Assembly: GCA_019057865.1 (NCBI GenBank)
Contig: JAHLWP010000003.1
Coordinates: forward strand, 64,001 to 128,000
DNA: 64,000 bases
Direction of reading: 5' to 3'
Origin: Promethearchaeota archaeon
GTDB taxonomy: Archaea; Asgardarchaeota; Lokiarchaeia; Sigyniarchaeales; SOKP01
Part shown: one piece after another, positions 1-64,000 of the stretch
How positions within the stretch are numbered: position 1 is the stretch's first letter
Layout: every line of letters begins with the position of its first letter
Position numbers and translations under genes: made by a program
Notes under the pieces: generated by a model
What the model saw: the letters and a program-made list of their open reading frames with translations, nothing else
The model's database searches: none
Told to the model about the DNA's origin: nothing

Positions 1-86
1 TACATTTCCAATTTCTACAATATTTTGCTCTTTTTCAAAATTTAACATAGTTTTCACTCAATTTCTCTATAATTTAATTTAAATAT

Positions 87-800
87 TTAAGATTTCTTTT
101 TAGATTTTAATTCTAAATTATCTTTTGATTCAATAGGAATCCCCCTTAATTTTTTAACTTGTTGGTTAATAAGGGTTCCTGTATAAATTATTGATATAAT
201 AAATTCTGGAATCCATTTATGTAAGAGAAGAACAATAATTGCTGCAATAAAGGAACTTGCGGCACTAATAGAAACATGAATATCATCCCAGTCATATCCT
301 CTATAATAGAGATAAATTTGAATAAGCATTCTAATTATATTTACAACATAAAAGATTACTGATGAAACAATTAAAGCTTTAGCTTTTCTCCATATTATGT
401 CTTCGTTTGTAGCTGAATCATGACTATGGGGTGTAAAAATAATAATTCCTGCGAATACGCAAATAGCCTGAACTCCAGTACAAAAAGTCCCAAACCCTAT
501 AGGAGGTCTTTCTGGAACAATAAATTCCCAGTAATATTCCCCTACAGGTGTATACCCTGTGCTAGCACCCATATCAAAGAATAAATTCAAAAAGAGAACT
601 GTTTGTTTTACAACAATCTCATGCAACCAGAAGTTAAGCTCTGAATCAAAAAATAAATATATAAGATAAGCGGATACTGGTGCTCCAATAGCAAAAAGAA
701 TAATAGATCTTACGGAGAAAATATATTTTTTTCCCTCAAATTCTATAATTGGTCTTTTATTTTTTTTACTATTATCCTTCATCAGTCTTTCCTCCATCAT
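87..800 (-). CDS. Archaeosortase/exosortase family transpeptidase
   Basis: Multi-TM protein with FCTG (catalytic Cys), VNIIR (N..R) and DIH motifs typical of exosortases/archaeosortases. The real start may be the downstream Met (MKDNSKK). Confidence 0.85.
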   Translation of the reverse strand: MMEERLMKDNSKKNKRPIIEFEGKKYIFSVRSIILFAIGAPVSAYLIYLFFDSELNFWLHEIVVKQTVLFLNLFFDMGASTGYTPVGEYYWEFIVPERPPIGFGTFCTGVQAICVFAGIIIFTPHSHDSATNEDIIWRKAKALIVSSVIFYVVNIIRMLIQIYLYYRGYDWDDIHVSISAASSFIAAIIVLLLHKWIPEFIISIIYTGTLINQQVKKLRGIPIESKDNLELKSKKKS

Positions 801-1188
801 TAATATGTTTTAAATAAAAATTCAATCTGTCTGCGATTATAATGTTGAGTATTACTAATAATGGAATCATAACGATACCAAAATTGTATCTACTCTCTGA
901 TTTTAAGATTGGAATTGTCAATCCAATACTTAATGAAAACAGTAAATTAATTGCAAAGAATATCCAGATATAAATTCTTTTCTTGGGTATTAGTTTAATA
1001 TGTTCTCTTCTTAATATTTCCAATGTGAAATAACTAATAATTAGTAATATCAGAATAATTATATATCCAAAATAAAGAAAATTTATTACTATGTTTGAAG
1101 ATATCAATAGACCAATTAGAAAAGCTAGTATCAAATTAATTGAATTAACTAACCAGATTATTAACTTTTTTTTGATTAAGAGCTCCAT
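772..1188 (-). CDS. Hypothetical 4-TM membrane protein, probably co-transcribed with the archaeosortase
   Basis: Four hydrophobic segments; its 3' end abuts or overlaps the archaeosortase start. Confidence 0.65.
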   Translation of the reverse strand: MELLIKKKLIIWLVNSINLILAFLIGLLISSNIVINFLYFGYIIILILLIISYFTLEILRREHIKLIPKKRIYIWIFFAINLLFSLSIGLTIPILKSESRYNFGIVMIPLLVILNIIIADRLNFYLKHINDGGKTDEG

Positions 1189-1434
1189 AGTTATTATCCT
1201 TAGTGATTTAAAGATGAAAAAACAAATTCATCATAGATATTAAGGTTTTTTTAGAAGAGTTAAAGATTCTATTTATTTAATTCTATTTTTTATTAATTTT
1301 AGATAATGACATAAAATAACTGTTAGATGCCTTTTGTATAGATTTCGGACGATAAACTAAAATTAAATATAATGCTAAACTATTTCTTTAGTATAAAATA
1401 TAAAGAATGGAATTAATAATTTAGGAATCCATTA

Positions 1435-2040
1435 ATGATTCTTGAAGAAAACTCGGCAGAAGACATTCATAGCTTAACTTATACAATACAAAATATAGTT
1501 GTTAAATCCTCTCTAAAATCCTCATTAAATCCTAATTTGGAATTAGATCTAAAGAAATTATCAGAAAATTTAATTAATGCTGAATATAATTCTAATCGTT
1601 TTCCTGGACTTTTTTTAAGACTAAATAATCCTAAATGTGTTACTATTATTTTTAGGAATGGTAAACTAATTTTAACTGGTATAAAATCATTTGGAGATAT
1701 TGATTTATTAATTGATAGGGTTATTTTAGAAGTAACAAATACACTTCAAATTCATATAGAAAAAGAATTGATGAGCACAATGGTAGTAAACATAGTAATT
1801 ACAGCTGATTTTTTTAAAAAAATCAATCTCGATTTAGCTGCTATTAAACTTGAAAACTCTATATACGAACCCGAAGTATTTCCGGGACTTGTATATAATT
1901 GCACTAATCCTGTAAAGTCTTGTTTTTTAATTTTTAGTACAGGAAAAATAGTCTTTACTGGAATTCGTGAAAAAAATCTAATTGAGCCTGCCTTGATTTA
2001 TCTAGGAAAACTAATAAAAAGAAAGGATTTATTTTTATAA
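1435..2040 (+). CDS. tbp: TATA-box-binding protein (divergent paralog)
   Basis: Two TBP repeats: IQNIVV..LDL..AEYNSNRFPGL..IFRNGKLILTG and VVNIVI..YEPEVFPGL..LIFSTGKIVFTG. Confidence 0.93.
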   Translation: MILEENSAEDIHSLTYTIQNIVVKSSLKSSLNPNLELDLKKLSENLINAEYNSNRFPGLFLRLNNPKCVTIIFRNGKLILTGIKSFGDIDLLIDRVILEVTNTLQIHIEKELMSTMVVNIVITADFFKKINLDLAAIKLENSIYEPEVFPGLVYNCTNPVKSCFLIFSTGKIVFTGIREKNLIEPALIYLGKLIKRKDLFL

Positions 2041-2150
2041 TTCATATTTGTAAAATTAAAAAATAAAATTTTTTTTAAAGGCTATATTCTTATTTCTTAA
2101 AAAAAGATTGAAAACAATAGCAAATTAAAATAAAAGAGTAGAATTCTATT

Positions 2151-2900
2151 ATGTCAAAAAAAAATCACGAAAAACAAAATTCTGAAGAAAATGAAGATTT
2201 TAGTGAAGAAAAACCTGAAAAAAACAATTCGAATAAAGCAGTAGAGTCTGAAAAGCCAAAAGCTAAATTTACTTTCAAATGCACACAATGTGATACATGT
2301 TGTTTAGCAAGAGGCCCCATTCCAATAACAATCTGGGATTTAGAAATGTGGGCAAGAAATGGCGTAGTTGCTAATTTCTTACCGTATTTAGATGTATTTA
2401 ATAAACCAGATGGTGGCATTGACTTAATACTAAAACCATTAGCGCCCCCTCCAATAGAAGGAGAAAAAGAGGAAGAAGTCAAGAAAGACCCATTTGGAGC
2501 AGTTCCTATAGAAGAATTGCTAAATGTTAAATGTCCATTATATAATAAAGATGATAAAAAATGCTTAATCTATGAGAATCGACCATTGAGTTGTCGTACA
2601 TATCCATTAGAATTTGATGGAAAAAATTTTATAGTTGTGGATGCTGATTGTCCCGGTGTTGGTGTTGGTGAAGGAATGACGAAAGAAGATCTTATAAAAA
2701 TGAGAGAAACAGCAAAAACTATGCATTATGAACTTACGCATATGAGAATTGCTTTACCGGTATTAAACCAAATTATTTCTCAAAAGATAATGATGGATTT
2801 AATGCGACAGAATTTAGAAGCTATGAGCAAAATGAGCGATGAAGATCGCGCCAAATTAGATGACATATTTAAAAAAAATAAAGAACAAGAACAAATTTAA
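2151..2900 (+). CDS. YkgJ-family CxxCxxCC zinc/iron-chelating protein
   Basis: FKCTQCDTCC motif plus CPLY...CLIYENRPLSCRTYP. Confidence 0.85.
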   Translation: MSKKNHEKQNSEENEDFSEEKPEKNNSNKAVESEKPKAKFTFKCTQCDTCCLARGPIPITIWDLEMWARNGVVANFLPYLDVFNKPDGGIDLILKPLAPPPIEGEKEEEVKKDPFGAVPIEELLNVKCPLYNKDDKKCLIYENRPLSCRTYPLEFDGKNFIVVDADCPGVGVGEGMTKEDLIKMRETAKTMHYELTHMRIALPVLNQIISQKIMMDLMRQNLEAMSKMSDEDRAKLDDIFKKNKEQEQI

Positions 2901-2955
2901 GGTATTATATTTTACTATTTTTTTATTCTTGACATCAAAATATTTGGTTATTATT

Positions 2956-3480
2956 ATGAGAGAATTAAAAGTGGAAAATTCGCTAATTAAATTAATTCAA
3001 GGAGATATAACTGAAATGGAAACGGATGTTATTGTTAATGCTGCTAATGCTCAGCTCATCATGGGTGGTGGGGTAGCGTGGGCAATTAAAAGGATAGGAG
3101 GTCCTAAAATACAAGAAGAATGTAATAAAATAGGTGGTACTTTTCATGGAGGAGCTGTTATAACAACAGGAGGTAATTTAAAAGCTAAACATGTGATACA
3201 TGCTGTGGGTCCAAGAAAAGGGGAAAGAGAAAAAGAGAAAAAATTAAAAAGTGCAACAATAAATAGTTTAAAAATATTGGATAAACATAAATTGAAAACA
3301 ATAGCATTCCCTGCCATTTCTGCAGGGATTTTTGGGAATCCCATCTCTTGGGTTGCGAAAATCATGATTTCTGCTGTAAGGGAGTATTTAAAAGGTGACA
3401 CTCAAATTGAAGAAGTCGTTTTCTGTTTATATACTTCTGATGATTTTGAAGTATTTGAAAAAGAATTAATTATTCCTTAA
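2956..3480 (+). CDS. Macro domain protein (ADP-ribose binding/hydrolase)
   Basis: GDIT..DVIVNAAN..GGGVA, VIHAVGP and FPAISAGIFG motifs. Start moved to the in-frame ATG at 2956. Confidence 0.92.
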   Translation: MRELKVENSLIKLIQGDITEMETDVIVNAANAQLIMGGGVAWAIKRIGGPKIQEECNKIGGTFHGGAVITTGGNLKAKHVIHAVGPRKGEREKEKKLKSATINSLKILDKHKLKTIAFPAISAGIFGNPISWVAKIMISAVREYLKGDTQIEEVVFCLYTSDDFEVFEKELIIP

Positions 3481-3576
3481 AGTTAATAGAATACTTATTT
3501 TTTTTATGAAGGTTTAATTTATAATTAGAGGAATAAAAAAATTTTAATTTAAACAGCATCTCATAATTGACTTATA

Positions 3577-6489
3577 ATGAGTGAATATGTATACGTAAAG
3601 TTTTTTGAAGAAGTCCGGAACACAGATGTCCCTTTAGTAGGAGGGAAAAATGCTTCTTTAGGAGAACTTTTAAGTTTTGGAATCCCAGTGCCTTTAGGTT
3701 TTGCGGTAACAGCGAAAGCATATGACTATATATTCGATACAAATTATTTTACAATAAAAGATAAGGAGATTTCCTTAAGACAGTTAATATCAAGAGATAT
3801 TAGAAAGATTTCTAATGAGCTAAAAAGCGAAGATATTAAATCTATCGAAAAAGTCGATAAAATATGTGCTAATGTCCGTTATGTAATAGAGCAAGCTAAA
3901 ATTCCTGATAGTCTAGGAGATGAAATTTTAGATGCCTATCATAAGTTAATAAAGCTAATTGGAGATGAAACAACATTTGCAGTTAGAAGTTCAGCAACCG
4001 CAGAAGATTTACCAGATGCTTCATTCGCAGGACAACAAGATACTCATTTGAATATATCAGGAGAAAAAGAAATATTAGAATATATATTAAAGGATATGGC
4101 ATCAGTTTTCACTACAAGGGCAACCATGTATCGTGAAAGGGCAGGGTTTGATCATTTTGACGTCAAGTTAAGTGTAGGCGTTCAAGAAATGGCAGGAGGT
4201 TTAGGCGGTGTAAAGGCATCAGGGGTGATGTTTACTGAGGATCCAGATTCCGGTAATCCAAATGTCGTTGTTATAAGAGGAACTTGGGGTCTTGGTGAAT
4301 TAATAGTACAAGGAGTAGAAAAAGGTGATGAATTCATTGTTTTTAAGCATGATCCAAAAAAACTCAGAATTATTCGTCGTGAGCTGGTGAAAAAAGAAAA
4401 AATGATGGTCTTCACGAAAGAAACTGGAAAGATTGGGACTGAAATAATATCCGTACCAGAAGAAAAACGGATGCAATATTGTTTAACAGACGTAGAAGTT
4501 TTACAATTAGCAGAATACGCCCAAAAAATAAGAAATCATTATGAAAGAAGGATGGATATAGAATGGGCTGTTGGAAATAATGGTAAAGTATACGTGGTGC
4601 AAGCTCGTCCTGAAACAGTTCATAGTATCAAAGGAGATGTTGAGGAAATCTTTTATCTTCTTGAGAATCCTGAAAAATTGACTAATGAAGAATTATTAAT
4701 CGAGAATACAGGTGTCGCTATTGGAAGAAGAATAGGATATGGAAAAGTTAAAGTAATAGAATCCATTAATGATGCGCATTTTTTAAGAGATGGGGACACT
4801 CTAATAACTGAGGAGACTAATCCAGACTGGACATCTTATATGCAAAATTTAGGTGGTGTAATCACTGAAAGAGGAGGGCCTACTTGTCATGCTGCTATAG
4901 TTTCAAGAGAATTAAATATAGCGTCTATCGTAGGAGCTGATAATATAGTAGAAACAATGAAAGAAAAACAACGTGAAGGTATTGAATATATCACTATTGA
5001 TTGCAGCCAAGGGGAGCCAAGAATCTGGCTAAAAGATGTAGAATATGATTTTGACACAATCGAATTTGCTAAACTCCCTCAAACAAAAACTAAAGTATTA
5101 GTAAATTTGGGAATACCAAAAGGGGCATTATCTTCTGGAAAATATCCCGATGGAACAGGTTTAGCAAGATTAGAATTTATTATTAACGATGAGATTCAAA
5201 TTCACCCAAATGCTTTACTAGATTTTGAAGCTTTAGTCATGAGATATGATATTTTACTAGAACAAAGAAAAAGAATTGAGAATATTAAAAAAAGTGATTT
5301 ATATCATAAAGACCCTTTTAGTCAAGAAATCTTGAAATTAAGAAAAACACTTGACAATATCAGAGAATTAACAGTTGGATATGACAATAAAGAAGAATTT
5401 TATATAGAAAAATTGGCAGAAGGAATTGCTACGATTGCTGCTGGAGTTTGGAAAGAATTACCTGATGGAGATATTGCTGAATGTGTTGTAAGACTTTCAG
5501 ATTTCAAGACTAATGAATATGCGAATCTAATAGGTGGTTGGATTTACGAAGGTGAAGAGAATAATCCAATGCTAGGATTTCGAGGGTGTTCTCGCTATGT
5601 TCATGATGAATTTCAAAATGCATTTATTTTAGAATTAAGAGCGATAAAAAAAGCCAGAGAATGGGGTCTAAAAAATATAATAGCTATGCTTCCATTTTGT
5701 AGAAGCCCAGAAGAAGCTCAAAAAATAATGGATATTATGAAGAGTGAGGGATTAATAAGAGGTCAAGATGGATTAAAAGTATATGTTATGGCTGAAATCC
5801 CATCAAATATTATCTGTGCGGATATATTTAGTCAATATTTTGATGGGTTTAGTATAGGTTCTAATGATCTGACCCAACTTACGTATGGAGTGGGACGAGA
5901 CAACGAAAAAATGATCCCCTTAATGAATTATTATAAGTATAATACAAATAGTGAAGCAATTAAGAGATCAGTGAGCCATTTAATTAAAATTGCTCATGAA
6001 TTTAATAGAAAAGTAGGTATTTGTGGACAAGCCCCAAGTGACGACCCAGATTTTCTTAGATTTCTAGTTCGTGAAGGAATTGATTCTATTTCATTAAATT
6101 TTGATACTTATGCGAGAGGTAGGATAAATACATGGAGAACAGAAATTATCGAAGCAAAACTTGATGAGGAGGAGAGAGCAATGTCTTATGAATTCTTAAG
6201 TGAATGTGATAAATTAATAGAAACAATTAGGATACCTAGGGGTAAACTTCGAAATATGGTAAGAAAACAAAGAAAGGAAGTAATTCCTAGATTAATGGAA
6301 ACTACTGAACGGTTTAATAATATCTTTGATGAAATACAAAAAATTTCTTATGATTTTGTAAAAGAGATTGATAAAGGTAAATTTATTAGTTTCAACGAGT
6401 TATTCAATAAATATCATAGTCAGATCACTGAACATGTAAATGAACTTCCAAATTTACAGCGAAAAATTCGTGAATTTGGTATTTATTAG
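3577..6489 (+). CDS. ppsA: Phosphoenolpyruvate synthase (pyruvate, water dikinase)
   Basis: VGGKNASLGE, AVRSSATAEDLPDASFAGQQDT, DIEWA, QARPET, TCHAAIVSRE (phospho-His), FSIGSNDLTQ and GICGQAPSD. Confidence 0.95.
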   Translation: MSEYVYVKFFEEVRNTDVPLVGGKNASLGELLSFGIPVPLGFAVTAKAYDYIFDTNYFTIKDKEISLRQLISRDIRKISNELKSEDIKSIEKVDKICANVRYVIEQAKIPDSLGDEILDAYHKLIKLIGDETTFAVRSSATAEDLPDASFAGQQDTHLNISGEKEILEYILKDMASVFTTRATMYRERAGFDHFDVKLSVGVQEMAGGLGGVKASGVMFTEDPDSGNPNVVVIRGTWGLGELIVQGVEKGDEFIVFKHDPKKLRIIRRELVKKEKMMVFTKETGKIGTEIISVPEEKRMQYCLTDVEVLQLAEYAQKIRNHYERRMDIEWAVGNNGKVYVVQARPETVHSIKGDVEEIFYLLENPEKLTNEELLIENTGVAIGRRIGYGKVKVIESINDAHFLRDGDTLITEETNPDWTSYMQNLGGVITERGGPTCHAAIVSRELNIASIVGADNIVETMKEKQREGIEYITIDCSQGEPRIWLKDVEYDFDTIEFAKLPQTKTKVLVNLGIPKGALSSGKYPDGTGLARLEFIINDEIQIHPNALLDFEALVMRYDILLEQRKRIENIKKSDLYHKDPFSQEILKLRKTLDNIRELTVGYDNKEEFYIEKLAEGIATIAAGVWKELPDGDIAECVVRLSDFKTNEYANLIGGWIYEGEENNPMLGFRGCSRYVHDEFQNAFILELRAIKKAREWGLKNIIAMLPFCRSPEEAQKIMDIMKSEGLIRGQDGLKVYVMAEIPSNIICADIFSQYFDGFSIGSNDLTQLTYGVGRDNEKMIPLMNYYKYNTNSEAIKRSVSHLIKIAHEFNRKVGICGQAPSDDPDFLRFLVREGIDSISLNFDTYARGRINTWRTEIIEAKLDEEERAMSYEFLSECDKLIETIRIPRGKLRNMVRKQRKEVIPRLMETTERFNNIFDEIQKISYDFVKEIDKGKFISFNELFNKYHSQITEHVNELPNLQRKIREFGIY

Positions 6490-6621
6490 AGTTTTTCTTT
6501 ATCATTTCATTAAGACTTATTTTATAAGTCTATAAAAAATCAAAAAAATTATATTTTAAGAAATATTTCAGAATTAAAACCCATTATTCACTATAATCGT
6601 TATTTTGGGTGATTTTGTTCT

Positions 6622-6903
6622 ATGACAAGGGTAGAAGAATTTAGCAAGGAAGTTAAGGAAGCTTTTGAGAATGTGGACCAGTTATTACAAGGAATGATTA
6701 ATGATCGTTCTGTTCCTAGAAATATAAAAAGAATCTCTCAAAGATGCATTAATGAGTTAAAGAGAGAAGATGAAACTGCTGGCGTTCTTTCGAGCAATAT
6801 AATGTATATGGTTGGTGATCTCTCGCAAGATCCGAACATTCCCTTTCACAGTCGTACAACGATCTACAGAATCCTATCAATTTTAGAAAAGATTAAAGAT
6901 TAG
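6622..6903 (+). CDS. UPF0147 family archaeal protein
   Basis: DRSVPRNIKR and DPNIPFHSRT motifs; GGTGA SD upstream. Confidence 0.85.
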   Translation: MTRVEEFSKEVKEAFENVDQLLQGMINDRSVPRNIKRISQRCINELKREDETAGVLSSNIMYMVGDLSQDPNIPFHSRTTIYRILSILEKIKD

Positions 6904-7094
6904 TTAAAATTCGTTTTACCTTAAAATACTCTTAAATTTGTGTTTTTTATTTAATTTTTTTTAAAATAAATTTTTCTTGTTGAGAAAGATATTTATTAAA
7001 AACTTTAAATAGAAAAGAATTCAAATATCAAATATAGACTTTAATATATAAAAGATCAATCCATTTTCATAATAATAAGACAGGAGGAGCCTCT

Positions 7095-7724
7095 GTGTCA
7101 AAAATTTGCTCAAAATGTAGATTTAATAATAAGTTTGAAGCTAAATTTTGTGAAAATTGTGGCAGTTCATTATCAGAAGATATATTCGAAATAAAGGAAA
7201 CATTACAAAAAGCAATTATATTTTCTATTTTATGTGTCTCCTGTTTTATTTTCATAATGGTAGTAGCAAACATAGGTATATTCTTAGAAGTAGGAGTACC
7301 TCAAGGGTTTATTGGAATGGTTATTATTTGGCCTATAACGATTTTCCTAATTCTATGGATCATTTATTATCTACGGGGAGGTACTAAAGTAAGAAGATTT
7401 GTAATTTCAAATGATTATATTTTAATCCAAATCCCTGATAGAACAATTTTTCAAATATCTTGGTCAGATTTTAAAACCATTAAAATTGTGAGAAGGGCAA
7501 CATGGGATCTTGTATCTAATACACAAACGAGATATTATAATTTTAATTTTAAAGGAGATACCCATCATAAATCATTTGAAATTGAAGCTGGAAGAGAATT
7601 CTCAGGAAAAGCATTAAAAAAAATAAGAGCTAAATTAGAAGAATTAGCTAATAATAAAGGCATAGAATTTATTTATTTTAAAAAAAAGCCTAAAAAAAGT
7701 AAGGATTTAGAAAATGTAATGTGA
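7095..7724 (+). CDS. Zinc-ribbon + 2-TM + beta-rich C-terminal domain protein
   Basis: CSKC...FCENCG ribbon and two TM helices; AGGAGG SD before a GTG start. Confidence 0.75.
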   Translation: MSKICSKCRFNNKFEAKFCENCGSSLSEDIFEIKETLQKAIIFSILCVSCFIFIMVVANIGIFLEVGVPQGFIGMVIIWPITIFLILWIIYYLRGGTKVRRFVISNDYILIQIPDRTIFQISWSDFKTIKIVRRATWDLVSNTQTRYYNFNFKGDTHHKSFEIEAGREFSGKALKKIRAKLEELANNKGIEFIYFKKKPKKSKDLENVM

Positions 7725-7829
7725 TAAAAACATTCAAACACTATCTATCTTATTTTAATAATTTAACCCTTTAAATCGTTAGACTTCTATATACATATCC
7801 TTTCCGCCTCTTCTAAGATAATCCATTGC

Positions 7830-7859
7830 TATATGTAGATATACATATATCTACATATA
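7830..7859. promoter_or_regulatory. Perfect 14-bp inverted repeat (candidate operator)
   Basis: TATATGTAGATATA-ca-TATATCTACATATA, about 135 nt upstream of the 7-TM gene at 7994. Confidence 0.4.
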
Positions 7860-7993
7860 ATTCATTTAATAGGAAGAATAACATTTCATTAATATGAATA
7901 AATTAGAAAAAGTTAAATATTCGTATTAAGAATAATAAAGTGATTTATTGAGTTAAAATCAAATATTAATATTCTTGTTGGTGAAATTTCATA

Positions 7994-8698
7994 ATGGTTT
8001 CTCCAGATGGTTGGATTGATGGTATTACTGCCTCAGGTGTGGTAATTTTTGGTATAATCTTTGGTTTATTCTTTTTTTATGTATCAAGAAAAAGGAAAGC
8101 AAAACTTCTTTTATTTTTAGGTTTAGCTAATTTACTTGCAGGTCTAATGTTTTTAGGAGTGTTTTTAGATTTTTTACTGGTTGTAATAACAGAAAATAAT
8201 ATAGATAATTCGAATGGATTGGTTGGAATTCTTAGTTATATATGGTTTGCTCCCACCGTTATTACTGCGATGTATATTGGTACTGAACTCCTTACGCCAA
8301 AGATGAAATGGTATATAATATCTATAATTGCAATTATTAGTATTATTTTTGAAATTGTTATTTTCATGGATCCCTTAAACGCTTTTTATTTTGACGAACC
8401 GACGACGATCCCACCCGAAAGATTAATTGATTATAATGTTAATTTAGATACTATGGCAGGAATGTTAGTAGGGAGCCTATTACTATCTGTATTAATTTTT
8501 CTTGGAATCGGATTTTTATACAAGGCTTTTCAATCTACAGGTGAAATAAAAAGAAAGTTCTATTTCTTATCACTAGGTTCATTATGTTTTTGCATATTTG
8601 GACTTTTAGAAGGTTTAACTGCTCCAGGTTTTATGGTGATTATCGTAAGAATTGGCTACTTGAGTAGTTTTTGGTTTATGTACGTGGGATTAAGATAA
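7994..8698 (+). CDS. Stand-alone 7-TM membrane sensor-like protein (paralog of the 7TM-RING proteins)
   Basis: Seven hydrophobic segments. Shared motifs with the paralogs at 12633, 13876 and 19010: G.L...WF.P, YIG.EL, E/D..LF.DP, LID, KSTG..RKK, VR.G. Ends at GLR, where the paralogs continue. Confidence 0.8.
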   Translation: MVSPDGWIDGITASGVVIFGIIFGLFFFYVSRKRKAKLLLFLGLANLLAGLMFLGVFLDFLLVVITENNIDNSNGLVGILSYIWFAPTVITAMYIGTELLTPKMKWYIISIIAIISIIFEIVIFMDPLNAFYFDEPTTIPPERLIDYNVNLDTMAGMLVGSLLLSVLIFLGIGFLYKAFQSTGEIKRKFYFLSLGSLCFCIFGLLEGLTAPGFMVIIVRIGYLSSFWFMYVGLR

Positions 8699-8799
8699 GA
8701 ATAGCCAAAAATTCAATCTTTTTTTTTTATATAAAGATTTGCTTCGATTCATAAGGCAATAAAATAATTAAACAAGACTTATGATTAGAAATTAAAATA

Positions 8800-9429
8800 T
8801 TACTTTATTCTTAATAGGAGATATTGGAACATACATCCTGCTCTGTTTCTTGCTAAAACTTTTAAGCCATAAGATTTTATTAATCTCTCAAAATCATCTA
8901 AATTATATTTAAATATCCATGCCATATTTTGAGTTTTATTATCATAAGGATTAGGAATATCGACCATGCATTTTCCGGTTGGTTTAAGTACTCTTATAAT
9001 TTCATCGAATACTTGTTTTACATATTCTAATGGGTAATATTCGAACATCCCTATACACGTTACCCAATCAAAGAATTGATCAGGGTAAGGTAATTGATCT
9101 GCCACACAGACTCGAATATCTTTAATATTAAATTCTAAATTATTTTGGTTAATTTTCTGCTTCAATTGTTCAAGCATTTTTGGAGATTGATCAATTCCAT
9201 AACAGAAGCTTCCTAATTTTGCCATTTCAATTAAGAATGTCCCTGTGCCTGTGGCAATATCTAAAACAACTTCATTAGGTTGTACGTGAACTAATTTTTT
9301 AAAGCCGTTATATTCGTTTAATGCATCTTCACTGCTCCACCATTCTTTATCATAGTTATTAGCATGAGTATCATTATATTGCTTACGAAATTTCTTGATC
9401 TCCTCAATCTTCTTTTCTTTCTCTTTCAT
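8800..9429 (-). CDS. Class I SAM-dependent methyltransferase
   Basis: VLDIATGTG, GIDQS, LPYPDQFFD and RVLKPTG motifs. Confidence 0.9.
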   Translation of the reverse strand: MKEKEKKIEEIKKFRKQYNDTHANNYDKEWWSSEDALNEYNGFKKLVHVQPNEVVLDIATGTGTFLIEMAKLGSFCYGIDQSPKMLEQLKQKINQNNLEFNIKDIRVCVADQLPYPDQFFDWVTCIGMFEYYPLEYVKQVFDEIIRVLKPTGKCMVDIPNPYDNKTQNMAWIFKYNLDDFERLIKSYGLKVLARNRAGCMFQYLLLRIK

Positions 9430-9688
9430 TTTAAGATTTTTAAGATATTTAAGATATTTATTTAAAATGATCTACTTATTAAATCATATATCTTATAATT
9501 AAACAACTAGTTTGAATAGTTTTTAATTTATATCTTTAGGATTTAATACCTACTTTTTTCAATAATATTACTAAATATTTGGATCAATAAAAAATAAAAA
9601 AGCGAAAATACAAAATATTATTGAATAAGGATTTTTTTTTTTATTAAAGCATCCTTTTATAAATAGCTGTAAATGGAGGAAATCTAAG

Positions 9689-10738
9689 ATGGAAGAAGAT
9701 ATCATAACCTCGGTTTTATATATTGAGCTTAATGATGAACTTGGACCAAACCCAATTGTTTGTCTTCCTTCTGATTTCTCTCTTGAAAATCAAATGCATA
9801 TAAGTATAAAAGTTATTACAATTCTTTCTGGTGAACATGGTCTGGTTCCAGAATCTCTCGTAATCCTTCCATTTCCTTCACTAAATTTAAAGGGATTGAT
9901 TAAATATATAATTTGGGATGATGAATCTCGTAGAGGTGATATTGGTCAATCTGCTATTACTGTACTTTTTAAAAATGTTGATGACGTTATATTTTATCAA
10001 TATAAGAATAATCTTGAGTTAATTTTTAATGAAATTGCAGCAAAAATCATTAAGTTAGAAAAATCAAAAGCAGATAAGAAATATATTACGAACGAGATAA
10101 AAACACTTGAAAGAGTTATATTAAATGCATTATATGAGTTGAAAGTTAAAGAAACTTCTACTCCAGATATGGAAGCTTTTCCTGAAATATCAAGAAAAAG
10201 TTTTGATTTTATAGATTATAAATTTAAGATAAGCATTTGTGGAGATCCTGGTGTTGGTAAAACTTCTTTAATTTTAAGATTTACTAAAAAAGCGTTTAGA
10301 AGAAAGTACATTCCAACATTAGGAGTCGTGGTTTCAGATCGAGCTTTTAAGATCGACGATTCTGTTGTTCAATTGGTAATTTGGGATATCGCGGGACAAG
10401 TAAAGTTCGAAACCATGAGACGACAGTTTTATCTCGGAACAGATGGGGTTTTCTTAGTATTTGACTTAACTAGCTCTAAATCTTTCGATAGCATTCTAAG
10501 ATGGTATCAAGATATTGAAAACCAATTGAAAAAGACAAGAGAAATTATAGGATTTATAATAGGTAATAAAAATGATTTAATCAATGAAAAAATTGTTGGA
10601 TTTGAACAAGCAAATAAGTTAGCAAATGATCTGAATCTTAACTTTATAGAAACTTCAGCTTTAACAGGAGAAAATGTTGAACAAGCTTTTTATGACATTG
10701 CCAAAACTTTATATGAATCATTAAAGAATGATTTATAA
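9689..10738 (+). CDS. uDENN/longin-like domain fused to Rab-like small GTPase
   Basis: N-terminal ELNDELGPNP motif. C-terminal G1 GDPGVGKT, G2 YIPTLG, G3 WDIAGQ, G4 NKND, G5 TSAL. Confidence 0.85.
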   Translation: MEEDIITSVLYIELNDELGPNPIVCLPSDFSLENQMHISIKVITILSGEHGLVPESLVILPFPSLNLKGLIKYIIWDDESRRGDIGQSAITVLFKNVDDVIFYQYKNNLELIFNEIAAKIIKLEKSKADKKYITNEIKTLERVILNALYELKVKETSTPDMEAFPEISRKSFDFIDYKFKISICGDPGVGKTSLILRFTKKAFRRKYIPTLGVVVSDRAFKIDDSVVQLVIWDIAGQVKFETMRRQFYLGTDGVFLVFDLTSSKSFDSILRWYQDIENQLKKTREIIGFIIGNKNDLINEKIVGFEQANKLANDLNLNFIETSALTGENVEQAFYDIAKTLYESLKNDL

Positions 10739-10777
10739 TAAAAATCCATTCAAAAATTTGATTTCTTTTAAGTTATA

Positions 10778-10803
10778 CTTCGTGAAAGCTGAGTTTCACG
10801 AAG
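10778..10803. promoter_or_regulatory. Perfect 10-bp stem-loop between tandem GTPase genes
   Basis: CTTCGTGAAA-gctgag-TTTCACGAAG, 40 nt after the 10738 stop. Confidence 0.4.
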
Positions 10804-10941
10804 AAAATTCATAGTTATATGAAATAAAAAAAAAGGTTATTTATTCTTCATCTTCTTCTTAAATTATAATAATTTATATAAATTAATCATATATAGTACC
10901 AATTTTTTTTTAATTAAGTTATAAATTTATTGATACTTACG

Positions 10942-11982
10942 ATGGCTAAAGAACTAATAAAAGCAATAATTTTTACAGAATTTGACGAAGAACTTGGACC
11001 AAATCCGGTTTTATGGTACCCTTCTGATTTACCTGAGAGCTTTCGCATGGTAGTTAGTATTAAATCAATTACAATTCTTTCAGCAGACCAAGGATTGATG
11101 CCGAAATCTCTAATCATTATGCCATTTCCCTCATTAAACTCGAAAGGTATAATAAAATATATTGAAAAAGAAGATAAATCTCGCCGCGGTGGTGTTGCTC
11201 AATCATCTATCACTTTACTTTTCAGTGAAATTGATGATCTGATTTTTTATAAATATTTGATCTTTCTAGAACCTGCATTTAATGAAACTACTCAAGAAAT
11301 AATAAAAATAGAAGATATTAAAACAAATAAAGAAATTCTTTCTAATGAAATAGATAATTTACGGACCGAAATTTTAAATATTTTAGAGGACCTCCGAATA
11401 AAAGAACAATCTGTCCTAAAAACTGAAGCTTTTCCTGAAGAACCTGTAGAAGATAAAGAGGTCATAAAATATAAATTTAAAATAGTGGTTTGTGGTGATC
11501 CGGGGGTAGGAAAAACTTCCACTATTTTAAGATTTACTGATAATGCCTTTATACGTACGTATATTCCAACCCTAGGGGTTAATATTAGCGAAAAAAATGT
11601 TAAGATTGATGGAAACTTAGTTGGATTAATTCTCTGGGACATAGCTGGGCAAAGCAAGTTTGAAACAATGAGAAAACATTTCTATAAGGGAACAGAAGCA
11701 GTTATTTTAATATTTGATTTAACAAATTTGAAATCCTTTGAGAGCATACCTAAATGGTATGAAGACATAAAAAAATATGTAATAGCTGATAATAAAATTG
11801 TTGGATTTATCTTAGGAAACAAGGAAGATTTAGAAGATAGTAGAATAATTGCTAAAAAAGATGCTAATAAAATTGCAAAAGAACTTGGCCTTGATTATAT
11901 AGAAACTTCTGCTTTAACTGGAAAAAATGTAGAGTTAAGTTTTCATAAAGTAGCAGAAGCTTTAATTAATTCTAAAAAATAA
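10942..11982 (+). CDS. uDENN/longin-like domain fused to Rab-like small GTPase (tandem paralog)
   Basis: FTEFDEELGPNP; GDPGVGKT, YIPTLG, WDIAGQ, NKED, TSAL. ATG at 10942 preferred over TTG at 10930. Confidence 0.85.
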   Translation: MAKELIKAIIFTEFDEELGPNPVLWYPSDLPESFRMVVSIKSITILSADQGLMPKSLIIMPFPSLNSKGIIKYIEKEDKSRRGGVAQSSITLLFSEIDDLIFYKYLIFLEPAFNETTQEIIKIEDIKTNKEILSNEIDNLRTEILNILEDLRIKEQSVLKTEAFPEEPVEDKEVIKYKFKIVVCGDPGVGKTSTILRFTDNAFIRTYIPTLGVNISEKNVKIDGNLVGLILWDIAGQSKFETMRKHFYKGTEAVILIFDLTNLKSFESIPKWYEDIKKYVIADNKIVGFILGNKEDLEDSRIIAKKDANKIAKELGLDYIETSALTGKNVELSFHKVAEALINSKK

Positions 11983-12001
11983 TGAGAAATCAATTAGAAT
12001 A

Positions 12002-12577
12002 ATGGAATTAGAAGAAATTATATATAAAAGAAGGACTATCAGAAGATTTAAGCAAGATTCAGTTCCATTAGATATATTAAAAAAGCTGATAGATTTTGCT
12101 CGTGTTGCTCCAATGGCAACTAATCGGCAAGCTCTTGAATTTATTATCATTCAGAATGACGAAAGTCGCCAAAAACTATTTCCATTGGTAAATTGGGCAG
12201 CACTTCTACCAAAAAATGAAAGAACTCCTGAGAAGGGAAGAGAACCTACAGCTTATATAATTATTCTTGTAAATACTAAAATAAAAAAAACTTATGTTGA
12301 TTTTGATGTTGGAGCAGCAGTTGAAAATATTCTTCTTGGGGCAGTACATTTTGGATTAGGTTGTTGTTGGATGGGAAGTATTAATGCAAAAAAGATTCGA
12401 GAATTATTTGAGATTCCTGACTATTATGATATAAAGCATGTTATAAGTTTAGGATATCCAGATGAATTAACTATCATTGAACCTTATAAAGGTTCCTTTA
12501 ATTATTGGAAGGATGAAGAAGGTACCATACATGTACCTAAAAGAGATTTAAATGATATAATTTTCAAAATATATTAA
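12002..12577 (+). CDS. Nitroreductase family protein
   Basis: RRTIRRF, AP.ATNRQ, DVGAAVENILL, GLGCCW and LGYP. Confidence 0.9.
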   Translation: MELEEIIYKRRTIRRFKQDSVPLDILKKLIDFARVAPMATNRQALEFIIIQNDESRQKLFPLVNWAALLPKNERTPEKGREPTAYIIILVNTKIKKTYVDFDVGAAVENILLGAVHFGLGCCWMGSINAKKIRELFEIPDYYDIKHVISLGYPDELTIIEPYKGSFNYWKDEEGTIHVPKRDLNDIIFKIY

Positions 12578-12632
12578 TTTTGTATTCAGATTTAAGTTAA
12601 AAGAATTTAGAATTAAATCATATTTATTACAA

Positions 12633-13679
12633 ATGCCTTCTGCTATTGGAGTAATAAATGCTTTAACCGTTATTATATGGTTTACCCTTGGTTTAATATG
12701 GGGGATATTTAGTCTAATTAAATCAAAGAAATCAAAATCATATGTTTTATTTTCTATGGGTTTAGCTGTATTATTTATAAGCTTTTTATATTCAGGTTTG
12801 GTCTTAGATTCATTATTAGTTCTTTTTACAGAGAGCAACTTAGATACAAATATACATGGTATTCTTACATTTTTCTGGTTTGGTCCTTTAGTAATTATAG
12901 GTACCTATATATTTAATGAACTTATTGCGATGAACTTTAAATTATGGTTGAAGTATTTAATTTTAATTTATTTTTCAATAATAAGTATAATCTTTGAAAT
13001 TCTGTTATTTTTAACTCATTCAAGTTCGATCATTTATAAAATTCCCTCAGAACCTGGTCAAGACTTAATTGATAATATCTTAGTTTTTTGGACACCTCCA
13101 TTTTATATGCTGGCAATTTCTTTATTTCCTGGGATTATAGTATTTAGTCTTTCATTTTTATATGGGGGTATTAAATCCTCAGGAATATTAAGAAAGAAAC
13201 TCATATTATTATTAATCACTTTTGCAGTATTTTTTGGTTTTGGTTCTTTAGATATTGCTATTTTCCCTTTAGATTTCTTTAATTTACCTAAAGGTACATC
13301 AATAATTATAATAAGAGTTTTTATGATTATTGGGGGATTTATCTTTTTTTTTAGCTTAAAAGAAGAATCCATTAAAGCTTCCATTAAAAAATTTAAATCT
13401 GAAGAACCATCTCTTATAGATATTTTAACTGAGACTAAATCTAAAGATATATCACAAGAAAAAATCTTAGCATTTCGAGAACAAACAATATGTCTAATCT
13501 GTGAAAGAGAAATACAAGGCTTTATTAAAATTTTCTTATGTCCTCAATGTGAAGCATTATATTGTGAAAGATGCGCACAAAAGATGATAGAAATGAGTAA
13601 TATGTGTTGGATATGTGATGAGCAAATTGACGAATCAAAACCTGTTAAGCAAGATAATGATATATCTGGAAGCCTATAA
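12633..13679 (+). CDS. 7-TM membrane protein with C-terminal C4C4 RING-like zinc finger
   Basis: Seven TMs, then CLIC-x12-CPQC-x4-CERC-x10-CWIC (13491-13616). Confidence 0.8.
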   Translation: MPSAIGVINALTVIIWFTLGLIWGIFSLIKSKKSKSYVLFSMGLAVLFISFLYSGLVLDSLLVLFTESNLDTNIHGILTFFWFGPLVIIGTYIFNELIAMNFKLWLKYLILIYFSIISIIFEILLFLTHSSSIIYKIPSEPGQDLIDNILVFWTPPFYMLAISLFPGIIVFSLSFLYGGIKSSGILRKKLILLLITFAVFFGFGSLDIAIFPLDFFNLPKGTSIIIIRVFMIIGGFIFFFSLKEESIKASIKKFKSEEPSLIDILTETKSKDISQEKILAFREQTICLICEREIQGFIKIFLCPQCEALYCERCAQKMIEMSNMCWICDEQIDESKPVKQDNDISGSL

Positions 13680-13875
13680 TTAAAAGCTATTTTTAAAATG
13701 CTAAAAAAAAGTAATATGACATCTCGCTTTACATTAACGTGAAAAAATTTTTAAGTAAATCGAGCAAAATTAATTATGTAATCTTTTGCAAATTTAGATT
13801 TTGTCATTAAAAAGAAAAACACAAGCTCAAATATAATACTAAATCTACTACTATAATACAAAAAAGGTGTAATAT

Positions 13876-14979
13876 ATTACTTTAACTCCTATTGGACTAT
13901 TTAACGGAATAACAGCAATTATTTGGTATATTACTGGCTTAATTTGGGGTTTCTTTAGTCTCTATAGATATAAAAAATCAAAAGCAGATATTTTATTGTA
14001 TTTTGGCTTAACAATTATATTCATAAGTATGTTTTTCACTGGTATTATTTTAGATTTTTTCACAATCCTCTTTACTGGCAAGAATTTGAATAATACCTCT
14101 GGAATTCATGGTATTTTAACATTTATATGGTTTGCTCCTACTCTCTCATTTGGGATATATATTGGTCTTGAATTTTTGATACCAGGTGTTAAAAAAGAAT
14201 TAAAAAATTCAATATTATTTACTTATATTATTTTAGCAATAATCTTTGATTTATTCCTTTTTTTAGACCCATTTGGTACTGTAGATTATAAGATGCCTTC
14301 AAAATCAGGGGAAAACTTAATTGATAATGTTTTAATTATAGGTTCTCCTGCTTCTATTTTAGTTATGATCTTTTTTGCAACAGCAATACTGTTCTATGTT
14401 GTAAGATTTTTGTATGGATCTGTTAAATCAACAGGTCTCTTAAGAGAGAAATTCACTAGACTAACTATATGTTTTTTTCTCTTAATAGGGTTTGGAACAG
14501 TGGATATTTTATTTTTCCTGCCGACTATAATTTTAATTATTGTTAGATATGGAATGGTTGTTAGTGGACTTTTTTTTGTTTTGGGAGTAAAAAAAGAAGA
14601 AGCGCCAACCAAACCAAAAGAAGTTATTCATGATGATGAAGTTGAGAGTGGAGTCCTAACAACTTCATTATCCAAGGTTTTATCATATTCTAGACCATCT
14701 GATATATCTACAAATGATATTGAGTTATATCGAAAACAAACAATCTGTTTAGTTTGTAAAAAAAAATTAAAAGGATTCATAGACGTTTTTATTTGCCCTA
14801 AATGTAAGTCATTTTATTGTGATAAATGCGCTCAAATATTAACTCAGTTAGAAAATATGTGTTGGTCATGTAATAATCCAATTGACGATTCAAAACCCAT
14901 TAAACCTTTTAAAATTGAAGAAGAAGATATCGATATCAGCATATCAGAAGGATCAAGGAAAACACTCAGAGAGGAATAG
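13876..14979 (+). CDS. 7-TM membrane protein with C-terminal C4C4 RING-like zinc finger (probable ATT start)
   Basis: The frame is open from 13873 and encodes TM1 (PIGLFNGITAIIWYITGLIWG), homologous to the 12633 paralog, upstream of the TTG at 13996. AGGTG SD at 13865. CLVC-x12-CPKC-x4-CDKC-x10-CWSC at 14746-14871. Confidence 0.8.
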   Translation: MTLTPIGLFNGITAIIWYITGLIWGFFSLYRYKKSKADILLYFGLTIIFISMFFTGIILDFFTILFTGKNLNNTSGIHGILTFIWFAPTLSFGIYIGLEFLIPGVKKELKNSILFTYIILAIIFDLFLFLDPFGTVDYKMPSKSGENLIDNVLIIGSPASILVMIFFATAILFYVVRFLYGSVKSTGLLREKFTRLTICFFLLIGFGTVDILFFLPTIILIIVRYGMVVSGLFFVLGVKKEEAPTKPKEVIHDDEVESGVLTTSLSKVLSYSRPSDISTNDIELYRKQTICLVCKKKLKGFIDVFICPKCKSFYCDKCAQILTQLENMCWSCNNPIDDSKPIKPFKIEEEDIDISISEGSRKTLREE

Positions 14980-15129
14980 CACATAATAATAGTCACATAA
15001 TAATTATAAATAAATGAAATTAAGATTACATAAAAAGAAATAAAATATTTAAATATATAATATAAATTTTAAAATAAATTAAATTAATCATTAAAAAACT
15101 AAATTATTTAAAAAAAGAGAGAGATTTAT

Positions 15130-15396
15130 ATGCGAATAACAGTTGAGGATTCACGAACAGGTAAAGTTATTAAACTTGATGTTAAGGAACATCATACAAT
15201 TGAAAGGATTATAGACATAATTGTAAAGCATATGGGCATTATTAGTGCTGAGGAACGTGCATACACTTTAGTATTAAATGGAAAGGAGTTACCTACAACA
15301 ATAACCATCGAGGATTCTGTCCATAAATTTGGTTTAAAAGAAAACGACAAATTAGCCTTATGGGCAAGAGTCATAGGGGGTTATTATAAACATTAA
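15130..15396 (+). CDS. Ubiquitin-like modifier precursor
   Basis: Ubiquitin-like pattern (MRITV..TGKVIKLDV..HTI..LVLNGKEL..GLKEND.L.L) ending RVIGG followed by YYKH. Confidence 0.9.
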   Translation: MRITVEDSRTGKVIKLDVKEHHTIERIIDIIVKHMGIISAEERAYTLVLNGKELPTTITIEDSVHKFGLKENDKLALWARVIGGYYKH

Positions 15397-15471
15397 ATTA
15401 TTTTTTAATTGGAGATAATACAAAGGTTTTCCAATTATTAAAGTTAAGATTAAGAACGATATTTAACTTTT

Positions 15472-16029
15472 CTAATCTATGATGACTATGTCATCCTTTT
15501 CTTCCTCTTCTTCTTCAATTTTGAATTCTCTCTTGAGGTCTTCCATAGTATTTTGCTTAAAAAAATTTGCTGCTTCTAAACAGACATCATATTTTAATGG
15601 ATCATCTGGATTAGGATTCTCCACTAATTTTTGCAAGGCTTTGACGGTAGTCTCTAAATCTGTAAGTCTTGACCATTTTTTTAGAATGTTTAAACAAATA
15701 TAGCCAGTTCCAGATTCGTAACGCAAGGGGGCTTTAGCAGGATGAATATTGGGATGAAATATATTTGATTGCCAAGAGAATCTAATACCTCCAGGATATG
15801 GAAAAGCTCTATTTAGTTCCAAATGAATTTGATGATCTTTCTGAGGAACAATATCAATTCCTTCCTTAAAAGTACCCATAATAAAACCTAAGGCTTTTAA
15901 ATTGATTAAAAACTTAACACTATTATCACTTTGAATTATTGAATTCGTATCGATAACGTTTAAGCTTTTTAAACTTTTAATTTCATTTTCAATCCTATTT
16001 TTCCAAATTTCTAAAGGAAGTTCTGGCAT
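15472..16029 (-). CDS. Ubiquitin-conjugating enzyme E2 (UBC fold)
   Basis: RI.NE, FPY, IFHPNI...GYICLNILKKW and NPNPDDPL; acidic C-terminal tail. Confidence 0.92.
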   Translation of the reverse strand: MPELPLEIWKNRIENEIKSLKSLNVIDTNSIIQSDNSVKFLINLKALGFIMGTFKEGIDIVPQKDHQIHLELNRAFPYPGGIRFSWQSNIFHPNIHPAKAPLRYESGTGYICLNILKKWSRLTDLETTVKALQKLVENPNPDDPLKYDVCLEAANFFKQNTMEDLKREFKIEEEEEEKDDIVIID

Positions 16030-16124
16030 CTTTTTAAAATTAAAAATCTCATTAAGTTACATATTGATATTTTCTTTCTTTATATTTATAATAATCATTT
16101 TTTATTTTGAAATGGATTTAATCT

Positions 16125-17003
16125 TCATTTATTATCCTTATAAGAACATGTCCAACAATCTGGATTCTTTAACTTTTCAATAACTTCAAATTTATTTATT
16201 AGTCCATTGTAATTTAATTGTTTTCCTATTAGTGGTTCACCAATATGAGGATTCCATTTACCTTGTTCCTTAAAATGATCATTTCCTAATATAAATTTTA
16301 TTACTTGTTGAGATTGAATTCCTCCAATAATAGAAGTTGTAGTAATTATAGTTGCAATTTTACTAATAGTAGCTCCATTCGAAGATTCGATTTCTTCTCC
16401 CGTACAGGAAAACTTTAACCACATTAGATCTAGATCAGCGCCAGAAATCCCGCATTGCAAACAAGCAGCATCAGCAACTCCAGAATAAACAGCTTGGACT
16501 GATCCAAAGAATTCATCAATTCCAGAATCAATAAAAGGTACTTGATAATAATAAGCATAATTATTTGCTTCAAGTCTAGCTTCAACATTATCAAGACAAG
16601 AGCAAATCACATCCACTTGTTTATACAAATCTTTATCTATCTCATTAAGAGCTTTCTTTATTGTTAAAATTTTAACTTCAGGGTTGAGTTTTTCACACGC
16701 TGCTTTAATGATATCTACTTTATATTTATTTTCTACTTTATTTTCCATATTAAACAAAATACATCGATTAAGATTAGATTTTTCAATAATATCATAATCA
16801 ATAATAATTAACTTTCCAATTCCACTCAAGCATAAATTTTTAGCGACTTCGTTACCGGTTGCACCAACCCCTATTATCATTACCGTCGCATTTGAGATCT
16901 TATTTTGGTCCCATCCAGCAATTCGTTTCTGCCGATCATACTTATCGTCATTTATATCCTCCTCTCCTAAGAATTTATATTCATTATCACTATTTTCTGT
17001 CAT
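16125..17003 (-). CDS. Ubiquitin-activating enzyme E1 (ThiF/MoeB family)
   Basis: YDRQ, GVGATG, DYDIIEKSNLNR, LDNVEAR, Zn pairs CLQC/CWTC, candidate catalytic Cys in FSCTG. Confidence 0.92.
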   Translation of the reverse strand: MTENSDNEYKFLGEEDINDDKYDRQKRIAGWDQNKISNATVMIIGVGATGNEVAKNLCLSGIGKLIIIDYDIIEKSNLNRCILFNMENKVENKYKVDIIKAACEKLNPEVKILTIKKALNEIDKDLYKQVDVICSCLDNVEARLEANNYAYYYQVPFIDSGIDEFFGSVQAVYSGVADAACLQCGISGADLDLMWLKFSCTGEEIESSNGATISKIATIITTTSIIGGIQSQQVIKFILGNDHFKEQGKWNPHIGEPLIGKQLNYNGLINKFEVIEKLKNPDCWTCSYKDNK

Positions 17004-17021
17004 AATTTTACAGGACTATTT

Positions 17022-17540
17022 CTACTTGATAATGGCATAACTAATTTCTTTATACCCATTTTCGGATTGATCATTTAAAGTAAAAAATTTAAATTCATCT
17101 CTAATTGGATCAACAACTAAAGCTACATGATACGATCTATTAAAAATTAAGCTTTGCGTAGTTAAATCAACACTACTTAAAAAGCATCCAATATTTGGAT
17201 GGGAATGCCACCATCCTAAATTTAGTAAGTTTTCATTATTTTGATCTAATTTCAATTTATCATATTCCTCCGAATATTTAGAAAATTCAAATTGAATATT
17301 ATTTATTATTCCTTTTTCTCCTGATTCTTGAAATGAAAATTCATTTGCTATGAAAGCTTCCTTTATGTAAAGATAATGATTTAATAAAATATATTTCTGT
17401 TTATTCCAAATGTAGCGTTCTCCAACTAAATAACCAAAAACTTCATTTACATTTTCTTTACATATCTTTTTAATCCCTTCTATTACTTCTTTAGTAATAT
17501 ATAATGGAAATACGTAATTCTCGTCAATTGTCATAATCAT
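17022..17540 (-). CDS. JAB/MPN+ (JAMM) metalloprotease / deubiquitinase
   Basis: EVFGYLVG ... GWWHSHP..GCFLSSVD..TQ ... ALVVDP (Rpn11/AMSH-like). Confidence 0.92.
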   Translation of the reverse strand: MIMTIDENYVFPLYITKEVIEGIKKICKENVNEVFGYLVGERYIWNKQKYILLNHYLYIKEAFIANEFSFQESGEKGIINNIQFEFSKYSEEYDKLKLDQNNENLLNLGWWHSHPNIGCFLSSVDLTTQSLIFNRSYHVALVVDPIRDEFKFFTLNDQSENGYKEISYAIIK

Positions 17541-17568
17541 GAAATTTTATTGATTTTAAGTATCTATA

Positions 17569-18492
17569 TTAGTTTGATTTTTCTATTTCAGAAACTTCCT
17601 TTTGTTTCATTTGAATTTTATTATAAATAGAATTTTTTAGAATTTCATTCATTATTATAAAAATATTTTTAGCTGAATCTTCTTGGATTGCTGTAAATCC
17701 ATATGTCTTTGCACCAAAAGTTTCTTGAATTTCTTTAGGGTCGAAAGATGTTTCTTTTAAATCCTGAAAATTGGCAATAATATAAAAATCTGCTTTCAGA
17801 ACCTTCTTCTTTAGTTTTAAATATAATTTTTTAGTTCTTCTTAAATTACTTGCTGCTGAATTAGTTATAATACAGATAATGTCGCATATGTTTAACAAAG
17901 ATTTATAGTGCTTTGAATTACTTATTAAATCTTCTAAATCAATTTCTTTCAAGATAAATTGCTTTATATTTCCTAGATTTGTTATATCAACTGGTTTTTC
18001 AATTATTTCAGTCATATCATCATCTATATCTAAAACAGTCTCTCCAGGAAATAAATCCATGATAGTAGTTTTTCCTACACCAATTTCTCCAACAAATAAT
18101 ACTTTTGGGGAAATAAAAATATATTCTTCAACAAATTCATCAAAACTTTCGAATATCTTAGTTTTACCTGTCCAGTTCTCTAGATATGTTTGGTATCTAT
18201 TGATAAACTCATTTTTCATTAATTCAACTTTTTCTCTCACTTCATCTTCCAAATCTTCTATATCTGTTACAATGACAAATATACAATCAAATTCAGAAGA
18301 ATAGGAATATATAAATTTGAAATTTTTAAAGTTAAGTGATTTTATTTCACCAACTTTAACTGCTTTAGCAAATCCACTAATTGCTGTAAGGAAGCCGCTA
18401 ATTAAATCATCTTCTACTTCACTGGGTCTTATATAATTCTTTGAATAACATAGTATCCCTCCTTTTGCGATAACGTAAATTCTTGATATCAT
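17569..18492 (-). CDS. Longin-like domain fused to degenerate small GTPase
   Basis: N-terminal IYVI..GG.LCYSK..DLISGFLTAISGFAK longin pattern. G1 GEIGVGKTT; no DxxG; G4 NFQD; G5 FTAI. Confidence 0.8.
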   Translation of the reverse strand: MISRIYVIAKGGILCYSKNYIRPSEVEDDLISGFLTAISGFAKAVKVGEIKSLNFKNFKFIYSYSSEFDCIFVIVTDIEDLEDEVREKVELMKNEFINRYQTYLENWTGKTKIFESFDEFVEEYIFISPKVLFVGEIGVGKTTIMDLFPGETVLDIDDDMTEIIEKPVDITNLGNIKQFILKEIDLEDLISNSKHYKSLLNICDIICIITNSAASNLRRTKKLYLKLKKKVLKADFYIIANFQDLKETSFDPKEIQETFGAKTYGFTAIQEDSAKNIFIIMNEILKNSIYNKIQMKQKEVSEIEKSN

Positions 18493-18580
18493 CTTCTCGC
18501 TTTGGTAAATTAGGTTAATGTTTTTATACTGAGTATGCCGGAATTTAATTGTCGGGGCAACTCAATATACATCCATTTTA

Positions 18581-18620
18581 ATTTAATTTAAGATAATAAG
18601 ATTAATTAAAATGATTATGA
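18581..18620 (-). promoter_or_regulatory. Conserved 40-bp upstream element, copy 1
   Basis: 36/40 identical to 22800-22839; both copies lie upstream of paralogous longin-GTPase genes. Confidence 0.6.
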
Positions 18621-18681
18621 AAAATATATATAAATATAATTAAAAAGTTTGAAACTATAGAAAAATATCAAGGGAGCTCTT

Positions 18682-18843
18682 ATGCATGATAAACAAAATG
18701 GTGATTCATATCCAACAATAGTAAAAACAAAAAAGAAAGGAATAATAGAGCGCAAACCTCCAAATGACAAAATTATTTTTTACAAATTCACCAAGACAGA
18801 AGAAGCAAATGAAACAAAAACAGAAGAAAATAATGGTACTTAA
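18682..18843 (+). CDS. Possible 53-aa small protein (not in ORF track)
   Basis: ATG 18682 to TAA 18843 (MHDKQNGDSYPTIVKTKKKG...EENNGT) with GGGAG upstream. Confidence 0.3.
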   Translation: MHDKQNGDSYPTIVKTKKKGIIERKPPNDKIIFYKFTKTEEANETKTEENNGT

Positions 18844-19009
18844 AAAAACTCGTAAATATAAATTCAAAATGGAATAAAGCTATATTTAAGCATTAAGGAT
18901 ATTAAAAAAAAGGGGAATTTATAAAATTAGACATACTTGTAACAATTTTTATATTAATATAAAAAAGAGATAATTACAATAGAAATTATAAAGAAATATA
19001 TTTAAAAAG

Positions 19010-20083
19010 GTGGATCCGAAATTGCTTTCTGATGTAGGTTGGCTTAATGTTATCTCAATAATGGGCATTTTTATATTTGGCTGCTCTTTTGGATTATACT
19101 TTATGTATCAAGGTAGAAAGACTAACGTTAAACTCCTTTTTTATATGGGTTTGGGTATCCTTTTTAATGGTCTTTGGTATTGGGGAAATTTTTGGGAGTC
19201 GTTATCAATTCTTATCACAGGTGAAAATTTTGATAATGTATCAGGTATAAATGTACCATATGAATTACAGGCTATTATGAGCTTTATTTGGGTACCTTTA
19301 ACAATAATTTTTGTTGTGTATGTAGGTGGTGAGCTCCTAATACCTAAAAGAAAATGGTACATTGTAGGGTTTATTATATTTTTAACACTTGTATGGGAAT
19401 TGTTTCTTTTTTTAGATCCATTAGGATCTATATCAATTTATGTTCCCACAGTACCAGGTGAAGATCTCGTTGATGAAGATTTTATTATTAATTCTCTTTT
19501 ATACTTCATTGGTTTCTTATTCTCACTTACGAGCTTACTATTTCTTGGAATTGGTTATTTAATTAAAAGCATTAAATCAACAGACATATTAAGAAAAAAA
19601 TATTTTTATTTAGCAATTGGCTTTATTTTAAATCCCATGTTTGGAATGATTGAGGGATCAGGTATTATTGGTGTTGGTCTATTTTTAGTAAGAATTGGTA
19701 TGTCTTTTACTTTTTTATTGTATTACTTGGGTTTAAGAGAAGAACCCGCTAAAATTAAAATAGTACCTACTGAAAAAGAAGTTAAAATTGAAGATTCAAT
19801 ATTTAGGATTGCTAAAAAACCTGCCCAAATAACTGAAGAAGAAGTTACTTATTATAGAGAGCAGAAAATATGTTTAGTATGTAAAGGTAAGGCAGGGGGT
19901 TTCAATACGTATATTTGTACTGGATGTGATGCTTTATACTGTGAAAACTGTGCACGCGCATTATCCAGTATGGAAAATGTTTGTTGGGCCTGTAATGAGC
20001 CAATTGACAAGGAAAAACCTTCAAAACCATTTAAGATTGAGGGAGAAGAAGCTAAAGTTAAGGAAAAAGACAAGAAAATCTAA
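19010..20083 (+). CDS. 7-TM membrane protein with C-terminal C4C4 RING-like zinc finger
   Basis: Seven TMs; CLVC-x11-CTGC-x4-CENC-x10-CWAC (19871-19993); shared tail PID..KP.KPFKIE. Confidence 0.82.
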   Translation: MDPKLLSDVGWLNVISIMGIFIFGCSFGLYFMYQGRKTNVKLLFYMGLGILFNGLWYWGNFWESLSILITGENFDNVSGINVPYELQAIMSFIWVPLTIIFVVYVGGELLIPKRKWYIVGFIIFLTLVWELFLFLDPLGSISIYVPTVPGEDLVDEDFIINSLLYFIGFLFSLTSLLFLGIGYLIKSIKSTDILRKKYFYLAIGFILNPMFGMIEGSGIIGVGLFLVRIGMSFTFLLYYLGLREEPAKIKIVPTEKEVKIEDSIFRIAKKPAQITEEEVTYYREQKICLVCKGKAGGFNTYICTGCDALYCENCARALSSMENVCWACNEPIDKEKPSKPFKIEGEEAKVKEKDKKI

Positions 20084-20149
20084 AAAATTTTTTCATATTA
20101 AATTTAAATTGATCGTTCAAGATCTTCTTGAATATATATGATTTATTAA

Positions 20150-22765
20150 TTACCTTGTACTTTGTATAAATCTCTTATCTTTTTTTCGTTCTTTTTCCCA
20201 TTTTTTACGTTCTGAACGTAATTTAAAGAGATCCACATCTTTAAAAATCATGTTCTCTTCTTTAGGTGGTATTATTCTTTCAATACGCTCTTTTTCTGGT
20301 GTGTAAATGAGAGATTCTCCGAATTCAGCGATATTTACAAAGAAACAATAAGCATATATTGACCTCCGGGCATCAAAATGGGCTGCTTTAAAATCAGCTG
20401 TAACGGGAGTAAAGGCTGGATTGAACATTAAGTCTATTGGAGGTTCAAAATTCTTAAGTTCAACTCTGAGATCCATATCAAGAAAATCTCTACATATAGC
20501 TATTGCCATTCTACCAAATTCGGTATTACATATAATAGTTTGTCTTGGTACTGCTTCTGTCTTGATACCTTCTTTAAATCTTTTTCCTTTAAAATGTATA
20601 ATTGCTGGAATATGTTTTTCTTGCTCCCAAAGAATTCCATCTGGACTAAAAACTGCACTTATATTTTGCCTAGTTTCTTTATTGTGATATGATCCCGGGA
20701 TTATGTACATTTCATATAATTTGGCAAAATTAGATATATCCTCAAGAAATTTACCATAATTGAGGTCAATGGACATTTCTGGAAAAATGAGGATATTTAC
20801 ACTGCTAGCATGGGCTTTTTCTATCATATCCTTAATCTTAGATCTAATCACATCAATTTTGTCTTTACGGAGTCCTAACAAACCAGGAGTTTTTTCTTTA
20901 TAGAATTCTTTTAAATAATCCCCAGTACTAGATACTCCTATTTGAGCAATACCCACTCTACATTCTCTTCTTTGAATTTTTGGATACTCTTTTAATAAAT
21001 CTCTATAAATTAGTTTATATTTTCTATTTTTACCCCTTTTTTCCACTTCTTTTTTCGGAGTTGGTTGCGGAATTGATGGTACCAATAAATCTAAAGTATT
21101 TTTGGATATAGAAGGTTCGCTGATTGTACCTAATGCAGAAATTATTATTTTCTCTTCTTTCTCTATTAAATTCAAGCGATCTATGACTTCCTTTTCTCTA
21201 TCGTTATATCCTGCTTTACCAAATAGTTCAGCTGCAGATTTTAATACGCCAGATCCAATTTTTAAAAGTTTTTTCTTTTCTTCAAGATTTAATTCTTCAT
21301 CTGCTCTGATTATATACCAAGTAGCATCAAAATAAGTAGAAGTAGCAAGAGCCCAATTTGCCTCACTTTTAAACTCACCCTTTTGATACAAATTTGCAGC
21401 ATTTCTTAACATCATTTTAATTTTTGGATAAAATTCTGCCTTGATAGATGTGTCGCCTGCCTTATCAAATTTACAACCTAAACCTAATGCTTGACAAAAA
21501 GCAGAATTTCCTAAAGCTAATGACTTTAGTTTACTATTCGTGAAATGTTTACTAGCTTTAGTAAATAACTCTGCTGCTTCTGAATATCTTTCAGGGTCTT
21601 CATATTCTTCAGCACATTCCATAGCCTCCCATGCTCTACAAAGAAAAGAAATGGCAGTAAGTTCTTCTACATCTTGTTCGAATTCTACTCTTGAGCACAT
21701 GTCTTTAAATTGAGTAGCAGCACAAGAAAATTTTTCTGCAGCCGCAAGATGCTCACCTTTTCTTTCTAAAATTCTTGCTTTTTCTATTTGATCCCAAATA
21801 TCTACATAATCAACCTTCTCATATTCAGCTTTTTCTTCACTATAAAAGACAGGTTCTTCTTCTATTGTGAGGATATGTTTCTTTTCTATTTTATCTAAAA
21901 TAGAAATTTTTAGTATTTCTTTTATTATAAAAATTATTTTAGTTTTAGATTCCTCTTTAATTGCTGTAAAGCCAAAAGTTTTAATTCCAAGCGTTTCTTC
22001 TATTTTTTCAGGCTCAAATGCAACATCTTTCAAATCTTGAAAGTTTGCTAGAAGATAAAAGTCATTTTTCTTTACTTCAGGTTTTAATTCTGAGACTAAA
22101 GTCTTTGTTCGACCCAAATTACTTGCCGCTGAATTCGTAACAATAAGTACAACATCAACAGATTTTAATAAGTTTTTGTATAGATGCGGATTATAGGTCA
22201 GTTCTTCCATATTAATTTCTTGTATAATACATTGATGTATTCCCTTTAAATTATCTAAATTAATAGGTTTTTGAATAACCTCATTTAAATTATCATCAAT
22301 TTCCAAAATAGTGTCACCAGGAATTAAATCCATAATTGTTGTTTTTCCTACACCATCTTCTCCAGTTAATAAGATCCTAGGTGGAATAAATACATTTTCA
22401 TCCACAAAATCATCAAAATCTTCAAAAACACTAACATTTCCTGTCCAATTCTCTAAAAATGGTCTATATCTTATTATGAATTCATTTTTCATCAGTTCAA
22501 GTTTAGTTCTTGTTTCTTGTACAAAATCATCTTTATCAATTACAATAACAAAGATGCAATCAAATTCAAATGAGTAAGAATATATAAACTTAAAATTTCT
22601 AAAATTAAGGGCTTTTACTTCACCCCCTTTAATTTCTTTGGCAAAATCACTAATAGCTTTCAGAAATCCACTAATAACTGTTTCATCTATATCAATCTGC
22701 TCAAAAAAATTCTTAGAATAACAGAGAATTCCTCCTCTCGCAATAATGAAAATTTTTAATATCAT
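20150..22765 (-). CDS. Longin + degenerate GTPase + TPR/SNAP-like helical repeats + carbon-nitrogen hydrolase (nitrilase) fusion
   Basis: The first ~290 aa are paralogous to 17569..18492. Ala/Glu-rich helical repeats follow. The C-terminus has VGIAQ, IFPEMS (E), QEKHIP (K) and AICRDF (C). Confidence 0.82.
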   Translation of the reverse strand: MILKIFIIARGGILCYSKNFFEQIDIDETVISGFLKAISDFAKEIKGGEVKALNFRNFKFIYSYSFEFDCIFVIVIDKDDFVQETRTKLELMKNEFIIRYRPFLENWTGNVSVFEDFDDFVDENVFIPPRILLTGEDGVGKTTIMDLIPGDTILEIDDNLNEVIQKPINLDNLKGIHQCIIQEINMEELTYNPHLYKNLLKSVDVVLIVTNSAASNLGRTKTLVSELKPEVKKNDFYLLANFQDLKDVAFEPEKIEETLGIKTFGFTAIKEESKTKIIFIIKEILKISILDKIEKKHILTIEEEPVFYSEEKAEYEKVDYVDIWDQIEKARILERKGEHLAAAEKFSCAATQFKDMCSRVEFEQDVEELTAISFLCRAWEAMECAEEYEDPERYSEAAELFTKASKHFTNSKLKSLALGNSAFCQALGLGCKFDKAGDTSIKAEFYPKIKMMLRNAANLYQKGEFKSEANWALATSTYFDATWYIIRADEELNLEEKKKLLKIGSGVLKSAAELFGKAGYNDREKEVIDRLNLIEKEEKIIISALGTISEPSISKNTLDLLVPSIPQPTPKKEVEKRGKNRKYKLIYRDLLKEYPKIQRRECRVGIAQIGVSSTGDYLKEFYKEKTPGLLGLRKDKIDVIRSKIKDMIEKAHASSVNILIFPEMSIDLNYGKFLEDISNFAKLYEMYIIPGSYHNKETRQNISAVFSPDGILWEQEKHIPAIIHFKGKRFKEGIKTEAVPRQTIICNTEFGRMAIAICRDFLDMDLRVELKNFEPPIDLMFNPAFTPVTADFKAAHFDARRSIYAYCFFVNIAEFGESLIYTPEKERIERIIPPKEENMIFKDVDLFKLRSERKKWEKERKKDKRFIQSTR

Positions 22766-22799
22766 AGCAGATCTCTATTTTTATCTATATTTTTACTTA

Positions 22800-22839
22800 A
22801 TTTAATATTAGATAATAAGATTAATTAAGATAATTATGA
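22800..22839 (-). promoter_or_regulatory. Conserved 40-bp upstream element, copy 2
   Basis: ATTTAATATTAGATAATAAGATTAATTAAGATAATTATGA, near-identical to 18581-18620. Confidence 0.6.
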
Positions 22840-22866
22840 GAGTAATTATAAGGAAAATTAAATAAA

Positions 22867-23430
22867 TCAGCTTTTACCTTGCAATTCTAAGAATAATGCC
22901 TTATATTTATTATATAATTCTCTGATTATTACTTGAAAGGCCTGAGATACTCCTTCACCTGTTTTTGCTGATGTTCTATAATATTCAAGAAAATTTCCTT
23001 TTTTCATAATTTTTAAAATCTTTGTATCTACCAAATTCTCTTTATCAACTAAATCAACTTTATTAGCAAATACCACGATGGGAATATCACCACAAAATTT
23101 AAGAATATCATCATGCCAATTTGGTATATGCTTGAGACTATTTTTACCAAGATCATTTTCTTCAAGCGAATATACAATAATAGCTGCTTTGCTATCTCTA
23201 TAGAAGGAGGGTCGTAAGAAATGAAACTCATCTTGACCCGCAATATCCCAGAAAAAAAGCTCACAAAAGTCTCCATCTATTTCCATTTCATATATAGAAA
23301 ACTGTGCTCCAATAGTTTTGATGTATTCCTCTTGAAAATTACCTTCTGTAAATTTTTGTATTAAGGATGTTTTCCCTACTTGCCCATCTCCAATAACAGT
23401 TATTTTAAATACAAATTTTTGCCTTTTCAT
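22867..23430 (-). CDS. Rab-like small GTPase
   Basis: GDGQVGKT, YIKTIG, WDIAGQ, NKVD and TSAK; no C-terminal Cys prenylation motif. Confidence 0.92.
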   Translation of the reverse strand: MKRQKFVFKITVIGDGQVGKTSLIQKFTEGNFQEEYIKTIGAQFSIYEMEIDGDFCELFFWDIAGQDEFHFLRPSFYRDSKAAIIVYSLEENDLGKNSLKHIPNWHDDILKFCGDIPIVVFANKVDLVDKENLVDTKILKIMKKGNFLEYYRTSAKTGEGVSQAFQVIIRELYNKYKALFLELQGKS

Positions 23431-23635
23431 CTTTTAGCTAAATGTCTTTGGTAAATTCCAACTATATATAAATATCTTATTAATTTTTCATTATAGAATT
23501 TTTGATCAATTATAAATATCGAACTTTTCTTAATATAAAATTTGATATATGGATAAAAATTTAATAAAACTTTACATAATGATATTGTAATAATGAAAAA
23601 AGGAATATTAAGTTTTAAACTAAAAGGGAATAAGA

Positions 23636-24433
23636 ATGGTTAAAAGAACAGAAGATAGAATGGAAATATTATTTGGATTTTTTGGCACATTAGTCTCATT
23701 TATTTTATTGATTGCAGCAGTATTTCTTTCTCCTGGATATAATCCATTAATAGACGCTGTAAGTTCATTAGGAAAAAGAGAAGCAAAAACATTATTTAGT
23801 ATTAGTTTTGTTGTAGGAGGATCATTAAGTATTCCTTTTTTTATCTTTCTCGAACGAGAATTAATTAATATAAAGGAAAGTATTAGAAGGCTCGCAACAG
23901 GAGTATCAATATTTACATGCGTATGCATCGCGCTAGTAGGAATAATTCCAGATGAAACATATTGGGACATATTTCAAATATTTCACGGTTTTGTTGCTGT
24001 TGTTAGTTTTTCAGGATCATCAATATATATTGTACTTTATAGTATACTTATGTATAACGGGCCTAAATCAAAAATGTATAAAGGTCCAACATTTAAAAAA
24101 TATCATGCATATTTTGGCTTTAGCAACGGTGTTGTATTGATAATACTTTTAATTATGTTCCTTATAAAAACCCCCTTTACACCCTTTATAGAATGGATAT
24201 TGACAATTTTAATGTTTTCATGGATTCTAATTACAGCACTTCAATTAATATCATATAAATTTTTCAATATTCCTGGAGTTTATTATAAACGGGTTCAATA
24301 TCCTGAGGCTTTAAAATTGTTCGAAGATGCACTCCAGATTTTAAATAACCTTAATTTAAGTGATGAACCTATAACCCAGACTCTTAATGAAAATATAGAG
24401 TTCCTAAGAACACAATTAGAAAAAGAAAATTAG
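23636..24433 (+). CDS. DUF998-like multi-TM membrane protein with C-terminal TPR-like helices
   Basis: PGYNP...VSSLG, VGIIP, IFHG..A and EW pattern; tail YPEALKLFEDALQI. Confidence 0.7.
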   Translation: MVKRTEDRMEILFGFFGTLVSFILLIAAVFLSPGYNPLIDAVSSLGKREAKTLFSISFVVGGSLSIPFFIFLERELINIKESIRRLATGVSIFTCVCIALVGIIPDETYWDIFQIFHGFVAVVSFSGSSIYIVLYSILMYNGPKSKMYKGPTFKKYHAYFGFSNGVVLIILLIMFLIKTPFTPFIEWILTILMFSWILITALQLISYKFFNIPGVYYKRVQYPEALKLFEDALQILNNLNLSDEPITQTLNENIEFLRTQLEKEN

Positions 24434-24585
24434 CAACTTAGAAGGTTAAACTTGTCAAAATTCAGTAAATTAGACTTTCCAATTTTTGAAGTTTTATTTT
24501 TTATTAAAGAATTAAATTTAAAAGAAGAAGTATTTAGTTTCAAGAATTAGTATAATATTCTTAATTATTAATCCGTGAAATTATA

Positions 24586-25800
24586 TTGGGTAAGCAGAAA
24601 CCCTCTAAAATATATAAATTATATAAACAAAAGAAGATTAATCAGATAAGGTTAATCGAGGATCTATTAACCATCTGTGAGCATTCAGATTTGAAATCAG
24701 CAAAGCTAGAATGTTTAGAAATAATTGATTTAGAGGGAGGAAGAGTTGAAAGCATTTTTAAAAGTTTGGAGGAAATTGCATTATCTGATACTGATAAAGA
24801 TGTGAGAATAAAGGCAACAGAGTATATAATTAAGAATTTTCCTGAAAAGGGGCTCTCTTTAGTAAAGTATTTAATAGAACAAAGTATTTCACTCGAATTC
24901 GTAATAAAGTTATGTAAAGTTATAGGTGAGACTACATTCACTTTAAAGAAAGAGTTATCTAATGATTATTCCAATTATCTAAAACAAGTTTTATTAAAAA
25001 TTTTTGAACTTGAAGATACTTCTAGTTTTGATGTTTTATGGGGAGACTGGTTTAGAAATACATCACTTAATTTTTGGCAATTTATGTCTAAATTAGAGAA
25101 TCCAATTGGTTTTTTAGAAATTTTAGAATCTAATTTAGATAATGAGGAAATATTTTCATGGTTTTATAATTATTTATTTACGCAATTTAATATAACTCAC
25201 TGGATCTTTTTCCTTAGTAATCCTAAATTTTCAGGTCATTTATTCAATATTATAAAATATTTAGAGGAAGATAATCCTCCACAGCGATTTTTTCAAATGA
25301 TTGAATTTTTTATGAATATTGGGAAAGTCCTAACTAATGACCAACAAGATAGAATCTTAGAAATCTTAAGAAAAAACAATTTATTTGATTTAGCGATTTT
25401 ATTGGTTTTTAACTGGTTTGAACATTTCGAGAAGGAAAAATTAAGAGATTTGATTAAAGATCCCAACTACAATCTTAATGTAAAATTAAGTGAAATTATT
25501 AAAAGGTCTAGGTTTGGTTTTCTTACACATGATAATTTTATTTATTCTTTAATTAGAATTCTTTACAGAATTTATGAAGAATTTGACAAAATTTATCTAA
25601 ATCAAATATTTGATCATTTTGACCTTGAATTTAGAGAAATATTTCTCTCCAAATTATTTGAAATAGCAAATTCATCAGAGAATGATCATTTATCTCTTAA
25701 AATGAGATACCATAAGAATTACAGGATTTTAACTTATAAACTTCTAAAATATTTATTAGAGCATTATGATCTAAAAAAGAATTTATACAATCAATTATGA
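24586..25800 (+). CDS. Hypothetical all-helical (HEAT-like) protein
   Basis: Long ORF; N-terminal LEEIALSDTDKDVRIKA HEAT-like motif. Confidence 0.6.
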   Translation: MGKQKPSKIYKLYKQKKINQIRLIEDLLTICEHSDLKSAKLECLEIIDLEGGRVESIFKSLEEIALSDTDKDVRIKATEYIIKNFPEKGLSLVKYLIEQSISLEFVIKLCKVIGETTFTLKKELSNDYSNYLKQVLLKIFELEDTSSFDVLWGDWFRNTSLNFWQFMSKLENPIGFLEILESNLDNEEIFSWFYNYLFTQFNITHWIFFLSNPKFSGHLFNIIKYLEEDNPPQRFFQMIEFFMNIGKVLTNDQQDRILEILRKNNLFDLAILLVFNWFEHFEKEKLRDLIKDPNYNLNVKLSEIIKRSRFGFLTHDNFIYSLIRILYRIYEEFDKIYLNQIFDHFDLEFREIFLSKLFEIANSSENDHLSLKMRYHKNYRILTYKLLKYLLEHYDLKKNLYNQL

Positions 25801-25825
25801 AGACACTTATTGTTAGGTGAATTAA

Positions 25826-26803
25826 TTGCTAGGTGAATTAATAGCTATTTTAGCGTGTCTCACTTTTGTTACTTCTAGTGTTTTATTTAGAAAAACAGAA
25901 CATGAAGCTTCTCCGGCTTTTATTAATGTAGTTCGGACAGCAATAGGAACTCTTACATTTATTATAGTAGCATTAATATTTGGAATATTATCTGAAATTT
26001 TTTCACTACCATGGGGATTATGGGTTATTCTCATAGTAAGTTTTATTTTTGGACAAGTAATAGGAGATACATCATATTTTTCTGCTCAAAAAGATTTAGG
26101 AGTTACTATAACGTTAGCACTTGCTATGACTTTCCCTCTTTTTACTTTCATTTTATCAATGGCGTTTCTTAATCAACCTTTTGACTTTAGATTTATTATT
26201 TCTACTATTTTAGTTGGAATCGGAGTAATTATAATTGGAAAATGCAAAATTCCTATTAATAATACTAACTCATTAAACAGTAATCAAGAGGATATTAATG
26301 AAACAAACATAAATATAAAACCTAAATCATTAATTATGTTTAAAGCAATCTTTTTCGCTCTAATTGCCTCTCTTGGTTGGGCAATTGGCGCTGTGTTAAT
26401 TGACTTCGCAACTAATGAAATTGATCGAATATTAGACACAGAGAGTTTAAGCTCAATAATAGGGAATGTAATTCGGTTTCCCTTTGCATTATTGATATTA
26501 CTTTCATTTGTTTGGAGAGAAGAATATCTTTATTCAAAATCAAATTCTTCACCAAAGAAAAAGAGGTCTTCCCAAACATGGATTTGGTTGATTCTTGCCT
26601 CTATTATTGGGACCTCAATAGGAGCCTATTTATATACAGAAGCAATACGCCTAGCTGGAGCCTCCCTAATGTCTTTAATAGCAATCGCAACTCCCTTGTT
26701 CTCACTTCCACTTACTTATTTTGTAAATCACGAAAAGATCTCTAAGCAAGGTTTCTTAGGGGTAATACTTACAATTATTGGAGTAATACTAATTTTAATC
26801 TAA
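25826..26803 (+). CDS. DMT/EamA family transporter
   Basis: About 10 TMs in two repeats; GE..AILA, P.F...L and EKIS..G.LG; AGGTGA SD. Confidence 0.88.
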   Translation: MLGELIAILACLTFVTSSVLFRKTEHEASPAFINVVRTAIGTLTFIIVALIFGILSEIFSLPWGLWVILIVSFIFGQVIGDTSYFSAQKDLGVTITLALAMTFPLFTFILSMAFLNQPFDFRFIISTILVGIGVIIIGKCKIPINNTNSLNSNQEDINETNINIKPKSLIMFKAIFFALIASLGWAIGAVLIDFATNEIDRILDTESLSSIIGNVIRFPFALLILLSFVWREEYLYSKSNSSPKKKRSSQTWIWLILASIIGTSIGAYLYTEAIRLAGASLMSLIAIATPLFSLPLTYFVNHEKISKQGFLGVILTIIGVILILI

Positions 26804-26879
26804 AATAGATAGAATAATAGCATTAATCTCTATTAATAGAAATGAGGGAAAAAAAGAAAAAAAATATTTAAAATTAAAT

Positions 26880-28976
26880 TTATATTGCGATTGAAGTTAA
26901 TAACGCAGGATGATCTGCTGCCGTACCCCCGAAATAAGTTACTTCAATATAACTACTTAAAGCAGTTAAATCGGGTGATATGAACATTTGATCTATTCTT
27001 TCTACAGGAAGTCGAGTCTCCCAATCATTAGGAACACTACCTATTGATGTTGAATTTGCAATTTCCCAACAATCATCTAAAGGATGAGCTATAGTAATAT
27101 TATAATGTTCAGTATCAGGTTCAAAATTAAAATCTCCCATCAAAATAACATTAGTTTTTGCTCCAATTCTTTCTAATATTTGCTCTTGTTGGATTATATG
27201 AGACCTATCAAATGGAGATACGTTTGGGTCTATAAAATTTCCAAGATGGGTAATAAATACATTATAAATAATAGCTCCAATTGTTATTTGTGCTTCGATA
27301 GTTGCTGTTTGTTCCCCCTCACTTTCCATATAAAACGTTTTAGCACTTTTAATAGGATATTTTGATAATAAAGCTAAGCCATAGGTACCAGTAACGGTCT
27401 TTGGACCGAAATATGAATAATATTTTAAACGATTATTGATATATCTTACGATATCTGCATTTCCACCAGAAATTCTACAAGTATCTGACTCTTGCAATCC
27501 TATTATTGAAGCATTAGCATTTTTTATGACTTCATATTGCCCTTCAAAATTCTTATCTCCATTTTCATCATACCCTTGCTGAATATTATAAGATAGAATC
27601 CTTATTGGATTGTCTATATCACCTTCCTTATCTGGCATTTCGAGCACAATTACACCTATTATTGTCCCAATACACATTATTCCTATTAATCCAGAAATTT
27701 TAAGCTTGCCCTTAAAGTTGTTTCTCGAGTGTTTTGTAAATAATAATGAATCCTTTCTAACTAATAAAATTGGTAAAGCTATCACTAATCCAACAATTAG
27801 AAATACGAACCAGATCATATCTCTGAAGAATGTTCCAACATAAGGTATGTAGTCCCAAACTATAGTAAATACAGCAGAAAAAATCATAAGCAAAAGATAT
27901 ATTGATGTTATAAAAAAACTTCCACCAATCTTTCGAATAGATGGCTTACTCCTAAACAGCTCTCTTGTTAACAATGTAAAATCAATTAATATTATTGGTG
28001 AAAGAATAAGCATAATATAGAGTGGAATATGATGAAATATTGTTGTAGTAGGAGCATAAGTAGGGTATGATGATATAAATAAGAAAGGTATCTGATGAAC
28101 TCCTATGGTTAAAACGAGCATAAGAACAAAAAGACCATTCCAGATTAATATTCCTCTAAAAGTAATTTTATTGATTATATCTGGCTTAAAAGCAACAAGA
28201 AAGATAAAGGCTGTTATTGCTATAATTGTAATTATTGTAATTGCGGTATAATTCCCTTCAGTCCATCTTGAAATTACAACAGGACTACTAAAAGCGAAAT
28301 AAATTAGTACTAAAATACTTGTTATACCAAAACTTAAGCCAAGAATTTTCCATTTACTTCCCTTTTTCTCTTGATTGGGTGCATTAATAGAAGAACTAAC
28401 TTCTTCTCCAAAAATTTTTGTTATTCGATCAGGATTTAAGAAATTTATCAGCATAATTGCAGCAATAGCAGCAAGAATCCAACCAATCCATAAAAACCAA
28501 AAATGAAATGTAAGATCAAATGTAGAACCTAAAGTTCTGAAAAGAATTAACATTCCTAATCCTATACTTAATTCCACTCCTATTAATAAACTGTTTTTCT
28601 CTTCATTTCCTTTTGATTTTGATTGAAGAAAAGCTGGGAAGAATAGCATAAAGCAAAAAACACCTATACCCGTTAATATCATCCTAATTTGAGTATTAAA
28701 TAATGGTTCTAAAATTCTACAGATCACCATGATTTCTCCAATAATTACTAATCCTTTATTCGGGAAACTTTTTTTGAATATTGGCACAAGTAATATTATA
28801 GGACTTAATAAAAATAGGGCAGCAGCTATATTCTCATTCAGTTCGACTTCAATAAGGTTCAAAGCATAAATCGACTCAATAAAATCTGATATCAGCTGGA
28901 AAAAGAACAGAAATAGTATGCTAATCAGAATTAATTCTGAATAATATTTGCTAAAATATTTGTTATAGATTTCCAT
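26880..28976 (-). CDS. CWH43/PGAP2IP-like multi-TM protein with C-terminal endonuclease/exonuclease/phosphatase (EEP) domain
   Basis: About 13 TMs, then SYNIQQG, GLQESD.CRISGGNAD, GLALLSKYPI, THLGN, MGDFN, IDQMF and ADHP. Confidence 0.8.
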   Translation of the reverse strand: MEIYNKYFSKYYSELILISILFLFFFQLISDFIESIYALNLIEVELNENIAAALFLLSPIILLVPIFKKSFPNKGLVIIGEIMVICRILEPLFNTQIRMILTGIGVFCFMLFFPAFLQSKSKGNEEKNSLLIGVELSIGLGMLILFRTLGSTFDLTFHFWFLWIGWILAAIAAIMLINFLNPDRITKIFGEEVSSSINAPNQEKKGSKWKILGLSFGITSILVLIYFAFSSPVVISRWTEGNYTAITIITIIAITAFIFLVAFKPDIINKITFRGILIWNGLFVLMLVLTIGVHQIPFLFISSYPTYAPTTTIFHHIPLYIMLILSPIILIDFTLLTRELFRSKPSIRKIGGSFFITSIYLLLMIFSAVFTIVWDYIPYVGTFFRDMIWFVFLIVGLVIALPILLVRKDSLLFTKHSRNNFKGKLKISGLIGIMCIGTIIGVIVLEMPDKEGDIDNPIRILSYNIQQGYDENGDKNFEGQYEVIKNANASIIGLQESDTCRISGGNADIVRYINNRLKYYSYFGPKTVTGTYGLALLSKYPIKSAKTFYMESEGEQTATIEAQITIGAIIYNVFITHLGNFIDPNVSPFDRSHIIQQEQILERIGAKTNVILMGDFNFEPDTEHYNITIAHPLDDCWEIANSTSIGSVPNDWETRLPVERIDQMFISPDLTALSSYIEVTYFGGTAADHPALLTSIAI

Positions 28977-29051
28977 AATAATTACTTTAAAATCTTCTTA
29001 TATATAAATTTTAAATTGCTTTATAAAAGAAACAGATCAAAAAAATATTAT

Positions 29052-29288
29052 CTATAGTTTAAGTCTATTTAATTCTTCCTTAATCAGTTGTACTTTATTT
29101 GGTTTTAAGTCATATATTTTCCACATTAAGAGGAATGAAATGAAATAGAAAATCATTGGAACTAATGCCATAATAACTCGTATACCGAATAATGCTAAAC
29201 CTGTTTGATCACTCCCACCAGGAGCATAAGATGTAATCATATGAACCGTTGCGAATACTATTGCGCCTATGAAATTTTTAGTCAACAA
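29052..29288 (-). pseudogene. C-terminal remnant of an MFS/GPH sugar transporter
   Basis: Encodes only the last helices (ALFGIRVIMALVP..YDL), resembling the C-terminus of 31247..32647. It is truncated next to the SDR gene stop. Confidence 0.65.
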
Positions 29289-29318
29289 ATCTTCATTTTC
29301 TTTTTATATTTTTGAACT

Positions 29319-30206
29319 TTATTCTTGATATTTTAATATAAAATCAATTAATTCTTGATTTTTTCTTAATAACCCATACATACCCTTTCTAAGTTTATCT
29401 TTCATACTTTTAGTTAATTCCTTAATATCAAATGAATTATTACTAATAGCGGTCTTAAGCTTAGTTAAAAGTTCAAACAATATCATTTGGTTGATAATTT
29501 TCCCTTTATATTGTCGGCTAGATAAATCACTAGCAAGAAATAGGTATATAGGTGATATATCCTCTGGAGGTATTAATTTAGGTGTAATTTGTCCTCTTTT
29601 GGCGCTATCCTCGGATAATCTAGTTTTAATTGCTCCAGGTAATATTACATTTACTCGTATATTATACGGACTTAACTCTTCATCAAGGCATTTACTCATT
29701 GCTGTAACACCTGCTTTCGCTGCAGAATATGCAACTTGATTAGGATTAAAAAATATATTTCCATGGACTGAAGCAGTCATTATTATATTTCCCCCTCCAT
29801 TTTCAATCATTTTTGGAAGAATTAGCTTAATCATAGCATAGTAGGCAATAAGATTTAAATTAAACAATTTTACGACTTTATCAAGAGAAACTTCGATCAT
29901 TGGGCAATAATATGACATTCCAGCATTATTAACTAAAATATCAATTCTATTGAAGTGATTAAAATATATTTCCACTACAGATTTTGCACCAGCTATATTA
30001 GAAAGATCTGCTGGGATTAATAACGCTTTAACATTAAACTTTTTAATATTTTTTACTGTTTGCTCTAATTCATCTTTTTCTAATGCAGTCACAGCAACAT
30101 CTGCACCGTGTTTTGCAAATTCAAGAGCTACAGCTCTACCAATACCTCTCCCTCCTCCTGTTATTAATGCATACTTTCCTTCTAAAAGTTTCATTATCCT
30201 TACCAT
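29319..30206 (-). CDS. Short-chain dehydrogenase/reductase
   Basis: TGGGRGIG, DILVNNAG, YSAAK and IRVN..PG. Confidence 0.92.
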   Translation of the reverse strand: MVRIMKLLEGKYALITGGGRGIGRAVALEFAKHGADVAVTALEKDELEQTVKNIKKFNVKALLIPADLSNIAGAKSVVEIYFNHFNRIDILVNNAGMSYYCPMIEVSLDKVVKLFNLNLIAYYAMIKLILPKMIENGGGNIIMTASVHGNIFFNPNQVAYSAAKAGVTAMSKCLDEELSPYNIRVNVILPGAIKTRLSEDSAKRGQITPKLIPPEDISPIYLFLASDLSSRQYKGKIINQMILFELLTKLKTAISNNSFDIKELTKSMKDKLRKGMYGLLRKNQELIDFILKYQE

Positions 30207-30300
30207 AATAATGATTGATAATATTTAACATAAATATTTCTAAATATTTCTAAATAAAGCATAATTAAAAATGATATAAGATAATAAAGAGGTAATTAAT

Positions 30301-31218
30301 ATTAAACCCAATATTCTTACGGAAGAAAAAGTAATAATTACAGCAGCTATAACTGGTGGAATTCATGGAAAATGGGCAAATCCAAGTTTACCTATAACTG
30401 CTGAAGAACAAGCACAAACTGCCCTTGAATGTTATGAAGCGGGAGCCGCCATTGTTCATATTCATGTACGTGGTGATGATGGGCAAAATACGCCTGATTT
30501 AAAATTTTATAATAAAACTATTAAATTAATTGGTGAGAAATGCCCTATAATTAGACAAATTGGCAATGGAATAGGCGCTCGTTTAGAGGAACATAAATAT
30601 ACTACAAGATCAGGCAAAAAGAGAGTTTCCGCAGAAATAGTACAACCCACATTGGAAGAACGATTAAATCTATTAAATATTGATCCTCCACCAGAGATGC
30701 ATACTATTAATGCTGGTTCTTTTGAATTTAGAACGCCTTACGGAGGTGCATTATTTAATAACCCTATAGATTTTAATAGAAAATACATAAAGAGATGTAA
30801 GAGAAAGGGCTTTGGTCTTGAGATTGAAGTTTATGATTCAAGCCATATTGCTAATATATTGGAATTTGTAGACACAGGATTACTCCAACCCCCATTACAT
30901 TTTAGTATTGTTTTGGGAATCAAAGGAGGCGCCCCTGCAACTGTTTCAAACTTATTAAATATGGTTGATCAAATTCCAGAAGGTTCAACATGGCAAGTGG
31001 TAACAGTAGGAAAGTTTAATTTAAGAACTACTGTAATTGCTATGTGTATGGGGGGTAATATCAGAACTGGACTTGAAGACACTATTTACTATGGAAAAGG
31101 GGAACTTGCAGAAGGTAATGTTCAATTAGTTAAACGAATGGTTAGATTAGCTAAAGAGATTGGAAGAGAATCCGCAAACTTAGATGAGACTAAAGAAATA
31201 CTCGGTATAAAAAGGTAA
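30301..31218 (+). CDS. kce: 3-keto-5-aminohexanoate cleavage enzyme / BKACE (DUF849) family (probable ATT start)
   Basis: The frame upstream of the track start encodes KVIITAAITGG..NP.LPITAEE..AGAAIVHIHVR; the C-terminus has GGNIRTGLED. No ATG/GTG/TTG between the 30277 stop and 30652. GAGGT SD at 30289. Confidence 0.88.
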   Translation: MKPNILTEEKVIITAAITGGIHGKWANPSLPITAEEQAQTALECYEAGAAIVHIHVRGDDGQNTPDLKFYNKTIKLIGEKCPIIRQIGNGIGARLEEHKYTTRSGKKRVSAEIVQPTLEERLNLLNIDPPPEMHTINAGSFEFRTPYGGALFNNPIDFNRKYIKRCKRKGFGLEIEVYDSSHIANILEFVDTGLLQPPLHFSIVLGIKGGAPATVSNLLNMVDQIPEGSTWQVVTVGKFNLRTTVIAMCMGGNIRTGLEDTIYYGKGELAEGNVQLVKRMVRLAKEIGRESANLDETKEILGIKR

Positions 31219-31246
31219 TTTCAAAAAAATAGAAAAAAAAATATTC

Positions 31247-32647
31247 TTATTTTAATTCTGGATGTTTTGATAATTCTTCTCTCATTTGAATTAATTTTTC
31301 ACCATGTAAATCATAAGATCTAAAGCATAAGAATGATCCTATAAGAGCAATCGAAGGAAATAAGAACATCACCAATTTTAAACCAAGAATTGTTAAATCA
31401 GGGTCATCAGTAACAGGCGTATAATCACTCCAACCCGTTCCTGAAAATATAATAGCAATAGTAGTAATACCTAGTATCATTGAAAATCGATGTATAAAAG
31501 CATTTACACCATAATAGCTAGCTGCCCTTTTCACACCAAAATTAAGAGCATCTTGGTCAATAACATCTGCGTGTATTAGATCAACGTAAAATAAAGCAGC
31601 AGATAAACCGAAACCAATAGTAACAAATACAACCAGTGACAAAATTCTGCTTAGGTCATTATTTGATAAAAATAATAATGGAAGTAATGTCAAAATCCAA
31701 ATTAATTGTCCTGCCATTAAACCTTTTCTTGTACCTAATTTTTTACTAATTTTAATGTGCAATGGCATAAAGATTGCTGCTGATAGAAGTGCTAACATCA
31801 AGGTTACTCCAATTAAAAAAGCATCCTCAGTTCTTCCAAGTACAAAAACGGAATAGAGAGGAAAGGCAGTTAGTAGTACATTAAAGCAATACCATATAAG
31901 CATGTTTCCTAAAGTAAATTTTATAAAAGTCTTGTTTGAAAATGTAATTTTTATAGATTTAAAAAATCCTGGTCTTTTTTCAAAATCACTTATATCTTCT
32001 GCTTTTTCTTTAACTGAAATAATAAAGAAAACTGCCATTACTGTTACTATAAGGCATAAGACTAAACCAGCTGTAACATACATAGATCGAATATCTGCAA
32101 TTTCTGCTGGATCAGTAGAAACTGGAACCAATGGATCAATAATAATTGTTGGAACAAGCGAAGCTATTATTACAGCTAACATTGTAAAAATTTTCAAGAA
32201 TGTATTAGTTGTTTTTCTCTCTTTATCAGTTCGGAACATCTCGGGAAATATGGCATTTGTATTAACTGAAAACATTGTGTAAAAGAACTCAAATGTAAAT
32301 ATTATAAAGATAAAATAAAGGAACTTATTATTCATTGGAACTGTAAATAAAAATAACATAGTAAACCCTAATGGCACAAAAGAAATAATTAAAAAAAACT
32401 TACGTTTTCCTAATTTCCCTTTATGTTTAGTTCTTTCACTTAATGCACCTAAAAGAGGGTCATTTATCATATTCCAAATACCCCATAAACTAAATCCAAG
32501 CCACATTTCCGTCATAGAGAGTCCTATAACAGCAAAATAAAAAGTGAATACATAAATAGTGAAAGCTTGATAGGATACTTGGTCAGGGAAGGCATTTAGT
32601 CCGAAAAGGAGTTTAGTTTTCGTACTTGTATTACGATCTTCACTCAT
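31247..32647 (-). CDS. MFS/GPH family sugar:cation symporter
   Basis: WNMINDPLLG..SERT, GKRK, DVIDQD and about 12 TMs. Start moved to MSEDRN. Confidence 0.88.
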   Translation of the reverse strand: MSEDRNTSTKTKLLFGLNAFPDQVSYQAFTIYVFTFYFAVIGLSMTEMWLGFSLWGIWNMINDPLLGALSERTKHKGKLGKRKFFLIISFVPLGFTMLFLFTVPMNNKFLYFIFIIFTFEFFYTMFSVNTNAIFPEMFRTDKERKTTNTFLKIFTMLAVIIASLVPTIIIDPLVPVSTDPAEIADIRSMYVTAGLVLCLIVTVMAVFFIISVKEKAEDISDFEKRPGFFKSIKITFSNKTFIKFTLGNMLIWYCFNVLLTAFPLYSVFVLGRTEDAFLIGVTLMLALLSAAIFMPLHIKISKKLGTRKGLMAGQLIWILTLLPLLFLSNNDLSRILSLVVFVTIGFGLSAALFYVDLIHADVIDQDALNFGVKRAASYYGVNAFIHRFSMILGITTIAIIFSGTGWSDYTPVTDDPDLTILGLKLVMFLFPSIALIGSFLCFRSYDLHGEKLIQMREELSKHPELK

Positions 32648-32887
32648 ATAATAATCCCTAAAAATTAATTTTTTTTTTTTAATGGTATTAGATTTTGTTT
32701 TATTTAAAAGTATTGTTATAATATCCAAAATTCATATTCAACAAAATAGAATAAATTCGAAAAATTATATGAATTCTGCTATGATTTATAGAAGAGTTAA
32801 AGAAAATAAGACTAAATTTAATTACTGATGATTAATAACCTAAATTCAGTAAATAATCAAATTTAATTATTAAAGAAGGAACAAAAT

Positions 32888-33472
32888 ATGGCAGATTTAA
32901 ACATTGAAGTTACTTATTTTGAAAATCCTGGAAGAGAAAATACTGATAAAGCCTTAGAAATCGCCAAAAAATATGCTGATCAATTCAATATTAAGGATAT
33001 CATAATGGCGAGCACCACAGGTATGGTTGCGGATAAAGCAATTAAATTATTTAATCCAAATGATTATAATTTAGTCGTAATAACGCACTCATATTATTTT
33101 GTAGGAGTTGAAAAGAGACAAGAATTTCCAGATGAAAAGATTTCTGCTTTAAAGGAAAAAGGTGTTAAAATATTTATTGGAACCCATGCCTTAGCAGGTC
33201 CTGAAAGGAGTATTCGAAGATCTCTAAACCAATGGGGTCCAGTTGAATTAATGGCCAAATATTTAAGAGAACAATTTAGTCAAGGCACGAAAGTGTGTAT
33301 GGAAATTGCTACTATGGCTGTTGATGCAGGAATGATTGATGATCTTGAAAGAGATGTAATCTGTATAGGAGGTACTGGTCGTGGTGCAGATACAGTTTGT
33401 TTAATTAAGCCAGTACCTACTAGTTTATTTAATAAATTACGAGTTAAAGCAATACTATGTAAACCATTATAA
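32888..33472 (+). CDS. Pyruvate kinase alpha/beta (PK_C-like) domain archaeal protein
   Basis: YFENPGRENT, ASTTG, QGTKVCMEI..MA.DAG and GGTGRGADT. Confidence 0.85.
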   Translation: MADLNIEVTYFENPGRENTDKALEIAKKYADQFNIKDIIMASTTGMVADKAIKLFNPNDYNLVVITHSYYFVGVEKRQEFPDEKISALKEKGVKIFIGTHALAGPERSIRRSLNQWGPVELMAKYLREQFSQGTKVCMEIATMAVDAGMIDDLERDVICIGGTGRGADTVCLIKPVPTSLFNKLRVKAILCKPL

Positions 33473-33516
33473 TATAATAATCAATAGCCTTTTCTAAAAC
33501 GAATAAAAAAATAATT

Positions 33517-34704
33517 TTAAATTATTTTTAATTTTTTACCGATTTTTTCTATAGCGCTTAAAGCAGTATTTAAATCGTCTTTAGTTAATAACGCATTCAT
33601 TTGGACTCTAATTCTGGAAAGTTCTTTAGCAACCATAGGAAATACAATAGGTGTTCCATATATATTTTCTTCTTCAAATAAAACTCGTGCTAATTCTTGT
33701 GCTTTCCCAGGATCCCCTATAATTAAAGGAATTATTGGAGTTTCTGAATTTCCTGTATTATAACCCATATTTTGGACTTCTTTCTTAAAATAATTCGTAT
33801 GATCCCATACTCTTTTAACATGTTCAGGTTCAGTTTCAACTACTTCAATTGAAGCAATGCAAGCAGCAACTACTCCGGGAGGATGTGCTGTGCTAAGTAA
33901 ATAGGTTCGACTTTTATTTGCACAAAACTCTATTAAATCCTTAGATCCTGCAACTGTCCCTCCAAATACGCCAAAACCTTTGCTCATCGAGCCACCTTCT
34001 ATATGTACTTTACCTTGCAGATTGAAATGGGCTACAATTCCCCGTCCATTTCCCAAAACACCCTCTCCATGACAATCATCAACGAAAATCATTGCTCCAA
34101 ATTCCTCTGCAACTTTTGCGATGTCTCCTAATGGGGCAATATCTCCATCCATTGAAAAGACACCATCAGTTATAATACAAATTCTTCTTGCTCTTTCCTT
34201 CTCAGCTTCCTTTAATTGATTCTCTAAATCTGATGTATCTCTATGTTTATATATTATCCTTTTAGCGCCAGATAATCTAACACCATCAATAATAGATCCA
34301 TGGTTTAATTCATCTGAGACTACGATATCTGGTTTTCCAACTAACATAGGTATTAATCCTGAATTGACGGCATATCCTGTTTGACATAATAATGATGCTT
34401 CTACTTCTTTGAATTTAGCAAATTTCTCTTGAAATATTTTGGTTAAATCAAATGAGCCAGCAATAACGGGGACAGCTCCAGCTCCAGCACCATATTTTCT
34501 CGTTGCATCAATAGCGGCTTGTATTACTTTTGGATGCGATGCTAGTCCAAGGTAATTATTTGTATTTAACATTAATACTTTTTTTCCATCCACTACGGAA
34601 TGGGGTTTTGAACCCTCCTCAAGATATCTAATAATCCATTCAAGATTTTTATTTCTTAAGTCCTTCATCTCTTCTTTTAGAAATGCTACTGGATCTCTTT
34701 TCAT
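33517..34704 (-). CDS. kbl: Glycine C-acetyltransferase (2-amino-3-ketobutyrate CoA ligase)
   Basis: NNYLGLA, SDELNHGSIIDGVRL, TDGVFSMDGD, DDCHG and SMSK (PLP Lys); divergent from tdh. Confidence 0.88.
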   Translation of the reverse strand: MKRDPVAFLKEEMKDLRNKNLEWIIRYLEEGSKPHSVVDGKKVLMLNTNNYLGLASHPKVIQAAIDATRKYGAGAGAVPVIAGSFDLTKIFQEKFAKFKEVEASLLCQTGYAVNSGLIPMLVGKPDIVVSDELNHGSIIDGVRLSGAKRIIYKHRDTSDLENQLKEAEKERARRICIITDGVFSMDGDIAPLGDIAKVAEEFGAMIFVDDCHGEGVLGNGRGIVAHFNLQGKVHIEGGSMSKGFGVFGGTVAGSKDLIEFCANKSRTYLLSTAHPPGVVAACIASIEVVETEPEHVKRVWDHTNYFKKEVQNMGYNTGNSETPIIPLIIGDPGKAQELARVLFEEENIYGTPIVFPMVAKELSRIRVQMNALLTKDDLNTALSAIEKIGKKLKII

Positions 34705-34891
34705 TTAATCACCATATTATAATTTGATATTATTTAAAATGTATTAATTAAACCGTTATAGTCTTATATATTTTTTATTAAATAAAGTTTTATCAATATC
34801 AAATTAAGAATGATTTCTATAAAAATAAAGTCATAAAACTTTTTTATTTGACTATACTATGAATAATACTAAATGCTTTTAAATTAAGAGA

Positions 34892-35845
34892 ATGATAAAA
34901 ATGAGAAGAATTCTTGTAATTGGTTCATGTGGTCAAATTGGCAGTGAATTAGTACCCGCACTTAGAGAGAAATATGGAAATGATAATATAATAGCTACGG
35001 GACGTCGCACACCTCCGCCAAAAGAACTCAAGGAAGGTGGACCATTTATCTATTTAGACGCATTAGAAATAGATGCCCTTAAAAGAGTTTTCTATGAATA
35101 TGAGATAGATACAATCTTTCATATGGCCTCAATTCTTTCAGCCACAGGAGAAAAAATACCTCAAACTGCTTGGGATATAAACATGAATGGATTAATTAAT
35201 ATTCTCGAAACAAGTAGAAATTATAAAATAAAAAATATAATTTGGCCAAGTTCAATTGCAGCATTTGGACCTACTACTCCAAGAGATAATACACCAAATA
35301 TTACTATATTACAGCCCACAACTATGTATGGGATAACTAAAGTTGCTGGGGAGCTCTTAGCAGAATATTATTACAAAAAATATGGGCTTGATACTCGTTC
35401 AATGAGGTTACCTGGTATAATTAGTAGTGAGACACTTCCCAGTGGAGGTACAACCGATTATGCTGTTGAGATTTTTTATGAAGCCATTAAGAAAAAGCAA
35501 TATAGTTGTTTTTTAAAAGAAGATACAGTCTTACCTATGATGTATATGCCAGACTGCCTTAAATGTATGATTGATCTCTTAGAAGCAGAAGCTTCAAAGT
35601 TAAAACGTCGAGTATATAATGTTACAGGGATGAGTTTCTCAGCAGGTGAATTAGCGTTTGAAATAAAAAGGCATATTCCTGAATTTAAAATAGAATATAA
35701 ACCTGATTTTAGACAAGAAATTGCGGATTCCTGGCCAAAATCAATTAATGATTCCCTAGCCCGTGAAGAATGGGGTTGGAATCCTAGTTTTAATCTTGCA
35801 TCAATGACGAAGGATATGATTGAGAAATTAAGTAGAAGAATGTAA
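34892..35845 (+). CDS. tdh: L-threonine 3-dehydrogenase (SDR/epimerase type)
   Basis: GSCGQIG, LSATGE, PSSIAAFG, MYGITK, GGTTDYA, LPMMYMPD and RQEIADSWP. Confidence 0.88.
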   Translation: MIKMRRILVIGSCGQIGSELVPALREKYGNDNIIATGRRTPPPKELKEGGPFIYLDALEIDALKRVFYEYEIDTIFHMASILSATGEKIPQTAWDINMNGLINILETSRNYKIKNIIWPSSIAAFGPTTPRDNTPNITILQPTTMYGITKVAGELLAEYYYKKYGLDTRSMRLPGIISSETLPSGGTTDYAVEIFYEAIKKKQYSCFLKEDTVLPMMYMPDCLKCMIDLLEAEASKLKRRVYNVTGMSFSAGELAFEIKRHIPEFKIEYKPDFRQEIADSWPKSINDSLAREEWGWNPSFNLASMTKDMIEKLSRRM

Positions 35846-35864
35846 ATAAGAAATTCTTATTTTA

Positions 35865-36959
35865 TTATTTCTTTCTTAATTGTTGTTTCTTATTCATGAT
35901 TTGTGAATAGAGATCTTCCATTGTAGAAGGAGGTATCATTTCTTCCTCTTTCTTTTTGAGCTGAATTGCTCCTTCTGGACAAGTAGGAACACATGCTCCA
36001 CAACCAATGCATCGTTTTAAGATGACTTTTGCTAGATTATCAACAAGTTTTATAGCATTTGTCTGGCATCGTTCAACACAAGTTCCACACCCTGCACATA
36101 AATCAGGATTAATTTCAGATTGGAAATTGCTTGGAATGATCCTAGCCGGACGTGGAAGCATTTGTAGTTTTGTTAAAATTATACAACAACAGCCACAACA
36201 AGTACATATAAATTCTGGATTTTTGGTATTTCCTGATTGTAGAACTAAACCATCATTCACGGCTTTTTGTAATATTTCTAAAGCTTCTTCTTTATTTATA
36301 GAGCGTGCCCACTCTTCATTTATAAATAATTGCCCTATTGTTCCAAAATATAAACAACTCTCTCTTAGTGATGTTTTTTTGCATGGTTGACTCATAAGAT
36401 CTTTTGCTTGACGACAGAGACAATTTGCTACACCAATAGGTTCCTCAGAGTTCTCAATTACTTGCCTTATTTCATCATAATTTGCTATACGTTGTTCAGG
36501 CGCAATACTCTGCTCTATAGGTATAGTACGAAACTGTGATATTTTTGTACCTAATAATTCAGCACCAAATGTAGTTACCAAATACTCCTCAAAAGCTTCT
36601 AAGAATTCTAGTGTAACTTTATCTACTTGATATTCATAAATTCCAACTACAAGTGGAATATTAGCATAGAGTCTTTTACCATCCTCTTTTTTATATTTTA
36701 TTAAACCTTTTTTAATCATACTATCAAGAGTTTGCTCTAAATATTCAATTGATATTTCCCCATCATTAAAACGACTGTAAATATTCTCGAGTGTATCATA
36801 ATCCCAACTTAATTTTGTTGCTATGAATGCTTCTTTTTCTGTAAAAAGATGTTTCAACATTCTTAATTCAACACCAGACATTGATGCAGGAAATCCTATA
36901 GGGAATTGATCTAAGTGTTTTTGCAATTCTTGATATATATCCTGTTCTGTATCTGTCAT
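35865..36959 (-). CDS. 4Fe-4S dicluster protein with N-terminal wHTH-like region
   Basis: CLCR, ICTCCGCCC, CAGCGTCVERC and CIGCGACVPTCP. Confidence 0.85.
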   Translation of the reverse strand: MTDTEQDIYQELQKHLDQFPIGFPASMSGVELRMLKHLFTEKEAFIATKLSWDYDTLENIYSRFNDGEISIEYLEQTLDSMIKKGLIKYKKEDGKRLYANIPLVVGIYEYQVDKVTLEFLEAFEEYLVTTFGAELLGTKISQFRTIPIEQSIAPEQRIANYDEIRQVIENSEEPIGVANCLCRQAKDLMSQPCKKTSLRESCLYFGTIGQLFINEEWARSINKEEALEILQKAVNDGLVLQSGNTKNPEFICTCCGCCCIILTKLQMLPRPARIIPSNFQSEINPDLCAGCGTCVERCQTNAIKLVDNLAKVILKRCIGCGACVPTCPEGAIQLKKKEEEMIPPSTMEDLYSQIMNKKQQLRKK

Positions 36960-37112
36960 CTTTTTCTTTCGAAAATGCCATTCAAATTTAAAAAAATAGT
37001 TAAAATAATATTCTTCATATACTTTTTTAAATGTAATTATAAATCATGGTAATTTCTAATTTTTAATCATAATTGTCAATGTTATAAACTATTAATCAAG
37101 GAGGTATACAGA

Positions 37113-37883
37113 ATGAAAATTATATTCCATGAGAGATATTACAATTCAGAATATGCTTGGGATCCTGCTGCTTCTTCTGGACGTTTAGAGGGTATAATGG
37201 ATATTCTATCAAAAAATAAAGAATATGAAATAATAATGCCCAAACCCGCAACCGAGAAAGATATTTTGAGGGCTCATACTAATAGGCATGTCCAAGGTAT
37301 AAAAAAAGATGGATTATTATTTGAACTAGCTTCTCTTGCGGCAGGTGGAGCAATATTAGCGGCAAAAGAAGGATATAATGGGAATCCAACTTTTGCGGTT
37401 ATAAGACCCCCTGGTCACCATGCTTCAGCTGATTCATGCTGGGGTTTTTGTTATTTTAATAATATTAGTATAAGCTTATTAAAGCTCTATTCGGAGGGTA
37501 AAATAAAATCAGCATTTATTTTGGATTTCGACCTTCATACGGGGGACGGGAATATAAATATCTTGACAAACAGAGACGATGATTTCAGAGTTAAAATTCT
37601 TAATCCATATTCTAGTGGTAGAACTGGTTATTTAAAAGAAGTAAAAGCATATACGCAAGATTTGCATGATATTGATATTTTTGTAGCGAGTGCAGGATTC
37701 GATCAAGGAATAGAAGATTGGGGAAATCTTTTATACCCAGAAGATTACTTTGAATTAGGAAGTTTAATGAAGAAATACTCTGAAAAATTATGTGAAGGAA
37801 GACGGTATGCCTTATTAGAAGGTGGATATAATCATAGCGTACTGCCTAAAAATGTAGATTCATTTTGCCAAGGTTTCAAATAA
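37113..37883 (+). CDS. Histone deacetylase family Zn-dependent hydrolase
   Basis: RPPGHHA, GFCYFNN, DFDLHTGDG, SAGFD and LEGGY. Confidence 0.92.
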   Translation: MKIIFHERYYNSEYAWDPAASSGRLEGIMDILSKNKEYEIIMPKPATEKDILRAHTNRHVQGIKKDGLLFELASLAAGGAILAAKEGYNGNPTFAVIRPPGHHASADSCWGFCYFNNISISLLKLYSEGKIKSAFILDFDLHTGDGNINILTNRDDDFRVKILNPYSSGRTGYLKEVKAYTQDLHDIDIFVASAGFDQGIEDWGNLLYPEDYFELGSLMKKYSEKLCEGRRYALLEGGYNHSVLPKNVDSFCQGFK

Positions 37884-37928
37884 ATCATAAGAAGTAAAAT
37901 ATGAAAAGAATTATAAAATTAAAAATAA

Positions 37929-39053
37929 TTAGCCTTTGAAATAATTCAAGACTTTTTTCATACAACTAAATGAGCTTTTAATTTTCGACATATCAGCTAA
38001 ATACGTTGTATTATAAAATACGATATGTTTTAAGCCTACTTTAGCATATTCTTCAATTTTGCTTATTATTTCATCAGGAGTTCCATGCATTATATTATCA
38101 TCACACATTTTTTTTGGTATTTTATTAATTGCTTCTAAAACAGTTTCTCGATCGTATCGTGTTGGGATATAATCGAGCAATCCATAAAAATCTTCCCCAA
38201 AAGGATGTGTAATACCATATTCTTTAAAAACCGCGTTTGGGAAGGTTAATAAATTATTTTTTATAACAGGAGTCTCTATTAAATCATCACATAAATTATG
38301 ATCTTCATCAATAACTAAATAATTCCAAAGACCAGGAGTTATATCATCTGGGTTTCTCCCCGCTTTTTTTGCAGAATTTCGAATATGGTCCAATCTAAGC
38401 TTATAAGAAGGAGGATCAGAATATGCAGGTAACCATCCATCTCCTAATCTCCCCGTTATGTCAAGCATTTTTGGTCCATGAGCTGCAATCCATATAGGAG
38501 GGTATATTCCTTCCTTGTAAGGTTTTATTGTGAGAACAGCATCCTTTATTTTCCAAAACGCTCCATCATAACTCACTTTTTTATAATTTTCCCACAATAA
38601 CCTTATAATTTTAATAGCTTCTTCTAATCTACTAACGGGCTTATCCCATTTAATACCGTAAGGGATTACATTTTCTCCTTCTCCTGCTCCTATGCCTAAA
38701 ATTACTCTACCTTTAGAGATTCGATCTTGAGTTAATAATGTTTGAGCTAGAACTGCAGGATGTCTTCTAAAAGTTTCGGTAACGCTTGTGCCTAATATTA
38801 TCCTGTTAGTATTCCATGCTGCAACAGCCATTATAGAATATACTTCATGAAAAAAATGGGGATCTTCTTGAAAAGCTGCTGCTTTAATAAGATCTGGAGT
38901 CCAAATTGATTCAGGAGTCCAACCCATTATATGATCAGCCATCCAGATCGAATCATAACCAATTTCTTCAATCCTTTTTATGCCTTCAATTCCCTTATCA
39001 ATCGGTCCAACAAAACTGCCTTCCGTTCCTATTTTTATATCGCTAATGTCCAT
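37929..39053 (-). CDS. LLM-class flavin/F420-dependent oxidoreductase
   Basis: DSIWMADH, RHPAVLAQ, GRVILGIGAGE, PPIWIAA.GP and DGWLP. Confidence 0.9.
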   Translation of the reverse strand: MDISDIKIGTEGSFVGPIDKGIEGIKRIEEIGYDSIWMADHIMGWTPESIWTPDLIKAAAFQEDPHFFHEVYSIMAVAAWNTNRIILGTSVTETFRRHPAVLAQTLLTQDRISKGRVILGIGAGEGENVIPYGIKWDKPVSRLEEAIKIIRLLWENYKKVSYDGAFWKIKDAVLTIKPYKEGIYPPIWIAAHGPKMLDITGRLGDGWLPAYSDPPSYKLRLDHIRNSAKKAGRNPDDITPGLWNYLVIDEDHNLCDDLIETPVIKNNLLTFPNAVFKEYGITHPFGEDFYGLLDYIPTRYDRETVLEAINKIPKKMCDDNIMHGTPDEIISKIEEYAKVGLKHIVFYNTTYLADMSKIKSSFSCMKKVLNYFKG

Positions 39054-39213
39054 ATAATCACAATTTATAACAATAGTTATCTCATTTAAAATCTATTTAT
39101 AACAATAATTAAATTAGGTCTAAAATTTTAATATAACTTTTGGTTTTCTTAAATATACAATTAAGGCAAACAGTTTAATTGAAGTTTATAAAATATTGTA
39201 AATTTAATAAATT

Positions 39214-40251
39214 ATGAGATTTAGTTTTCATATTCCTGTGCCAACTCCTCGTCTTGAATATATGTTCGAAGGAACAAAAAGGGCTGAGGAATGTGGTTTT
39301 TTTGGAATTTTTTATGCAGATCACACAGCAATGTTGCCTCCAGGACCAGGAACTTGTTATGATGCATATTGCTTTTTATCATCTTTAGCAATGATAACAA
39401 AAAAACTTAAATTATGTACTGGTGTTTCTGATTGTCATCGCTTTCACCCAGCATTAATGGCACATAAAGTAGCTACTTTAGATCAAATTTCTAATGGAAG
39501 AGGTATGATAGGGCTCGGAGCAGGTGAAGCAATGAATATTGATATGTATGGATTAAATAGAAAGAGATCTGTTTCAAAATTACGGGAATATATTATCTTA
39601 ATGAGAAAATTTTGGACTAAAAAAAGAATTAACAAAAAAAGTGAATTCTGGGGGGAAATAAAAAATGCTTATATTCAAATAAAACCAGTTCAGAAGAATC
39701 CACCGATTTATGTTGCTGCTAATGGTCCAAAAACTCGTCAATTAACTGGAGAATTAGCAGATGGATGGTATCCGCTTTACCAACCACCATGGCTCTATAA
39801 GAAAAATTACAGAGAAGTCTTTAATGCAGCAAAAAAGGCTGGTCGGGATCCCTCTGAAATTGATTATGTATATGATTGTTTTGTAGCAATAGATGACAAT
39901 GATCCTGATAATGCAATAAAAAGATGTGAATTCTTTAAAACTTCTTATTTGTTAAATTCTTGGATTACAAATGAAGCATATCCAAATTTAAATCTACCTG
40001 AAAATTTTAATGTTCATGATTATGATATGAGTAGTAATATCACATCAGATTATCTAAATAACTTAAATCGATTACCTGAAACTATTATCCAGGATTTTAA
40101 CTGTTTAGGTACAACAGACGATGTTATTTCAAATATAGAAAAATATAAAGAAGCTGGAGCCACACACATTAGTATAATGAATAGAGGACCTGACCCTAAC
40201 AAAGTTTACGAAATTTTTCGAGATAAAATTATCCCCTATTTTAAAGAATAA
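39214..40251 (+). CDS. LLM-class flavin/F420-dependent oxidoreductase
   Basis: ADH, HPALMA..ATLDQISNGR..GLGAGE, PPIYVAANGP and ADGW. Confidence 0.9.
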   Translation: MRFSFHIPVPTPRLEYMFEGTKRAEECGFFGIFYADHTAMLPPGPGTCYDAYCFLSSLAMITKKLKLCTGVSDCHRFHPALMAHKVATLDQISNGRGMIGLGAGEAMNIDMYGLNRKRSVSKLREYIILMRKFWTKKRINKKSEFWGEIKNAYIQIKPVQKNPPIYVAANGPKTRQLTGELADGWYPLYQPPWLYKKNYREVFNAAKKAGRDPSEIDYVYDCFVAIDDNDPDNAIKRCEFFKTSYLLNSWITNEAYPNLNLPENFNVHDYDMSSNITSDYLNNLNRLPETIIQDFNCLGTTDDVISNIEKYKEAGATHISIMNRGPDPNKVYEIFRDKIIPYFKE

Positions 40252-40268
40252 TAGAAATAATATTATTT

Positions 40269-40811
40269 TTAATTTTTTTTTTCTTTCCATTCTTCATTCA
40301 ATATACCCATAATGATTAGATCATGGTATTCTCCATTAATAAAATGTGCTTTTCTTTTTCGACCTTCTTCTATGAAACCTACTTTTTTATATAATTTTAT
40401 GGCAGGGATATTAAAATCATAAACACTTAACTGGAGCCTATTAAGATTTAGAGTATTAAAACCATAATTAATTAATAATTCCATCGCTTCTGTACCATAA
40501 CCTTTACTTTGTTCTGATTTTTCCCCGATCATTATACCGCATTCTCCCACTCTATTTTTCCAATCGATCTTGTGGATTCCGCAATTTCCTATGAGTTTTT
40601 CTGTTTTATCATTTAATGGAATGAGAATAGAGAAAAGAATGTCATTCTCTCTCTCTTTTAATGATTCAAACCATTCTTCTTCCATTTCTTTAGTCATAGG
40701 TCTAAATACTAGTAAGTATTGAGTTATTTCTGGATCATTTATCCATTTAAGAAAGGTATCTATGTATTCTCTTCTAGGTGGAGCAAGAATAACTTTTTTT
40801 CCTTTCAACAT
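40269..40811 (-). CDS. GNAT N-acetyltransferase (RimJ/RimL-like)
   Basis: W.NDPE, IGNCG, KGYGTEA and N..AIKLYKKVGF.EEG. Confidence 0.9.
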   Translation of the reverse strand: MLKGKKVILAPPRREYIDTFLKWINDPEITQYLLVFRPMTKEMEEEWFESLKERENDILFSILIPLNDKTEKLIGNCGIHKIDWKNRVGECGIMIGEKSEQSKGYGTEAMELLINYGFNTLNLNRLQLSVYDFNIPAIKLYKKVGFIEEGRKRKAHFINGEYHDLIIMGILNEEWKEKKN

Positions 40812-40887
40812 ACAAAATTCTAATACAACTATAGAAAAAAATTTTATGCAATTATTAAAGAATGCAATAAAAAAGAAGAAAAGAAAT

Positions 40888-43788
40888 TTAAAAGGAAATT
40901 TTATATTTGCGTGCTACATATTTTACAATCTCAAAAGTTATAATACATATTAGCGAAATCAAGAAACAAACCATCCAATCAAGAGCAGTTAAATACATAA
41001 ACATAAAATTAATTCCAGCTCTTGCTAATGCAACCTGCGCATTAGGGATGTACATTAACATAAGAAATACAGAAAATAAGAAGCCAATTATCAGGTACAT
41101 TCGCTTATTGCTATCTTCTTTTAAACTTCTAAAAAGTGATTTGTTTGGACGTCTTATCTGAAACACTAAAAATGACTCACAGAAAAATAAAGTCACCATT
41201 AACATGGTTAAAGTCTTGGCCATTGTTCTAATTTCATCTAGTGTATAATCAGAAAGCAATTCATCTGGAATCAATTCATTTGATGAATAAAGAAATAATT
41301 CACCTAACTCCCAATTTTCAGGAAAAACAGGCCAAGTTTCGCTTATTGTTATAAAATATACTATAACCATGCTTGTTACAAGTAAAATTCCAAATATAAA
41401 GAGTAGTATTAACACATTTTTAGATAGAATTTCTTCTGAATCACGTGGTTCTTCTTTCATAACATCTTCCGAGGTACTATCAAAAGCAAGTATTAATCCA
41501 GGAAACATATGAAGAGTAATTGATAAGAAAATCCATTGAAGGTAAAAAGCCTCATCTAAAAAATATGGTAAGTCTAAAATTATTGCTAAAATAAATTGAA
41601 CGATCCCTTCAAAAATATTAATACAAATATAAAAGAATACAAGTGCTCGAATCCTGGCAAAGATACCTCTACCTTGATGGATACCTGTGACAATCGAGTT
41701 AAATGAATCATCTGAAATCACCATATCGGAAGCTTCTTTAGCTACATCCGTTCCTGTTATACCCATAGCTACACCTGCATCTGCCATATTTAGGGCTAGA
41801 GCATCATTTACCCCATCACCCGTCATAGCAACTACTTTTTTTGCATCCTGATATCTTTCAATAATGTCTTCTTTATGTTCTGGTGATACTCTTGCAAATG
41901 CTTTAATCTTATTAAAATCAAAGAAAGTTTTTACATCTTTTATCTGGTTCCCTTCAAGGACGATTTCACTTTCTTCAATTATGATACCGATTTGTGAAGC
42001 TATAGCTCTTGCTGTTGGTGGTGAATCACCTGTAATCATTACAACATCTACTCCTGCTTCATGACAGAGTGTCACTGATTCTTTTACACCTTCCCTAGGA
42101 GGATCTAATATTGTCACAAATCCAATATAGATCATTTCTGATTCACATTGATCCCTGCTTCCTTCTCCTTCTGGAGGTAATTCCTCTAGCTTCTTATAAG
42201 CTAAGCTTAAAATTCGATATCCTTGATTTGCATAAAGATTTGCTATCTCCATTATTTTAGCTTTTATTTCATCAATAAATTTCACTTCATTGTTATTGTA
42301 TAAAATTGTAGAACATAAAGGGATTAATATCTCACTAGCACCTTTAGTAAATGAGTACAATTTGTCTTCTCTTTTGTAAATCTTCGTCATACGCTTTAAA
42401 GCAGAATCAAAGGGAAATTCTGTGACTGATTCAAAATCATCAAGAAGATAATCACCCATACCTTTTTGAAATAAAACCATTAAGGCTCCTTCTGTTGGAG
42501 ATCCCACCACATTCCAATTATAGACGATTTTCTTAGGAGTTTCAATTTCATTTTTTATGAGGGCAGAATTGTTATTTAAAAATCCAGAAATTAAAAGAAG
42601 TTTTAATTGAGGATAATCATCAATATGGCGTATGTAATCAGGATTTTTCGGATCATCCATTAAAATTATATCCCCATCTGGAGAATAACCACTTCCAGTT
42701 ACTCTATATAACGAACCATTTGTCCAAACATGTTGAATCGCCATTTGATTTTTGGTCAATGTACCAGTTTTATCTGAACACACAACACTAACACGACCTA
42801 AGCTGTCAACCGAAGCCAGATTTCTTATTATAACTCCATGTCTTGCCATTGCTAAAACACCCGTAATTAAAACAATAGTAACTAGTAATGGGATGTTCAA
42901 TGGCATCAAGTCAAGAGCAGAGTTCAAACTTTTAACTACTTCAGGATCTTCAGTAAATCTTGTGGCTGCCCATATGATCATCAATGAAATAAACCAGAAC
43001 ATAAATATGATTAGACCTAACCATTTGCCAAAGTGGTTCAATTTTTGACGAATAGGGATTTCTGACGTTCCAGCTTCCTCCAAACCGTGTGAAATTTTAC
43101 CAATTTCAGTATCTCCACCAGTTTTTACAGTAATTGCTGTACCATTTCCCATTGTTATATATGTCCCGAAAAAAACCATGTTTTTACGGTCACTTATAGG
43201 AATATCATTTTTGCCTAATGCATCTCCTTTCCTTAATTTTTTAACTGGTTCTGATTCACCTGTAAGTGATGCCTCATTAACTTCCAGATTAAAAGATTCT
43301 GCAATTCTAGCATCAGCAGGTATTTTATCTCCTTGGTTTAAGACTAGTAAATCTCCTATCACAATTTCTTTTGTAGGAATATCTTGTTTCTGACTGTCTC
43401 TAATAATAGTTGCGGTAGGAGCAGATAATTCTCTTAATGCTTTTAATTTTTTTGTGGCCCTATATTGCTGAATTATAGCAACCATACAATTAAGAAAAAC
43501 AATACCTAAAGTCAAAGCTATAAAAAGTAGGCTTCCTTCTTCTCCAAAAACACTTGCTAAAAATAATATAAGAGCTCCGATTAAGTAAATTACGATTAAC
43601 CAGTTAAATAGAGGTGCTAAGTATATTTTAATAAATCCTTTTGATACTTTTGGTATTTCATTAGGACCATATTTCTCTAGCCGCTTGTTAGCTTCAGTTG
43701 TTGTTAAACCTTTATTAGGATCAGTCTGAATTTTTTGATAAATTTGTTCTAGCGCAAGATTATAAAAATTTTCTTCTACTTTTTCCAT
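40888..43788 (-). CDS. P-type ATPase (type II-like scaffold, atypical ion site)
   Basis: LTGES, CSDKTGT, KGA, DPPR, MITGD and GDGVND. M4 reads PLNIP rather than PEGLP. Confidence 0.92.
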   Translation of the reverse strand: MEKVEENFYNLALEQIYQKIQTDPNKGLTTTEANKRLEKYGPNEIPKVSKGFIKIYLAPLFNWLIVIYLIGALILFLASVFGEEGSLLFIALTLGIVFLNCMVAIIQQYRATKKLKALRELSAPTATIIRDSQKQDIPTKEIVIGDLLVLNQGDKIPADARIAESFNLEVNEASLTGESEPVKKLRKGDALGKNDIPISDRKNMVFFGTYITMGNGTAITVKTGGDTEIGKISHGLEEAGTSEIPIRQKLNHFGKWLGLIIFMFWFISLMIIWAATRFTEDPEVVKSLNSALDLMPLNIPLLVTIVLITGVLAMARHGVIIRNLASVDSLGRVSVVCSDKTGTLTKNQMAIQHVWTNGSLYRVTGSGYSPDGDIILMDDPKNPDYIRHIDDYPQLKLLLISGFLNNNSALIKNEIETPKKIVYNWNVVGSPTEGALMVLFQKGMGDYLLDDFESVTEFPFDSALKRMTKIYKREDKLYSFTKGASEILIPLCSTILYNNNEVKFIDEIKAKIMEIANLYANQGYRILSLAYKKLEELPPEGEGSRDQCESEMIYIGFVTILDPPREGVKESVTLCHEAGVDVVMITGDSPPTARAIASQIGIIIEESEIVLEGNQIKDVKTFFDFNKIKAFARVSPEHKEDIIERYQDAKKVVAMTGDGVNDALALNMADAGVAMGITGTDVAKEASDMVISDDSFNSIVTGIHQGRGIFARIRALVFFYICINIFEGIVQFILAIILDLPYFLDEAFYLQWIFLSITLHMFPGLILAFDSTSEDVMKEEPRDSEEILSKNVLILLFIFGILLVTSMVIVYFITISETWPVFPENWELGELFLYSSNELIPDELLSDYTLDEIRTMAKTLTMLMVTLFFCESFLVFQIRRPNKSLFRSLKEDSNKRMYLIIGFLFSVFLMLMYIPNAQVALARAGINFMFMYLTALDWMVCFLISLICIITFEIVKYVARKYKISF

Positions 43789-43955
43789 ATTAATTCTGCC
43801 ATACGTTTGAATAAGATTAAAAGAAATTTCTCTAAATTTTTCTTTTTAGATCTAATAAATAGACAATAACAATTATGATTTTTAATTTATTCCTTTTTTT
43901 ATAAAAATCAATTGGAGTATTATTTAAGAATTAATCTTGAGATATATGAATCAAA

Positions 43956-44762
43956 TTAATCGCTAGGTTTTTTTTTCCTTATTCTTTTTAAAATTTTTCC
44001 CCAGTCAACATATACTAATAAGAACATTATTATAATAGTAGTTGCCCAAACTAATGAACTTGTTAAAATATCTAAAGGAGTACTAGGGGGTATATTCCCA
44101 GATTGAGCTGCCTCAAGATCAATTCCAAATAAGTTGAATAAAAAATCACCTAATGGAGTATCTGCATACCAAATGGGAAGGGCACTACATAGAGAGCAGA
44201 GTACAAATTTACCGATAAAAGTATATATTAAAGTTTTAACAAGACTATATTCTACAATTCCTAATACGATTAAAAAAGCATCATCAGGTAGGGGGGTTGC
44301 AGCAAATATAAATATTATTAATGGAGCCCACCCTTTCTCAACATATCCTTTCATCCGTTCAATACTTTCAACATCCCCTATCATTTCTTGTGAACCACGC
44401 CCAATTAGCCATGCTGTAGTTTCTCCTATACCAGCTCCTAATCCTCCAATAAGACCCAATAATAAGGGATTTACTCCAGGGATTACGGCGGAAACTACAA
44501 TCAGGGCGATTACATATGGAACTGGAAAAATAATTGTGAAATTACCAAAAATACTTATAGCAAAGACCCCAATATAGATTCCAACATCTCCAAATTCCTC
44601 ATAAAACCACATAATTGTATCTGCGAGCCATTGACCAAAGTTAATATTAGCAAATGCTAAAACTATAAATAATAATATTATTCCACTGATAAAGAGGAGA
44701 CCCCCATATTTTCTAAGAAAAGATTTTTTCTCTTCTTGAATAATTGGAGATTTTTCAGCCAT
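43956..44762 (-). CDS. DedA/VTT (SNARE-associated; VMP1/TMEM41-like) membrane protein
   Basis: GNFTIIFPVPY, GGLGAGIGE...W.IGRG, FAATPLPDD and GK motifs. Confidence 0.85.
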   Translation of the reverse strand: MAEKSPIIQEEKKSFLRKYGGLLFISGIILLFIVLAFANINFGQWLADTIMWFYEEFGDVGIYIGVFAISIFGNFTIIFPVPYVIALIVVSAVIPGVNPLLLGLIGGLGAGIGETTAWLIGRGSQEMIGDVESIERMKGYVEKGWAPLIIFIFAATPLPDDAFLIVLGIVEYSLVKTLIYTFIGKFVLCSLCSALPIWYADTPLGDFLFNLFGIDLEAAQSGNIPPSTPLDILTSSLVWATTIIIMFLLVYVDWGKILKRIRKKKPSD

Positions 44763-44810
44763 AATATTCTCTTTTTAAATATTAATTATCAATTTAATGA
44801 AATAATTGTA

Positions 44811-47681
44811 TTAAAAATTTATATTCTTATTTCTAGCAAAATATTTCACTACTTCTATTCCAACTATTCCTGGAAGGGCAAATAACACACAAACTAACCA
44901 GTCTAAGCCACTTAAGAACATAAAGTTTATTTGAAAATTAAGGCCACTTACATCATTGATATAATAGTTTACTTGATAAGAAAAACAGATATGAAGAATA
45001 CGAAATCCTAAAGTGAATAAACAGACAATTAAAACAGCTATGCTTAATTCTTCTTTTAAAGTTTTAATAATTGATTTGTTCGGTCTCCTAAAAGACCATA
45101 TAAAGTTAATTTCTGCAATATATAAAGTTGTTATAAACATAGTTCTTGCTTTTTGAGCTAACCATTCTTCTGAATCAAGTGCTAAATAACTTAAATTAGA
45201 ATTTAAATTCCATTCATTTAATGGAATCAATCCATTGATCGTTAATTGAAGAACTAAGACTAAACCTATTCCCATTAGAAATGCTTGAATTAGCAACAGT
45301 TTCCACATATTTTTATTTAAAAGTTCTTCTTCATCTCTGGGTGGATCTTGCATAATATCTTTAGGATATGTATCGATAACTAATGCTAAAGATGGTAGTG
45401 CATGCACAATTCCAAAGATATAAATATGTTGCCATTCAGAACTAAAAAGTTCGAAAAATGGAATAAATTCATAGGTAAAGAAAATAAAAGCTTCCATAAT
45501 ATTTAGACAAATAAAGAAATAAATAATTGTCCGGATTTTAGCAAATAAACCACGTCCAATTTGTATACCCTTAACAATTGACGTAAAATTATCATCAGAA
45601 ATTACCATATCGGAGGCTTCTTTAGCTAAATCAGTTCCAGTTATACCCATTGCTATACCAGCTTGAGCTTTCTTCAATGCTGGTGAATCATTGATTCCAT
45701 CTCCTGTCATTGCTACTATTTTATTTTGTTTTTGGTAATTTTCTACGATTATTTCTTTATCAGTTGGTTCCACCCTCGCGAAAACAGATACTTTGTTGAA
45801 ATCTTCTAAACTTAGTTCTTCGATCTCCCAGCCCTTAATTACTATATCCCCTTCTTTATAAATACTCATTTGGGTAGCTATAGTTTTTGCAGTTGCGGGG
45901 TGATCTCCTGTTACCATAGCTACTTTTATCCTTCCTGATTGACATTGTTCAATTGATTCTTTAACTCCAACTCGAGGTGGATCTAATATGGATAAAAAGC
46001 TTAAGAAAATTAAATCTTTCTCAATAAAATCTCTTTCTTGATAATTATTATTTTGCAATTCTTTATATGCTATAGCTAAGGTTCTATAACCTTCAATTGC
46101 ACGTAATTCTATTTCATGTAAAATCTCATTTTTTAAATCATTATTAAAAGCTTGAATCTTACCATTAAATTCAATTTTGGAGCAGAGAGCAATTAATTTT
46201 TCAGGAGCACCTTTCGAAAAAGCATATAATGTGTTATTACTATGATTAGATTTACAAACTGTAGTCATTCTCTTTAAATCAGAGTCAAATGAAAATTCTT
46301 TTAAAACTTCATATTTCTTTTTAATATCATAGGTGTTATATCCTGCTACTTCAGCCAAAACCAATAAAGAAGCTTCTGTAGGAGACCCTAACGCTTTTCG
46401 AACTGCTACTTCTCTCAAGTTCTTAACTCGCACTTTAACATCCTCATATATTAAATTTGCATTATTATTAAGAACAATCGAATCAATAAACTTTTGAAAA
46501 GTTAAATTATCATTTAAATCAGTTTTAATCTCATCTTTTAAAATTTCCCCTTCAGCGTCATATCCTGAGCCTGTAACATCATATTCTATATTATTTAACC
46601 AAAATTTCTTAACTGTCATCTCATTTTTAGTGATAGTACCTGTTTTATCGGAACAAATTACAGATACGCGACCGAGAGATTCAATAGCAGATAAATTTTT
46701 TATGATTACTCCACTCTGAGCTATTTCAAGTACGCCAGTTATTAAAACTAACGTTGACAATAATGGTAAATTAAATGGTACTACATTAATAGATCTTAAT
46801 ATGGAACTTACTAGTGCTTCACCAATGTTATTTTCATTAAGATCTCTTTGTATAGCTAAAAAAGTGAATTTATATATTATCAATATAAATAAAATAAAAA
46901 TAGCAATAGATCCTAAGATATATCCCAATCTATTTAACTTTCTAGTTAGAGGGATATCTTCAATACTTCCCATTTCATTTAATTGAACTGAAATTTTACC
47001 TATTTCTGTATTAACACCAGCTCCTGTTACTAATGCTTTACATCTACCTGTATTAGCATACGTTCCCATAAAAACCATATTAATTTGTTCTTGGACAGGT
47101 AAATCTTTTTTTTGTAAGAAAGAGTTGATTTTTTCAACAGGCTCTGATTCTCCGGAGAGACTAGCTTCATTAACAGTAAAATTCATGAGTTCAACTATTC
47201 TCGCATCAGCAGGAACTTTATCACCTTGCTCTAATAAAATAATATCGCCAGGAACTAGTTCTCTGGTAGGAATTTCGAATTGCTTACCATCTCTTAGAAC
47301 CGTCGCCTTTAAAGCAGCAATTTTTTTTAAAGATTCTAATGCTTTCTGTGCTCTAAATTGCTGTATTACAATTGTTATAGAGTTGATAAAAACAACAATG
47401 AAAATTATTGAAGCAGAACCAGGAGATCCCAGAATAGAAATAAAAATTCCAGAAATTATTAAAATAACAATTAAGAAATTAAAAATTGGAGATAAATATA
47501 TTTTCCATAATGATTTTTTTATTTTTGGAAGTTCATTATATCCAAATTTAAAGTATCTCTCTTTTAATTCTATAGAATTTAAACCATAGTCAAGGTTTGT
47601 ATTAAATTTACTAATTAAATCCTTAATAGATTGATAATAATATTTTTTATCAGAAGAATTAGTAAATTTATCTTGGGACAT
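44811..47681 (-). CDS. P-type ATPase paralog (type II-like scaffold, atypical ion site)
   Basis: LSGES, CSDKTGT, KGAPE, DPPR, MVTGD and GDGIND. M4 reads PFNLP. Confidence 0.92.
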   Translation of the reverse strand: MSQDKFTNSSDKKYYYQSIKDLISKFNTNLDYGLNSIELKERYFKFGYNELPKIKKSLWKIYLSPIFNFLIVILIISGIFISILGSPGSASIIFIVVFINSITIVIQQFRAQKALESLKKIAALKATVLRDGKQFEIPTRELVPGDIILLEQGDKVPADARIVELMNFTVNEASLSGESEPVEKINSFLQKKDLPVQEQINMVFMGTYANTGRCKALVTGAGVNTEIGKISVQLNEMGSIEDIPLTRKLNRLGYILGSIAIFILFILIIYKFTFLAIQRDLNENNIGEALVSSILRSINVVPFNLPLLSTLVLITGVLEIAQSGVIIKNLSAIESLGRVSVICSDKTGTITKNEMTVKKFWLNNIEYDVTGSGYDAEGEILKDEIKTDLNDNLTFQKFIDSIVLNNNANLIYEDVKVRVKNLREVAVRKALGSPTEASLLVLAEVAGYNTYDIKKKYEVLKEFSFDSDLKRMTTVCKSNHSNNTLYAFSKGAPEKLIALCSKIEFNGKIQAFNNDLKNEILHEIELRAIEGYRTLAIAYKELQNNNYQERDFIEKDLIFLSFLSILDPPRVGVKESIEQCQSGRIKVAMVTGDHPATAKTIATQMSIYKEGDIVIKGWEIEELSLEDFNKVSVFARVEPTDKEIIVENYQKQNKIVAMTGDGINDSPALKKAQAGIAMGITGTDLAKEASDMVISDDNFTSIVKGIQIGRGLFAKIRTIIYFFICLNIMEAFIFFTYEFIPFFELFSSEWQHIYIFGIVHALPSLALVIDTYPKDIMQDPPRDEEELLNKNMWKLLLIQAFLMGIGLVLVLQLTINGLIPLNEWNLNSNLSYLALDSEEWLAQKARTMFITTLYIAEINFIWSFRRPNKSIIKTLKEELSIAVLIVCLFTLGFRILHICFSYQVNYYINDVSGLNFQINFMFLSGLDWLVCVLFALPGIVGIEVVKYFARNKNINF

Positions 47682-47817
47682 AAGGAATTTAATCAGATTA
47701 TTTAGGTTAAAATAATAATTATTCTAAGAGTGTATTTTTTTTAATAATTTATTATTTTAGAGTTATTTAATTTCTTAAAAATAAAGAGTTATGAAATTTA
47801 AGGTAATTATTCTAGTG

Positions 47818-48774
47818 TTATTTTCGAGGATCTCCTAAAATATCTACTAAAAGATGATATTTTTTTCTTATCGTTGTACTCGAAAATTTGGTTGTTTCTT
47901 CAATAAGACTTTGAGTAAAAATTTTCCGTTCTTTATCTAAAGTTTGACCAATATAATAAATCAATCCTGCAGTGAAGGCTTTATAATTTAAATTTTTTAA
48001 ATGATCATAAGAGATATTTATGAGATACTCATCTACCATTAGCATCATGTCTAGTTTTAATTTATTAAACTGTTCTTCTGTTTTGATTTGATCAGAAACT
48101 TTCTCAAAGGCAATTACATTTAAACCTTTTTGAAATACAATTTTTATTTTGTTTTTAATGTCTTTTTCGATATCTGAAACGTTCTTATACTTTTTATTTA
48201 ACATTTTCTCAGTTCGCTTCACTTTTAGCATAGCATTATTCAGCATTTTCTTATTTACCTTATGACCTAACTCCCTTGAAGCTTTAATAAATGATTCAAT
48301 TCGAATATTAGTTGTATCTTTAATTTCCATCCAAACAATAGCTAAAAAAATAATTACCATATTCTGATATGTATGTCTATGATATTTATTGTATTTCAGA
48401 TACCTATCCTTAACAGTTTGGTATTTAATTGAATCTATATTCAATCCAATTCCATAACTCTTAAGAAGATCAATTGTTTTTTTTTGTTCAGTAAAATCAG
48501 ATTCATAATCACGAAACCATTTCTCAAGTGTTTTTATTCGTTCATATTTTTCTTTGATGATGGGATCTTGGAGTGCCTTGGAATCACTAATTCTAATTCT
48601 CCTTTCATAATCTCTCTGTGAATCAGAATCACTAACATATAGATTATCTTCGAATATTACATTTTCATCTAAGATTAGACCACAATCTTGGCAAACATAA
48701 AATCCTGCATCTTTCTTAATGTTTTTATGTTGACAACTTGAGATTTCCGGATTATTTTCTTTCCTATTTTTCAA
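47818..48774 (-). CDS. Divergent TFB/TFIIB-like protein (Zn ribbon + cyclin-like repeats)
   Basis: CQH...VCQDCGLIL ribbon; AFTAGLIY and TQSLI...SSTTIRKKY C-terminal HTH. Confidence 0.7.
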   Translation of the reverse strand: MKNRKENNPEISSCQHKNIKKDAGFYVCQDCGLILDENVIFEDNLYVSDSDSQRDYERRIRISDSKALQDPIIKEKYERIKTLEKWFRDYESDFTEQKKTIDLLKSYGIGLNIDSIKYQTVKDRYLKYNKYHRHTYQNMVIIFLAIVWMEIKDTTNIRIESFIKASRELGHKVNKKMLNNAMLKVKRTEKMLNKKYKNVSDIEKDIKNKIKIVFQKGLNVIAFEKVSDQIKTEEQFNKLKLDMMLMVDEYLINISYDHLKNLNYKAFTAGLIYYIGQTLDKERKIFTQSLIEETTKFSSTTIRKKYHLLVDILGDPRK

Positions 48775-48933
48775 AAAAAACTCAATTAATGAATTTAATT
48801 AGTTTTAAATAGATTTTCTTTAAAAATAATAATATATAAAAATTTTTATAAACTTCAAAAACAATAATAAGTAAAAATATAATGAAATAAAAAATTTTTC
48901 TTACTTTTTTAAAAATTGAAGGTGAATTAAAAA

Positions 48934-49497
48934 ATGGAATACAAAGCTGTTGTAAAAGCTATTGAAATTATTAGTGCTTATTTAATTATTCTTTCAATAA
49001 TGGAACTTGTTTTTATTGTTTCATTACTTTTTACAGAAGTTAATGTTGTTCCAGAGATTCTCCTTTTACATGAATTAATCTTCTCTTCAGATTTTATATC
49101 AATTTCTGGATCGTTATTATGGGTATTTTTAATAATTTGTATGGTGTTTTTCCTAATTCTAGGAATTCATATGCTTAGATTTGCACTAAATAATAAGATT
49201 GAAAGTAAACCATTAGCAAAATATCTAGTAGTGCTGGGTATGGTAATGTTATTAGGGGCATTTGTTAAAATGGATTATCTAGTTTTGTTGGGAAAAACAA
49301 ATGTAGACACAGTTTTAGGTTCTATACCATTTCAAACTGCTCTTTATGATTCTACTATTACTCCTTTTATAGCTGGTGTTTTTTGGGTATTTTTTATATC
49401 CGTCATATGTTGTTTCTTAATTACAGGTGTAATAGTAACTACTGCTGGAATAAAATGGACATCATTAATTGAAAGAGAAAAACATTCAAATTCGTAA
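48934..49497 (+). CDS. Hypothetical 4-TM membrane protein
   Basis: Four hydrophobic segments; AGGTGA SD. Confidence 0.7.
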   Translation: MEYKAVVKAIEIISAYLIILSIMELVFIVSLLFTEVNVVPEILLLHELIFSSDFISISGSLLWVFLIICMVFFLILGIHMLRFALNNKIESKPLAKYLVVLGMVMLLGAFVKMDYLVLLGKTNVDTVLGSIPFQTALYDSTITPFIAGVFWVFFISVICCFLITGVIVTTAGIKWTSLIEREKHSNS

Positions 49498-49569
49498 AAT
49501 AATTATAAATTAGAAAAAAATATTTATTCAAAGTAAATTAAATAAATGGCTCAGAATTATAATATCTAT

Positions 49570-50496
49570 TCAGATTAGCTTATTTTTTATTTGTTTCGCA
49601 CGGGAGCGCAACGTTACTTCGGTAATTTTTGCAATGTCCGCTACAAGAGATTGGGTTTTTCTAATCAAACCATCCTTTGCTGCGATATAGATACAAGCTG
49701 CTGCTAAACCTTTAGGATCCTTACCAGTTCTTTTTAATCCATTTCTAGAAGCCATTCTTAACATATTGATAGCTTTTTTTTGAATCTTTATAGGTAGTTC
49801 TAATTCGTTTCCAAATCGAAATACTAAACTTTCAGCAGTAATTGGCTGATATCTTAGCTTTAGCTCCGGTAAAACTTCACGAATTATCATTGCCAGACTT
49901 CTATGAACCGTTCTTCTTGGTGTTAATGACGCCTCACATACCTCATCTAGTAATCGTGGAAAATCATGCACTCTAATTGCCGCATATAAAGACCCTGCAA
50001 TAAATCCATTAATTGATCTTCCCATAGTTAATTTCTTTCTCGCTACAATACTATATATCTTCCATGCTGTTTCTGCGATATATTCAGGTATGTTAAGCTT
50101 TGAAGTAAGCATTTTTAATTTAGGTTTAGCTTCCCAAAAATTTCTTTCAATACTACTTATGAGTGAATTTTGGATTTTTGATAAACGAGAAAAAAGAGCT
50201 TGTTCTTTTGGTCCTATTGATTTACCTTTCGAATCTGTCTTAGTAGTAGGTAACATTGTCCTTGGACCAAAATCTCTCCATCTAGGCTCAGTTCTACGTC
50301 GATTTTGTATTTCTTCGATAGTATATGCTCTCCTTTCGTTCCCAACAAATGTTCTTTCAAAAATAATTCCGCAATTTAAGCAAACTTTATTTCCATCTCG
50401 GGCTTCAATGCTCGGATTATCACAACATTGAATCTGAGGTAAATTATCTTGATCAATATTTTTATTTCTTATTAAATGACGATAATTGGTATTCAT
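49570..50496 (-). CDS. tfb: Transcription initiation factor IIB
   Basis: Zn ribbon VCLNCG, ERRAY, LTMGRS, PRLLDE, GKDPKGLAAACIYIA and TQ..VA..A.ITEVTLRSR. Confidence 0.92.
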   Translation of the reverse strand: MNTNYRHLIRNKNIDQDNLPQIQCCDNPSIEARDGNKVCLNCGIIFERTFVGNERRAYTIEEIQNRRRTEPRWRDFGPRTMLPTTKTDSKGKSIGPKEQALFSRLSKIQNSLISSIERNFWEAKPKLKMLTSKLNIPEYIAETAWKIYSIVARKKLTMGRSINGFIAGSLYAAIRVHDFPRLLDEVCEASLTPRRTVHRSLAMIIREVLPELKLRYQPITAESLVFRFGNELELPIKIQKKAINMLRMASRNGLKRTGKDPKGLAAACIYIAAKDGLIRKTQSLVADIAKITEVTLRSRAKQIKNKLI

Positions 50497-50788
50497 TTTA
50501 ATTCCTGGAGCATATTATATGGGTAATATTAGCTTTTCAAAATTTTATATTACAAAAATAGACCTTATTATACATTTAATAGAATATATTATTCCAGTTA
50601 CACTTTTAAATCTTTGCTTCAAATCTTTGCTTTTTAGTTTTTTTTTTATTTACCTTAAAAGAGAAAATCCTTGGAGCAATAATATTTTTCAAATTTAAAG
50701 CACATTTTTGTTATTTTGTTTAATATCTACAAAAAAAGCAGATGTAATAAGTAAAAAATAAATTGAATTCAATAATTATTGTTTTATT

Positions 50789-52507
50789 ATGAAAATTGCT
50801 AGAATTAATGTTAACACAGAATCAATTGAATTCGAAGAAATAACGAAAGATACAAAATTTTACTTATTGGGAGCAAGAGGATTAACTTCTCAAATTATTC
50901 ATGATGAAGTTCCACCTTTATGTGATCCCTTAAGTGAAAAAAATAAATTGATCATATCGAATGGTTTGCTCACTGGAAGCCCTTTTCCTAATTCTGGTCG
51001 TACATCTATAGGAGCAAAAAGTCCTCTTACTAATGGTATAAAAGAAGCAAATGTTGGAGGGCGTCCCTCAATGATGTTAGCCTCTCATGGAATTAGAGCT
51101 TTAGTTTTAGATGAAATATCCGCTAACTTAAAATTAATTTTAATAGATGATGATGGTATAAAATTCAAATCTGCTAATAAATATAAGGGATTAGGAAATT
51201 ATAAATTGCATTCTAAATTAAGAGAAAAATACGGAGAAAGAATTGGAATTTATTCTATTGGACCTGCTGGAGAACAAATGATGAGGGCTGCTAGTATTGC
51301 TGCAAATGATTTAGAAGGTTATCCAAGCCGACAAGCAGCGAGAGGTGGTTTAGGTGCGGTAATGGGATCTAAAAGAATTAAAGCCATTATTATTTTTCCA
51401 GCAAAAGGTTCAAAAGTTAAGATACACGATATTAAAAAATTCAGAGAAATATCAAAACCATTTGCTCAAAATTTAGCAGAATCGAGAAAAACTTTTTCGA
51501 TTTATGGTACTCCATTAATGACAAAAGCAATGAGTGTACATGGAGGTTTACCTACCAAGAATTTTCGAATGGGTTCATTTGATGGGGTAGATGATATATC
51601 TGGAGAAAGACTACATGAGTTAGTTATAGCCAGAAATGGGAAAAAAAGAGTTTCGTGTAGCCCAACGTGTGTAATTAAATGCTCAAACATCATTGTTGAT
51701 GAGAATGGAAATCATATTACATCTAGTTTAGAATATGAAACAATAGCTCTAAATGGTTCTAACTTGATGATAGACAATCTTGATCATTTAGCAAAAATTG
51801 ATCATTTATGTGATGACATTGGTATTGATACGATTGAGTTCGGTGTAACCATGGGGGTAGCAATGGATAATGACAAAGTTAATTGGGGAGACGCTGATAA
51901 AGTTTTTGAAATACTAGAAGAAATAAGAAAAGGTTCCGAAATTGGACAACTATATGGAAATGGAGTTGTAAATTTAGGAAATAAAATCAATGCCATTCGA
52001 GTTCCTCAGGTTAAAGGACAAGGCATTTCAGGTTATGATCCAAGAGTTTTCAAAGGAATGAGTGTAACTTATGCAACTTCTCCTATGGGAGCCGATCATA
52101 CTTCTGGAGCAGCAATTGCAGGAAGAGTTGCCAGTCAAGTTAAAGATTATGGTGAATTAACTGAGAATGAGGGAAAATTAGAATTATCTTATGAATTGCA
52201 AGTTTATACAACGGTTTTAGATTCAATGGGTTGTTGTTATTTCATTGGACCTAGTTATGAAAATATGAATATAGTAACAGGAGCTATTAATGCTATGTAT
52301 AGTTTGAATTTAAGTAGAGAAGATGTTATAGACATAGGGAAACAAATTTTAAGAACAGAGCTTGAGTTTAACAACAAGGCAGGTTTAACACAGGAAACAA
52401 ATGAACTTCCTTCATTTTTTAGGGAAGAACCCTCTGAGCCATTGCAATTAAAAGTATCGTTTCCAAAAGAGGAATTTAAAAATTTCTGGAAAAAATTAGA
52501 TGAATAA
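50789..52507 (+). CDS. aor: Aldehyde:ferredoxin oxidoreductase (tungstopterin family)
   Basis: KSPLTNGIKEAN.GG, IGPAGE, RGGLGAVMGSK, EYET, CDDIGIDTI and YDPR. Confidence 0.9.
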   Translation: MKIARINVNTESIEFEEITKDTKFYLLGARGLTSQIIHDEVPPLCDPLSEKNKLIISNGLLTGSPFPNSGRTSIGAKSPLTNGIKEANVGGRPSMMLASHGIRALVLDEISANLKLILIDDDGIKFKSANKYKGLGNYKLHSKLREKYGERIGIYSIGPAGEQMMRAASIAANDLEGYPSRQAARGGLGAVMGSKRIKAIIIFPAKGSKVKIHDIKKFREISKPFAQNLAESRKTFSIYGTPLMTKAMSVHGGLPTKNFRMGSFDGVDDISGERLHELVIARNGKKRVSCSPTCVIKCSNIIVDENGNHITSSLEYETIALNGSNLMIDNLDHLAKIDHLCDDIGIDTIEFGVTMGVAMDNDKVNWGDADKVFEILEEIRKGSEIGQLYGNGVVNLGNKINAIRVPQVKGQGISGYDPRVFKGMSVTYATSPMGADHTSGAAIAGRVASQVKDYGELTENEGKLELSYELQVYTTVLDSMGCCYFIGPSYENMNIVTGAINAMYSLNLSREDVIDIGKQILRTELEFNNKAGLTQETNELPSFFREEPSEPLQLKVSFPKEEFKNFWKKLDE

Positions 52508-53056
52508 TTAAATATAGGTTAATAAACCCTTTTTTTTCATATTTAATTCTGAAATAATAATAAATACTATTCCTGTAGTTATAAAAATTAATGGGATTAG
52601 AGTATAATAATAAATAATTAATAATTTAATTCCATAAATTAGAGATAATAAAACATAACCAACTCCACTAAAAAAGAAAATCACTTTTTCTTTTTTATAA
52701 AGACTAAGACAGAAATGCCAGCATACAATAATGAGAAGATTTGAAATTACTTTAGAAATAAATGCAAAAAAAACAGAATTGGTAGAGCTAAGAAGGAATG
52801 CTATTATAATTAAAAATATAGAAAAGCATGATAAGACTAGAAATATCTGAAAAAAATGGTCTACAAAAAAGTTTTTTTCTAATTTTAAGAAAAACGAAAG
52901 GAAAAACCATGATATTTCAATTAAAATCAAAAGAATGCTTATTAAAGGGTCACCTACAACAAGAATATCTAAAAAAATGGAAATTGTAAAACCAATTAAA
53001 ATTAGCATCATACCAATTATCCGAAATAGGCTCTCTCTTTTTGCTTGAATACCCAT
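52508..53056 (-). CDS. Hypothetical multi-TM membrane protein
   Basis: About 6 hydrophobic segments. Confidence 0.65.
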   Translation of the reverse strand: MGIQAKRESLFRIIGMMLILIGFTISIFLDILVVGDPLISILLILIEISWFFLSFFLKLEKNFFVDHFFQIFLVLSCFSIFLIIIAFLLSSTNSVFFAFISKVISNLLIIVCWHFCLSLYKKEKVIFFFSGVGYVLLSLIYGIKLLIIYYYTLIPLIFITTGIVFIIISELNMKKKGLLTYI

Positions 53057-53235
53057 TTTTTTAAATAATTCTATTTTTTAAAATTTTTCTTTTAATTTTA
53101 TATAAAACGTTATTCGATGTAAATTAATTGATAGCTTTATTAATTTTGAAAGCTATTTTGAATTATTATTATAAATGATTCTTTTATGCTTTATCCTTAA
53201 AAGGCAATAAGGGATGAATATATTTTAAAGAGTAA

Positions 53236-54621
53236 ATGTTGGTACTTATGGATAAAGAAAAAGTTTTGAAGGATTTAGAAGATATTGTTGGCAAGGATTT
53301 TGTTTCAAATAAAGCTGAGGATCTTTATATATATTCTCAAGATCCTGGAGCTTCATTACCAAGACCAGTTGATTTTGTCGTAATATCAAGTACCGTAGAT
53401 GAAATCCAAAAACTAGTTCGATTAGCTAATGAACATAAAATTCCTTTAGTCCCTTTAGGAGGAGGATTAACTCTTAGCGGTTTAGTGATCCCTGTAAATG
53501 GTGGAATTGTAGTTGATATGAAAAGGATGAATAAAATCATAGAAATAAATGAATTAAGTAAATATGCCCTAATTGAAGCAGGAGTTACTTCAGGACAGTT
53601 GCTTTCACATCTAAATGAAAACTATCCAAATTTACAACCTCCCATTCCAGATGCGCCTCCCTCAGCCACTATTGCTGGAAATGTACTCATTCATGGTTCA
53701 GGATATTTATCTCAAAAGTATGGCGATCATGGAGCCATGATAAATGGTTTAGAAGTTGTTTTACCAGATGGTGAAGTCTGTAAACTTGGTTCCTGCGCAG
53801 TTTCTAAGTTTTGGTTTGCAAGAGGACCTATCCCAGATCTTATTGGTTTATTTATTAGTTCATTTGGTACTATGGGAATTATTACTAAACTCTCAATTCA
53901 ATTGTTTGATAAACCAAAATTTAGAGAAGTTGTTTTTGGTTTATTGAAAGATCCAAAAGATATCCCTAATATTCTCTTAAAAATTACTGAAACTGGCTTA
54001 GCTGAGGATGTTATACTTGGAATGCAAGACAAACCTGATTGGATGAAAGGTTATGTTTTTGTTATTGCTTATGTAACAGGTGAATCTCAAGAAGAGATAG
54101 ATTCTCATATCAAAAGCTTTAAACGTGTATATCGTAAAGCTAAAGCAAGATATATGAAGATTCCTGATAGAATTAGAACAGCTTATTTAGAAAAGCCAAT
54201 ATTTGCAGCAACAGCAGCAGATTATAGAAAAGGCGGTGGTTTTGAATACGTTGGAGCAAATATGCCTCTAGAAAATATTCCTGAAGCCTATAAGAGAGGT
54301 ACTGAAATCTCAAAAAAATATGGAATCATACCAACATTAGGATCAAGGCTGATTGGAGGAACTCACAATATTTTAATGTTTTTTTCTTATTCATTTAACC
54401 GTGCGGATCCTAAAGATATGGAAAATGCTAGAAATGCTTTACATGAAACTAATAAATTAGCTTTGGAGTTAGGAGGGATTCCTTGGAAAGCAGAATTAGC
54501 AGGACAACAATTAATTCTTGAAAAAATGGACCCTAACTATAAAAAATTGTTTAACACAATACGAAGCACTCTCGATCCAAATAGAATAATGAATCCAGGA
54601 AATTGGGAGGTGAATAAATAA
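53236..54621 (+). CDS. FAD-linked oxidase/dehydrogenase (GlcD-like)
   Basis: P.GGG..LSG, EAGV, ATIAGN, GLEVVLPDGE, GTMGIIT and DPNRIMNPG. Confidence 0.88.
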   Translation: MLVLMDKEKVLKDLEDIVGKDFVSNKAEDLYIYSQDPGASLPRPVDFVVISSTVDEIQKLVRLANEHKIPLVPLGGGLTLSGLVIPVNGGIVVDMKRMNKIIEINELSKYALIEAGVTSGQLLSHLNENYPNLQPPIPDAPPSATIAGNVLIHGSGYLSQKYGDHGAMINGLEVVLPDGEVCKLGSCAVSKFWFARGPIPDLIGLFISSFGTMGIITKLSIQLFDKPKFREVVFGLLKDPKDIPNILLKITETGLAEDVILGMQDKPDWMKGYVFVIAYVTGESQEEIDSHIKSFKRVYRKAKARYMKIPDRIRTAYLEKPIFAATAADYRKGGGFEYVGANMPLENIPEAYKRGTEISKKYGIIPTLGSRLIGGTHNILMFFSYSFNRADPKDMENARNALHETNKLALELGGIPWKAELAGQQLILEKMDPNYKKLFNTIRSTLDPNRIMNPGNWEVNK

Positions 54622-55793
54622 TTACAATAACAGAAAAACAAGATTGGAAAGACATTATTCATAGATGCTTTCGCTGTGGTTATTGTAAATTTACTCACGA
54701 TTATTCTGATTTTAATTGTCCAAGTTATAAAAAGTACAGGTTTGAAACTTATAGTACAGGAGGAAGATTGTGGCTTATTTATGGCATTATAAGTGGTGAG
54801 ATTCCTTGGAGTCAAGGACTCGCTAATGTGATTTATGCTTGTAGCACATGTGGCAATTGTATTGAGAATTGTAGATTCGAAAAATTTAATGATTTTCTAG
54901 TTGATATGATTGAGGCCGCTCGAGCTGAAGCAGTTAATAGTGGATTTTGTCCTGAGAGACAAAAAGCTCTATTAGAAAGAACTATAAATTCAGAAAAGTA
55001 TAATCCATATGATGAGCCTAATTCTGATAATGAACATCTAAAAAAAAAGTATAATTTACCTGATGAAGCAGAATGGGTTTATTTTATAGGATGTACCTCT
55101 AATTATCGTCAAAAAAATCTAAGGGATGCAACTCTAAGATTCCTTAAAAAAGCAAATATTAATTTCACATTGATCGATGAACATTGTTGTTGTAGTCCTA
55201 TAATACGAACAGGGCAAATAAGTCCCGTAAAAGATTTTATAAATTATAATATTGCTCAAATTAACAATACTGGAGCTAAAAAAGTAATTACTTCATGTGC
55301 TGGTTGTTATCGAACATTGAAAAAAGACTGGATAAAATTTGGAGCGGATTATGGTTTTGAAATATATCACACGGTTGAATTAGTTAAACAGTTATTAGAT
55401 GAAGAGAAATTAAAATTTAAATCTGAATATAAACAGACTCTTACTTATCATGATCCTTGTCATATAGGCAGACATATGGGATTATATGAGGTCCCTAGGG
55501 ATGTTTATAAACAAATTCCAGGAATTAACTTTGTTGAGATGAAAAGAAATAAAGAAAATGCATGGTGTTGTGGAGCGGGTGGTGGAGTCAAGATTGGATA
55601 TCCAGATTGGGCTCTTGAAATCTCAAAAGAAAGGCTTGAAGAAGCGAAAGAAACAGGAGCGACGGTAATATCATCAGTATGTCCCTTTTGTTCTACCAAT
55701 TTAAATGATTCCAATGATGAATTCAATATGGGTTTTGAAGTAATAGATTTAATAGAGATATTAGATAGGTTAGATTTTGAGATTATTGAGTAA
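54621..55793 (+). CDS. GlcF/HdrD-like Fe-S oxidoreductase subunit (4Fe-4S + CCG domains; probable ATT/ATA start)
   Basis: The in-frame region before the track start encodes HRCFRCGYC...NCP, followed by CSTCGNC...C, YHDPCH and CCGAGGG. GGAGGTGA SD at 54606; no canonical start before TTG 54768. Confidence 0.88.
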   Translation: MTITEKQDWKDIIHRCFRCGYCKFTHDYSDFNCPSYKKYRFETYSTGGRLWLIYGIISGEIPWSQGLANVIYACSTCGNCIENCRFEKFNDFLVDMIEAARAEAVNSGFCPERQKALLERTINSEKYNPYDEPNSDNEHLKKKYNLPDEAEWVYFIGCTSNYRQKNLRDATLRFLKKANINFTLIDEHCCCSPIIRTGQISPVKDFINYNIAQINNTGAKKVITSCAGCYRTLKKDWIKFGADYGFEIYHTVELVKQLLDEEKLKFKSEYKQTLTYHDPCHIGRHMGLYEVPRDVYKQIPGINFVEMKRNKENAWCCGAGGGVKIGYPDWALEISKERLEEAKETGATVISSVCPFCSTNLNDSNDEFNMGFEVIDLIEILDRLDFEIIE

Positions 55794-55872
55794 TTATAGT
55801 AATTAAAATAGTTTTTTTTCTTAATTTTACCTATAATACAATCAATTTTTAATTTAATGATTATACTCTAAG

Positions 55873-56751
55873 GTGGTTTTTAAGTTGAGAATAGGAGCTC
55901 ATATGAGTGTTACAGGTGGCAAATATATGGCATTTGTAAGGGGTCAAGAACTCGGATGTGAGACAATTCAAGTTTTTGTTAGAAATGTTCGAGGTTGGGT
56001 CTCTAAACCTCTAGAACAAAATGATATTGATGATTTTGTCAAAAAAAAAGATGAATTAAAAAATGAGATTTGGCCAGTTATTTCACATAATAGTTATTTG
56101 ATAAATTTAGCAAGCATTGATGATGAGAAACTAGAAAAATCTTATATTGCTATGTTAGATGAACTTGTAAAAGTAAATCAATTAGGTATTGAATATGAAA
56201 ATATGCATCCTGGAGTTATTCCTATAAGTGATAAAAAAGAAATTTCTAAAAAGGAAGCATTAATTCAAATAGCTAATCAATTAAATAACTTAATAGATGA
56301 GACAAAAGATTCTAAAGTGAGAATTTTATTGGAAACGACTGCTGGCCAAGGTAAGGGATTAGGTAATAAATTTCATCACTTTAAAACTATCTTTGACAAT
56401 ATAAAGAATAAAGACAGAATAGGTATTTGCTTTGATACAGCACATTCATTTGCAGCTGGCTATGATTTCTCTTCTAAACAAAAATATAATGAAATGTGGG
56501 ATGAATTTGATGACATAATTGGATTGAAATACCTTTTTGCTTTTCACCTAAATGATACTGATAAAGAACTAGGCTCTAGAGTTGATCGGCATACGCATAT
56601 AGGACAAGGTAAAATTGGAAAAGAACCTTTTGGATTTTTTATCAATGATGATAGATTTGAAAATCATCCCGGAATTTTAGAAACTCCTAAAGGAAAAGAT
56701 ATGAAAGATGATATTATGAACCTAACGATTCTTAAATCTTTAAGAAAATAA
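55873..56751 (+). CDS. nfo: Endonuclease IV (AP endonuclease 2)
   Basis: IGAHMS, H.SYLINLAS, HPG, LETTAGQG, CFDTAH, HLND, DRH and ILETP. Confidence 0.95.
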   Translation: MVFKLRIGAHMSVTGGKYMAFVRGQELGCETIQVFVRNVRGWVSKPLEQNDIDDFVKKKDELKNEIWPVISHNSYLINLASIDDEKLEKSYIAMLDELVKVNQLGIEYENMHPGVIPISDKKEISKKEALIQIANQLNNLIDETKDSKVRILLETTAGQGKGLGNKFHHFKTIFDNIKNKDRIGICFDTAHSFAAGYDFSSKQKYNEMWDEFDDIIGLKYLFAFHLNDTDKELGSRVDRHTHIGQGKIGKEPFGFFINDDRFENHPGILETPKGKDMKDDIMNLTILKSLRK

Positions 56752-56754
56752 AAA

Positions 56755-57162
56755 TTATTCCTCAACATTAAACCAAACAGGGCTTTTATCATTAACAAGT
56801 CCATTATAATTCATTGTTAATTCTTCATCCTTAGAAATATCTCTTATTGTTATGAATTTTATAGAATCATTTTTATAATGATACTCATATCTAACATTAG
56901 GAGTATAAGAATGATTCATAAACTGACAGATACTCATAGCAAGAGCCATTTTGTATTTTGATTTATATTTTGGATTTTCCCATATAAAACAATAATTTGA
57001 AACGATAGTTTTATCAATTAGTTCATAATCTTTATTAGAAATTAAGATAACGTTAGCAACGTCAATAATAGTTTTTTTCTTAATTTGCTGTTTAGCAAAT
57101 AATCCTTTTCCTTTCTTAGTAGATATATATTTAACTTCTATTAAATTATTCATCGATTTCAA
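56755..57162 (-). CDS. SET domain protein-lysine methyltransferase (minimal)
   Basis: KGKGLFA, FMNHS..PN and RDI..DEELT.NY. Confidence 0.88.
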   Translation of the reverse strand: MKSMNNLIEVKYISTKKGKGLFAKQQIKKKTIIDVANVILISNKDYELIDKTIVSNYCFIWENPKYKSKYKMALAMSICQFMNHSYTPNVRYEYHYKNDSIKFITIRDISKDEELTMNYNGLVNDKSPVWFNVEE

Positions 57163-57245
57163 CTAATTATTTAAATGTACAATTATATACTTAAGTTTTT
57201 ATTATTTAAATTGAAGATATAATACATATGAGTTTGACTTCGCAT

Positions 57246-57833
57246 TTATTCAATTGAAGCATGACGTTTATCAATATCATTTTCAGAAACGTTTAAAACA
57301 TTCATTAAAACACTTCCAATTGCATCTAAAACCGATAATGTAGAAATGTCAAATAAGCTTGTATAGGGAGCAAGAGATTCCTTAGTTATTGCTACATCTT
57401 TACTCTTTCCTATAACTTCTATAACTATATCACTTAATTTTCCAATTGAACTATCGGGTTTTGTAGTAAATAATATAATTTTTCCACCAATTTCATTAGC
57501 ATTTTTTGCTATTGCGACGGGGGATGCTGTCTCTCCGCTGCCACTAATTATAATAAGGAGATCTTTTTTAGTATAACGAGGTGTAACGGCATCAGAAATA
57601 AAGCAAGAATTAATATCTAAATGCATTAATCTTTGAGCAAAACAACGCCCTATAAAACCAGATCTCCCTGCCCCATAAACAAATACCTTATTATTTTCAG
57701 ATTTTATTGTAAAAATGAGATTAACTAATTTCAATATCTTATCAAAATCAATCGTATCGGAATTTATATTGATTTGATTGCCAATTTCAAGTAAGGTTTT
57801 TTTGAATCTATCATAGATCTTATTCTTTTCCAT
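57246..57833 (-). CDS. hxlB: 6-phospho-3-hexuloisomerase (SIS domain)
   Basis: VYGAGRSG, FAQRLMHL, ISGSGET and RHASIE C-terminus. Start moved to MEKNK. Confidence 0.85.
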   Translation of the reverse strand: MEKNKIYDRFKKTLLEIGNQININSDTIDFDKILKLVNLIFTIKSENNKVFVYGAGRSGFIGRCFAQRLMHLDINSCFISDAVTPRYTKKDLLIIISGSGETASPVAIAKNANEIGGKIILFTTKPDSSIGKLSDIVIEVIGKSKDVAITKESLAPYTSLFDISTLSVLDAIGSVLMNVLNVSENDIDKRHASIE

Positions 57834-57852
57834 GTTCCATCTCATCGAAATT

Positions 57853-59097
57853 TTATTCCTCTTGAAATATTTCTGGATGTACACATCTTCTCCATTCTTC
57901 TACAGTCTCTTTAGGACCTAGACCAATAAGTAAATCACCTTTATGAAAAAAGAAATCCGGTTTAAAACTGTAAATCCATTTATTTTCTCTTTTTAAGGCT
58001 ATAATATGGAATCCTTTTTTATAGCGCTTATCTTGAAGTTCCTTATATGTTTTTCCTTTAAAGTAAGAATCTTCTGATAACGTTTCCCTTACTACTATTT
58101 CTGGTGTCTCCTTAATTGCCTTTTGGAGGATTATGTGAGGTTCAAATCCTTTTAATATATTTTCTGCTATATGAGCTGCAGCATCAGCTATTTGTTCACA
58201 TGAGAACACTATCCTCATTATGCCAGTGAGAGATCTTGGAGAATCGAGCGTATGGGCAAAATCTAGTAAATCTTTTTCAAAGGTAATGTTAAGACCATCC
58301 ATTAATTCTTCCATTTCTAAAACATCTTCTGCAACTTCATAACTCTTAAAAAAAAGAGCTGCTAAAGCCAGTTCAATCATAGTTTCAGAAATATCTGTTA
58401 TATAAATATAATCTTTTTTTAAATCTTGAAGAGTATTAAAAATTTCAGGATTTTGAAGATCAAATTCAGGTTCTTTTTCTTGATTATCTAAATTGAAAGA
58501 GAATTCTTCCTCATCTTTAGCTATTTTTTTAAGTTCTCTAATCGGCTCAAGTTCTCCTTTTACGATTAAAGTATCATCTCTTAAGACTTTTTCATTTCTA
58601 TTAAATAACCAATTGTTTTTTCTCCTGATTGCTATTAAATCAACTCCATGCTTAGACCTAAAATGAACTTCTCTACGATATTCATCAATAAATTCACAAC
58701 CCTGTCTTACTGTAATTTTTACTATGGGTTCTGGAACTTCGTCCCAAAATAACTGTGTAAATTCACTTATATCGCTGTTAATATATACAACTCTAGCAAT
58801 ATCTGCAAGAGCATCTGAAATTTTATCGATAGAATATCCCATCACCACAATTGGCTCTAATTTTTTAGCTTCTTTAAATCCTCCAGCTTGGGTTTGAATT
58901 ATTTGTAAGTTTAGAAGGAATATTAATTCATGGATATGTTTTTCTATTTTGGAAGCCTCATCAGCTATTTCTTTGCTACTGAACTTTATTGCGCTATAAG
59001 CTAAGTCTATCATTAAGTCTATGCTCTGTTTCATTTCTTTAAGAATATCTTTCAACGAAAGGGGCTTATACTTAAACTTTCTTTTTTTCTCTGGCAT
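57853..59097 (-). CDS. Tandem PhoU + TrkA-C (RCK_C) domain regulator
   Basis: Duplicated MIDLAYSA/MIELALAA, ISDA.ADIA/IADAA.HIA and IAIRR/IIALKR..W repeats. Confidence 0.8.
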   Translation of the reverse strand: MPEKKRKFKYKPLSLKDILKEMKQSIDLMIDLAYSAIKFSSKEIADEASKIEKHIHELIFLLNLQIIQTQAGGFKEAKKLEPIVVMGYSIDKISDALADIARVVYINSDISEFTQLFWDEVPEPIVKITVRQGCEFIDEYRREVHFRSKHGVDLIAIRRKNNWLFNRNEKVLRDDTLIVKGELEPIRELKKIAKDEEEFSFNLDNQEKEPEFDLQNPEIFNTLQDLKKDYIYITDISETMIELALAALFFKSYEVAEDVLEMEELMDGLNITFEKDLLDFAHTLDSPRSLTGIMRIVFSCEQIADAAAHIAENILKGFEPHIILQKAIKETPEIVVRETLSEDSYFKGKTYKELQDKRYKKGFHIIALKRENKWIYSFKPDFFFHKGDLLIGLGPKETVEEWRRCVHPEIFQEE

Positions 59098-59127
59098 TGG
59101 TTTACTTTTTTTACTCCTATCTTTATT

Positions 59128-59679
59128 TTAAATAAATATTTGGATAAATATAATAAGAAATAATGGTGTTAAAAAATCTGCGAGTGAAGTTACAAAAGGG
59201 ATTAAAAAATTGTTTGGATCTTTTCCTTGTTTAAAAATGAAAATTGCACTAATAAATAGAAAAATAAACATTGATACAAAAAGTAATAGAACTGTAATTA
59301 ATAAAATGATAATGATTAAAAAGGGATTAACAATTTCTATTCCAGTAGCTATTCCCATACTATATCCTAGAACAATTAATGCAATTAGACTTATTAAAAT
59401 TGTTATTAAGAGTCCATAAAAATCTTCTTTTAATCTATCAGATTTCTGAATTTTTGGTGGTATAGTTCCTATATATAGATGCGAAGTTAAGCGAGAACTT
59501 AGAACTGTGGAAATATCTCCAGTTAAGGAGTTTAAAGATGGTAAAATTAAAAGTATAATTGGAAAACTGTATAAAATTCTCTCATTACTAGATAATACTG
59601 TTCCAGAGATTAAACCCATAAATGAAGATAATATCACAATTATGATTGATTCTTTAAAGATTTTCTTGAAATATTCCAT
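59128..59679 (-). CDS. MgtE/SLC41-type divalent cation transporter half
   Basis: P.LNSLTGDI..SRL and DPNN..IP.VTSLAD. Confidence 0.82.
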   Translation of the reverse strand: MEYFKKIFKESIIIVILSSFMGLISGTVLSSNERILYSFPIILLILPSLNSLTGDISTVLSSRLTSHLYIGTIPPKIQKSDRLKEDFYGLLITILISLIALIVLGYSMGIATGIEIVNPFLIIIILLITVLLLFVSMFIFLFISAIFIFKQGKDPNNFLIPFVTSLADFLTPLFLIIFIQIFI

Positions 59680-60234
59680 TTAGGGAACCCCCAACATTAT
59701 TAAAGATAAATAAAAACTAATAACTGTGAAAAAATCGTCAATCGCAGTCATTATAGGATTTACAACATTATTAGGATTTAATCTATATTTAAAAGCTAAA
59801 TAATTTAAGCTAGTCGAGCAAGGGATTGATACAGATATCGTAATTATTATAGATATAATTGGAATTTCAATAAGCATTAAATTTGATAGAATAGGGATTT
59901 TTATCAAAAATATATTTAAAACTATACTAAAAACACCAATAATGAAAGCTGTTACTATGGACAAAACATAAGTAGCGAGTATATTTTCAATCACCGATTT
60001 TCTATTAAACTCTCCAATAATTAGATCTCTTGAGGTTCTTGCTATATATGGTCCACTTATGTTTCCTCTTAATGATAATAATGCAGGAACTATTAATATT
60101 AAGATTAGAAAACTCTCAAATGGAACTATTAAAAGTGAAAGAACAATCCCCGCAAGGATATCTCCCACGATAGAAATGATTTCTGATGGGACTGTTTCTT
60201 TAACGATCTTTCCTTTACTATCTTGAGATTCCAT
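59680..60234 (-). CDS. MgtE/SLC41-type divalent cation transporter half
   Basis: PALLSLRGNI and NPNNVVNP.MTAIDD; adjacent to its partner half. Confidence 0.82.
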   Translation of the reverse strand: MESQDSKGKIVKETVPSEIISIVGDILAGIVLSLLIVPFESFLILILIVPALLSLRGNISGPYIARTSRDLIIGEFNRKSVIENILATYVLSIVTAFIIGVFSIVLNIFLIKIPILSNLMLIEIPIISIIITISVSIPCSTSLNYLAFKYRLNPNNVVNPIMTAIDDFFTVISFYLSLIMLGVP

Positions 60235-60329
60235 ATGCCATCCTCATCAGAATCCATTGCCTTGACAATAATATTTCCATTCATAATTATTTAAATTTTC
60301 TAATTATTAAAAATATTAAAAGATTCCTA

Positions 60330-60363
60330 AAAAAGGTTAATTAGTTAATTATTTAACCTTTTT
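60330..60363. promoter_or_regulatory. 11-bp inverted repeat upstream of the MgtE-TrkA-hxlB run
   Basis: AAAAAGGTTAA-n12-TTAACCTTTTT. Confidence 0.3.
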
Positions 60364-60503
60364 CTTAATCTAAATATTTATTTAGCACTAACATGACCAT
60401 AAATTTATTCAAAATCTAAATAAATAATTTTTCATAAGAAAATCTTTTAATACAATTAGTCATACCTAAGAAAAAGAAAAAAAATTAATTAAATTCTAAG
60501 GAC

Positions 60504-61004
60504 TTATTTACGTTTCCTCTTGATTATTAGTGCTGAAATTATAATTATTCCTATTATAAAGATTAATACGTTATATCCTGGAATGATAGGCTCTTCTTCC
60601 GCTCCTACTGATATATAAGATATTGCGGATATTACTCCCCAAGGCCAAGCGGGAGTTTCAATTGTAAATGAGTTTGTACTGTAATTATAAATGATAGTAA
60701 CATAAAAGTCAGGAGGAACTTCGTCCCATTCTAATGTTCCACTCATATTATAGGCATAAAATCGGAGTTCAATATTATTAAGATCGATAGATGATGGAAG
60801 TGTCATTGTCATCGTTATATTGCCATCAATTAATGCATAATGAGTAATAAGTTGATCAAAATAAGCTAGTGGTGTACCCTCAGGTAGAGATACATTAACA
60901 GGATTCATTGACAAGAAATTATAGATATATTCTGGTGTAGCTCCTCCGATAGATACATCAAGTTCAACAGTGACAGTCATATCTGTTATGAAATCACTAT
61001 TCAT
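60504..61004 (-). CDS. Surface-protein C-terminal domain with IPGY-TM-basic sorting signal (Loki-CTERM-like), possibly a 5'-truncated remnant
   Basis: Ends EEPIIPGYN-(hydrophobic)-KRKRK. No signal peptide, and an in-frame stop about 18 codons upstream. Confidence 0.65.
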   Translation of the reverse strand: MNSDFITDMTVTVELDVSIGGATPEYIYNFLSMNPVNVSLPEGTPLAYFDQLITHYALIDGNITMTMTLPSSIDLNNIELRFYAYNMSGTLEWDEVPPDFYVTIIYNYSTNSFTIETPAWPWGVISAISYISVGAEEEPIIPGYNVLIFIIGIIIISALIIKRKRK

Positions 61005-61129
61005 GGTAAAAGAATTAGTACCAAAAGATAGTGCTCTGTAAAATTTAGGATAATTTTAATTTCGAAAAATTAAATAATCTGACTATAGTAGAATAACTTT
61101 ATTTATTATTATATTATTTCTTAGTATTA

Positions 61130-61834
61130 ATGAAATCTCGTCAATATGAGTCTAGGTTTAAAGCAGGAGAATTTTTGGCAGAATTTGTTAAAAACGAGGC
61201 TAAAGTTTTAAATAACCTTATTAATCAAGATTCAAATCATTTTTTTTGTTTTGCCATTCCTAATGGGGGAATTTCTGTAACAGAGGGTTTTTGCTCTAAA
61301 TTTAATATCAAATATGATATTTTAATCGTACGAAAAATTAAGATTCCTTATAATACGGAAGCAGGTTTTGGATCTGTTACCACTGATGGAACTATTTTAA
61401 TTAATGAACCTCTACTAAATCAATTAGGGCTTTCTGAAAAAGCAGTAGAAGATTCAATTGATTTAACAAAACAAGAGATTCAAGATAGGCTGAAATTTTA
61501 CAATAAAGAAGTAAATTTAGAAGAACTTTATAAGAACAATATTCAAAATAAATGTATTTTCATACTTGATGATGGATTAGCTTCAGGTTTTACAATGTTA
61601 GCAGCAATAAAAATGATAAAAAAATATAACCCTATTAAAATTTTTATAGTTGTACCAACTGCTCCTTTAAGAACAGTTAAAAGAGTTGTTAAGGAGGTAG
61701 ATGAGATCTTTTGCCCTAATATTCGAGATGTTATGTGGTTTGCTGTTGCTGATGCATACAAAAATTGGTATGATGTTCCTGAGAATGAAGTTATAGAAAT
61801 ATTAAATAATTCCCAGTATTACTCAAATTTTTAG
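61130..61834 (+). CDS. Phosphoribosyltransferase-family protein
   Basis: AIPNGG, VRKI..P.N.EAGFG, ILDDGLASG.T and VPTAP. Confidence 0.88.
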   Translation: MKSRQYESRFKAGEFLAEFVKNEAKVLNNLINQDSNHFFCFAIPNGGISVTEGFCSKFNIKYDILIVRKIKIPYNTEAGFGSVTTDGTILINEPLLNQLGLSEKAVEDSIDLTKQEIQDRLKFYNKEVNLEELYKNNIQNKCIFILDDGLASGFTMLAAIKMIKKYNPIKIFIVVPTAPLRTVKRVVKEVDEIFCPNIRDVMWFAVADAYKNWYDVPENEVIEILNNSQYYSNF

Positions 61835-61944
61835 CTCGTGATTAATTCAATATTAAAAATATTCCAGGCTATCTGACATTAATTTAAATTTGAAGTACTT
61901 AATTCGTATGATAGTAAAAGAAAAGTAAAAAAAAAAGAGAATCT

Positions 61945-62211
61945 TTATGAACTAATCAAATGGAACAAGATAGAGGCATGTGGGATATAAAATTCATCGC
62001 GCTTTTTAATCACAACAGTGTGAAAGTATTCAGCAAGTCCCAGAAACCCTCTGATTACAGATTCATCTTCTTCAAATCTGAAGATAACATTTGCGATTGC
62101 TGATGACGTACTAAAACCCACTTTGTCGTATACACGCTCATCAATTAATGGAATTTTTAGTTCATTAACAATCTCATACACCCTTTTAATGAAAAGTTCC
62201 TTTTTTGGCAA
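61945..62211 (-). CDS. Small hypothetical protein
   Basis: TTG at 62211 after an AGGTGG SD; globular-looking sequence. Confidence 0.6.
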   Translation of the reverse strand: MPKKELFIKRVYEIVNELKIPLIDERVYDKVGFSTSSAIANVIFRFEEDESVIRGFLGLAEYFHTVVIKKRDEFYIPHASILFHLISS

Positions 62212-62503
62212 CTTTAACCCACCTAATATTAAAAACAATAAAGAATATCTTATTTTAAAAAATTTAATTAATTTTTAATTTTTAATAAATACAATGAAAT
62301 ATAGTATATAATATTATTAGATTTAGGATTTATAATAGTTAATGTTTTTTGTTTTGAATTTGGAAATACTAAAGGATTAAAATTTTATTTACGGATGGAA
62401 TAAAAATATAAATACATATTAATATAATAAAAATATAATCAATTAAAATAGTAATATAAATTATCATCTATTTTTCAAAAACAAGAGAGGAATTGAATAA
62501 AAC

Positions 62504-63205
62504 GTGGTTTCAAAAGAACAGAAAAAAATCGAACGCGTTATCAACTTTATGAAAAAAGGCTTAACATCTCTCGCTGATGATCTAGGAGAAACGGTAAAAG
62601 GAATAAATGATTTTATTAAATCTTTAGCAAAAGCTCAAAAAGATTTAAAGGAGATTTCTGTTATAGAAGAAGTTACTACTGTAAGTACCTCCTCTAAAAA
62701 AGTTCTTGCTCCAACTGGTACTACTGCGAAAACGAAAGCTGCAAGTACATTATTTAGTTTATTAAGTGGAAGTGGCCAAGTGGGTGCACCTATACCTGCA
62801 ACAGCTGCAGCTACTCCTAGTGCTCCCTCTGTTGCCGGTGGTCCTCCAAAACGCCCAGGTAAGAGAGGTCCTCCATCCGCACCAACTGGTGGAGCTCCTC
62901 CGACAGCGCCTAGTGGTGGTTCTCCTAAACGAGCTAATTTACCACCAGCTCCGAAATTACCGCCGGCACCAACTCCTGGAGCTACACCTCCAAAGGCACC
63001 AACTACTGGTGGTCCCCCTGCAAAACCACCTTCATTTGCTAAAAGACCCGGACCTCCTGCAACACCAACTGGGGCTCGTCCACCAACACCGCCTGGTGGA
63101 GCAACACCTGCAATAGCTCCTAAAGCGGGGGGAGGGTTAAGTTCTCTCCGTGATGAGATGTTAGACGAATTAAACCGATTAAAAAAGATAATGAGAGGAG
63201 AGTAA
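62504..63205 (+). CDS. Coiled-coil / proline-rich / WH2-like-tail protein
   Basis: N-terminal amphipathic helices, a >100-aa Pro/Gly/Ala/Thr tract (GGPP, PPTAP, PPAP), and C-terminal LRDEMLDELNRLKKI. Confidence 0.75.
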   Translation: MVSKEQKKIERVINFMKKGLTSLADDLGETVKGINDFIKSLAKAQKDLKEISVIEEVTTVSTSSKKVLAPTGTTAKTKAASTLFSLLSGSGQVGAPIPATAAATPSAPSVAGGPPKRPGKRGPPSAPTGGAPPTAPSGGSPKRANLPPAPKLPPAPTPGATPPKAPTTGGPPAKPPSFAKRPGPPATPTGARPPTPPGGATPAIAPKAGGGLSSLRDEMLDELNRLKKIMRGE

Positions 63206-63439
63206 GAAACTCAAAGAAACTTATATTTCTTTTTCTACAATTGTAAATTGTCTCATTTTTAATATTTTATTACACAATTCTAAATTTATAGATTATTTCA
63301 TCATATGTCATGTGACATCGAGTTCACCGAAATTTTATTAGTGTAAAAGTAATTAATATTTTAGACTTAATATAATATAATACTAGATATAGTTATTTAG
63401 GGTATTTATCTTAAAAATAAATTTAAACTATAATAAGGT

Positions 63440-64000
63440 ATGGGAAATCTTACTGTTGTTTTAGATATCGGTCAATTTTCTTCAAAAATTGGATTTGCAG
63501 GAGAGGACACACCATCTCAAGTGTTTTTGACTATAGTTGGAAAGCCAAAATATCAATCTTTAGATACTCAATATGGTTTGAAGGATTTAGAGGAAAAAGA
63601 ATTATATGTAGGCGATGAGATTCAATCAATTGGCTTATATAAAATATTTCAACCTATTGAAAAGGGGATAATTGTTGATTGGAAACATTTTCAAAATATT
63701 ATTGACTATATCTTTTATAACTTACGAGTAGATCCTAGTCTTGTTAATGTATTATTCGCTATACATCCATTATTTCCATATACTGATTTAGAAAGAATCT
63801 TTGAGCTCTTTTTAGAACGTTATCAGTGTATGGCGTTCTATCCAGTATTAGATTCCATGTTAACATTATATTCTGGAGGTTTTCAAACCGGTTTAATTAT
63901 TGAAATTGGTGATAGCAATACCAGAATAGTACCGATTTATCAAGGTTATAAAATAGAACATGCAGTAAAGATGTTAGATATTGGGGGGAGAGTATTAACT
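63440..64000 (+). CDS. Actin-family protein (Asgard actin/ARP-like), 3'-truncated by the window end; not in ORF track
   Basis: Translates MGNLTVVLDIGQFSSKIGFAGEDTPSQVF..VGKPK..YVGDE..PIEKGIIVDW..LYSGGFQTGLIIEIGDSNTRIVPIYQGY..LDIGGRVLT, giving actin phosphate-1 and phosphate-2 motifs. Confidence 0.93.
   Translation, partial: MGNLTVVLDIGQFSSKIGFAGEDTPSQVFLTIVGKPKYQSLDTQYGLKDLEEKELYVGDEIQSIGLYKIFQPIEKGIIVDWKHFQNIIDYIFYNLRVDPSLVNVLFAIHPLFPYTDLERIFELFLERYQCMAFYPVLDSMLTLYSGGFQTGLIIEIGDSNTRIVPIYQGYKIEHAVKMLDIGGRVLT

Follow-up and report, generated by a model that had tools for sequence, protein, structure and literature searches.

The ubiquitin cascade of Caldiarchaeum subterraneum, which consists of ubiquitin, an E1-like and an E2-like enzyme, a small RING protein and Rpn11, has been reconstituted in vitro (PMC5654768), and so has a Helarchaeial E1/E2/RING cascade (bioRxiv 10.1101/2023.07.25.550441). 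The locus analyzed here lies in a window of 64,000 nucleotides (positions 64,001 to 128,000 of contig JAHLWP010000003.1 of a Promethearchaeota archaeon), and as in the Caldiarchaeum and Asgard operons a pro-Ubl, a JAMM/Rpn11-type protease, an E1-like enzyme, a UBC-type E2 and a RING domain are encoded together. Whereas the RING protein of the Caldiarchaeum operon is small and soluble, the RING is here the tail of a 7TM sensor-type protein with several paralogues. Unlike in the Caldiarchaeum and Asgard operons the first gene of the enzyme operon encodes a longin-GTPase, an arrangement for which we found no prior report in the literature searched. Moreover, the archaeal ubiquitylation operon differs from this locus, which by its gene content is a third, accessory E1/E2 set beside the canonical one.

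Some bacterial versions of the Prok-RING_1 domain (PF14446) carry transmembrane helices, and prokaryotic RING-like treble-clef domains adjoining Ubl/E1/E2/JAB genes were reportedly described by Burroughs, Iyer and Aravind in 2011. The locus resembles the Prok-RING_1 systems in having a RING-like domain near such genes and is set apart from them, going by the available description only, by the 7TM sensor fusion and the link to a longin-GTPase. Eukaryotic E3s such as Hrd1, gp78, MARCH, RNF13/RMR and RNF152 also place a cytoplasmic RING on a membrane anchor, so that it works at a membrane surface; their membrane parts, however, have no detectable sequence relationship to those found here and are not two-component-type sensor modules. 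RNF152 is a membrane-anchored RING protein that ubiquitinates the longin/roadblock-type GTPase RagA, a pair which may by analogy parallel the GTPase link at this locus.

We think it fairly probable that the locus encodes an accessory Ubl conjugation system, restricted to one Promethearchaeota (Lokiarchaeia-type) family, with sensor-built membrane RING E3s and a longin-GTPase regulator. In such a system the Ubl would be synthesized with a short variable tail beyond Gly-Gly, the JAMM protease would trim this tail and probably deconjugate as well, the compact Uba1-like E1 would activate the Ubl and the divergent UBC E2 would carry it on Cys112. The E3s would be C-terminal RING tails of an expanded family, borne mostly by polytopic membrane domains; with the three copies that sit on a 7TM module in the window, ubiquitination would be the output, on the cytoplasmic side of the membrane. 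The longin-GTPase, presumably co-transcribed with JAB-E1-E2, would most likely serve the cascade as a regulator or adaptor that depends on nucleotide.

All 15 genes between positions 7994 and 23430 were confirmed by an ORF check at the positions given in the first-pass annotation (Table 1). Pfam or profile searches, with motifs partly read directly off the sequence, bore out its Ubl, E1, E2 and JAMM protease as well as the free Rab-like GTPase and the two longin-GTPases; paralogy and the alignment of an eight-ligand Cys motif did the same for its four paralogous 7TM proteins, three with a RING-like tail. Of the two supposed uDENN-like-Rab fusions, which are 51–58% identical to each other, the C-terminal Ras domain stood, and the uDENN part did not: their N-domain of about 175 aa had no match in Pfam or in the PDB profile search and gave a weak Atlas lead to NPR2/longin. 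The methyltransferase and the nitroreductase had been taken for interruptions. The former is absent from related loci and thus no conserved neighbor. The nitroreductase, in contrast, adjoins 7TM-RING genes in the loci of at least 11 related species and is thus not a mere interruption. For 7TM-RING protein 2 no ATG, GTG or TTG is available upstream of the first helix, and translation probably starts at the ATT at 13876, which is preceded by GGTG.

Table 1. Genes of the locus with their positions in the window, strand and supporting matches or remarks
Feature	Position	Strand	Match or remark
RING-less 7TM protein, 234 aa	7994..8698	+	paralogue of the 7TM-RING N-domains; no Pfam match
SAM-dependent methyltransferase	8800..9429	-	Methyltransf_11, 2e-21
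~175-aa N-domain + Ras/Rab-type GTPase, copy 1	9689..10738	+	Ras 1.1e-47
~175-aa N-domain + Ras/Rab-type GTPase, copy 2	10930..11982	+	Ras 1e-47
Nitroreductase	12002..12577	+	Nitroreductase 2.3e-28
7TM-RING protein 1, 348 aa	12633..13679	+	7TM module + cytoplasmic RING tail, predicted from structure models
7TM-RING protein 2, ~367 aa	13876..14979	+	directly upstream of Ubl gene; probable ATT start
Ubl precursor, 88 aa, ends GG-YYKH	15130..15396	+	Rad60-SLD 1e-3, below cut-off
Divergent UBC-type E2	15472..16029	-	UQ_con 46 bits (cut-off 27)
Compact E1, 292 aa, Uba1-like adenylation domain	16125..17003	-	ThiF 163 bits, 9.9e-48
JAMM/MPN+ metalloprotease	17022..17540	-	JAB 41.6 bits
Longin-GTPase, 307 aa, first gene of JAB-E1-E2 operon	17569..18492	-	
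7TM-RING protein 3, 357 aa	19010..20083	+	divergent from longin-GTPase gene
871-aa fusion: longin-GTPase + helical region + C-N hydrolase (nitrilase superfamily)	20150..22765	-	
Free Ras/Rab-type small GTPase, upstream of 871-aa gene	22867..23430	-	Ras family 4.9e-42

The Ubl precursor ends in RVIGG-YYKH; its GG is kept in all 65 homologues, 54 of which have variable tails of 1–11 aa after the GG. In the E2 the motif H92-P93-N94 and C112 are invariant (25 sequences), and its C-terminal tail is acidic plus hydrophobic. The JAMM protease carries the motif HSHPx6SSVD, read directly in the sequence as HSHPNIGCFLSSVD.

A canonical Ub-E1-E2-JAB operon is present elsewhere in the same genome; among the 61 family genomes examined, 60 have it, whereas the E2 of this locus occurs in 29. 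The locus is thus, as judged from gene content, accessory and patchily distributed rather than 'the' Asgard ubiquitin system, which the first-pass annotation had not recognized. The absence of ESCRT genes and of a soluble RING gene, which it had pointed out, holds: no ESCRT genes were found near the locus and no small soluble RING gene at it; a different contig carries a RING-like ORF of 73 aa.

We compared the gene neighborhoods of 70 species loci, of which 58 could be evaluated on the JAB side and 55 on the Ubl side. In 55 of the 58 loci the gene immediately preceding JAB-E1-E2 codes for the longin-GTPase or its fused form of about 870 aa, with a median gap of 43 nt for the longin-GTPase heading the operon. 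On the other side, 29 of 55 loci have a RING-tail gene on the strand of the Ubl gene and no more than 700 nt upstream of it. The clustering greatly exceeds what chance would give, the arrangement being found again in dozens of species. The linkage of 7TM-RING and GTPase genes to the ubiquitin genes which the first-pass annotation had suggested is therefore conserved, and the comparison supports the view that the longin-GTPase is an integral member of the operon.

The phyletic co-occurrence of E2 and RING tails among the 61 family genomes is strict in one direction. Both are present in 29 genomes and both are absent from 21; 11 have RING tails only, and none has the E2 only. The tail family is consequently found in 29/29 genomes with this E2 and in 11/32 without it, counts which, like those of the linkage, come from related genomes and not from independent samples. 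Of the 11 genomes with tails only, 7 are less than 90% complete; one that is 100% complete (G113) has three 7TM-RING genes and no E2 of this type. Both E2 states are found within 5 genera. As the canonical E2 is present in 60/61 genomes, the RING tails track the E2 of the locus and not the canonical one.

The 7TM-RING proteins have 327–367 aa, and the three in the window end in a C-terminal tail with the ligand pattern C-x2-C-x10-12-C-x2-C-x4-[CH]-x2-C-x10-C-x2-C, in which 7 of 8 positions are invariant in the alignment. Structure modeling of the tail of 7TM-RING protein 1 (pLDDT 90) predicts a RING fold. The top 50 Foldseek matches of the model are all RING E3 domains, RNF165, RNF38 and EL5 superposing with an rmsd of 1.6–2.2 Å across some 50 residues, the best VIA matches are RING or U-box (Z 4.4–5.6), and in the PDB profile search RNF4 ranks first (1.1e-5). 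One homologue (P0064) exceeds the cut-off of zf-C3HC4_3 with 36.8 bits. The basic 'linchpin' residue after the last Cys was not found in the tails. From the RING fold, the adjacency to the Ubl gene and the co-occurrence with the E2 we regard the 7TM-RING proteins as the likely E3s of the cascade, as had been proposed; this part of the proposal rests on comparative genomics and fold evidence.

It could be argued that the Cys-rich tails belong to a different class of binuclear zinc finger (DC1/C1, PHD or FYVE-like) which binds lipid or protein, the cascade being free of an E3 or using an unrecognized one. The tails of the window score 16–19 bits on the Pfam RING models, all below the cut-offs of 27–29, and similarly on the C1_2/DC1, PHD and B-box models; C1_2 is matched weakly by all 26 tails, Prok-RING_1 by 14 of 26, all below cut-off, one homologue is named 'DC1 domain-containing' at NCBI, the spacing C-x2-C-x4-[CH]-x2-C is PHD-like and about half of the Ubl loci have no adjoining RING gene. 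This reading is nevertheless very improbable in our judgment: the top matches of the fold searches are only RING or U-box domains, hydrophobic positions of the E2-contact type ([IV] before Cys2 and an invariant Trp after Cys7) are conserved, and the tails are present wherever this E2 is and repeatedly adjoin the Ubl gene in the same orientation.

The membrane part of these proteins was found to be a module of wider use. The RING-less 7TM protein, which closes the N-domain-Rab block in related loci, is 34% identical to residues 6–248 of 7TM-RING protein 1. The model of the latter (pLDDT 82) has 7 TM helices, and the Lys/Arg-rich loops lie on the RING side, so that model and sequence reading indicate an N-out/C-in topology. 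With an E-value limit of 0.001, a profile of the 7TM part matched 650 cluster representatives; the module is N-terminal in each of the 150 matches listed. Among the C-terminal partners of the module in its homologues are PAS-HisKA-HATPase_c, HisKA-HATPase_c (with or without PAS in P0036, P0047, P0087 and P0120), TIR_2 (P0019, P0044, P0049, L143 and L144) and RING. The histidine kinase-fused homologues match the profile at E 1e-46 to 1e-65, and one of these fusions comes from a Lokiarchaeota MAG. HisKA_7TM (PF16927) itself matches 2 of 26 members (best E 1.1e-4), and the structural neighbors in the Atlas are HisKA_7TM kinases and cyclases (TM 0.5–0.6). The 7TM-RING proteins share with the HisKA_7TM kinases and their Lokiarchaeial relatives the arrangement of an N-terminal 7TM part followed by an output domain on the cytoplasmic side after the last helix; they differ in that the output is a RING and not HisKA/HATPase_c and in that there is no response regulator. 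A relationship to GPCRs was considered and not adopted: the Foldseek matches have E values of about 1e-3 and TM scores of 0.38–0.5, those in VIA (Z 11–13, rmsd 4.2–4.5 Å) are what any helical bundle would be expected to give, and neither DRY nor NPxxY was seen in the 7TM sequences. The membrane sensing role assigned earlier to the 7TM part agrees with these findings, which support its being a sensor-type input module. What is new is that close homologues have a histidine kinase, TIR or RING domain as output. In Lokiarchaeia the module also forms the input part of TIR proteins and of histidine kinases, and the 7TM-RING proteins therefore appear to be built like one-component sensors.

The longin-GTPase is 58% identical to the N-terminus of the 871-aa fusion, with an intact P-loop. 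The P-loop residues G135, G138, G140 and K141 are invariant and the G5 SA is kept. Profile searches with the N-domain rank longin folds first (AP-2 sigma 4.4e-3, VAMP7 0.03–0.2), Fuz_longin_1 matches 4 of 19 members (best 6.7e-5), and the nearest Atlas clusters carry Arf, Ras, Roc and Gtr1_RagA domains. Of 301 genomes of the phylum, 277 have longin-fused Asgard-type GTPases of the same architecture. Unlike this wider type, the operon-linked clade is confined to the family and has lost the DxxG of G3 (EIDLED instead), and its G4 reads NFQD in place of NKxD, N241 and D244 being kept; without DxxG the protein may not cycle. In the 871-aa protein the isolated C-terminal domain scores 24.6 bits with CN_hydrolase (cut-off 23.2). 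A fused gene of this type lies directly upstream of JAB in many relatives, and the order Rab followed by the fused-protein gene recurs, as does the tandem pair of N-domain-Rab fusions. The linkage of the Rab and N-domain-Rab genes to the ubiquitin genes is real, but it is seen only in part of the family.

Two other functions for the cascade have to be weighed. With the same enzymes and membrane RING E3s, the polytopic domain might pick out membrane proteins as substrates, for their turnover or for quality control, in the manner of the eukaryotic ligases Hrd1, Doa10/MARCH6 and MARCH, and not be a sensor. The tails also occur on unrelated 9–10-TM domains or soluble 590-aa zinc-ribbon proteins, which looks like a radiation of substrate adaptors, there are up to 24 copies in one genome, and the sole external element of the modeled 7TM module is a short beta-hairpin, with no ligand-binding extracellular domain. 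We nonetheless consider this unlikely, because a module that is also the N-terminal input part of TIR proteins and histidine kinases indicates a signal-transduction architecture and because the accessory distribution would be surprising for a housekeeping role in quality control. A conflict or antiviral system akin to the bacterial Ubl-E1-E2-JAB defence operons (Bil, CBASS Cap2/Cap3), in which the sensors would detect infection or envelope damage and viral or host proteins would be marked, is in our estimate unlikely. It would account for the patchy distribution with gain or loss within genera, the expanded and divergent paralogues, the fusion of the same 7TM to TIR_2/ThsB-like TIR domains, the nitrilase domain of the 871-aa protein, which is closest to defence-associated RT nitrilases (PADLOC, 7.6e-14), and the generic Cap2/Cap3 matches of E1 and JAB in PADLOC (ThiF and JAB parts). 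PADLOC, however, found no match for the E2, the Ubl, the longin-GTPase or the 7TM-RING proteins, the flanking genes are housekeeping (TBP, PPDK, EamA transporter) and form no defence island, the gene order is stable across genera, the external loops are neither specially conserved nor variable, let alone hypervariable, and the E1 is closer to Uba1 (1.4e-27) than to MoeB (8e-17) and nearer to Uba1 than to the bacterial systems.

Within the accessory conjugation system that we prefer, the 7TM-RING proteins could go one step further and be stimulus-gated, one-component E3s, in which a two-component-type sensor drives ubiquitination and not phosphorylation while the longin-GTPase gates a dedicated E1/E2/DUB set. 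We put this forward as a tentative and still doubtful idea. If true, it would be the first prokaryotic receptor-type ubiquitin signaling pathway and an Asgard precedent for the coupling of membrane sensing, small-GTPase switches and ubiquitin. The locus opens such archaeal 'receptor-type' ubiquitination to in vitro testing.

All genes which the first-pass annotation had listed between positions 7994 and 23430 were found there. Pfam recognized three Ras-family G domains (1e-42 to 1e-47), one methyltransferase and one nitroreductase in the window. The four membrane proteins of the locus are paralogues, three of which end with an eight-ligand Cys motif, the RING tail. Rfam and tRNA scans of positions 7000-24500 gave no match. 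The genome to which the window belongs (G000) has a size of 4.26 Mb, is 99.7% complete and has a G+C content of about 29%; its public relatives carry the labels Promethearchaeota, Promethearchaeia or "Loki_b32". Amid housekeeping genes (TBP, PPDK), 4.5 kb upstream of the locus, lies a gene for a Macro-domain protein (ADP-ribose binding or hydrolysis). The coordinates are collected in the table.

Coordinates of the features discussed (plain positions refer to the window, L-numbers to fetched loci)
Feature	Position	Strand	Remark
Macro-domain protein	2860-3480		
Nitroreductase	12002-12577		
7TM-RING protein 1	12633-13679	+	348 aa
Region with the first helix of 7TM-RING protein 2	13860-13996		helix conserved
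Start of 7TM-RING protein 2	13876		ATT, probable
E2 C-terminus	15472-15560		EEEE..DDIIIID
871-aa fusion protein	20150-22765	-	
Third pair, E1 (528 aa) + E2	L140:6277-9265		contig 18
E2 of contig 18	L140:8759-9265	-	
Canonical operon, Ub (110 aa) > E1 (411 aa) > E2 > JAB (278 aa)	L141:7074-10171		contig 41, co-directional
73-aa soluble RING-like ORF	L142:5577-5798	-	contig 9 of G000
165-aa protein	L142:6638-7135	+	
7TM-TIR gene	L143:472-1695		
7TM-TIR gene	L144:367-1605		

We compared the E2 neighbourhoods of 28 genomes of the family and of 70 species loci gathered by E2 alignment. The core order is a longin-GTPase gene, or a gene for an 870-aa longin-GTPase-helical-nitrilase fusion, followed by JAB, E1 and E2, which converge on the Ubl gene. 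A longin-GTPase heading the JAB-E1-E2 run had already been noticed in the window, and this linkage is kept in the related genomes: 55 of the 58 evaluable loci have the longin gene, fused or not, immediately ahead of JAB (median gap 43 nt). The fused form is preceded by a Rab-type gene, and in many relatives the counterpart of the 871-aa gene, with such a Rab-type gene ahead of it, stands directly upstream of JAB-E1-E2 and takes the place of the short longin-GTPase. Of 55 loci, 29 have a RING-tail gene that shares the strand of the Ubl gene and lies no more than 700 nt upstream of it; in 15 of these the 7TM is recognisable, and other Ubl-adjacent RING tails are carried by different 9-10-TM domains or by a soluble 590-aa zinc-ribbon protein. 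Furthermore, a block of 7TM, one or two N-domain-Rab fusions, nitroreductase and 7TM-RING genes is repeated in at least 11 species, so the nitroreductase, taken at first for a mere interruption, has a regular place between the N-domain-Rab and 7TM-RING genes. The description of the N-domain of the Rab fusions as uDENN-like could not be upheld, as neither Pfam nor the PDB profile search gave a match and the Atlas scores reached only 0.80-0.82.

Outside the family, relatives of the E2 with 31-36% identity were found in Micrarchaeota (DPANN) MAGs (L132-L137) with E1 and JAB nearby, and these loci contain no longin-GTPase and no RING gene. They are relevant to the question of where the accessory system came from. 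Among the relatives G109, G211 and G138 (loci L057, L043 and L045, respectively) there are E2 genes with in-frame stops, and in G138 a 2.6-kb insertion separates E1 from E2; the system may thus be decaying in some lineages.

G000 has two further UQ_con genes with scores twice that of the window E2, one in a canonical operon and one in a third E1-E2 pair. Each of these two E2 types occurs in nearly all genomes of the family. The canonical E2 is present in 60 of a fixed sample of 61 family genomes, with 70-90% identity, and the window-type E2, always as a single copy, in 29. Hence the system of the window is a third, accessory and faster-evolving Ubl system. It is confined to one family. Within the phylum the 7TM family was detected in 38 of 40 genomes of this family versus 0 of 160 others sampled. 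The RING-tail profile is found in all 29 genomes with the window-type E2 and in 11 of the 32 without it, where relatives count as non-independent samples; since both states occur inside five genera, more than one split underlies the association. Among the 11 genomes with RING tails and no window-type E2, seven are less than 90% complete, two give weak hits, and G113 is a genuine exception. The RING-tail family, which numbers up to 24 genes in a genome, most of them attached to membrane domains, thus tracks the accessory system and not the canonical one.

Judged by motifs and profiles the enzymes of the locus look active. The window E2 is of the UBC type (Pfam 46 bits, cut-off 27), its profile matches UBE2C and UBE2N, and HPN and Cys112 are invariant across 25 E2 sequences. 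The E1 is of the ThiF type (Pfam 163 bits) and closer to Uba1, since its profile finds the adenylation domain of Uba1 with 1.4e-27 versus about 1e-16 for MoeB or ThiF. The JAB protease (41.6 bits) has an intact JAMM motif, HSHPx6SSVD. The Ubl gave a weak Rad60-SLD match and ends with RVIGG-YYKH. The Gly-Gly is kept in 65 of 65 homologues, and in 54 it is followed by 1-11 further residues that are not conserved, as would be expected of a removed pro-peptide. The C-terminus of the E2 consists of an acidic run and then a hydrophobic stretch in 25 of 25 homologues; its likeness to a SIM-type beta-strand motif raises the possibility of non-covalent binding to the Ubl or to a partner.

The RING tails of the window stay under every Pfam cut-off and matched C1_2, RING, Prok-RING_1, B-box and PHD models alike; their spacing, C-x2-C-x4-[CH]-x2-C, is PHD-like. 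One homologue sharing the 7TM module clears the zf-C3HC4_3 cut-off (36.8 bits), and in a PDB sequence profile search RNF4 ranks first (1.1e-5). When the tail was modelled by itself (pLDDT 90), all 50 best Foldseek hits were RING E3 domains, with an rmsd of 1.6-2.2 A across about 50 residues for RNF165, RNF38, EL5 and RNF13, and an independent search (VIA) returned RING or U-box domains (Z 4.4-5.6). We accept a RING fold for the tail; its E3 activity is putative. A complex prediction with E2 (1-170), RING tail (272-345) and two Zn scored 0.31, run without controls, against a mark of 0.32, and counts neither for nor against E2 binding. On contig 9 of G000 there is a soluble RING-like ORF that the tail profile matches weakly (3.6e-7), and about 0.8 kb from it a protein with 29% identity to the longin domain of the operon GTPase.

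In the full-length 7TM-RING model (pLDDT 82), seven TM helices are accompanied by a single external beta-hairpin. Judged by its Lys/Arg-rich loops, the protein has its N-terminus outside and its RING on the cytoplasmic side. Conservation of the external loops is ordinary, with no sign of hypervariability. We did not adopt a GPCR identity: the PDB matches are GPCRs (Foldseek E about 1e-3, TM 0.4-0.5; VIA Z 11-13), yet they match no better than any helical bundle. A protein search with 7TM-RING protein 1 gave 17 mainly near-identical hits, and the family became visible through an exhaustive profile search with 650 cluster representatives (E up to 0.001), the module being N-terminal in 150 of 150 listed. 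Among the longer homologues Pfam identified 7TM-PAS-HisKA-HATPase_c, 7TM-HisKA-HATPase_c (three), 7TM-TIR_2 (three) and 7TM-RING architectures. The kinase fusions (P0036, P0047, P0087, P0120) are Lokiarchaeial sequences, one from a Lokiarchaeota MAG, and two 7TM-TIR genes were confirmed in genomes of the same family. G000 itself has neither TIR_2 nor HK fusions; its 7TM copies are four with RING and three bare. The Atlas structure search likewise returned the same module alone and TIR_2-fused, plus bacterial HisKA_7TM kinases and cyclases. Because HK, TIR and RING outputs swap on it, the 7TM module is best described, on domain architecture, as a sensor-type input domain with exchangeable outputs. 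That the same module heads HK and TIR proteins is the strongest support for the receptor coupling proposed at the outset.

The longin-GTPase architecture is found phylum-wide (277 of 301 genomes), and such proteins have been named longin-fused Rag-family GTPases (bioRxiv 10.1101/2020.10.19.343400). The clade linked to the operon keeps the P-loop, G4 N..D (NFQD) and G5 SA, and DxxG is missing. Its G domain shows a weak Arf/Arl likeness and is placed by Atlas among Arf, Ras and RagA clusters (0.98). With the N-domain profile the longin folds of AP-2 sigma and VAMP7 come first, and Fuz_longin_1 and Longin match a few members. In the 871-aa protein the longin-GTPase is followed by helical repeats spanning about 290 aa and then by a domain of the nitrilase superfamily. 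Scanned by itself, this domain clears the CN_hydrolase cut-off, and in PADLOC it is nearest to the defence-RT nitrilases.

The conserved first helix of 7TM-RING protein 2 begins upstream of any ATG, GTG or TTG, and translation probably starts at an ATT 6 nt behind a GGTG; its closest relative has the same open frame. In the contig-18 E2, 69 N-terminal residues matched by UQ_con precede the first canonical start. The two cases suggest recurrent non-canonical initiation in G000.

The biological role may lie in signalling, turnover or defence. A quality-control ligase like Hrd1 or MARCH would match the way in which RING tails have spread to membrane and soluble domains that are unrelated to one another, but leaves the HK and TIR swaps unexplained. 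A conflict or antiviral system fits as well, given the patchy distribution, the TIR swap on the 7TM module and the defence-like nitrilase match; however, PADLOC recognises none of E2, Ubl, GTPase and 7TM-RING, housekeeping genes lie on the flanks and the gene order is stable. That the RING tails are not an E3 at all is unlikely in view of the fold evidence and the co-occurrence with the E2.

So far, Asgard ubiquitin systems have been treated as soluble cascades of compact build, in many cases with ESCRT genes nearby, and longin-GTPases and ubiquitin enzymes are "eukaryotic signature" modules usually reported scattered. The closest known system is the Caldiarchaeum/Asgard operon of E1, E2 and small RING, in which Rpn11 processes pro-ubiquitin (PMC5654768), whereas here 7TM-RING and longin-GTPase are found. 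Reconstitution of a Helarchaeial cascade is on record too, and so is a Hodarchaeial Ub cluster that includes Yip1 and a Rab-like GTPase (bioRxiv 10.1101/2023.07.25.550441). Because the parts are small and do not involve partners of unknown identity, the hypothesis is open to in-vitro assays of the kind that succeeded with Caldiarchaeum. In the literature searched, the coverage of which is incomplete, we met with no account of a RING fused to a 7TM sensor, nor of a ubiquitin operon that contains a longin-GTPase; within the same limits this is the first conserved operon link between longin-GTPases and ubiquitin enzymes. The locus adds a second-tier accessory cascade in one Lokiarchaeial family, a repertoire of candidate E3s that has expanded to a maximum of 24 RING-tail genes in a genome, and a RING physically joined to the input module that sensor kinases use.

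Follow-up and report, generated by a model that had tools for sequence, protein, structure and literature searches.

A longin, GTPase-like and nitrilase-fold fusion protein encoded beside an accessory ubiquitin operon in Asgard archaea

Nitrilases that act as effectors have only lately been recognised in bacterial defence, in DRT1 and UG5. Both DRT1 (UG1) and UG5 (DRT11) are class 3 UG/Abi reverse transcriptase-nitrilases, and they share a layout in which an N-terminal regulatory module is followed by a helical repeat, a C-terminal nitrilase and a conserved tail. The DRT1 tail is an active-site lid, and the nitrilase is gated by oligomerisation (PMC13275509), while defence by UG5 requires the nitrilase cysteine (PMC13436386). 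The CARF-nitrilases of type III CRISPR loci follow the same logic of a sensor domain joined to a nitrilase effector. The same superfamily holds the free-standing Nit2, Nit3 and NitFhit enzymes of the omega-amidase type (branch 10) and the yeast N-terminal amidase Nta1 (branch 3), whose connection with the protein described here, through ubiquitin-dependent degradation, is one of concept only. As for ubiquitin in archaea, Caldiarchaeum subterraneum provides the type case of an operon of the E1/E2/RING/Rpn11 type. Ubiquitin operons and longin/GTPase proteins of Asgard archaea attract study as forerunners of eukaryotic signalling, and longins fused to GTPases have been described in this group (10.1101/2020.10.19.343400).

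Here we describe a protein from a Promethearchaeota archaeon in which these subjects meet. Its gene lies in the window, the 64,000-nucleotide stretch of DNA that we analysed, where genes for a ubiquitin-like protein, a ThiF E1, a UQ_con E2, a JAB protein and RING-like proteins are clustered as in the archaeal operons mentioned above. The protein has the layout of DRT1 and UG5, which by profile comparison are the best sequence relatives of its nitrilase domain, but it lacks a reverse transcriptase, begins instead with a longin and a GTPase-like domain (together termed LonGTP), comes from an archaeal host and is the product of a ubiquitin-operon gene. It differs from the CARF-nitrilases in having neither a CARF domain nor a CRISPR context, and from the Nit enzymes in being multidomain. 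In the literature on Asgard nitrilases, C-N hydrolases and ubiquitin plus longin we found no description of the fusion protein, and no paper on a single protein that would tie an amidase to ubiquitin tagging and to GTPase-type regulation.

Domain architecture of the fusion protein

The 871-aa protein is encoded by an uninterrupted open reading frame (20150..22765, minus strand) and consists of four modules, namely a longin domain (residues 1-126), a small-GTPase-like domain (127-296), a helical repeat (317-546) and a nitrilase-fold region (582-871). Its parts are as follows, in window coordinates.

22388..22765, minus strand: longin domain, residues 1-126 (AF2 topology, VIA match to 7q3d_C, AP-2 sigma profile match)
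21878..22387, minus strand: small-GTPase-like domain, residues 127-296 (Foldseek, VIA, motif conservation, weak Pfam Arf match)
21818..21877, minus strand: acidic junction linker, residues 297-316 (pLDDT < 50; poorly conserved)
21128..21817, minus strand: helical-repeat module of nine helices, residues 317-546 (pLDDT ~90; common to a ~1275-aa TPR-nitrilase family)
21023..21127, minus strand: linker, residues 547-581 (conserved motif SAL-TI-EP--S--T..., then a variable stretch)
20231..21022, minus strand: nitrilase-superfamily domain, residues 582-845 (model pLDDT 95.7, Foldseek, VIA, residue conservation, PADLOC)
20777-20779, 20615-20617, 20570-20572 and 20492-20494, minus strand: active-site codons of E663, K717, E732 and C758, respectively
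20150..20230, minus strand: C-terminal helix and tail KLRSERKKW...FIQSTR, residues 846-871, with the stop codon (conservation, DRT1 alignment)

An initial annotation, made from the letters of the DNA, had proposed a four-module protein with an N-terminal paralogue nearby, helical repeats in the middle and an intact E-K-C triad. All of this is borne out by the length of the reading frame, by domain and fold matches, and by the alignments given below. Residues 1-297 are 58% identical (E 4e-117) to the 307-aa product of 17569..18492 (minus strand), and the junction linker that follows is the block of lowest conservation in the whole fusion protein.

The AF2/DSSP topology of residues 1-124 is beta-beta-alpha-beta-beta-beta-alpha-alpha, as in known longins. 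Among the described longins, those of the tri-longin Rab GEFs (Fuzzy-Inturned/CPLANE, Mon1-Ccz1) offer a structural counterpart: in VIA-align, residues 1-126 superpose on a longin domain of human CPLANE (7q3d_C residues 8-140), with 123 residues aligned at rmsd 2.5 A and Z 13.9. A profile built from the domain matched AP-2 sigma (E 0.0018, with the alignment starting at residue 1) and also an SRX domain (E 0.2), and a search of the ESM Atlas with the longin part gave a weak lead to Fuz_longin_1 (score 0.83).

The best Foldseek and VIA matches of the second domain are MglA, Arl1, Arf1 and Rabs; the highest Z, 17.1, is that of Arf1 (rmsd 2.8 A over 152 aligned residues). The fusion protein also has a weak Pfam Arf match. 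This G domain resembles Arf, Rab and SRbeta, the combination calls to mind the SRX-SRbeta pair and the Rabs, and a canonical Rab-like GTPase gene adjoins. It departs from both the tri-longin GEFs and SRX-SRbeta in that longin and G domain lie on one chain and in that the G domain has no DxxG. The domain had been called a degenerate GTPase, a label that fits switch II and not the remainder. The G3 motif is replaced by E183-I-N-M186-E-E (family consensus E-I-D-L-E-E), with neither the Gly nor the catalytic Gln. Elsewhere the motifs persist: the G1 P-loop GEDGVGKT is intact, with the first Gly, last Gly and Lys of GxxxxGKT conserved in 100% of the alignment and the Thr in 94%; G4 reads NFQD, in which Asn, Gln and Asp are 100% and Phe 97% conserved, so that relative to NKxD the Asn and Asp are retained and Lys is changed to Phe; and G5 is present as TAI/SAI (F-T/S-A-I).

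Between this domain and the nitrilase, AF2 predicts nine antiparallel helices (residues 320-546, pLDDT ~90). Pfam TPR and SNAP models gave no match to the fusion protein at E <= 1, and whole-protein fold searches were dominated by the GTPase domain rather than by the helical repeat. The module does resemble the upstream repeats of a long paralogue, P0045 (E 3e-06), which overlap a weak TPR_12 match; the label TPR/SNAP-like is therefore only indirectly supported. P0045 belongs to a widespread Asgard family of ~1275-aa TPR-nitrilase proteins, of which the source genome has three paralogues and for which we found no published description. The last ~560 residues of this family, comprising helices, linker motif, nitrilase and FIQSTR tail, are shared with the fusion at 60-66% identity (66% for the fusion's helices and nitrilase against P0045 residues 706-1274). 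Where the fusion carries a 300-residue LonGTP module, the long family has an N-terminal helical scaffold of ~700 residues. The two also differ in location: the fusion gene lies in the ubiquitin operon, whereas the long paralogues of the source genome do not adjoin ubiquitin genes.

In the full-length AF2 model the linker 547-581 and the nitrilase half have pLDDT < 50, and the nitrilase domain was modelled again on a deeper alignment. This latter model (pLDDT 95.7) has the four-layer alpha-beta-beta-alpha fold of the superfamily. It matched Nit2 in Foldseek (E 3.4e-14), and in VIA more than 200 chains scored Z >= 8, the highest Z being 25.7 (rmsd 3.9 A, 240 aligned). In alignments, Glu663, Lys717, Glu732 and Cys758 fall on the catalytic positions of Nit2, Nit3 and DRT1. 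The triad is kept nearly throughout 50 relatives (E663 and K717 in 49 each, C758 in 48), while E732 is found in 26 of them, every close relative included. The general Pfam CN_hydrolase model (PF00795) scored 20.9 bits with the fusion protein against a gathering cut-off of 23.2; when run against the genome DNA, the nitrilase region reached 23.9 bits, above the cut-off, and homologues with 62-66% identity over the shared module scored 26-39 bits. The FIQSTR tail is present in 24/24 homologues; its pLDDT is 49 in the predicted monomer.

Affinity of the nitrilase domain

Structure does not single out a branch of the superfamily. The best solved fold matches are of the Nit2/Nit3/NitFhit type (2w1v, Z 25.7; 1ems, 24.7; 1f89, 24.0), but the identity to these is only 16-20% and other branches follow within about 2 Z units, so that in VIA all branches tie at Z 23-25.7. 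NCBIfam assigned the nitrilase domain to no family and to no metabolic equivalog.

Sequence profiles are more discriminating. Two defence-type PADLOC models matched the fusion protein, RTasNitrilase with 49.5 bits (E 7.6e-14) and RT_UG5-nitrilase with 40.9 bits (E 2.3e-11), compared with the 20.9 bits for the general Pfam model. The best PDB match of the family profile was DRT1 (9yfd_A, E 3e-22), which leads the next-ranked comparison, Nit3 (6e-14), by 8 orders of magnitude; this link to DRT1 is one of sequence profiles only, 9yfd being missing from the Foldseek PDB copy (to April 2026). The profile alignment extends to residue 1222 of the 1229 residues of DRT1 and so reaches the DRT1 tail. 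At the level of single sequences the similarity is faint: the pairwise comparison of fusion and DRT1 was weak (E 0.93), and phmmer of the domain against the PDB gave marginal matches only. The PADLOC CARF-nitrilase model PDLC01989 matched P0045 (E 5e-18), which has the cassette in common with the fusion at 66% identity; with the fusion protein this model gave no match at E 0.01. Judged by these profiles, the nitrilase is closest in sequence to effector nitrilases found on defence reverse transcriptases and on CARF proteins. Elsewhere, nitrilases of this clade are joined to LRR, MalT-type TPR, beta-helix/PKD and AAA_16 (STAND-type) modules.

The ubiquitin operon and the origin of the fusion

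The genes around the fusion in the window are listed here.

15130..15396, plus strand: ubiquitin-like protein gene, convergent with the E2 gene (weak Pfam Rad60-SLD match)
15472-16029, minus strand: E2, UQ_con (Pfam, conserved synteny)
16125-17003, minus strand: E1, ThiF (Pfam, conserved synteny)
17022-17540, minus strand: JAB (Pfam, conserved synteny)
17569..18492, minus strand: standalone LonGTP paralogue of 307 aa, first gene of the JAB-E1-E2 string
19010..20083, plus strand: RING-like gene flanked by the standalone LonGTP and by the fusion, convergent with the latter (weak zinc-finger Pfam matches)
22867..23430, minus strand: canonical Rab/Ras-like GTPase (Pfam Ras 143.7 bits; GDGQVGKT, WDIAGQ, NKVD, SAK)

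The Rab/Ras-like gene, likewise on the minus strand, precedes the fusion with a gap of 101 nt, and adjoins it in 7/10 other loci as well. The RING-like gene, which has paralogues at 12633-13679 and 13996-14979, recurs beside the fusion in related loci, and all the operon loci that we examined have the ubiquitin-like gene, with 74-97% identity. A standalone LonGTP directly precedes JAB-E1-E2 in 13/13 loci. In five of the ten fused loci the fusion occupies this slot itself, giving the order Ras-fusion-JAB-E1-E2 with the ubiquitin gene convergent; two further fused loci have the order of the window, with the RING gene and a standalone LonGTP intervening, and in 2/10 genomes the fusion is found apart from the operon, beside a RING gene only. 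Overall, synteny with the ubiquitin operon was seen for 8/10 fused and 13/13 standalone loci, counts that represent few independent events because the genomes compared are close kin. The proposed association of the fusion with the ubiquitin cluster is supported by the five loci in which it stands directly before JAB-E1-E2, and, as far as the sequences tell, the fusion's ubiquitin link is one of gene order only.

The LonGTP-JAB-E1-E2 operon is accessory and patchily distributed. It occurs in 59/121 genomes of one Asgard family (f1), was not found in several genomes of this family rated 98-100% complete, and across the family LonGTP and the operon E1 are jointly present or jointly missing. The source genome has two further E1-E2 pairs, whose E2s score better. 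In other Asgard families, distant LonGTP homologues (27-35% identity) do not adjoin JAB, E1 or E2, and the link to the operon is thus limited to the one family. We found no mention in the literature of a ubiquitin operon headed by a longin/pseudo-GTPase gene, or of its nitrilase fusion.

Recurrence of the fusion in other genomes, which the initial annotation had put forward for checking, is well supported: it is carried by ~35 sequence clusters of 860-880 aa with 61-97% identity, and full-length matches come from at least 12 genomes, all of the same Asgard family. The fusion has a single origin, 32 fused forms making up one clade (SH-aLRT 100) that is nested inside the ~1275-aa TPR-nitrilase family. 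An assembly chimera is ruled out by the presence of the fusion in independent assemblies together with the monophyly of the fused forms. All of the 37 longer LonGTP-bearing proteins, of 539-2000 aa, are nitrilase fusions; since no other C-terminal partner was found in this size range, LonGTP is not a promiscuous adaptor.

Possible roles of the fusion protein

We consider it somewhat more probable than the opposite that the fusion is a regulated effector amidase, recruited as the output of an accessory ubiquitin and Rab-like signalling locus and possibly antiviral. Two pre-existing units have been joined. One is LonGTP, the regular first gene of the LonGTP-JAB-E1-E2 operon, with the ubiquitin gene convergent and RING genes nearby; the other is the cassette of helical repeat and effector-type nitrilase that forms the C-terminus of the multi-copy ~1275-aa family. 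As an adaptor or regulator of the operon, LonGTP would probably bind nucleotide without Ras-like cycling, and would probably partner the neighbouring Rab-like GTPase, the RING and ubiquitin machinery, or both. In the fusion it would control a nitrilase activity that depends on assembly, because nitrilases need oligomers and the conserved tail of DRT1 closes the active site, and the putative enzyme would then be the regulated output of a ubiquitin/small-GTPase signalling locus. Its substrate would more likely be a small molecule, acted on at a non-peptide amide or a related C-N bond, than N-terminal Asn or Gln. A switch-regulated amidase serving as output of the cluster, as had been suggested from the start, is a reasonable reading, because the fusion stands directly before JAB-E1-E2 in 5/10 loci and has as its N-terminal module what is normally the operon's first gene. 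The accompanying suggestion that it acts on proteins or ubiquitin conjugates is speculative. A bolder version, which we put forward tentatively and think doubtful, is an Asgard immune or stress system in which signalling parts of eukaryotic type (longin, small GTPases and ubiquitin conjugation) gate a prokaryotic nitrilase effector of the abortive-infection type, the fusion being a covalent link between sensor or adaptor and effector.

If this bolder version is true, it would provide the first example of a coupling between ubiquitin/GTPase signalling and a nitrilase effector, and possibly a window on the earliest uses of ubiquitin and trafficking modules. The fusion offers a testable handle on the purpose of an accessory Asgard ubiquitin system, on the role of a longin combined with a switch-less G domain and on the substrates of effector nitrilases. 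Both the soluble protein of 871 aa and the paralogue of 307 aa are well suited to biochemistry and cryo-EM.

The operon invites readings in which the nitrilase acts within the ubiquitin pathway. Nitrilase-superfamily enzymes work through an acyl-thioester intermediate; biotinidase cleaves amides of the acyl-lysine type, and Lnt transfers acyl groups to amines. With such precedents the fusion might hydrolyse or form acyl-lysine (isopeptide) bonds via a Cys thioester, or deamidate ubiquitin or a target, and would represent an enzyme of a new type that deconjugates or edits alongside the JAB protease. The conserved place of the fusion inside the operon, the nitrilase on every longer LonGTP fusion and a match of the family profile to pantetheinase/vanin (E 2.5e-5) are in keeping with this. 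We nevertheless think it unlikely, as the similarity to biotinidase, Lnt and Nta1 is not above that to other branches, the same cassette is also part of TPR, LRR and beta-helix proteins that are encoded away from ubiquitin genes, and the operon already has an isopeptidase in JAB. The initial annotation had instead drawn an analogy to Nta1, in which case the enzyme would convert N-terminal Asn or Gln and feed an N-degron-type ubiquitin pathway. The nitrilase fold, the intact triad and a ubiquitin operon with candidate RING-type ligases would suit such a role, but the analogy was not supported: the domain context of the fusion is different, no specific similarity to Nta1 was detected, and the closest relatives are the effector nitrilases of DRT and CARF proteins. 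The family profile matched 52 PDB sequences at E <= 10, and neither these nor the top 50 VIA structural matches include an N-terminal amidase, in libraries that may lack Nta1 chains. We regard an Nta1-like function as very unlikely.

A different kind of explanation would be that two neighbours were fused by chance without functional coupling. The cassette would then do the same job as in the long paralogues, perhaps a metabolic or housekeeping one, and LonGTP would be no more than a substitute for the TPR scaffold. The nesting of the fused clade within the long family fits this, and a chance fusion would have had its opportunity in settings such as those of two genomes (G065 and G219), in which the operon has long TPR-nitrilase genes 2-6 kb away. 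The high conservation of the cassette, 60-66% identity between paralogues and across Asgard families, fits as well; being unusual for a defence effector, it could point to a housekeeping role. We think a chance fusion quite unlikely all the same, for in two genera, and among forms with as little as 61% identity, the fusion has an intact reading frame and all of its motifs, and the operon slot is retained in most genomes. Moreover, a 655-aa variant that has lost most of the helices still combines LonGTP with the nitrilase.

Anatomy of the fusion protein

In the window, which has a G+C content of about 29%, the 871 codons of 20150..22765 (minus strand) form an uninterrupted ORF whose product consists of four modules, namely a longin domain, a small-GTPase-like domain, helical repeats and a nitrilase. 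The initial annotation took its N-terminus to be a paralogue of the 307-aa product of 17569..18492 (minus strand), and the paralogy is real, as residues 1-297 align gaplessly with that protein at 58% identity (E 4e-117). We refer to this shared longin and GTPase-like module as LonGTP. A full-length AlphaFold2 model built on 41 homologues was confident for residues 1-296 and 320-546. Residues 2-124 form a beta-beta-alpha-beta-beta-beta-alpha-alpha domain, residues 130-296 a G domain of Rossmann-like fold, and residues 320-546 a run of nine long helices packed antiparallel (pLDDT ~90), with linkers of low confidence at 297-315 and 542-595.

In an all-against-representatives structural search, residues 1-126 superposed on a longin domain from human CPLANE (residues 8-140 of 7q3d_C) with Z 13.9 and rmsd 2.5 A over 123 aligned residues, and residues ~125-296 matched small GTPases such as Arf and Rab proteins (Z 17.1 for Arf1). 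Foldseek concurred for the G domain, with MglA, Arl1 and Arf as top matches. With a profile made from 18 homologues, the first domain retrieved AP-2 sigma (E 0.0018, alignment starting at residue 1) and an SRX domain (E 0.2), both longin folds. The description of the GTPase as degenerate is apt for switch II, where E-I-N-M-E-E stands in place of DxxG/Gln (consensus in the family, E-I-D-L-E-E), but not for the nucleotide-binding motifs: the P-loop GEDGVGKT is intact and N241-F-Q-D244 is maintained across the whole alignment. The G5 position reads F-T/S-A-I. All canonical motifs are present in the Rab-like GTPase encoded directly upstream (22867..23430), and the divergence is therefore specific to the GTPase-like module of the fusion. 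After G-domain strand 4 (residues 206-222, window 22100-22150) lies the motif T-N-S-x-A-S-N-L-x-R-T, nearly invariant among LonGTP proteins (S212 and N216, 100%); no equivalent in canonical small GTPases is known to us.

Distribution and origin of the fusion

A word-indexed search returned about 35 clusters matching the whole query (860-880 aa, 61-97% identity; source labels Promethearchaeota, Hodarchaeota, Hermodarchaeota or Lokiarchaeota), together with hundreds of ~1275-aa proteins matching residues ~310-871 only, at 60-66% identity. The N-terminus of these long forms consists of ~700 residues of additional helical repeats; three are encoded in the window's own genome, G000, with neighbours unrelated to ubiquitin. 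Among 301 genomes sampled from the phylum, long forms occur in several families and full-length fusion matches are confined to one Asgard family, f1 (12 genomes, two genera), so the fusion does recur in other genomes. Maximum-likelihood analysis of the helices-nitrilase cassette common to both forms placed the 32 fused proteins in a single clade (SH-aLRT 100). With alpha/beta-hydrolase-nitrilase relatives as the root, this clade is nested among long forms with moderate support (80-93). Moreover, every LonGTP-containing protein of 539-2000 aa (37/37) is a nitrilase fusion. The fusion therefore has a single origin and is maintained. An assembly chimera is ruled out by the ~35 clusters, the 12 genomes and the fully supported clade. 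In the literature searched we found no paper on the fusion protein or on this operon layout; as a general class, fusions of longin to GTPase domains are already known from Asgard archaea (10.1101/2020.10.19.343400).

Some variants were also seen. In two 655-aa proteins from metagenome contigs (P0039, P0040), LonGTP and the nitrilase are joined but most of the helices are absent. At G156:C65:8839-11324 the fusion seems to be divided between two frames (LonGTP, 365 aa; helices and nitrilase, 556 aa); a frameshift, a sequencing error and a true split are all conceivable. The linker preceding the nitrilase (window 21023-21127), otherwise disordered, carries a motif, S-A-L-x-T-I-x-E-P-x-x-S-x-x-T, conserved in fused and long forms alike. 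One long paralogue of G000, on contig C9, has two neighbours at L015:6294-9711: a histone-deacetylase-family amidohydrolase, and a 739-aa protein that has no Pfam match and an N-terminus weakly like the LonGTP longin domain.

The nitrilase domain and its relatives

The nitrilase, which the full-length model did not resolve, was modelled separately. This model, of residues 578-871 and based on 50 diverse relatives from an exhaustive HMMER search, reached pLDDT 95.7 and pTM 0.93 and has the nitrilase-superfamily fold (Foldseek to mouse Nit2, E 3.4e-14). The best VIA score was Z 25.7, and Z 23-25 was obtained alike for NitFhit, formamidase, carbamoylases, aliphatic amidase, beta-ureidopropionase, vanin and true nitrilases; since this range is common to all branches, the structure settles the superfamily and names no branch. 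The catalytic centre is intact, as had been read from the sequence: Glu663 and Lys717 are each kept in 49/50 relatives and Cys758 in 48/50, with the codons checked on the DNA. The close family also keeps Glu732, the counterpart in the alignment of Nit2's second catalytic Glu. The C-terminal end, F-I-Q-S-T-R, and the preceding K-L-R-S-E-R-K-K-W are identical in 24/24 homologues.

As to the kind of nitrilase, the general Pfam CN_hydrolase model scored 20.9 bits on the fusion, under its cut-off of 23.2, and an NCBIfam search with the domain gave no match. Higher scores came from two PADLOC models, 'RT-associated nitrilase' (49.5 bits, E 7.6e-14) and 'RT_UG5-nitrilase' (40.9 bits), and the long paralogue P0045 matched the CARF-nitrilase model (E 5e-18). 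The best solved relative of the family profile is the nitrilase domain of DRT1, a bacterial defence reverse transcriptase (9yfd_A 948-1222, E 3e-22), with yeast Nit3, the second PDB match, eight orders of magnitude behind. By sequence affinity, the nitrilase of the fusion is thus closest to the effector type. In published work (PMC13275509), DRT1 comprises a reverse transcriptase, alpha-helical repeats and an effector nitrilase; the nitrilase is active in oligomeric form only, a conserved, domain-swapped C-terminal tail closes it, and no substrate is known for it. In UG5, phage defence needs the nitrilase cysteine (PMC13436386). DRT1 and the fusion have in common the helical repeats, the nitrilase and a conserved C-terminal tail, whereas the reverse transcriptase is found only in DRT1. 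Elsewhere in the same nitrilase clade, an exhaustive search found N-terminal alpha/beta hydrolase, HEAT+TrmB, class II aldolase, LRR, MalT-type TPR, beta-helix/PKD and AAA_16 partners. The high conservation of the cassette calls for caution with a simple 'defence effector' label, as does the link to ubiquitin, which rests on gene order among related, non-independent genomes.

G000 encodes two ordinary CN hydrolases (Pfam 100-141 bits) and five of the divergent type. The fifth effector-type nitrilase is C-terminal in a 690-aa LRR-repeat protein (L017:7027-9099; G000:C54, about 203 kb), which is encoded on the contig of the window but outside the window, and is 27% identical to that of the fusion.

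The ubiquitin operon and a possible role

The neighbours of the fusion in the window are as follows.

Genes around the fusion in the window
15130-15396, plus strand, Ub-like gene
15472-16029, minus strand, E2
16125-17003, minus strand, E1
17022-17540, minus strand, JAB
17569-18492, minus strand, standalone LonGTP
22867-23430, minus strand, Rab-like GTPase
Around the fusion, three RING-like genes
Around the fusion, two Ras-family proteins with N-terminal extensions

We compared the proteins of this cluster by tblastn with ten other fusion-bearing loci. Five (64-71% identity) have Ras, fusion, JAB, E1 and E2 on the same strand with Ub convergent, the fusion occupying the exact slot of the window's standalone LonGTP, and two, from close relatives, have the gene order of the window; the proposed link to the ubiquitin cluster therefore recurs. 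In another two a RING gene is the sole neighbour and the operon, which there includes a tandem of three LonGTP genes, is located elsewhere, and the last contig begins at the fusion. All 13 standalone LonGTP loci compared in family f1 show one to three LonGTP copies followed by JAB, E1 and E2, with Ub convergent. In genomes listed in both searches, LonGTP and the operon's E1 orthologue coincide in presence, and neither was found in several genomes rated 98-100% complete. With its E1 in 59/121 family genomes, the operon is accessory. G000 has two further E1-like/E2 pairs (G000:C18:54306-57213, G000:C41:62546-64320), whose E2s reach 87-91 bits on UQ_con. The E2 of the window reaches 45.6, which makes its operon look the most divergent of the three systems.

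We read LonGTP as a probable adaptor or regulator of the operon, and the fusion would place an assembly-dependent amidase under LonGTP control, making the nitrilase a putative output of the ubiquitin/Rab-like/RING locus. By analogy with DRT1, control would most likely involve oligomerisation and the invariant C-terminal tail. The initial annotation named Nta1 as a superfamily member, and an Nta1-type reading is not supported: none of the 52 PDB matches of the family profile at E <= 10 is an N-terminal amidase, and DRT1 is the best relative. For the substrate, we favour a small molecule or another non-peptide C-N compound over N-terminal Asn/Gln. That the nitrilase acts directly on ubiquitin chemistry would fit the shared locus; we regard it as less likely.

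A weaker, second association of the operon is with long TPR-nitrilase genes, which lie 2-6 kb from it in two genomes, G065 and G219. At these loci (L069:6200-11774, L070:11600-17635; G065:C66, G219:C60) one or two such genes are divergent to LonGTP-JAB-E1-E2, and on G121:C33 the operon's E1 (161166-162023) also adjoins two long forms (152231-157896). In five loci (L059, L060, L061, L062, L064) two or three diverged standalone LonGTP copies, 46-57% identical to that of the window, stand in tandem directly before JAB. In other Asgard families, the more divergent LonGTP homologues had no adjacent JAB, E1 or E2. Lastly, at G109:C110:20513-21016, G201:C17:226559-227056 and G240:C161:11298-11807, the gene before the operon's E1 has a ~340-aa frame and matches the G-domain half of LonGTP only, which suggests another N-terminal domain in the LonGTP slot.

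Follow-up and report, generated by a model that had tools for sequence, protein, structure and literature searches.

The gene at 62504-63205 of the window (the whole 64,000-nt stretch of Promethearchaeota archaeon DNA that was analysed) belongs to an undescribed pan-Asgard family that combines an anchoring head, a proline tether and a near-invariant C-terminal helix, the last being a candidate docking element. The most likely single partner of this helix is Lokiactin, at a probability of roughly one in three. No description of the family was found in the searched literature, with subscription journals mostly outside its coverage, and the named homologues of the 233-aa protein are nearly all Promethearchaeota hypothetical proteins. 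The features of the locus are listed in Table 1.

Table 1. Features of the proline-arm adaptor gene and its neighbours, in window coordinates
Feature	Position	Strand	Remark
88-aa alpha/beta protein, most widely conserved neighbour	61945..62211	-	co-occurs with the soluble form
Proline-arm adaptor gene, soluble form of the pan-Asgard family	62504..63205	+	GTG start, 233 aa
N-terminal amphipathic helix, coiled-coil-like head (aa 4-49)	62513..62650	+	hydrophobic period 102 degrees
Short second helix (aa 74-87), conserved hydrophobic LFxLL face	62723..62764	+	
Disordered Pro/Gly/Ala arm (aa 95-205)	62786..63118	+	33% Pro, PP runs only
Conserved proline motif LPPAPKLP (aa 146-153)	62939..62962	+	44/50 Lokiarchaeia members
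Near-invariant C-terminal helix (aa 212-230), consensus LRxEMLxELxRL	63137..63193	+	pan-Asgard, portable
AT-rich gap, 234 nt	63206..63439		125-5889 nt in relatives, often with another gene inside
Divergent actin-related gene, 5' part	63440..64000	+	373 aa in full; altered nucleotide-site motifs

We consider 62504-63205 to be a real gene because single-copy orthologues of its protein occur in 139 of the 161 genomes of the class. A 116-aa overlapping ORF (62766-63116) was interpreted as a shadow of the proline-rich gene in another reading frame, and a promoter and terminator scan stayed at chance level. The layout read in the first-pass annotation, with a proline-rich arm between an N-terminal and a C-terminal helix, was borne out by the AlphaFold2 model and by composition. 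The model, built for the free chain on a 24-sequence alignment, predicts the three helices of Table 1 (pLDDT 81-93 for the first and the last) and leaves the arm disordered, with no tertiary fold or packing (pTM 0.22). The sequence count of the arm gave 11 PP pairs and no PPP, confirming the earlier remark that the proline runs are only PP, and the longest run is also two in 39 of 50 class members. The tail sequence quoted at that time was likewise exact. The chain ends three residues past the end helix and contains no Trp. Pfam, PDB-sequence and ESM Atlas searches with the protein and its tail returned no named match; weak matches to CCDC53 (E 0.012), OAR (E 0.008) and SHOCT (E 0.19) were dismissed as noise.

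The architecture of the family, its distribution, its conservation, the portability of its helix and the swapping of its heads were observed directly. The profile of the last 34 residues matched 345 of 400 Asgard genomes, among them 84 of the 90 high-quality ones. Among 53 tails drawn from all major Asgard lineages, L215, M219 and E222 are unchanged, and E218, R225, L226 and K227 each occur in at least 90%; this strong conservation supports the earlier view of the tail as a likely binding motif. The glycines preceding the end helix are variable. The hydrophobic stripe of the helix runs unbroken (212, 215, 219/220, 223, 226, 229/230) between conserved Glu and Arg residues, and the net charge of the tail is zero. 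This conservation contrasts with the head and the arm, which diverge or get replaced. Loki, Odin and Jord/Freya-type genomes, together with two further families, have a soluble long helix as the head. In its place, Thor, Heimdall, Borr/Sif and Wukong-type genomes and Baldrarchaeia-labelled proteins have 1-10 transmembrane segments and a helical hairpin. By a strict pattern, the helix is internal in 16 and tandem in 6 of 112 representatives among 1.84 billion proteins. Rab/Roc GTPases and zinc-finger proteins carry it two or three times in tandem; Lokiarchaeia reuse it in such proteins, often in this tandem form, and the window's own genome also carries an internal copy. These internal and tandem copies in GTPases and zinc-finger proteins show that the end helix is a portable module.

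Several individual members were recorded in passing. One small protein (L195; G000:C87:76688-77149, minus strand) has an internal copy of the tail helix preceding a Cys-pair zinc-finger-like domain, and its relatives have two or three copies plus GTPase or longin-like domains. Family f16 has the gene as a tandem pair, with about 10 transmembrane segments per copy (L086 and L089), and P0159 is a fusion in which a member sits between an N-terminal transmembrane segment and a TIR_2 domain (E 6e-18) at the C-terminus. The tail profile missed a diverged membrane-anchored member (L367:748-1566) that stands in the usual place before a ribose-5-phosphate isomerase-like gene.

The tail profile matched nothing in 14 genomes from families f22-f25 (Njordarchaeia where named), and the best actin of these families is divergent (441-532 bits versus 666-784). 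Family f24 keeps Snf7 in all seven of its genomes though a tail match was not found there. A match was also missing from two genomes that have canonical Lokiactin, and the profile overlooked a diverged family member in genome G310, so that a missing match does not amount to absence. The missing tail match in f22-f25, alongside a divergent actin, may go back to one event in one clade.

The first-pass annotation had called the tail WH2-like; WH2 domains bind G-actin in the cleft that separates subdomains 1 and 3. The family does resemble the WH2 nucleation-promoting factors (WASP, WAVE and WASH; PF02205) in its helical head, proline-rich linker and terminal amphipathic helix and, in the window's lineage, in the LKK that follows this helix. 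However, Pfam WH2 matched none of the 53 tails and nothing genome-wide at E values up to 10, and the L-basic-basic-T/V motif that is the signature of WH2 (PMC9433394) occurs in 0 of the 53. The fourth motif residue is I, L, F or Y rather than T or V, the third is often A, S, T or E, and both basic positions are basic in 27 of the 53 tails. In addition, residues 212-230 were modelled as one continuous helix, with the stripe reaching M230, so that the helix is predicted to run through LKK with no spacer before it. WH2 identity is thus not supported by the profile, motif and helix-plus-spacer tests. The C and acidic regions of these factors are missing from the family, and the 233-aa protein has neither a WASP-type central helix nor an acidic, Trp-bearing Arp2/3 tail. 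The Asgard 2DGel gelsolins share a leucine-led four-residue motif (LRRV, LKHV or LVDV; PMC9433394, PMC7444086), but theirs comes after a gelsolin domain and closes with V or T, whereas the 233-aa family has no gelsolin domain and its motif ends in I, L, F or Y.

Likeness to Ena/VASP lies in an oligomerising helix (a candidate here), a proline arm and a helical motif, and also in the linker. There LPPAPKLP, whose retention across the 50 class members is uncorrected for their shared kinship, resembles the high-affinity profilin site of VASP, which we take as a lead only. In contrast to Ena/VASP (PMC10340426), the family has no GAB and no EVH1 (the head is a single helix with no Pfam match), GP5-type polyproline is absent, and VASP_tetra (PF08776) found no match at the locus at E values up to 10. 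A likeness to the F-actin-binding (FAB) segment of VASP, proposed earlier from GGG-L, did not hold for this tail: the glycines vary, and when the human VASP FAB peptide, its sequence taken from PMC10340426, was scored on tail profiles against 2000 shuffles, 296 of the 2000 matched its score on the family's own profile. No WH2, FAB or other actin-binding family matches the tail. The family has the tethered-helix adaptor layout seen in eukaryotic actin and ESCRT systems, and by no test that we ran is it a member of WH2, Ena/VASP, WASP or ESCRT-III.

The FAB peptide instead fits a sister family, which is widespread in Asgard and has the same coil-arm-helix layout. Its representative elsewhere in the window's genome is a protein of about 140 aa (L193:2431-2850; G000:C75:102430-102849, minus strand) with a coiled coil, a GPPPPP arm and an end helix. 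On the profile of the sister family the peptide was matched by only 1 of 2000 shuffles, in a test that was picked after the alignment had been seen and whose shuffles lose helical periodicity, and it shares 11 of 20 residues with three Thor-family sister members. The FAB likeness of the sister helix is accordingly a lead, read from sequence, and the sister is a stronger VASP-like candidate than the 233-aa protein itself. The two end helices align weakly (hhalign probability 79%), and the cross-scores between members of the two families lie within the shuffled range; both helix types co-occur within single chains in some proteins. In L. ossiferum the sister (inferred tag 02219) is abundant in the proteome and does not appear in the Lokiactin co-IP rows with a log2 ratio above -1.06. 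Two further loci were noted: an Arf-like GTPase of about 420 aa with a sister-type helix at its end (L194:1220-2476; G000:C82, minus strand), and a 24-kb stretch of a Freya genome (G277:C1:2271544-2295146, covered in part by L100) that holds two Snf7 genes, the gene of the 233-aa family and the sister.

The co-oriented actin homologue reported 234 nt downstream is present: the ORF starting at 63440 on the plus strand belongs to the actin family (Pfam Actin, E 1.5e-41) and gives 373 aa when read on along the contig. It is not Lokiactin, whose pan-Asgard clade is conserved and keeps its nucleotide-site motifs intact, but a divergent actin-related paralogue (ARP), one of four actin-family genes in the window's genome. 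Because it is only 42% identical to the Lokiactin of the genome (encoded on another contig, C31), has altered phosphate loops and has Asp at the catalytic Gln position, we regard it as a lineage-restricted ARP; ARPs of such a kind have been described (PMC9834061). Hits with E below 1e-100 were found only in the Loki families f1 and f3. Three side observations concern the actin-family genes and their surroundings. The ARP (L001:3441-4562) has, near its C-terminus, a basic insertion similar to the last part of the sister helix, a likeness that is probably a coincidence. A small conserved gene follows the ARP across f1 (L001:4666-5004; 112 aa, winged-helix-like by eye) and is duplicated in one genus. 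Another actin-family protein of 509 aa (L004:1477-3003; G000:C66) has an insertion with two zinc-ribbon-like Cys pairs.

The first-pass annotation had pointed to a nucleation or elongation factor that would carry WH2 and serve this neighbouring actin homologue specifically, a model that we now consider very unlikely. Gene order is conserved in f1, the window's own family, where the gene and the ARP are co-oriented and within 6 kb in all 108 genomes with both on the same contig, and in one f3 genome the gene, the ARP and the 88-aa gene all lie inside a 45-kb region. However, the gap in f1 is at most 500 nt in only 37 of the 108 (500-1500 nt in 60), larger gaps often being an inserted gene in the cases examined, and the neighbouring housekeeping genes of the f1 block are equally syntenic. 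In f3, which includes L. ossiferum, the distance between the gene and the ARP is 43-272 kb, so that the synteny check set beforehand found adjacency unconserved outside one family. The tail occurs throughout the phylum and stays the same in genomes that lack the ARP; the latter, confined to two families and far younger than the tail, therefore cannot have shaped it. With the failure of the WH2 tests, these results speak against a dedicated pairing.

On the other side of the gene lies the 88-aa gene, which adjoins the family gene in eight families, in varying orientation, and in f3 lies 8-19 kb from the ARP in 4 of 5 genomes. Its product is predicted to be a small alpha/beta domain (pLDDT 93), is up to 100% identical within the genus and has no family match; no clear counterpart emerged from fold searches, in which the best Z was 4.0 and the Atlas hits, at a TM of about 0.65, were to parts of larger proteins. 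The gene is present in the sampled soluble-head lineages and was not found in the sampled membrane-anchored lineages, except in 1 of 17 Thor genomes. We regard its product as a candidate partner for the head that perhaps replaces the membrane anchor; the lineages being related, this co-occurrence may be a single event. Since the membrane-anchored lineages keep the tail and the 88-aa gene was not found in them, its product is not the universal partner of the tail.

We propose that the family works as an adaptor whose head would fix it in place. In the window's protein the long amphipathic head helix would oligomerise or bind the 88-aa neighbour, and in the Thor-, Heimdall-, Sif- and Wukong-type proteins the 1-10 transmembrane segments and helical hairpin would serve as the anchor. 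The flexible proline arm would then present the terminal amphipathic helix, which would dock on a partner that almost every Asgard archaeon has. On Lokiactin, the helix would sit in the hydrophobic cleft in an all-helical, non-WH2 mode, as arcadin-2 does on crenactin, and Lokiactin filaments or monomers would be tethered to membranes or complexes, and the neighbouring ARP could be no more than a secondary client. Binding of the helix to a second protein, the identity of that protein as Lokiactin and any effect on polymerisation are what we infer.

A near-invariant tail on a diverging head and arm is the pattern of a short motif that reads a slowly evolving partner. Across most of the phylum, Lokiactin sequences share 67-80% identity, and we count this match in conservation in favour of Lokiactin as the putative partner. 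We count on the same side the tail match missing from f22-f25, where actin is divergent and f24 has kept Snf7, and also the conserved proline motif resembling a VASP profilin site and the same-layout sister with its apparently FAB-like helix. The machinery that recruits profilin-actin in Asgard has been reported as still undiscovered (PMC9433394). Arcadin-2 of Pyrobaculum offers a precedent for a C-terminal helix in an actin cleft (PDB 5LY3; PMC5173319): it too is archaeal, is encoded near an actin gene and has a C-terminal helix as its conserved working end. In contrast to arcadin-2, whose binding has been demonstrated, the 233-aa family is known here from sequence, with no match in the PDB-sequence search, and the actin beside its gene is not the main filament actin.

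Other results weigh against Lokiactin. The L. ossiferum orthologue, whose tag GNAMCCOK_00620 was inferred by counting from two anchors, is absent from the Lokiactin co-IP rows with a log2 ratio above -1.06 (bioRxiv 10.1101/2025.11.30.690169), as are all tags from 00616 to 00627, and it is not among the approximately 2,000 most abundant rows of the L. ossiferum proteome; weak binding or low abundance could hide it from the co-IP. Of the top unnamed co-IP proteins, those that could be located have neither the tail helix nor the sister helix, and no linkage to Lokiactin, profilin or gelsolin genes was seen at the loci examined. The zero net charge of the tail, which differs from basic actin-binding motifs, would also count against Lokiactin. 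A role as an actin regulator acting through Lokiactin is nevertheless possible. We find distinctly doubtful the fuller proposal that the family and its sister are the missing actin-assembly adaptors of Asgard, present since the last Asgard ancestor, in which proline arms anchored to membranes or complexes would recruit profilin-actin and a Lokiactin-docking helix would be ancestral to the FAB and WASP-C type of eukaryotes.

Some of the same observations fit readings in which actin plays no part. It is a possible, if tentative, account that the tail is an assembly helix, coiling with itself or with the sister helix and clustering its carriers as the VASP tetramerisation coil does, with no actin binding. 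The continuous stripe with its Glu and Arg flanks, the zero net charge, the extreme C-terminal position, the occurrence of tail and sister helices together in single chains and the missing co-IP rows are all consistent with it; yet Pfam VASP_tetra found no match, 19 residues are short for a free-standing coil, and near invariance across the phylum together with tandem copies would be more typical of a ligand motif. Somewhat doubtful is a membrane or signalling rather than cytoskeletal adaptor whose helix would dock on some protein shared by all Asgard archaea, neither actin nor Vps4; a small GTPase, a longin, a roadblock protein and the product of the 88-aa gene are examples. Most of the extra helix copies do belong to GTPases and zinc-finger proteins, eight families have the 88-aa gene beside the family gene and the co-IP shows no link to actin, but the 88-aa gene was not found in tail-keeping, membrane-anchored lineages and the neighbourhoods give no other candidate (ribose-5-phosphate isomerase-like and tRNA-endonuclease-like genes, by sequence reading).

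MIM1 is a terminal amphipathic helix on an ESCRT-III core that ends in a leucine-basic pair, with the consensus (D/E)xxLxxRLxxL(K/R). An ESCRT adaptor whose MIM1-like tail would recruit the MIT domain of Vps4 appears unlikely, though the tail is indeed a short terminal amphipathic helix with a leucine-basic end that follows a flexible, Pro-rich linker, and a single Freya genome has Snf7 genes about 10 kb away from the family gene. The hairpin of the membrane-anchored forms also recalls a SHOCT or steadiness box (SHOCT at E 0.19 only; PMC11188069). Against this, the 233-aa protein has no Snf7 core, an invariant Glu (53 of 53 tails) stands where MIM1 has Arg, ESCRT genes are not among the recurrent neighbours, and f24 retains Snf7 in 7 of 7 genomes yet gave no tail match.

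Asgard cells crawl on Lokiactin, the known regulators of which are profilins and gelsolins only (PMC13716822). A 19-residue helix that is almost unchanged across Asgard would mark a core interaction, of which the searched papers contain no description. If its partner is not actin, that partner would still be a phylum-wide hub, and the putative docking helix sits on membrane anchors in the lineages nearest eukaryotes and has been copied into GTPases.
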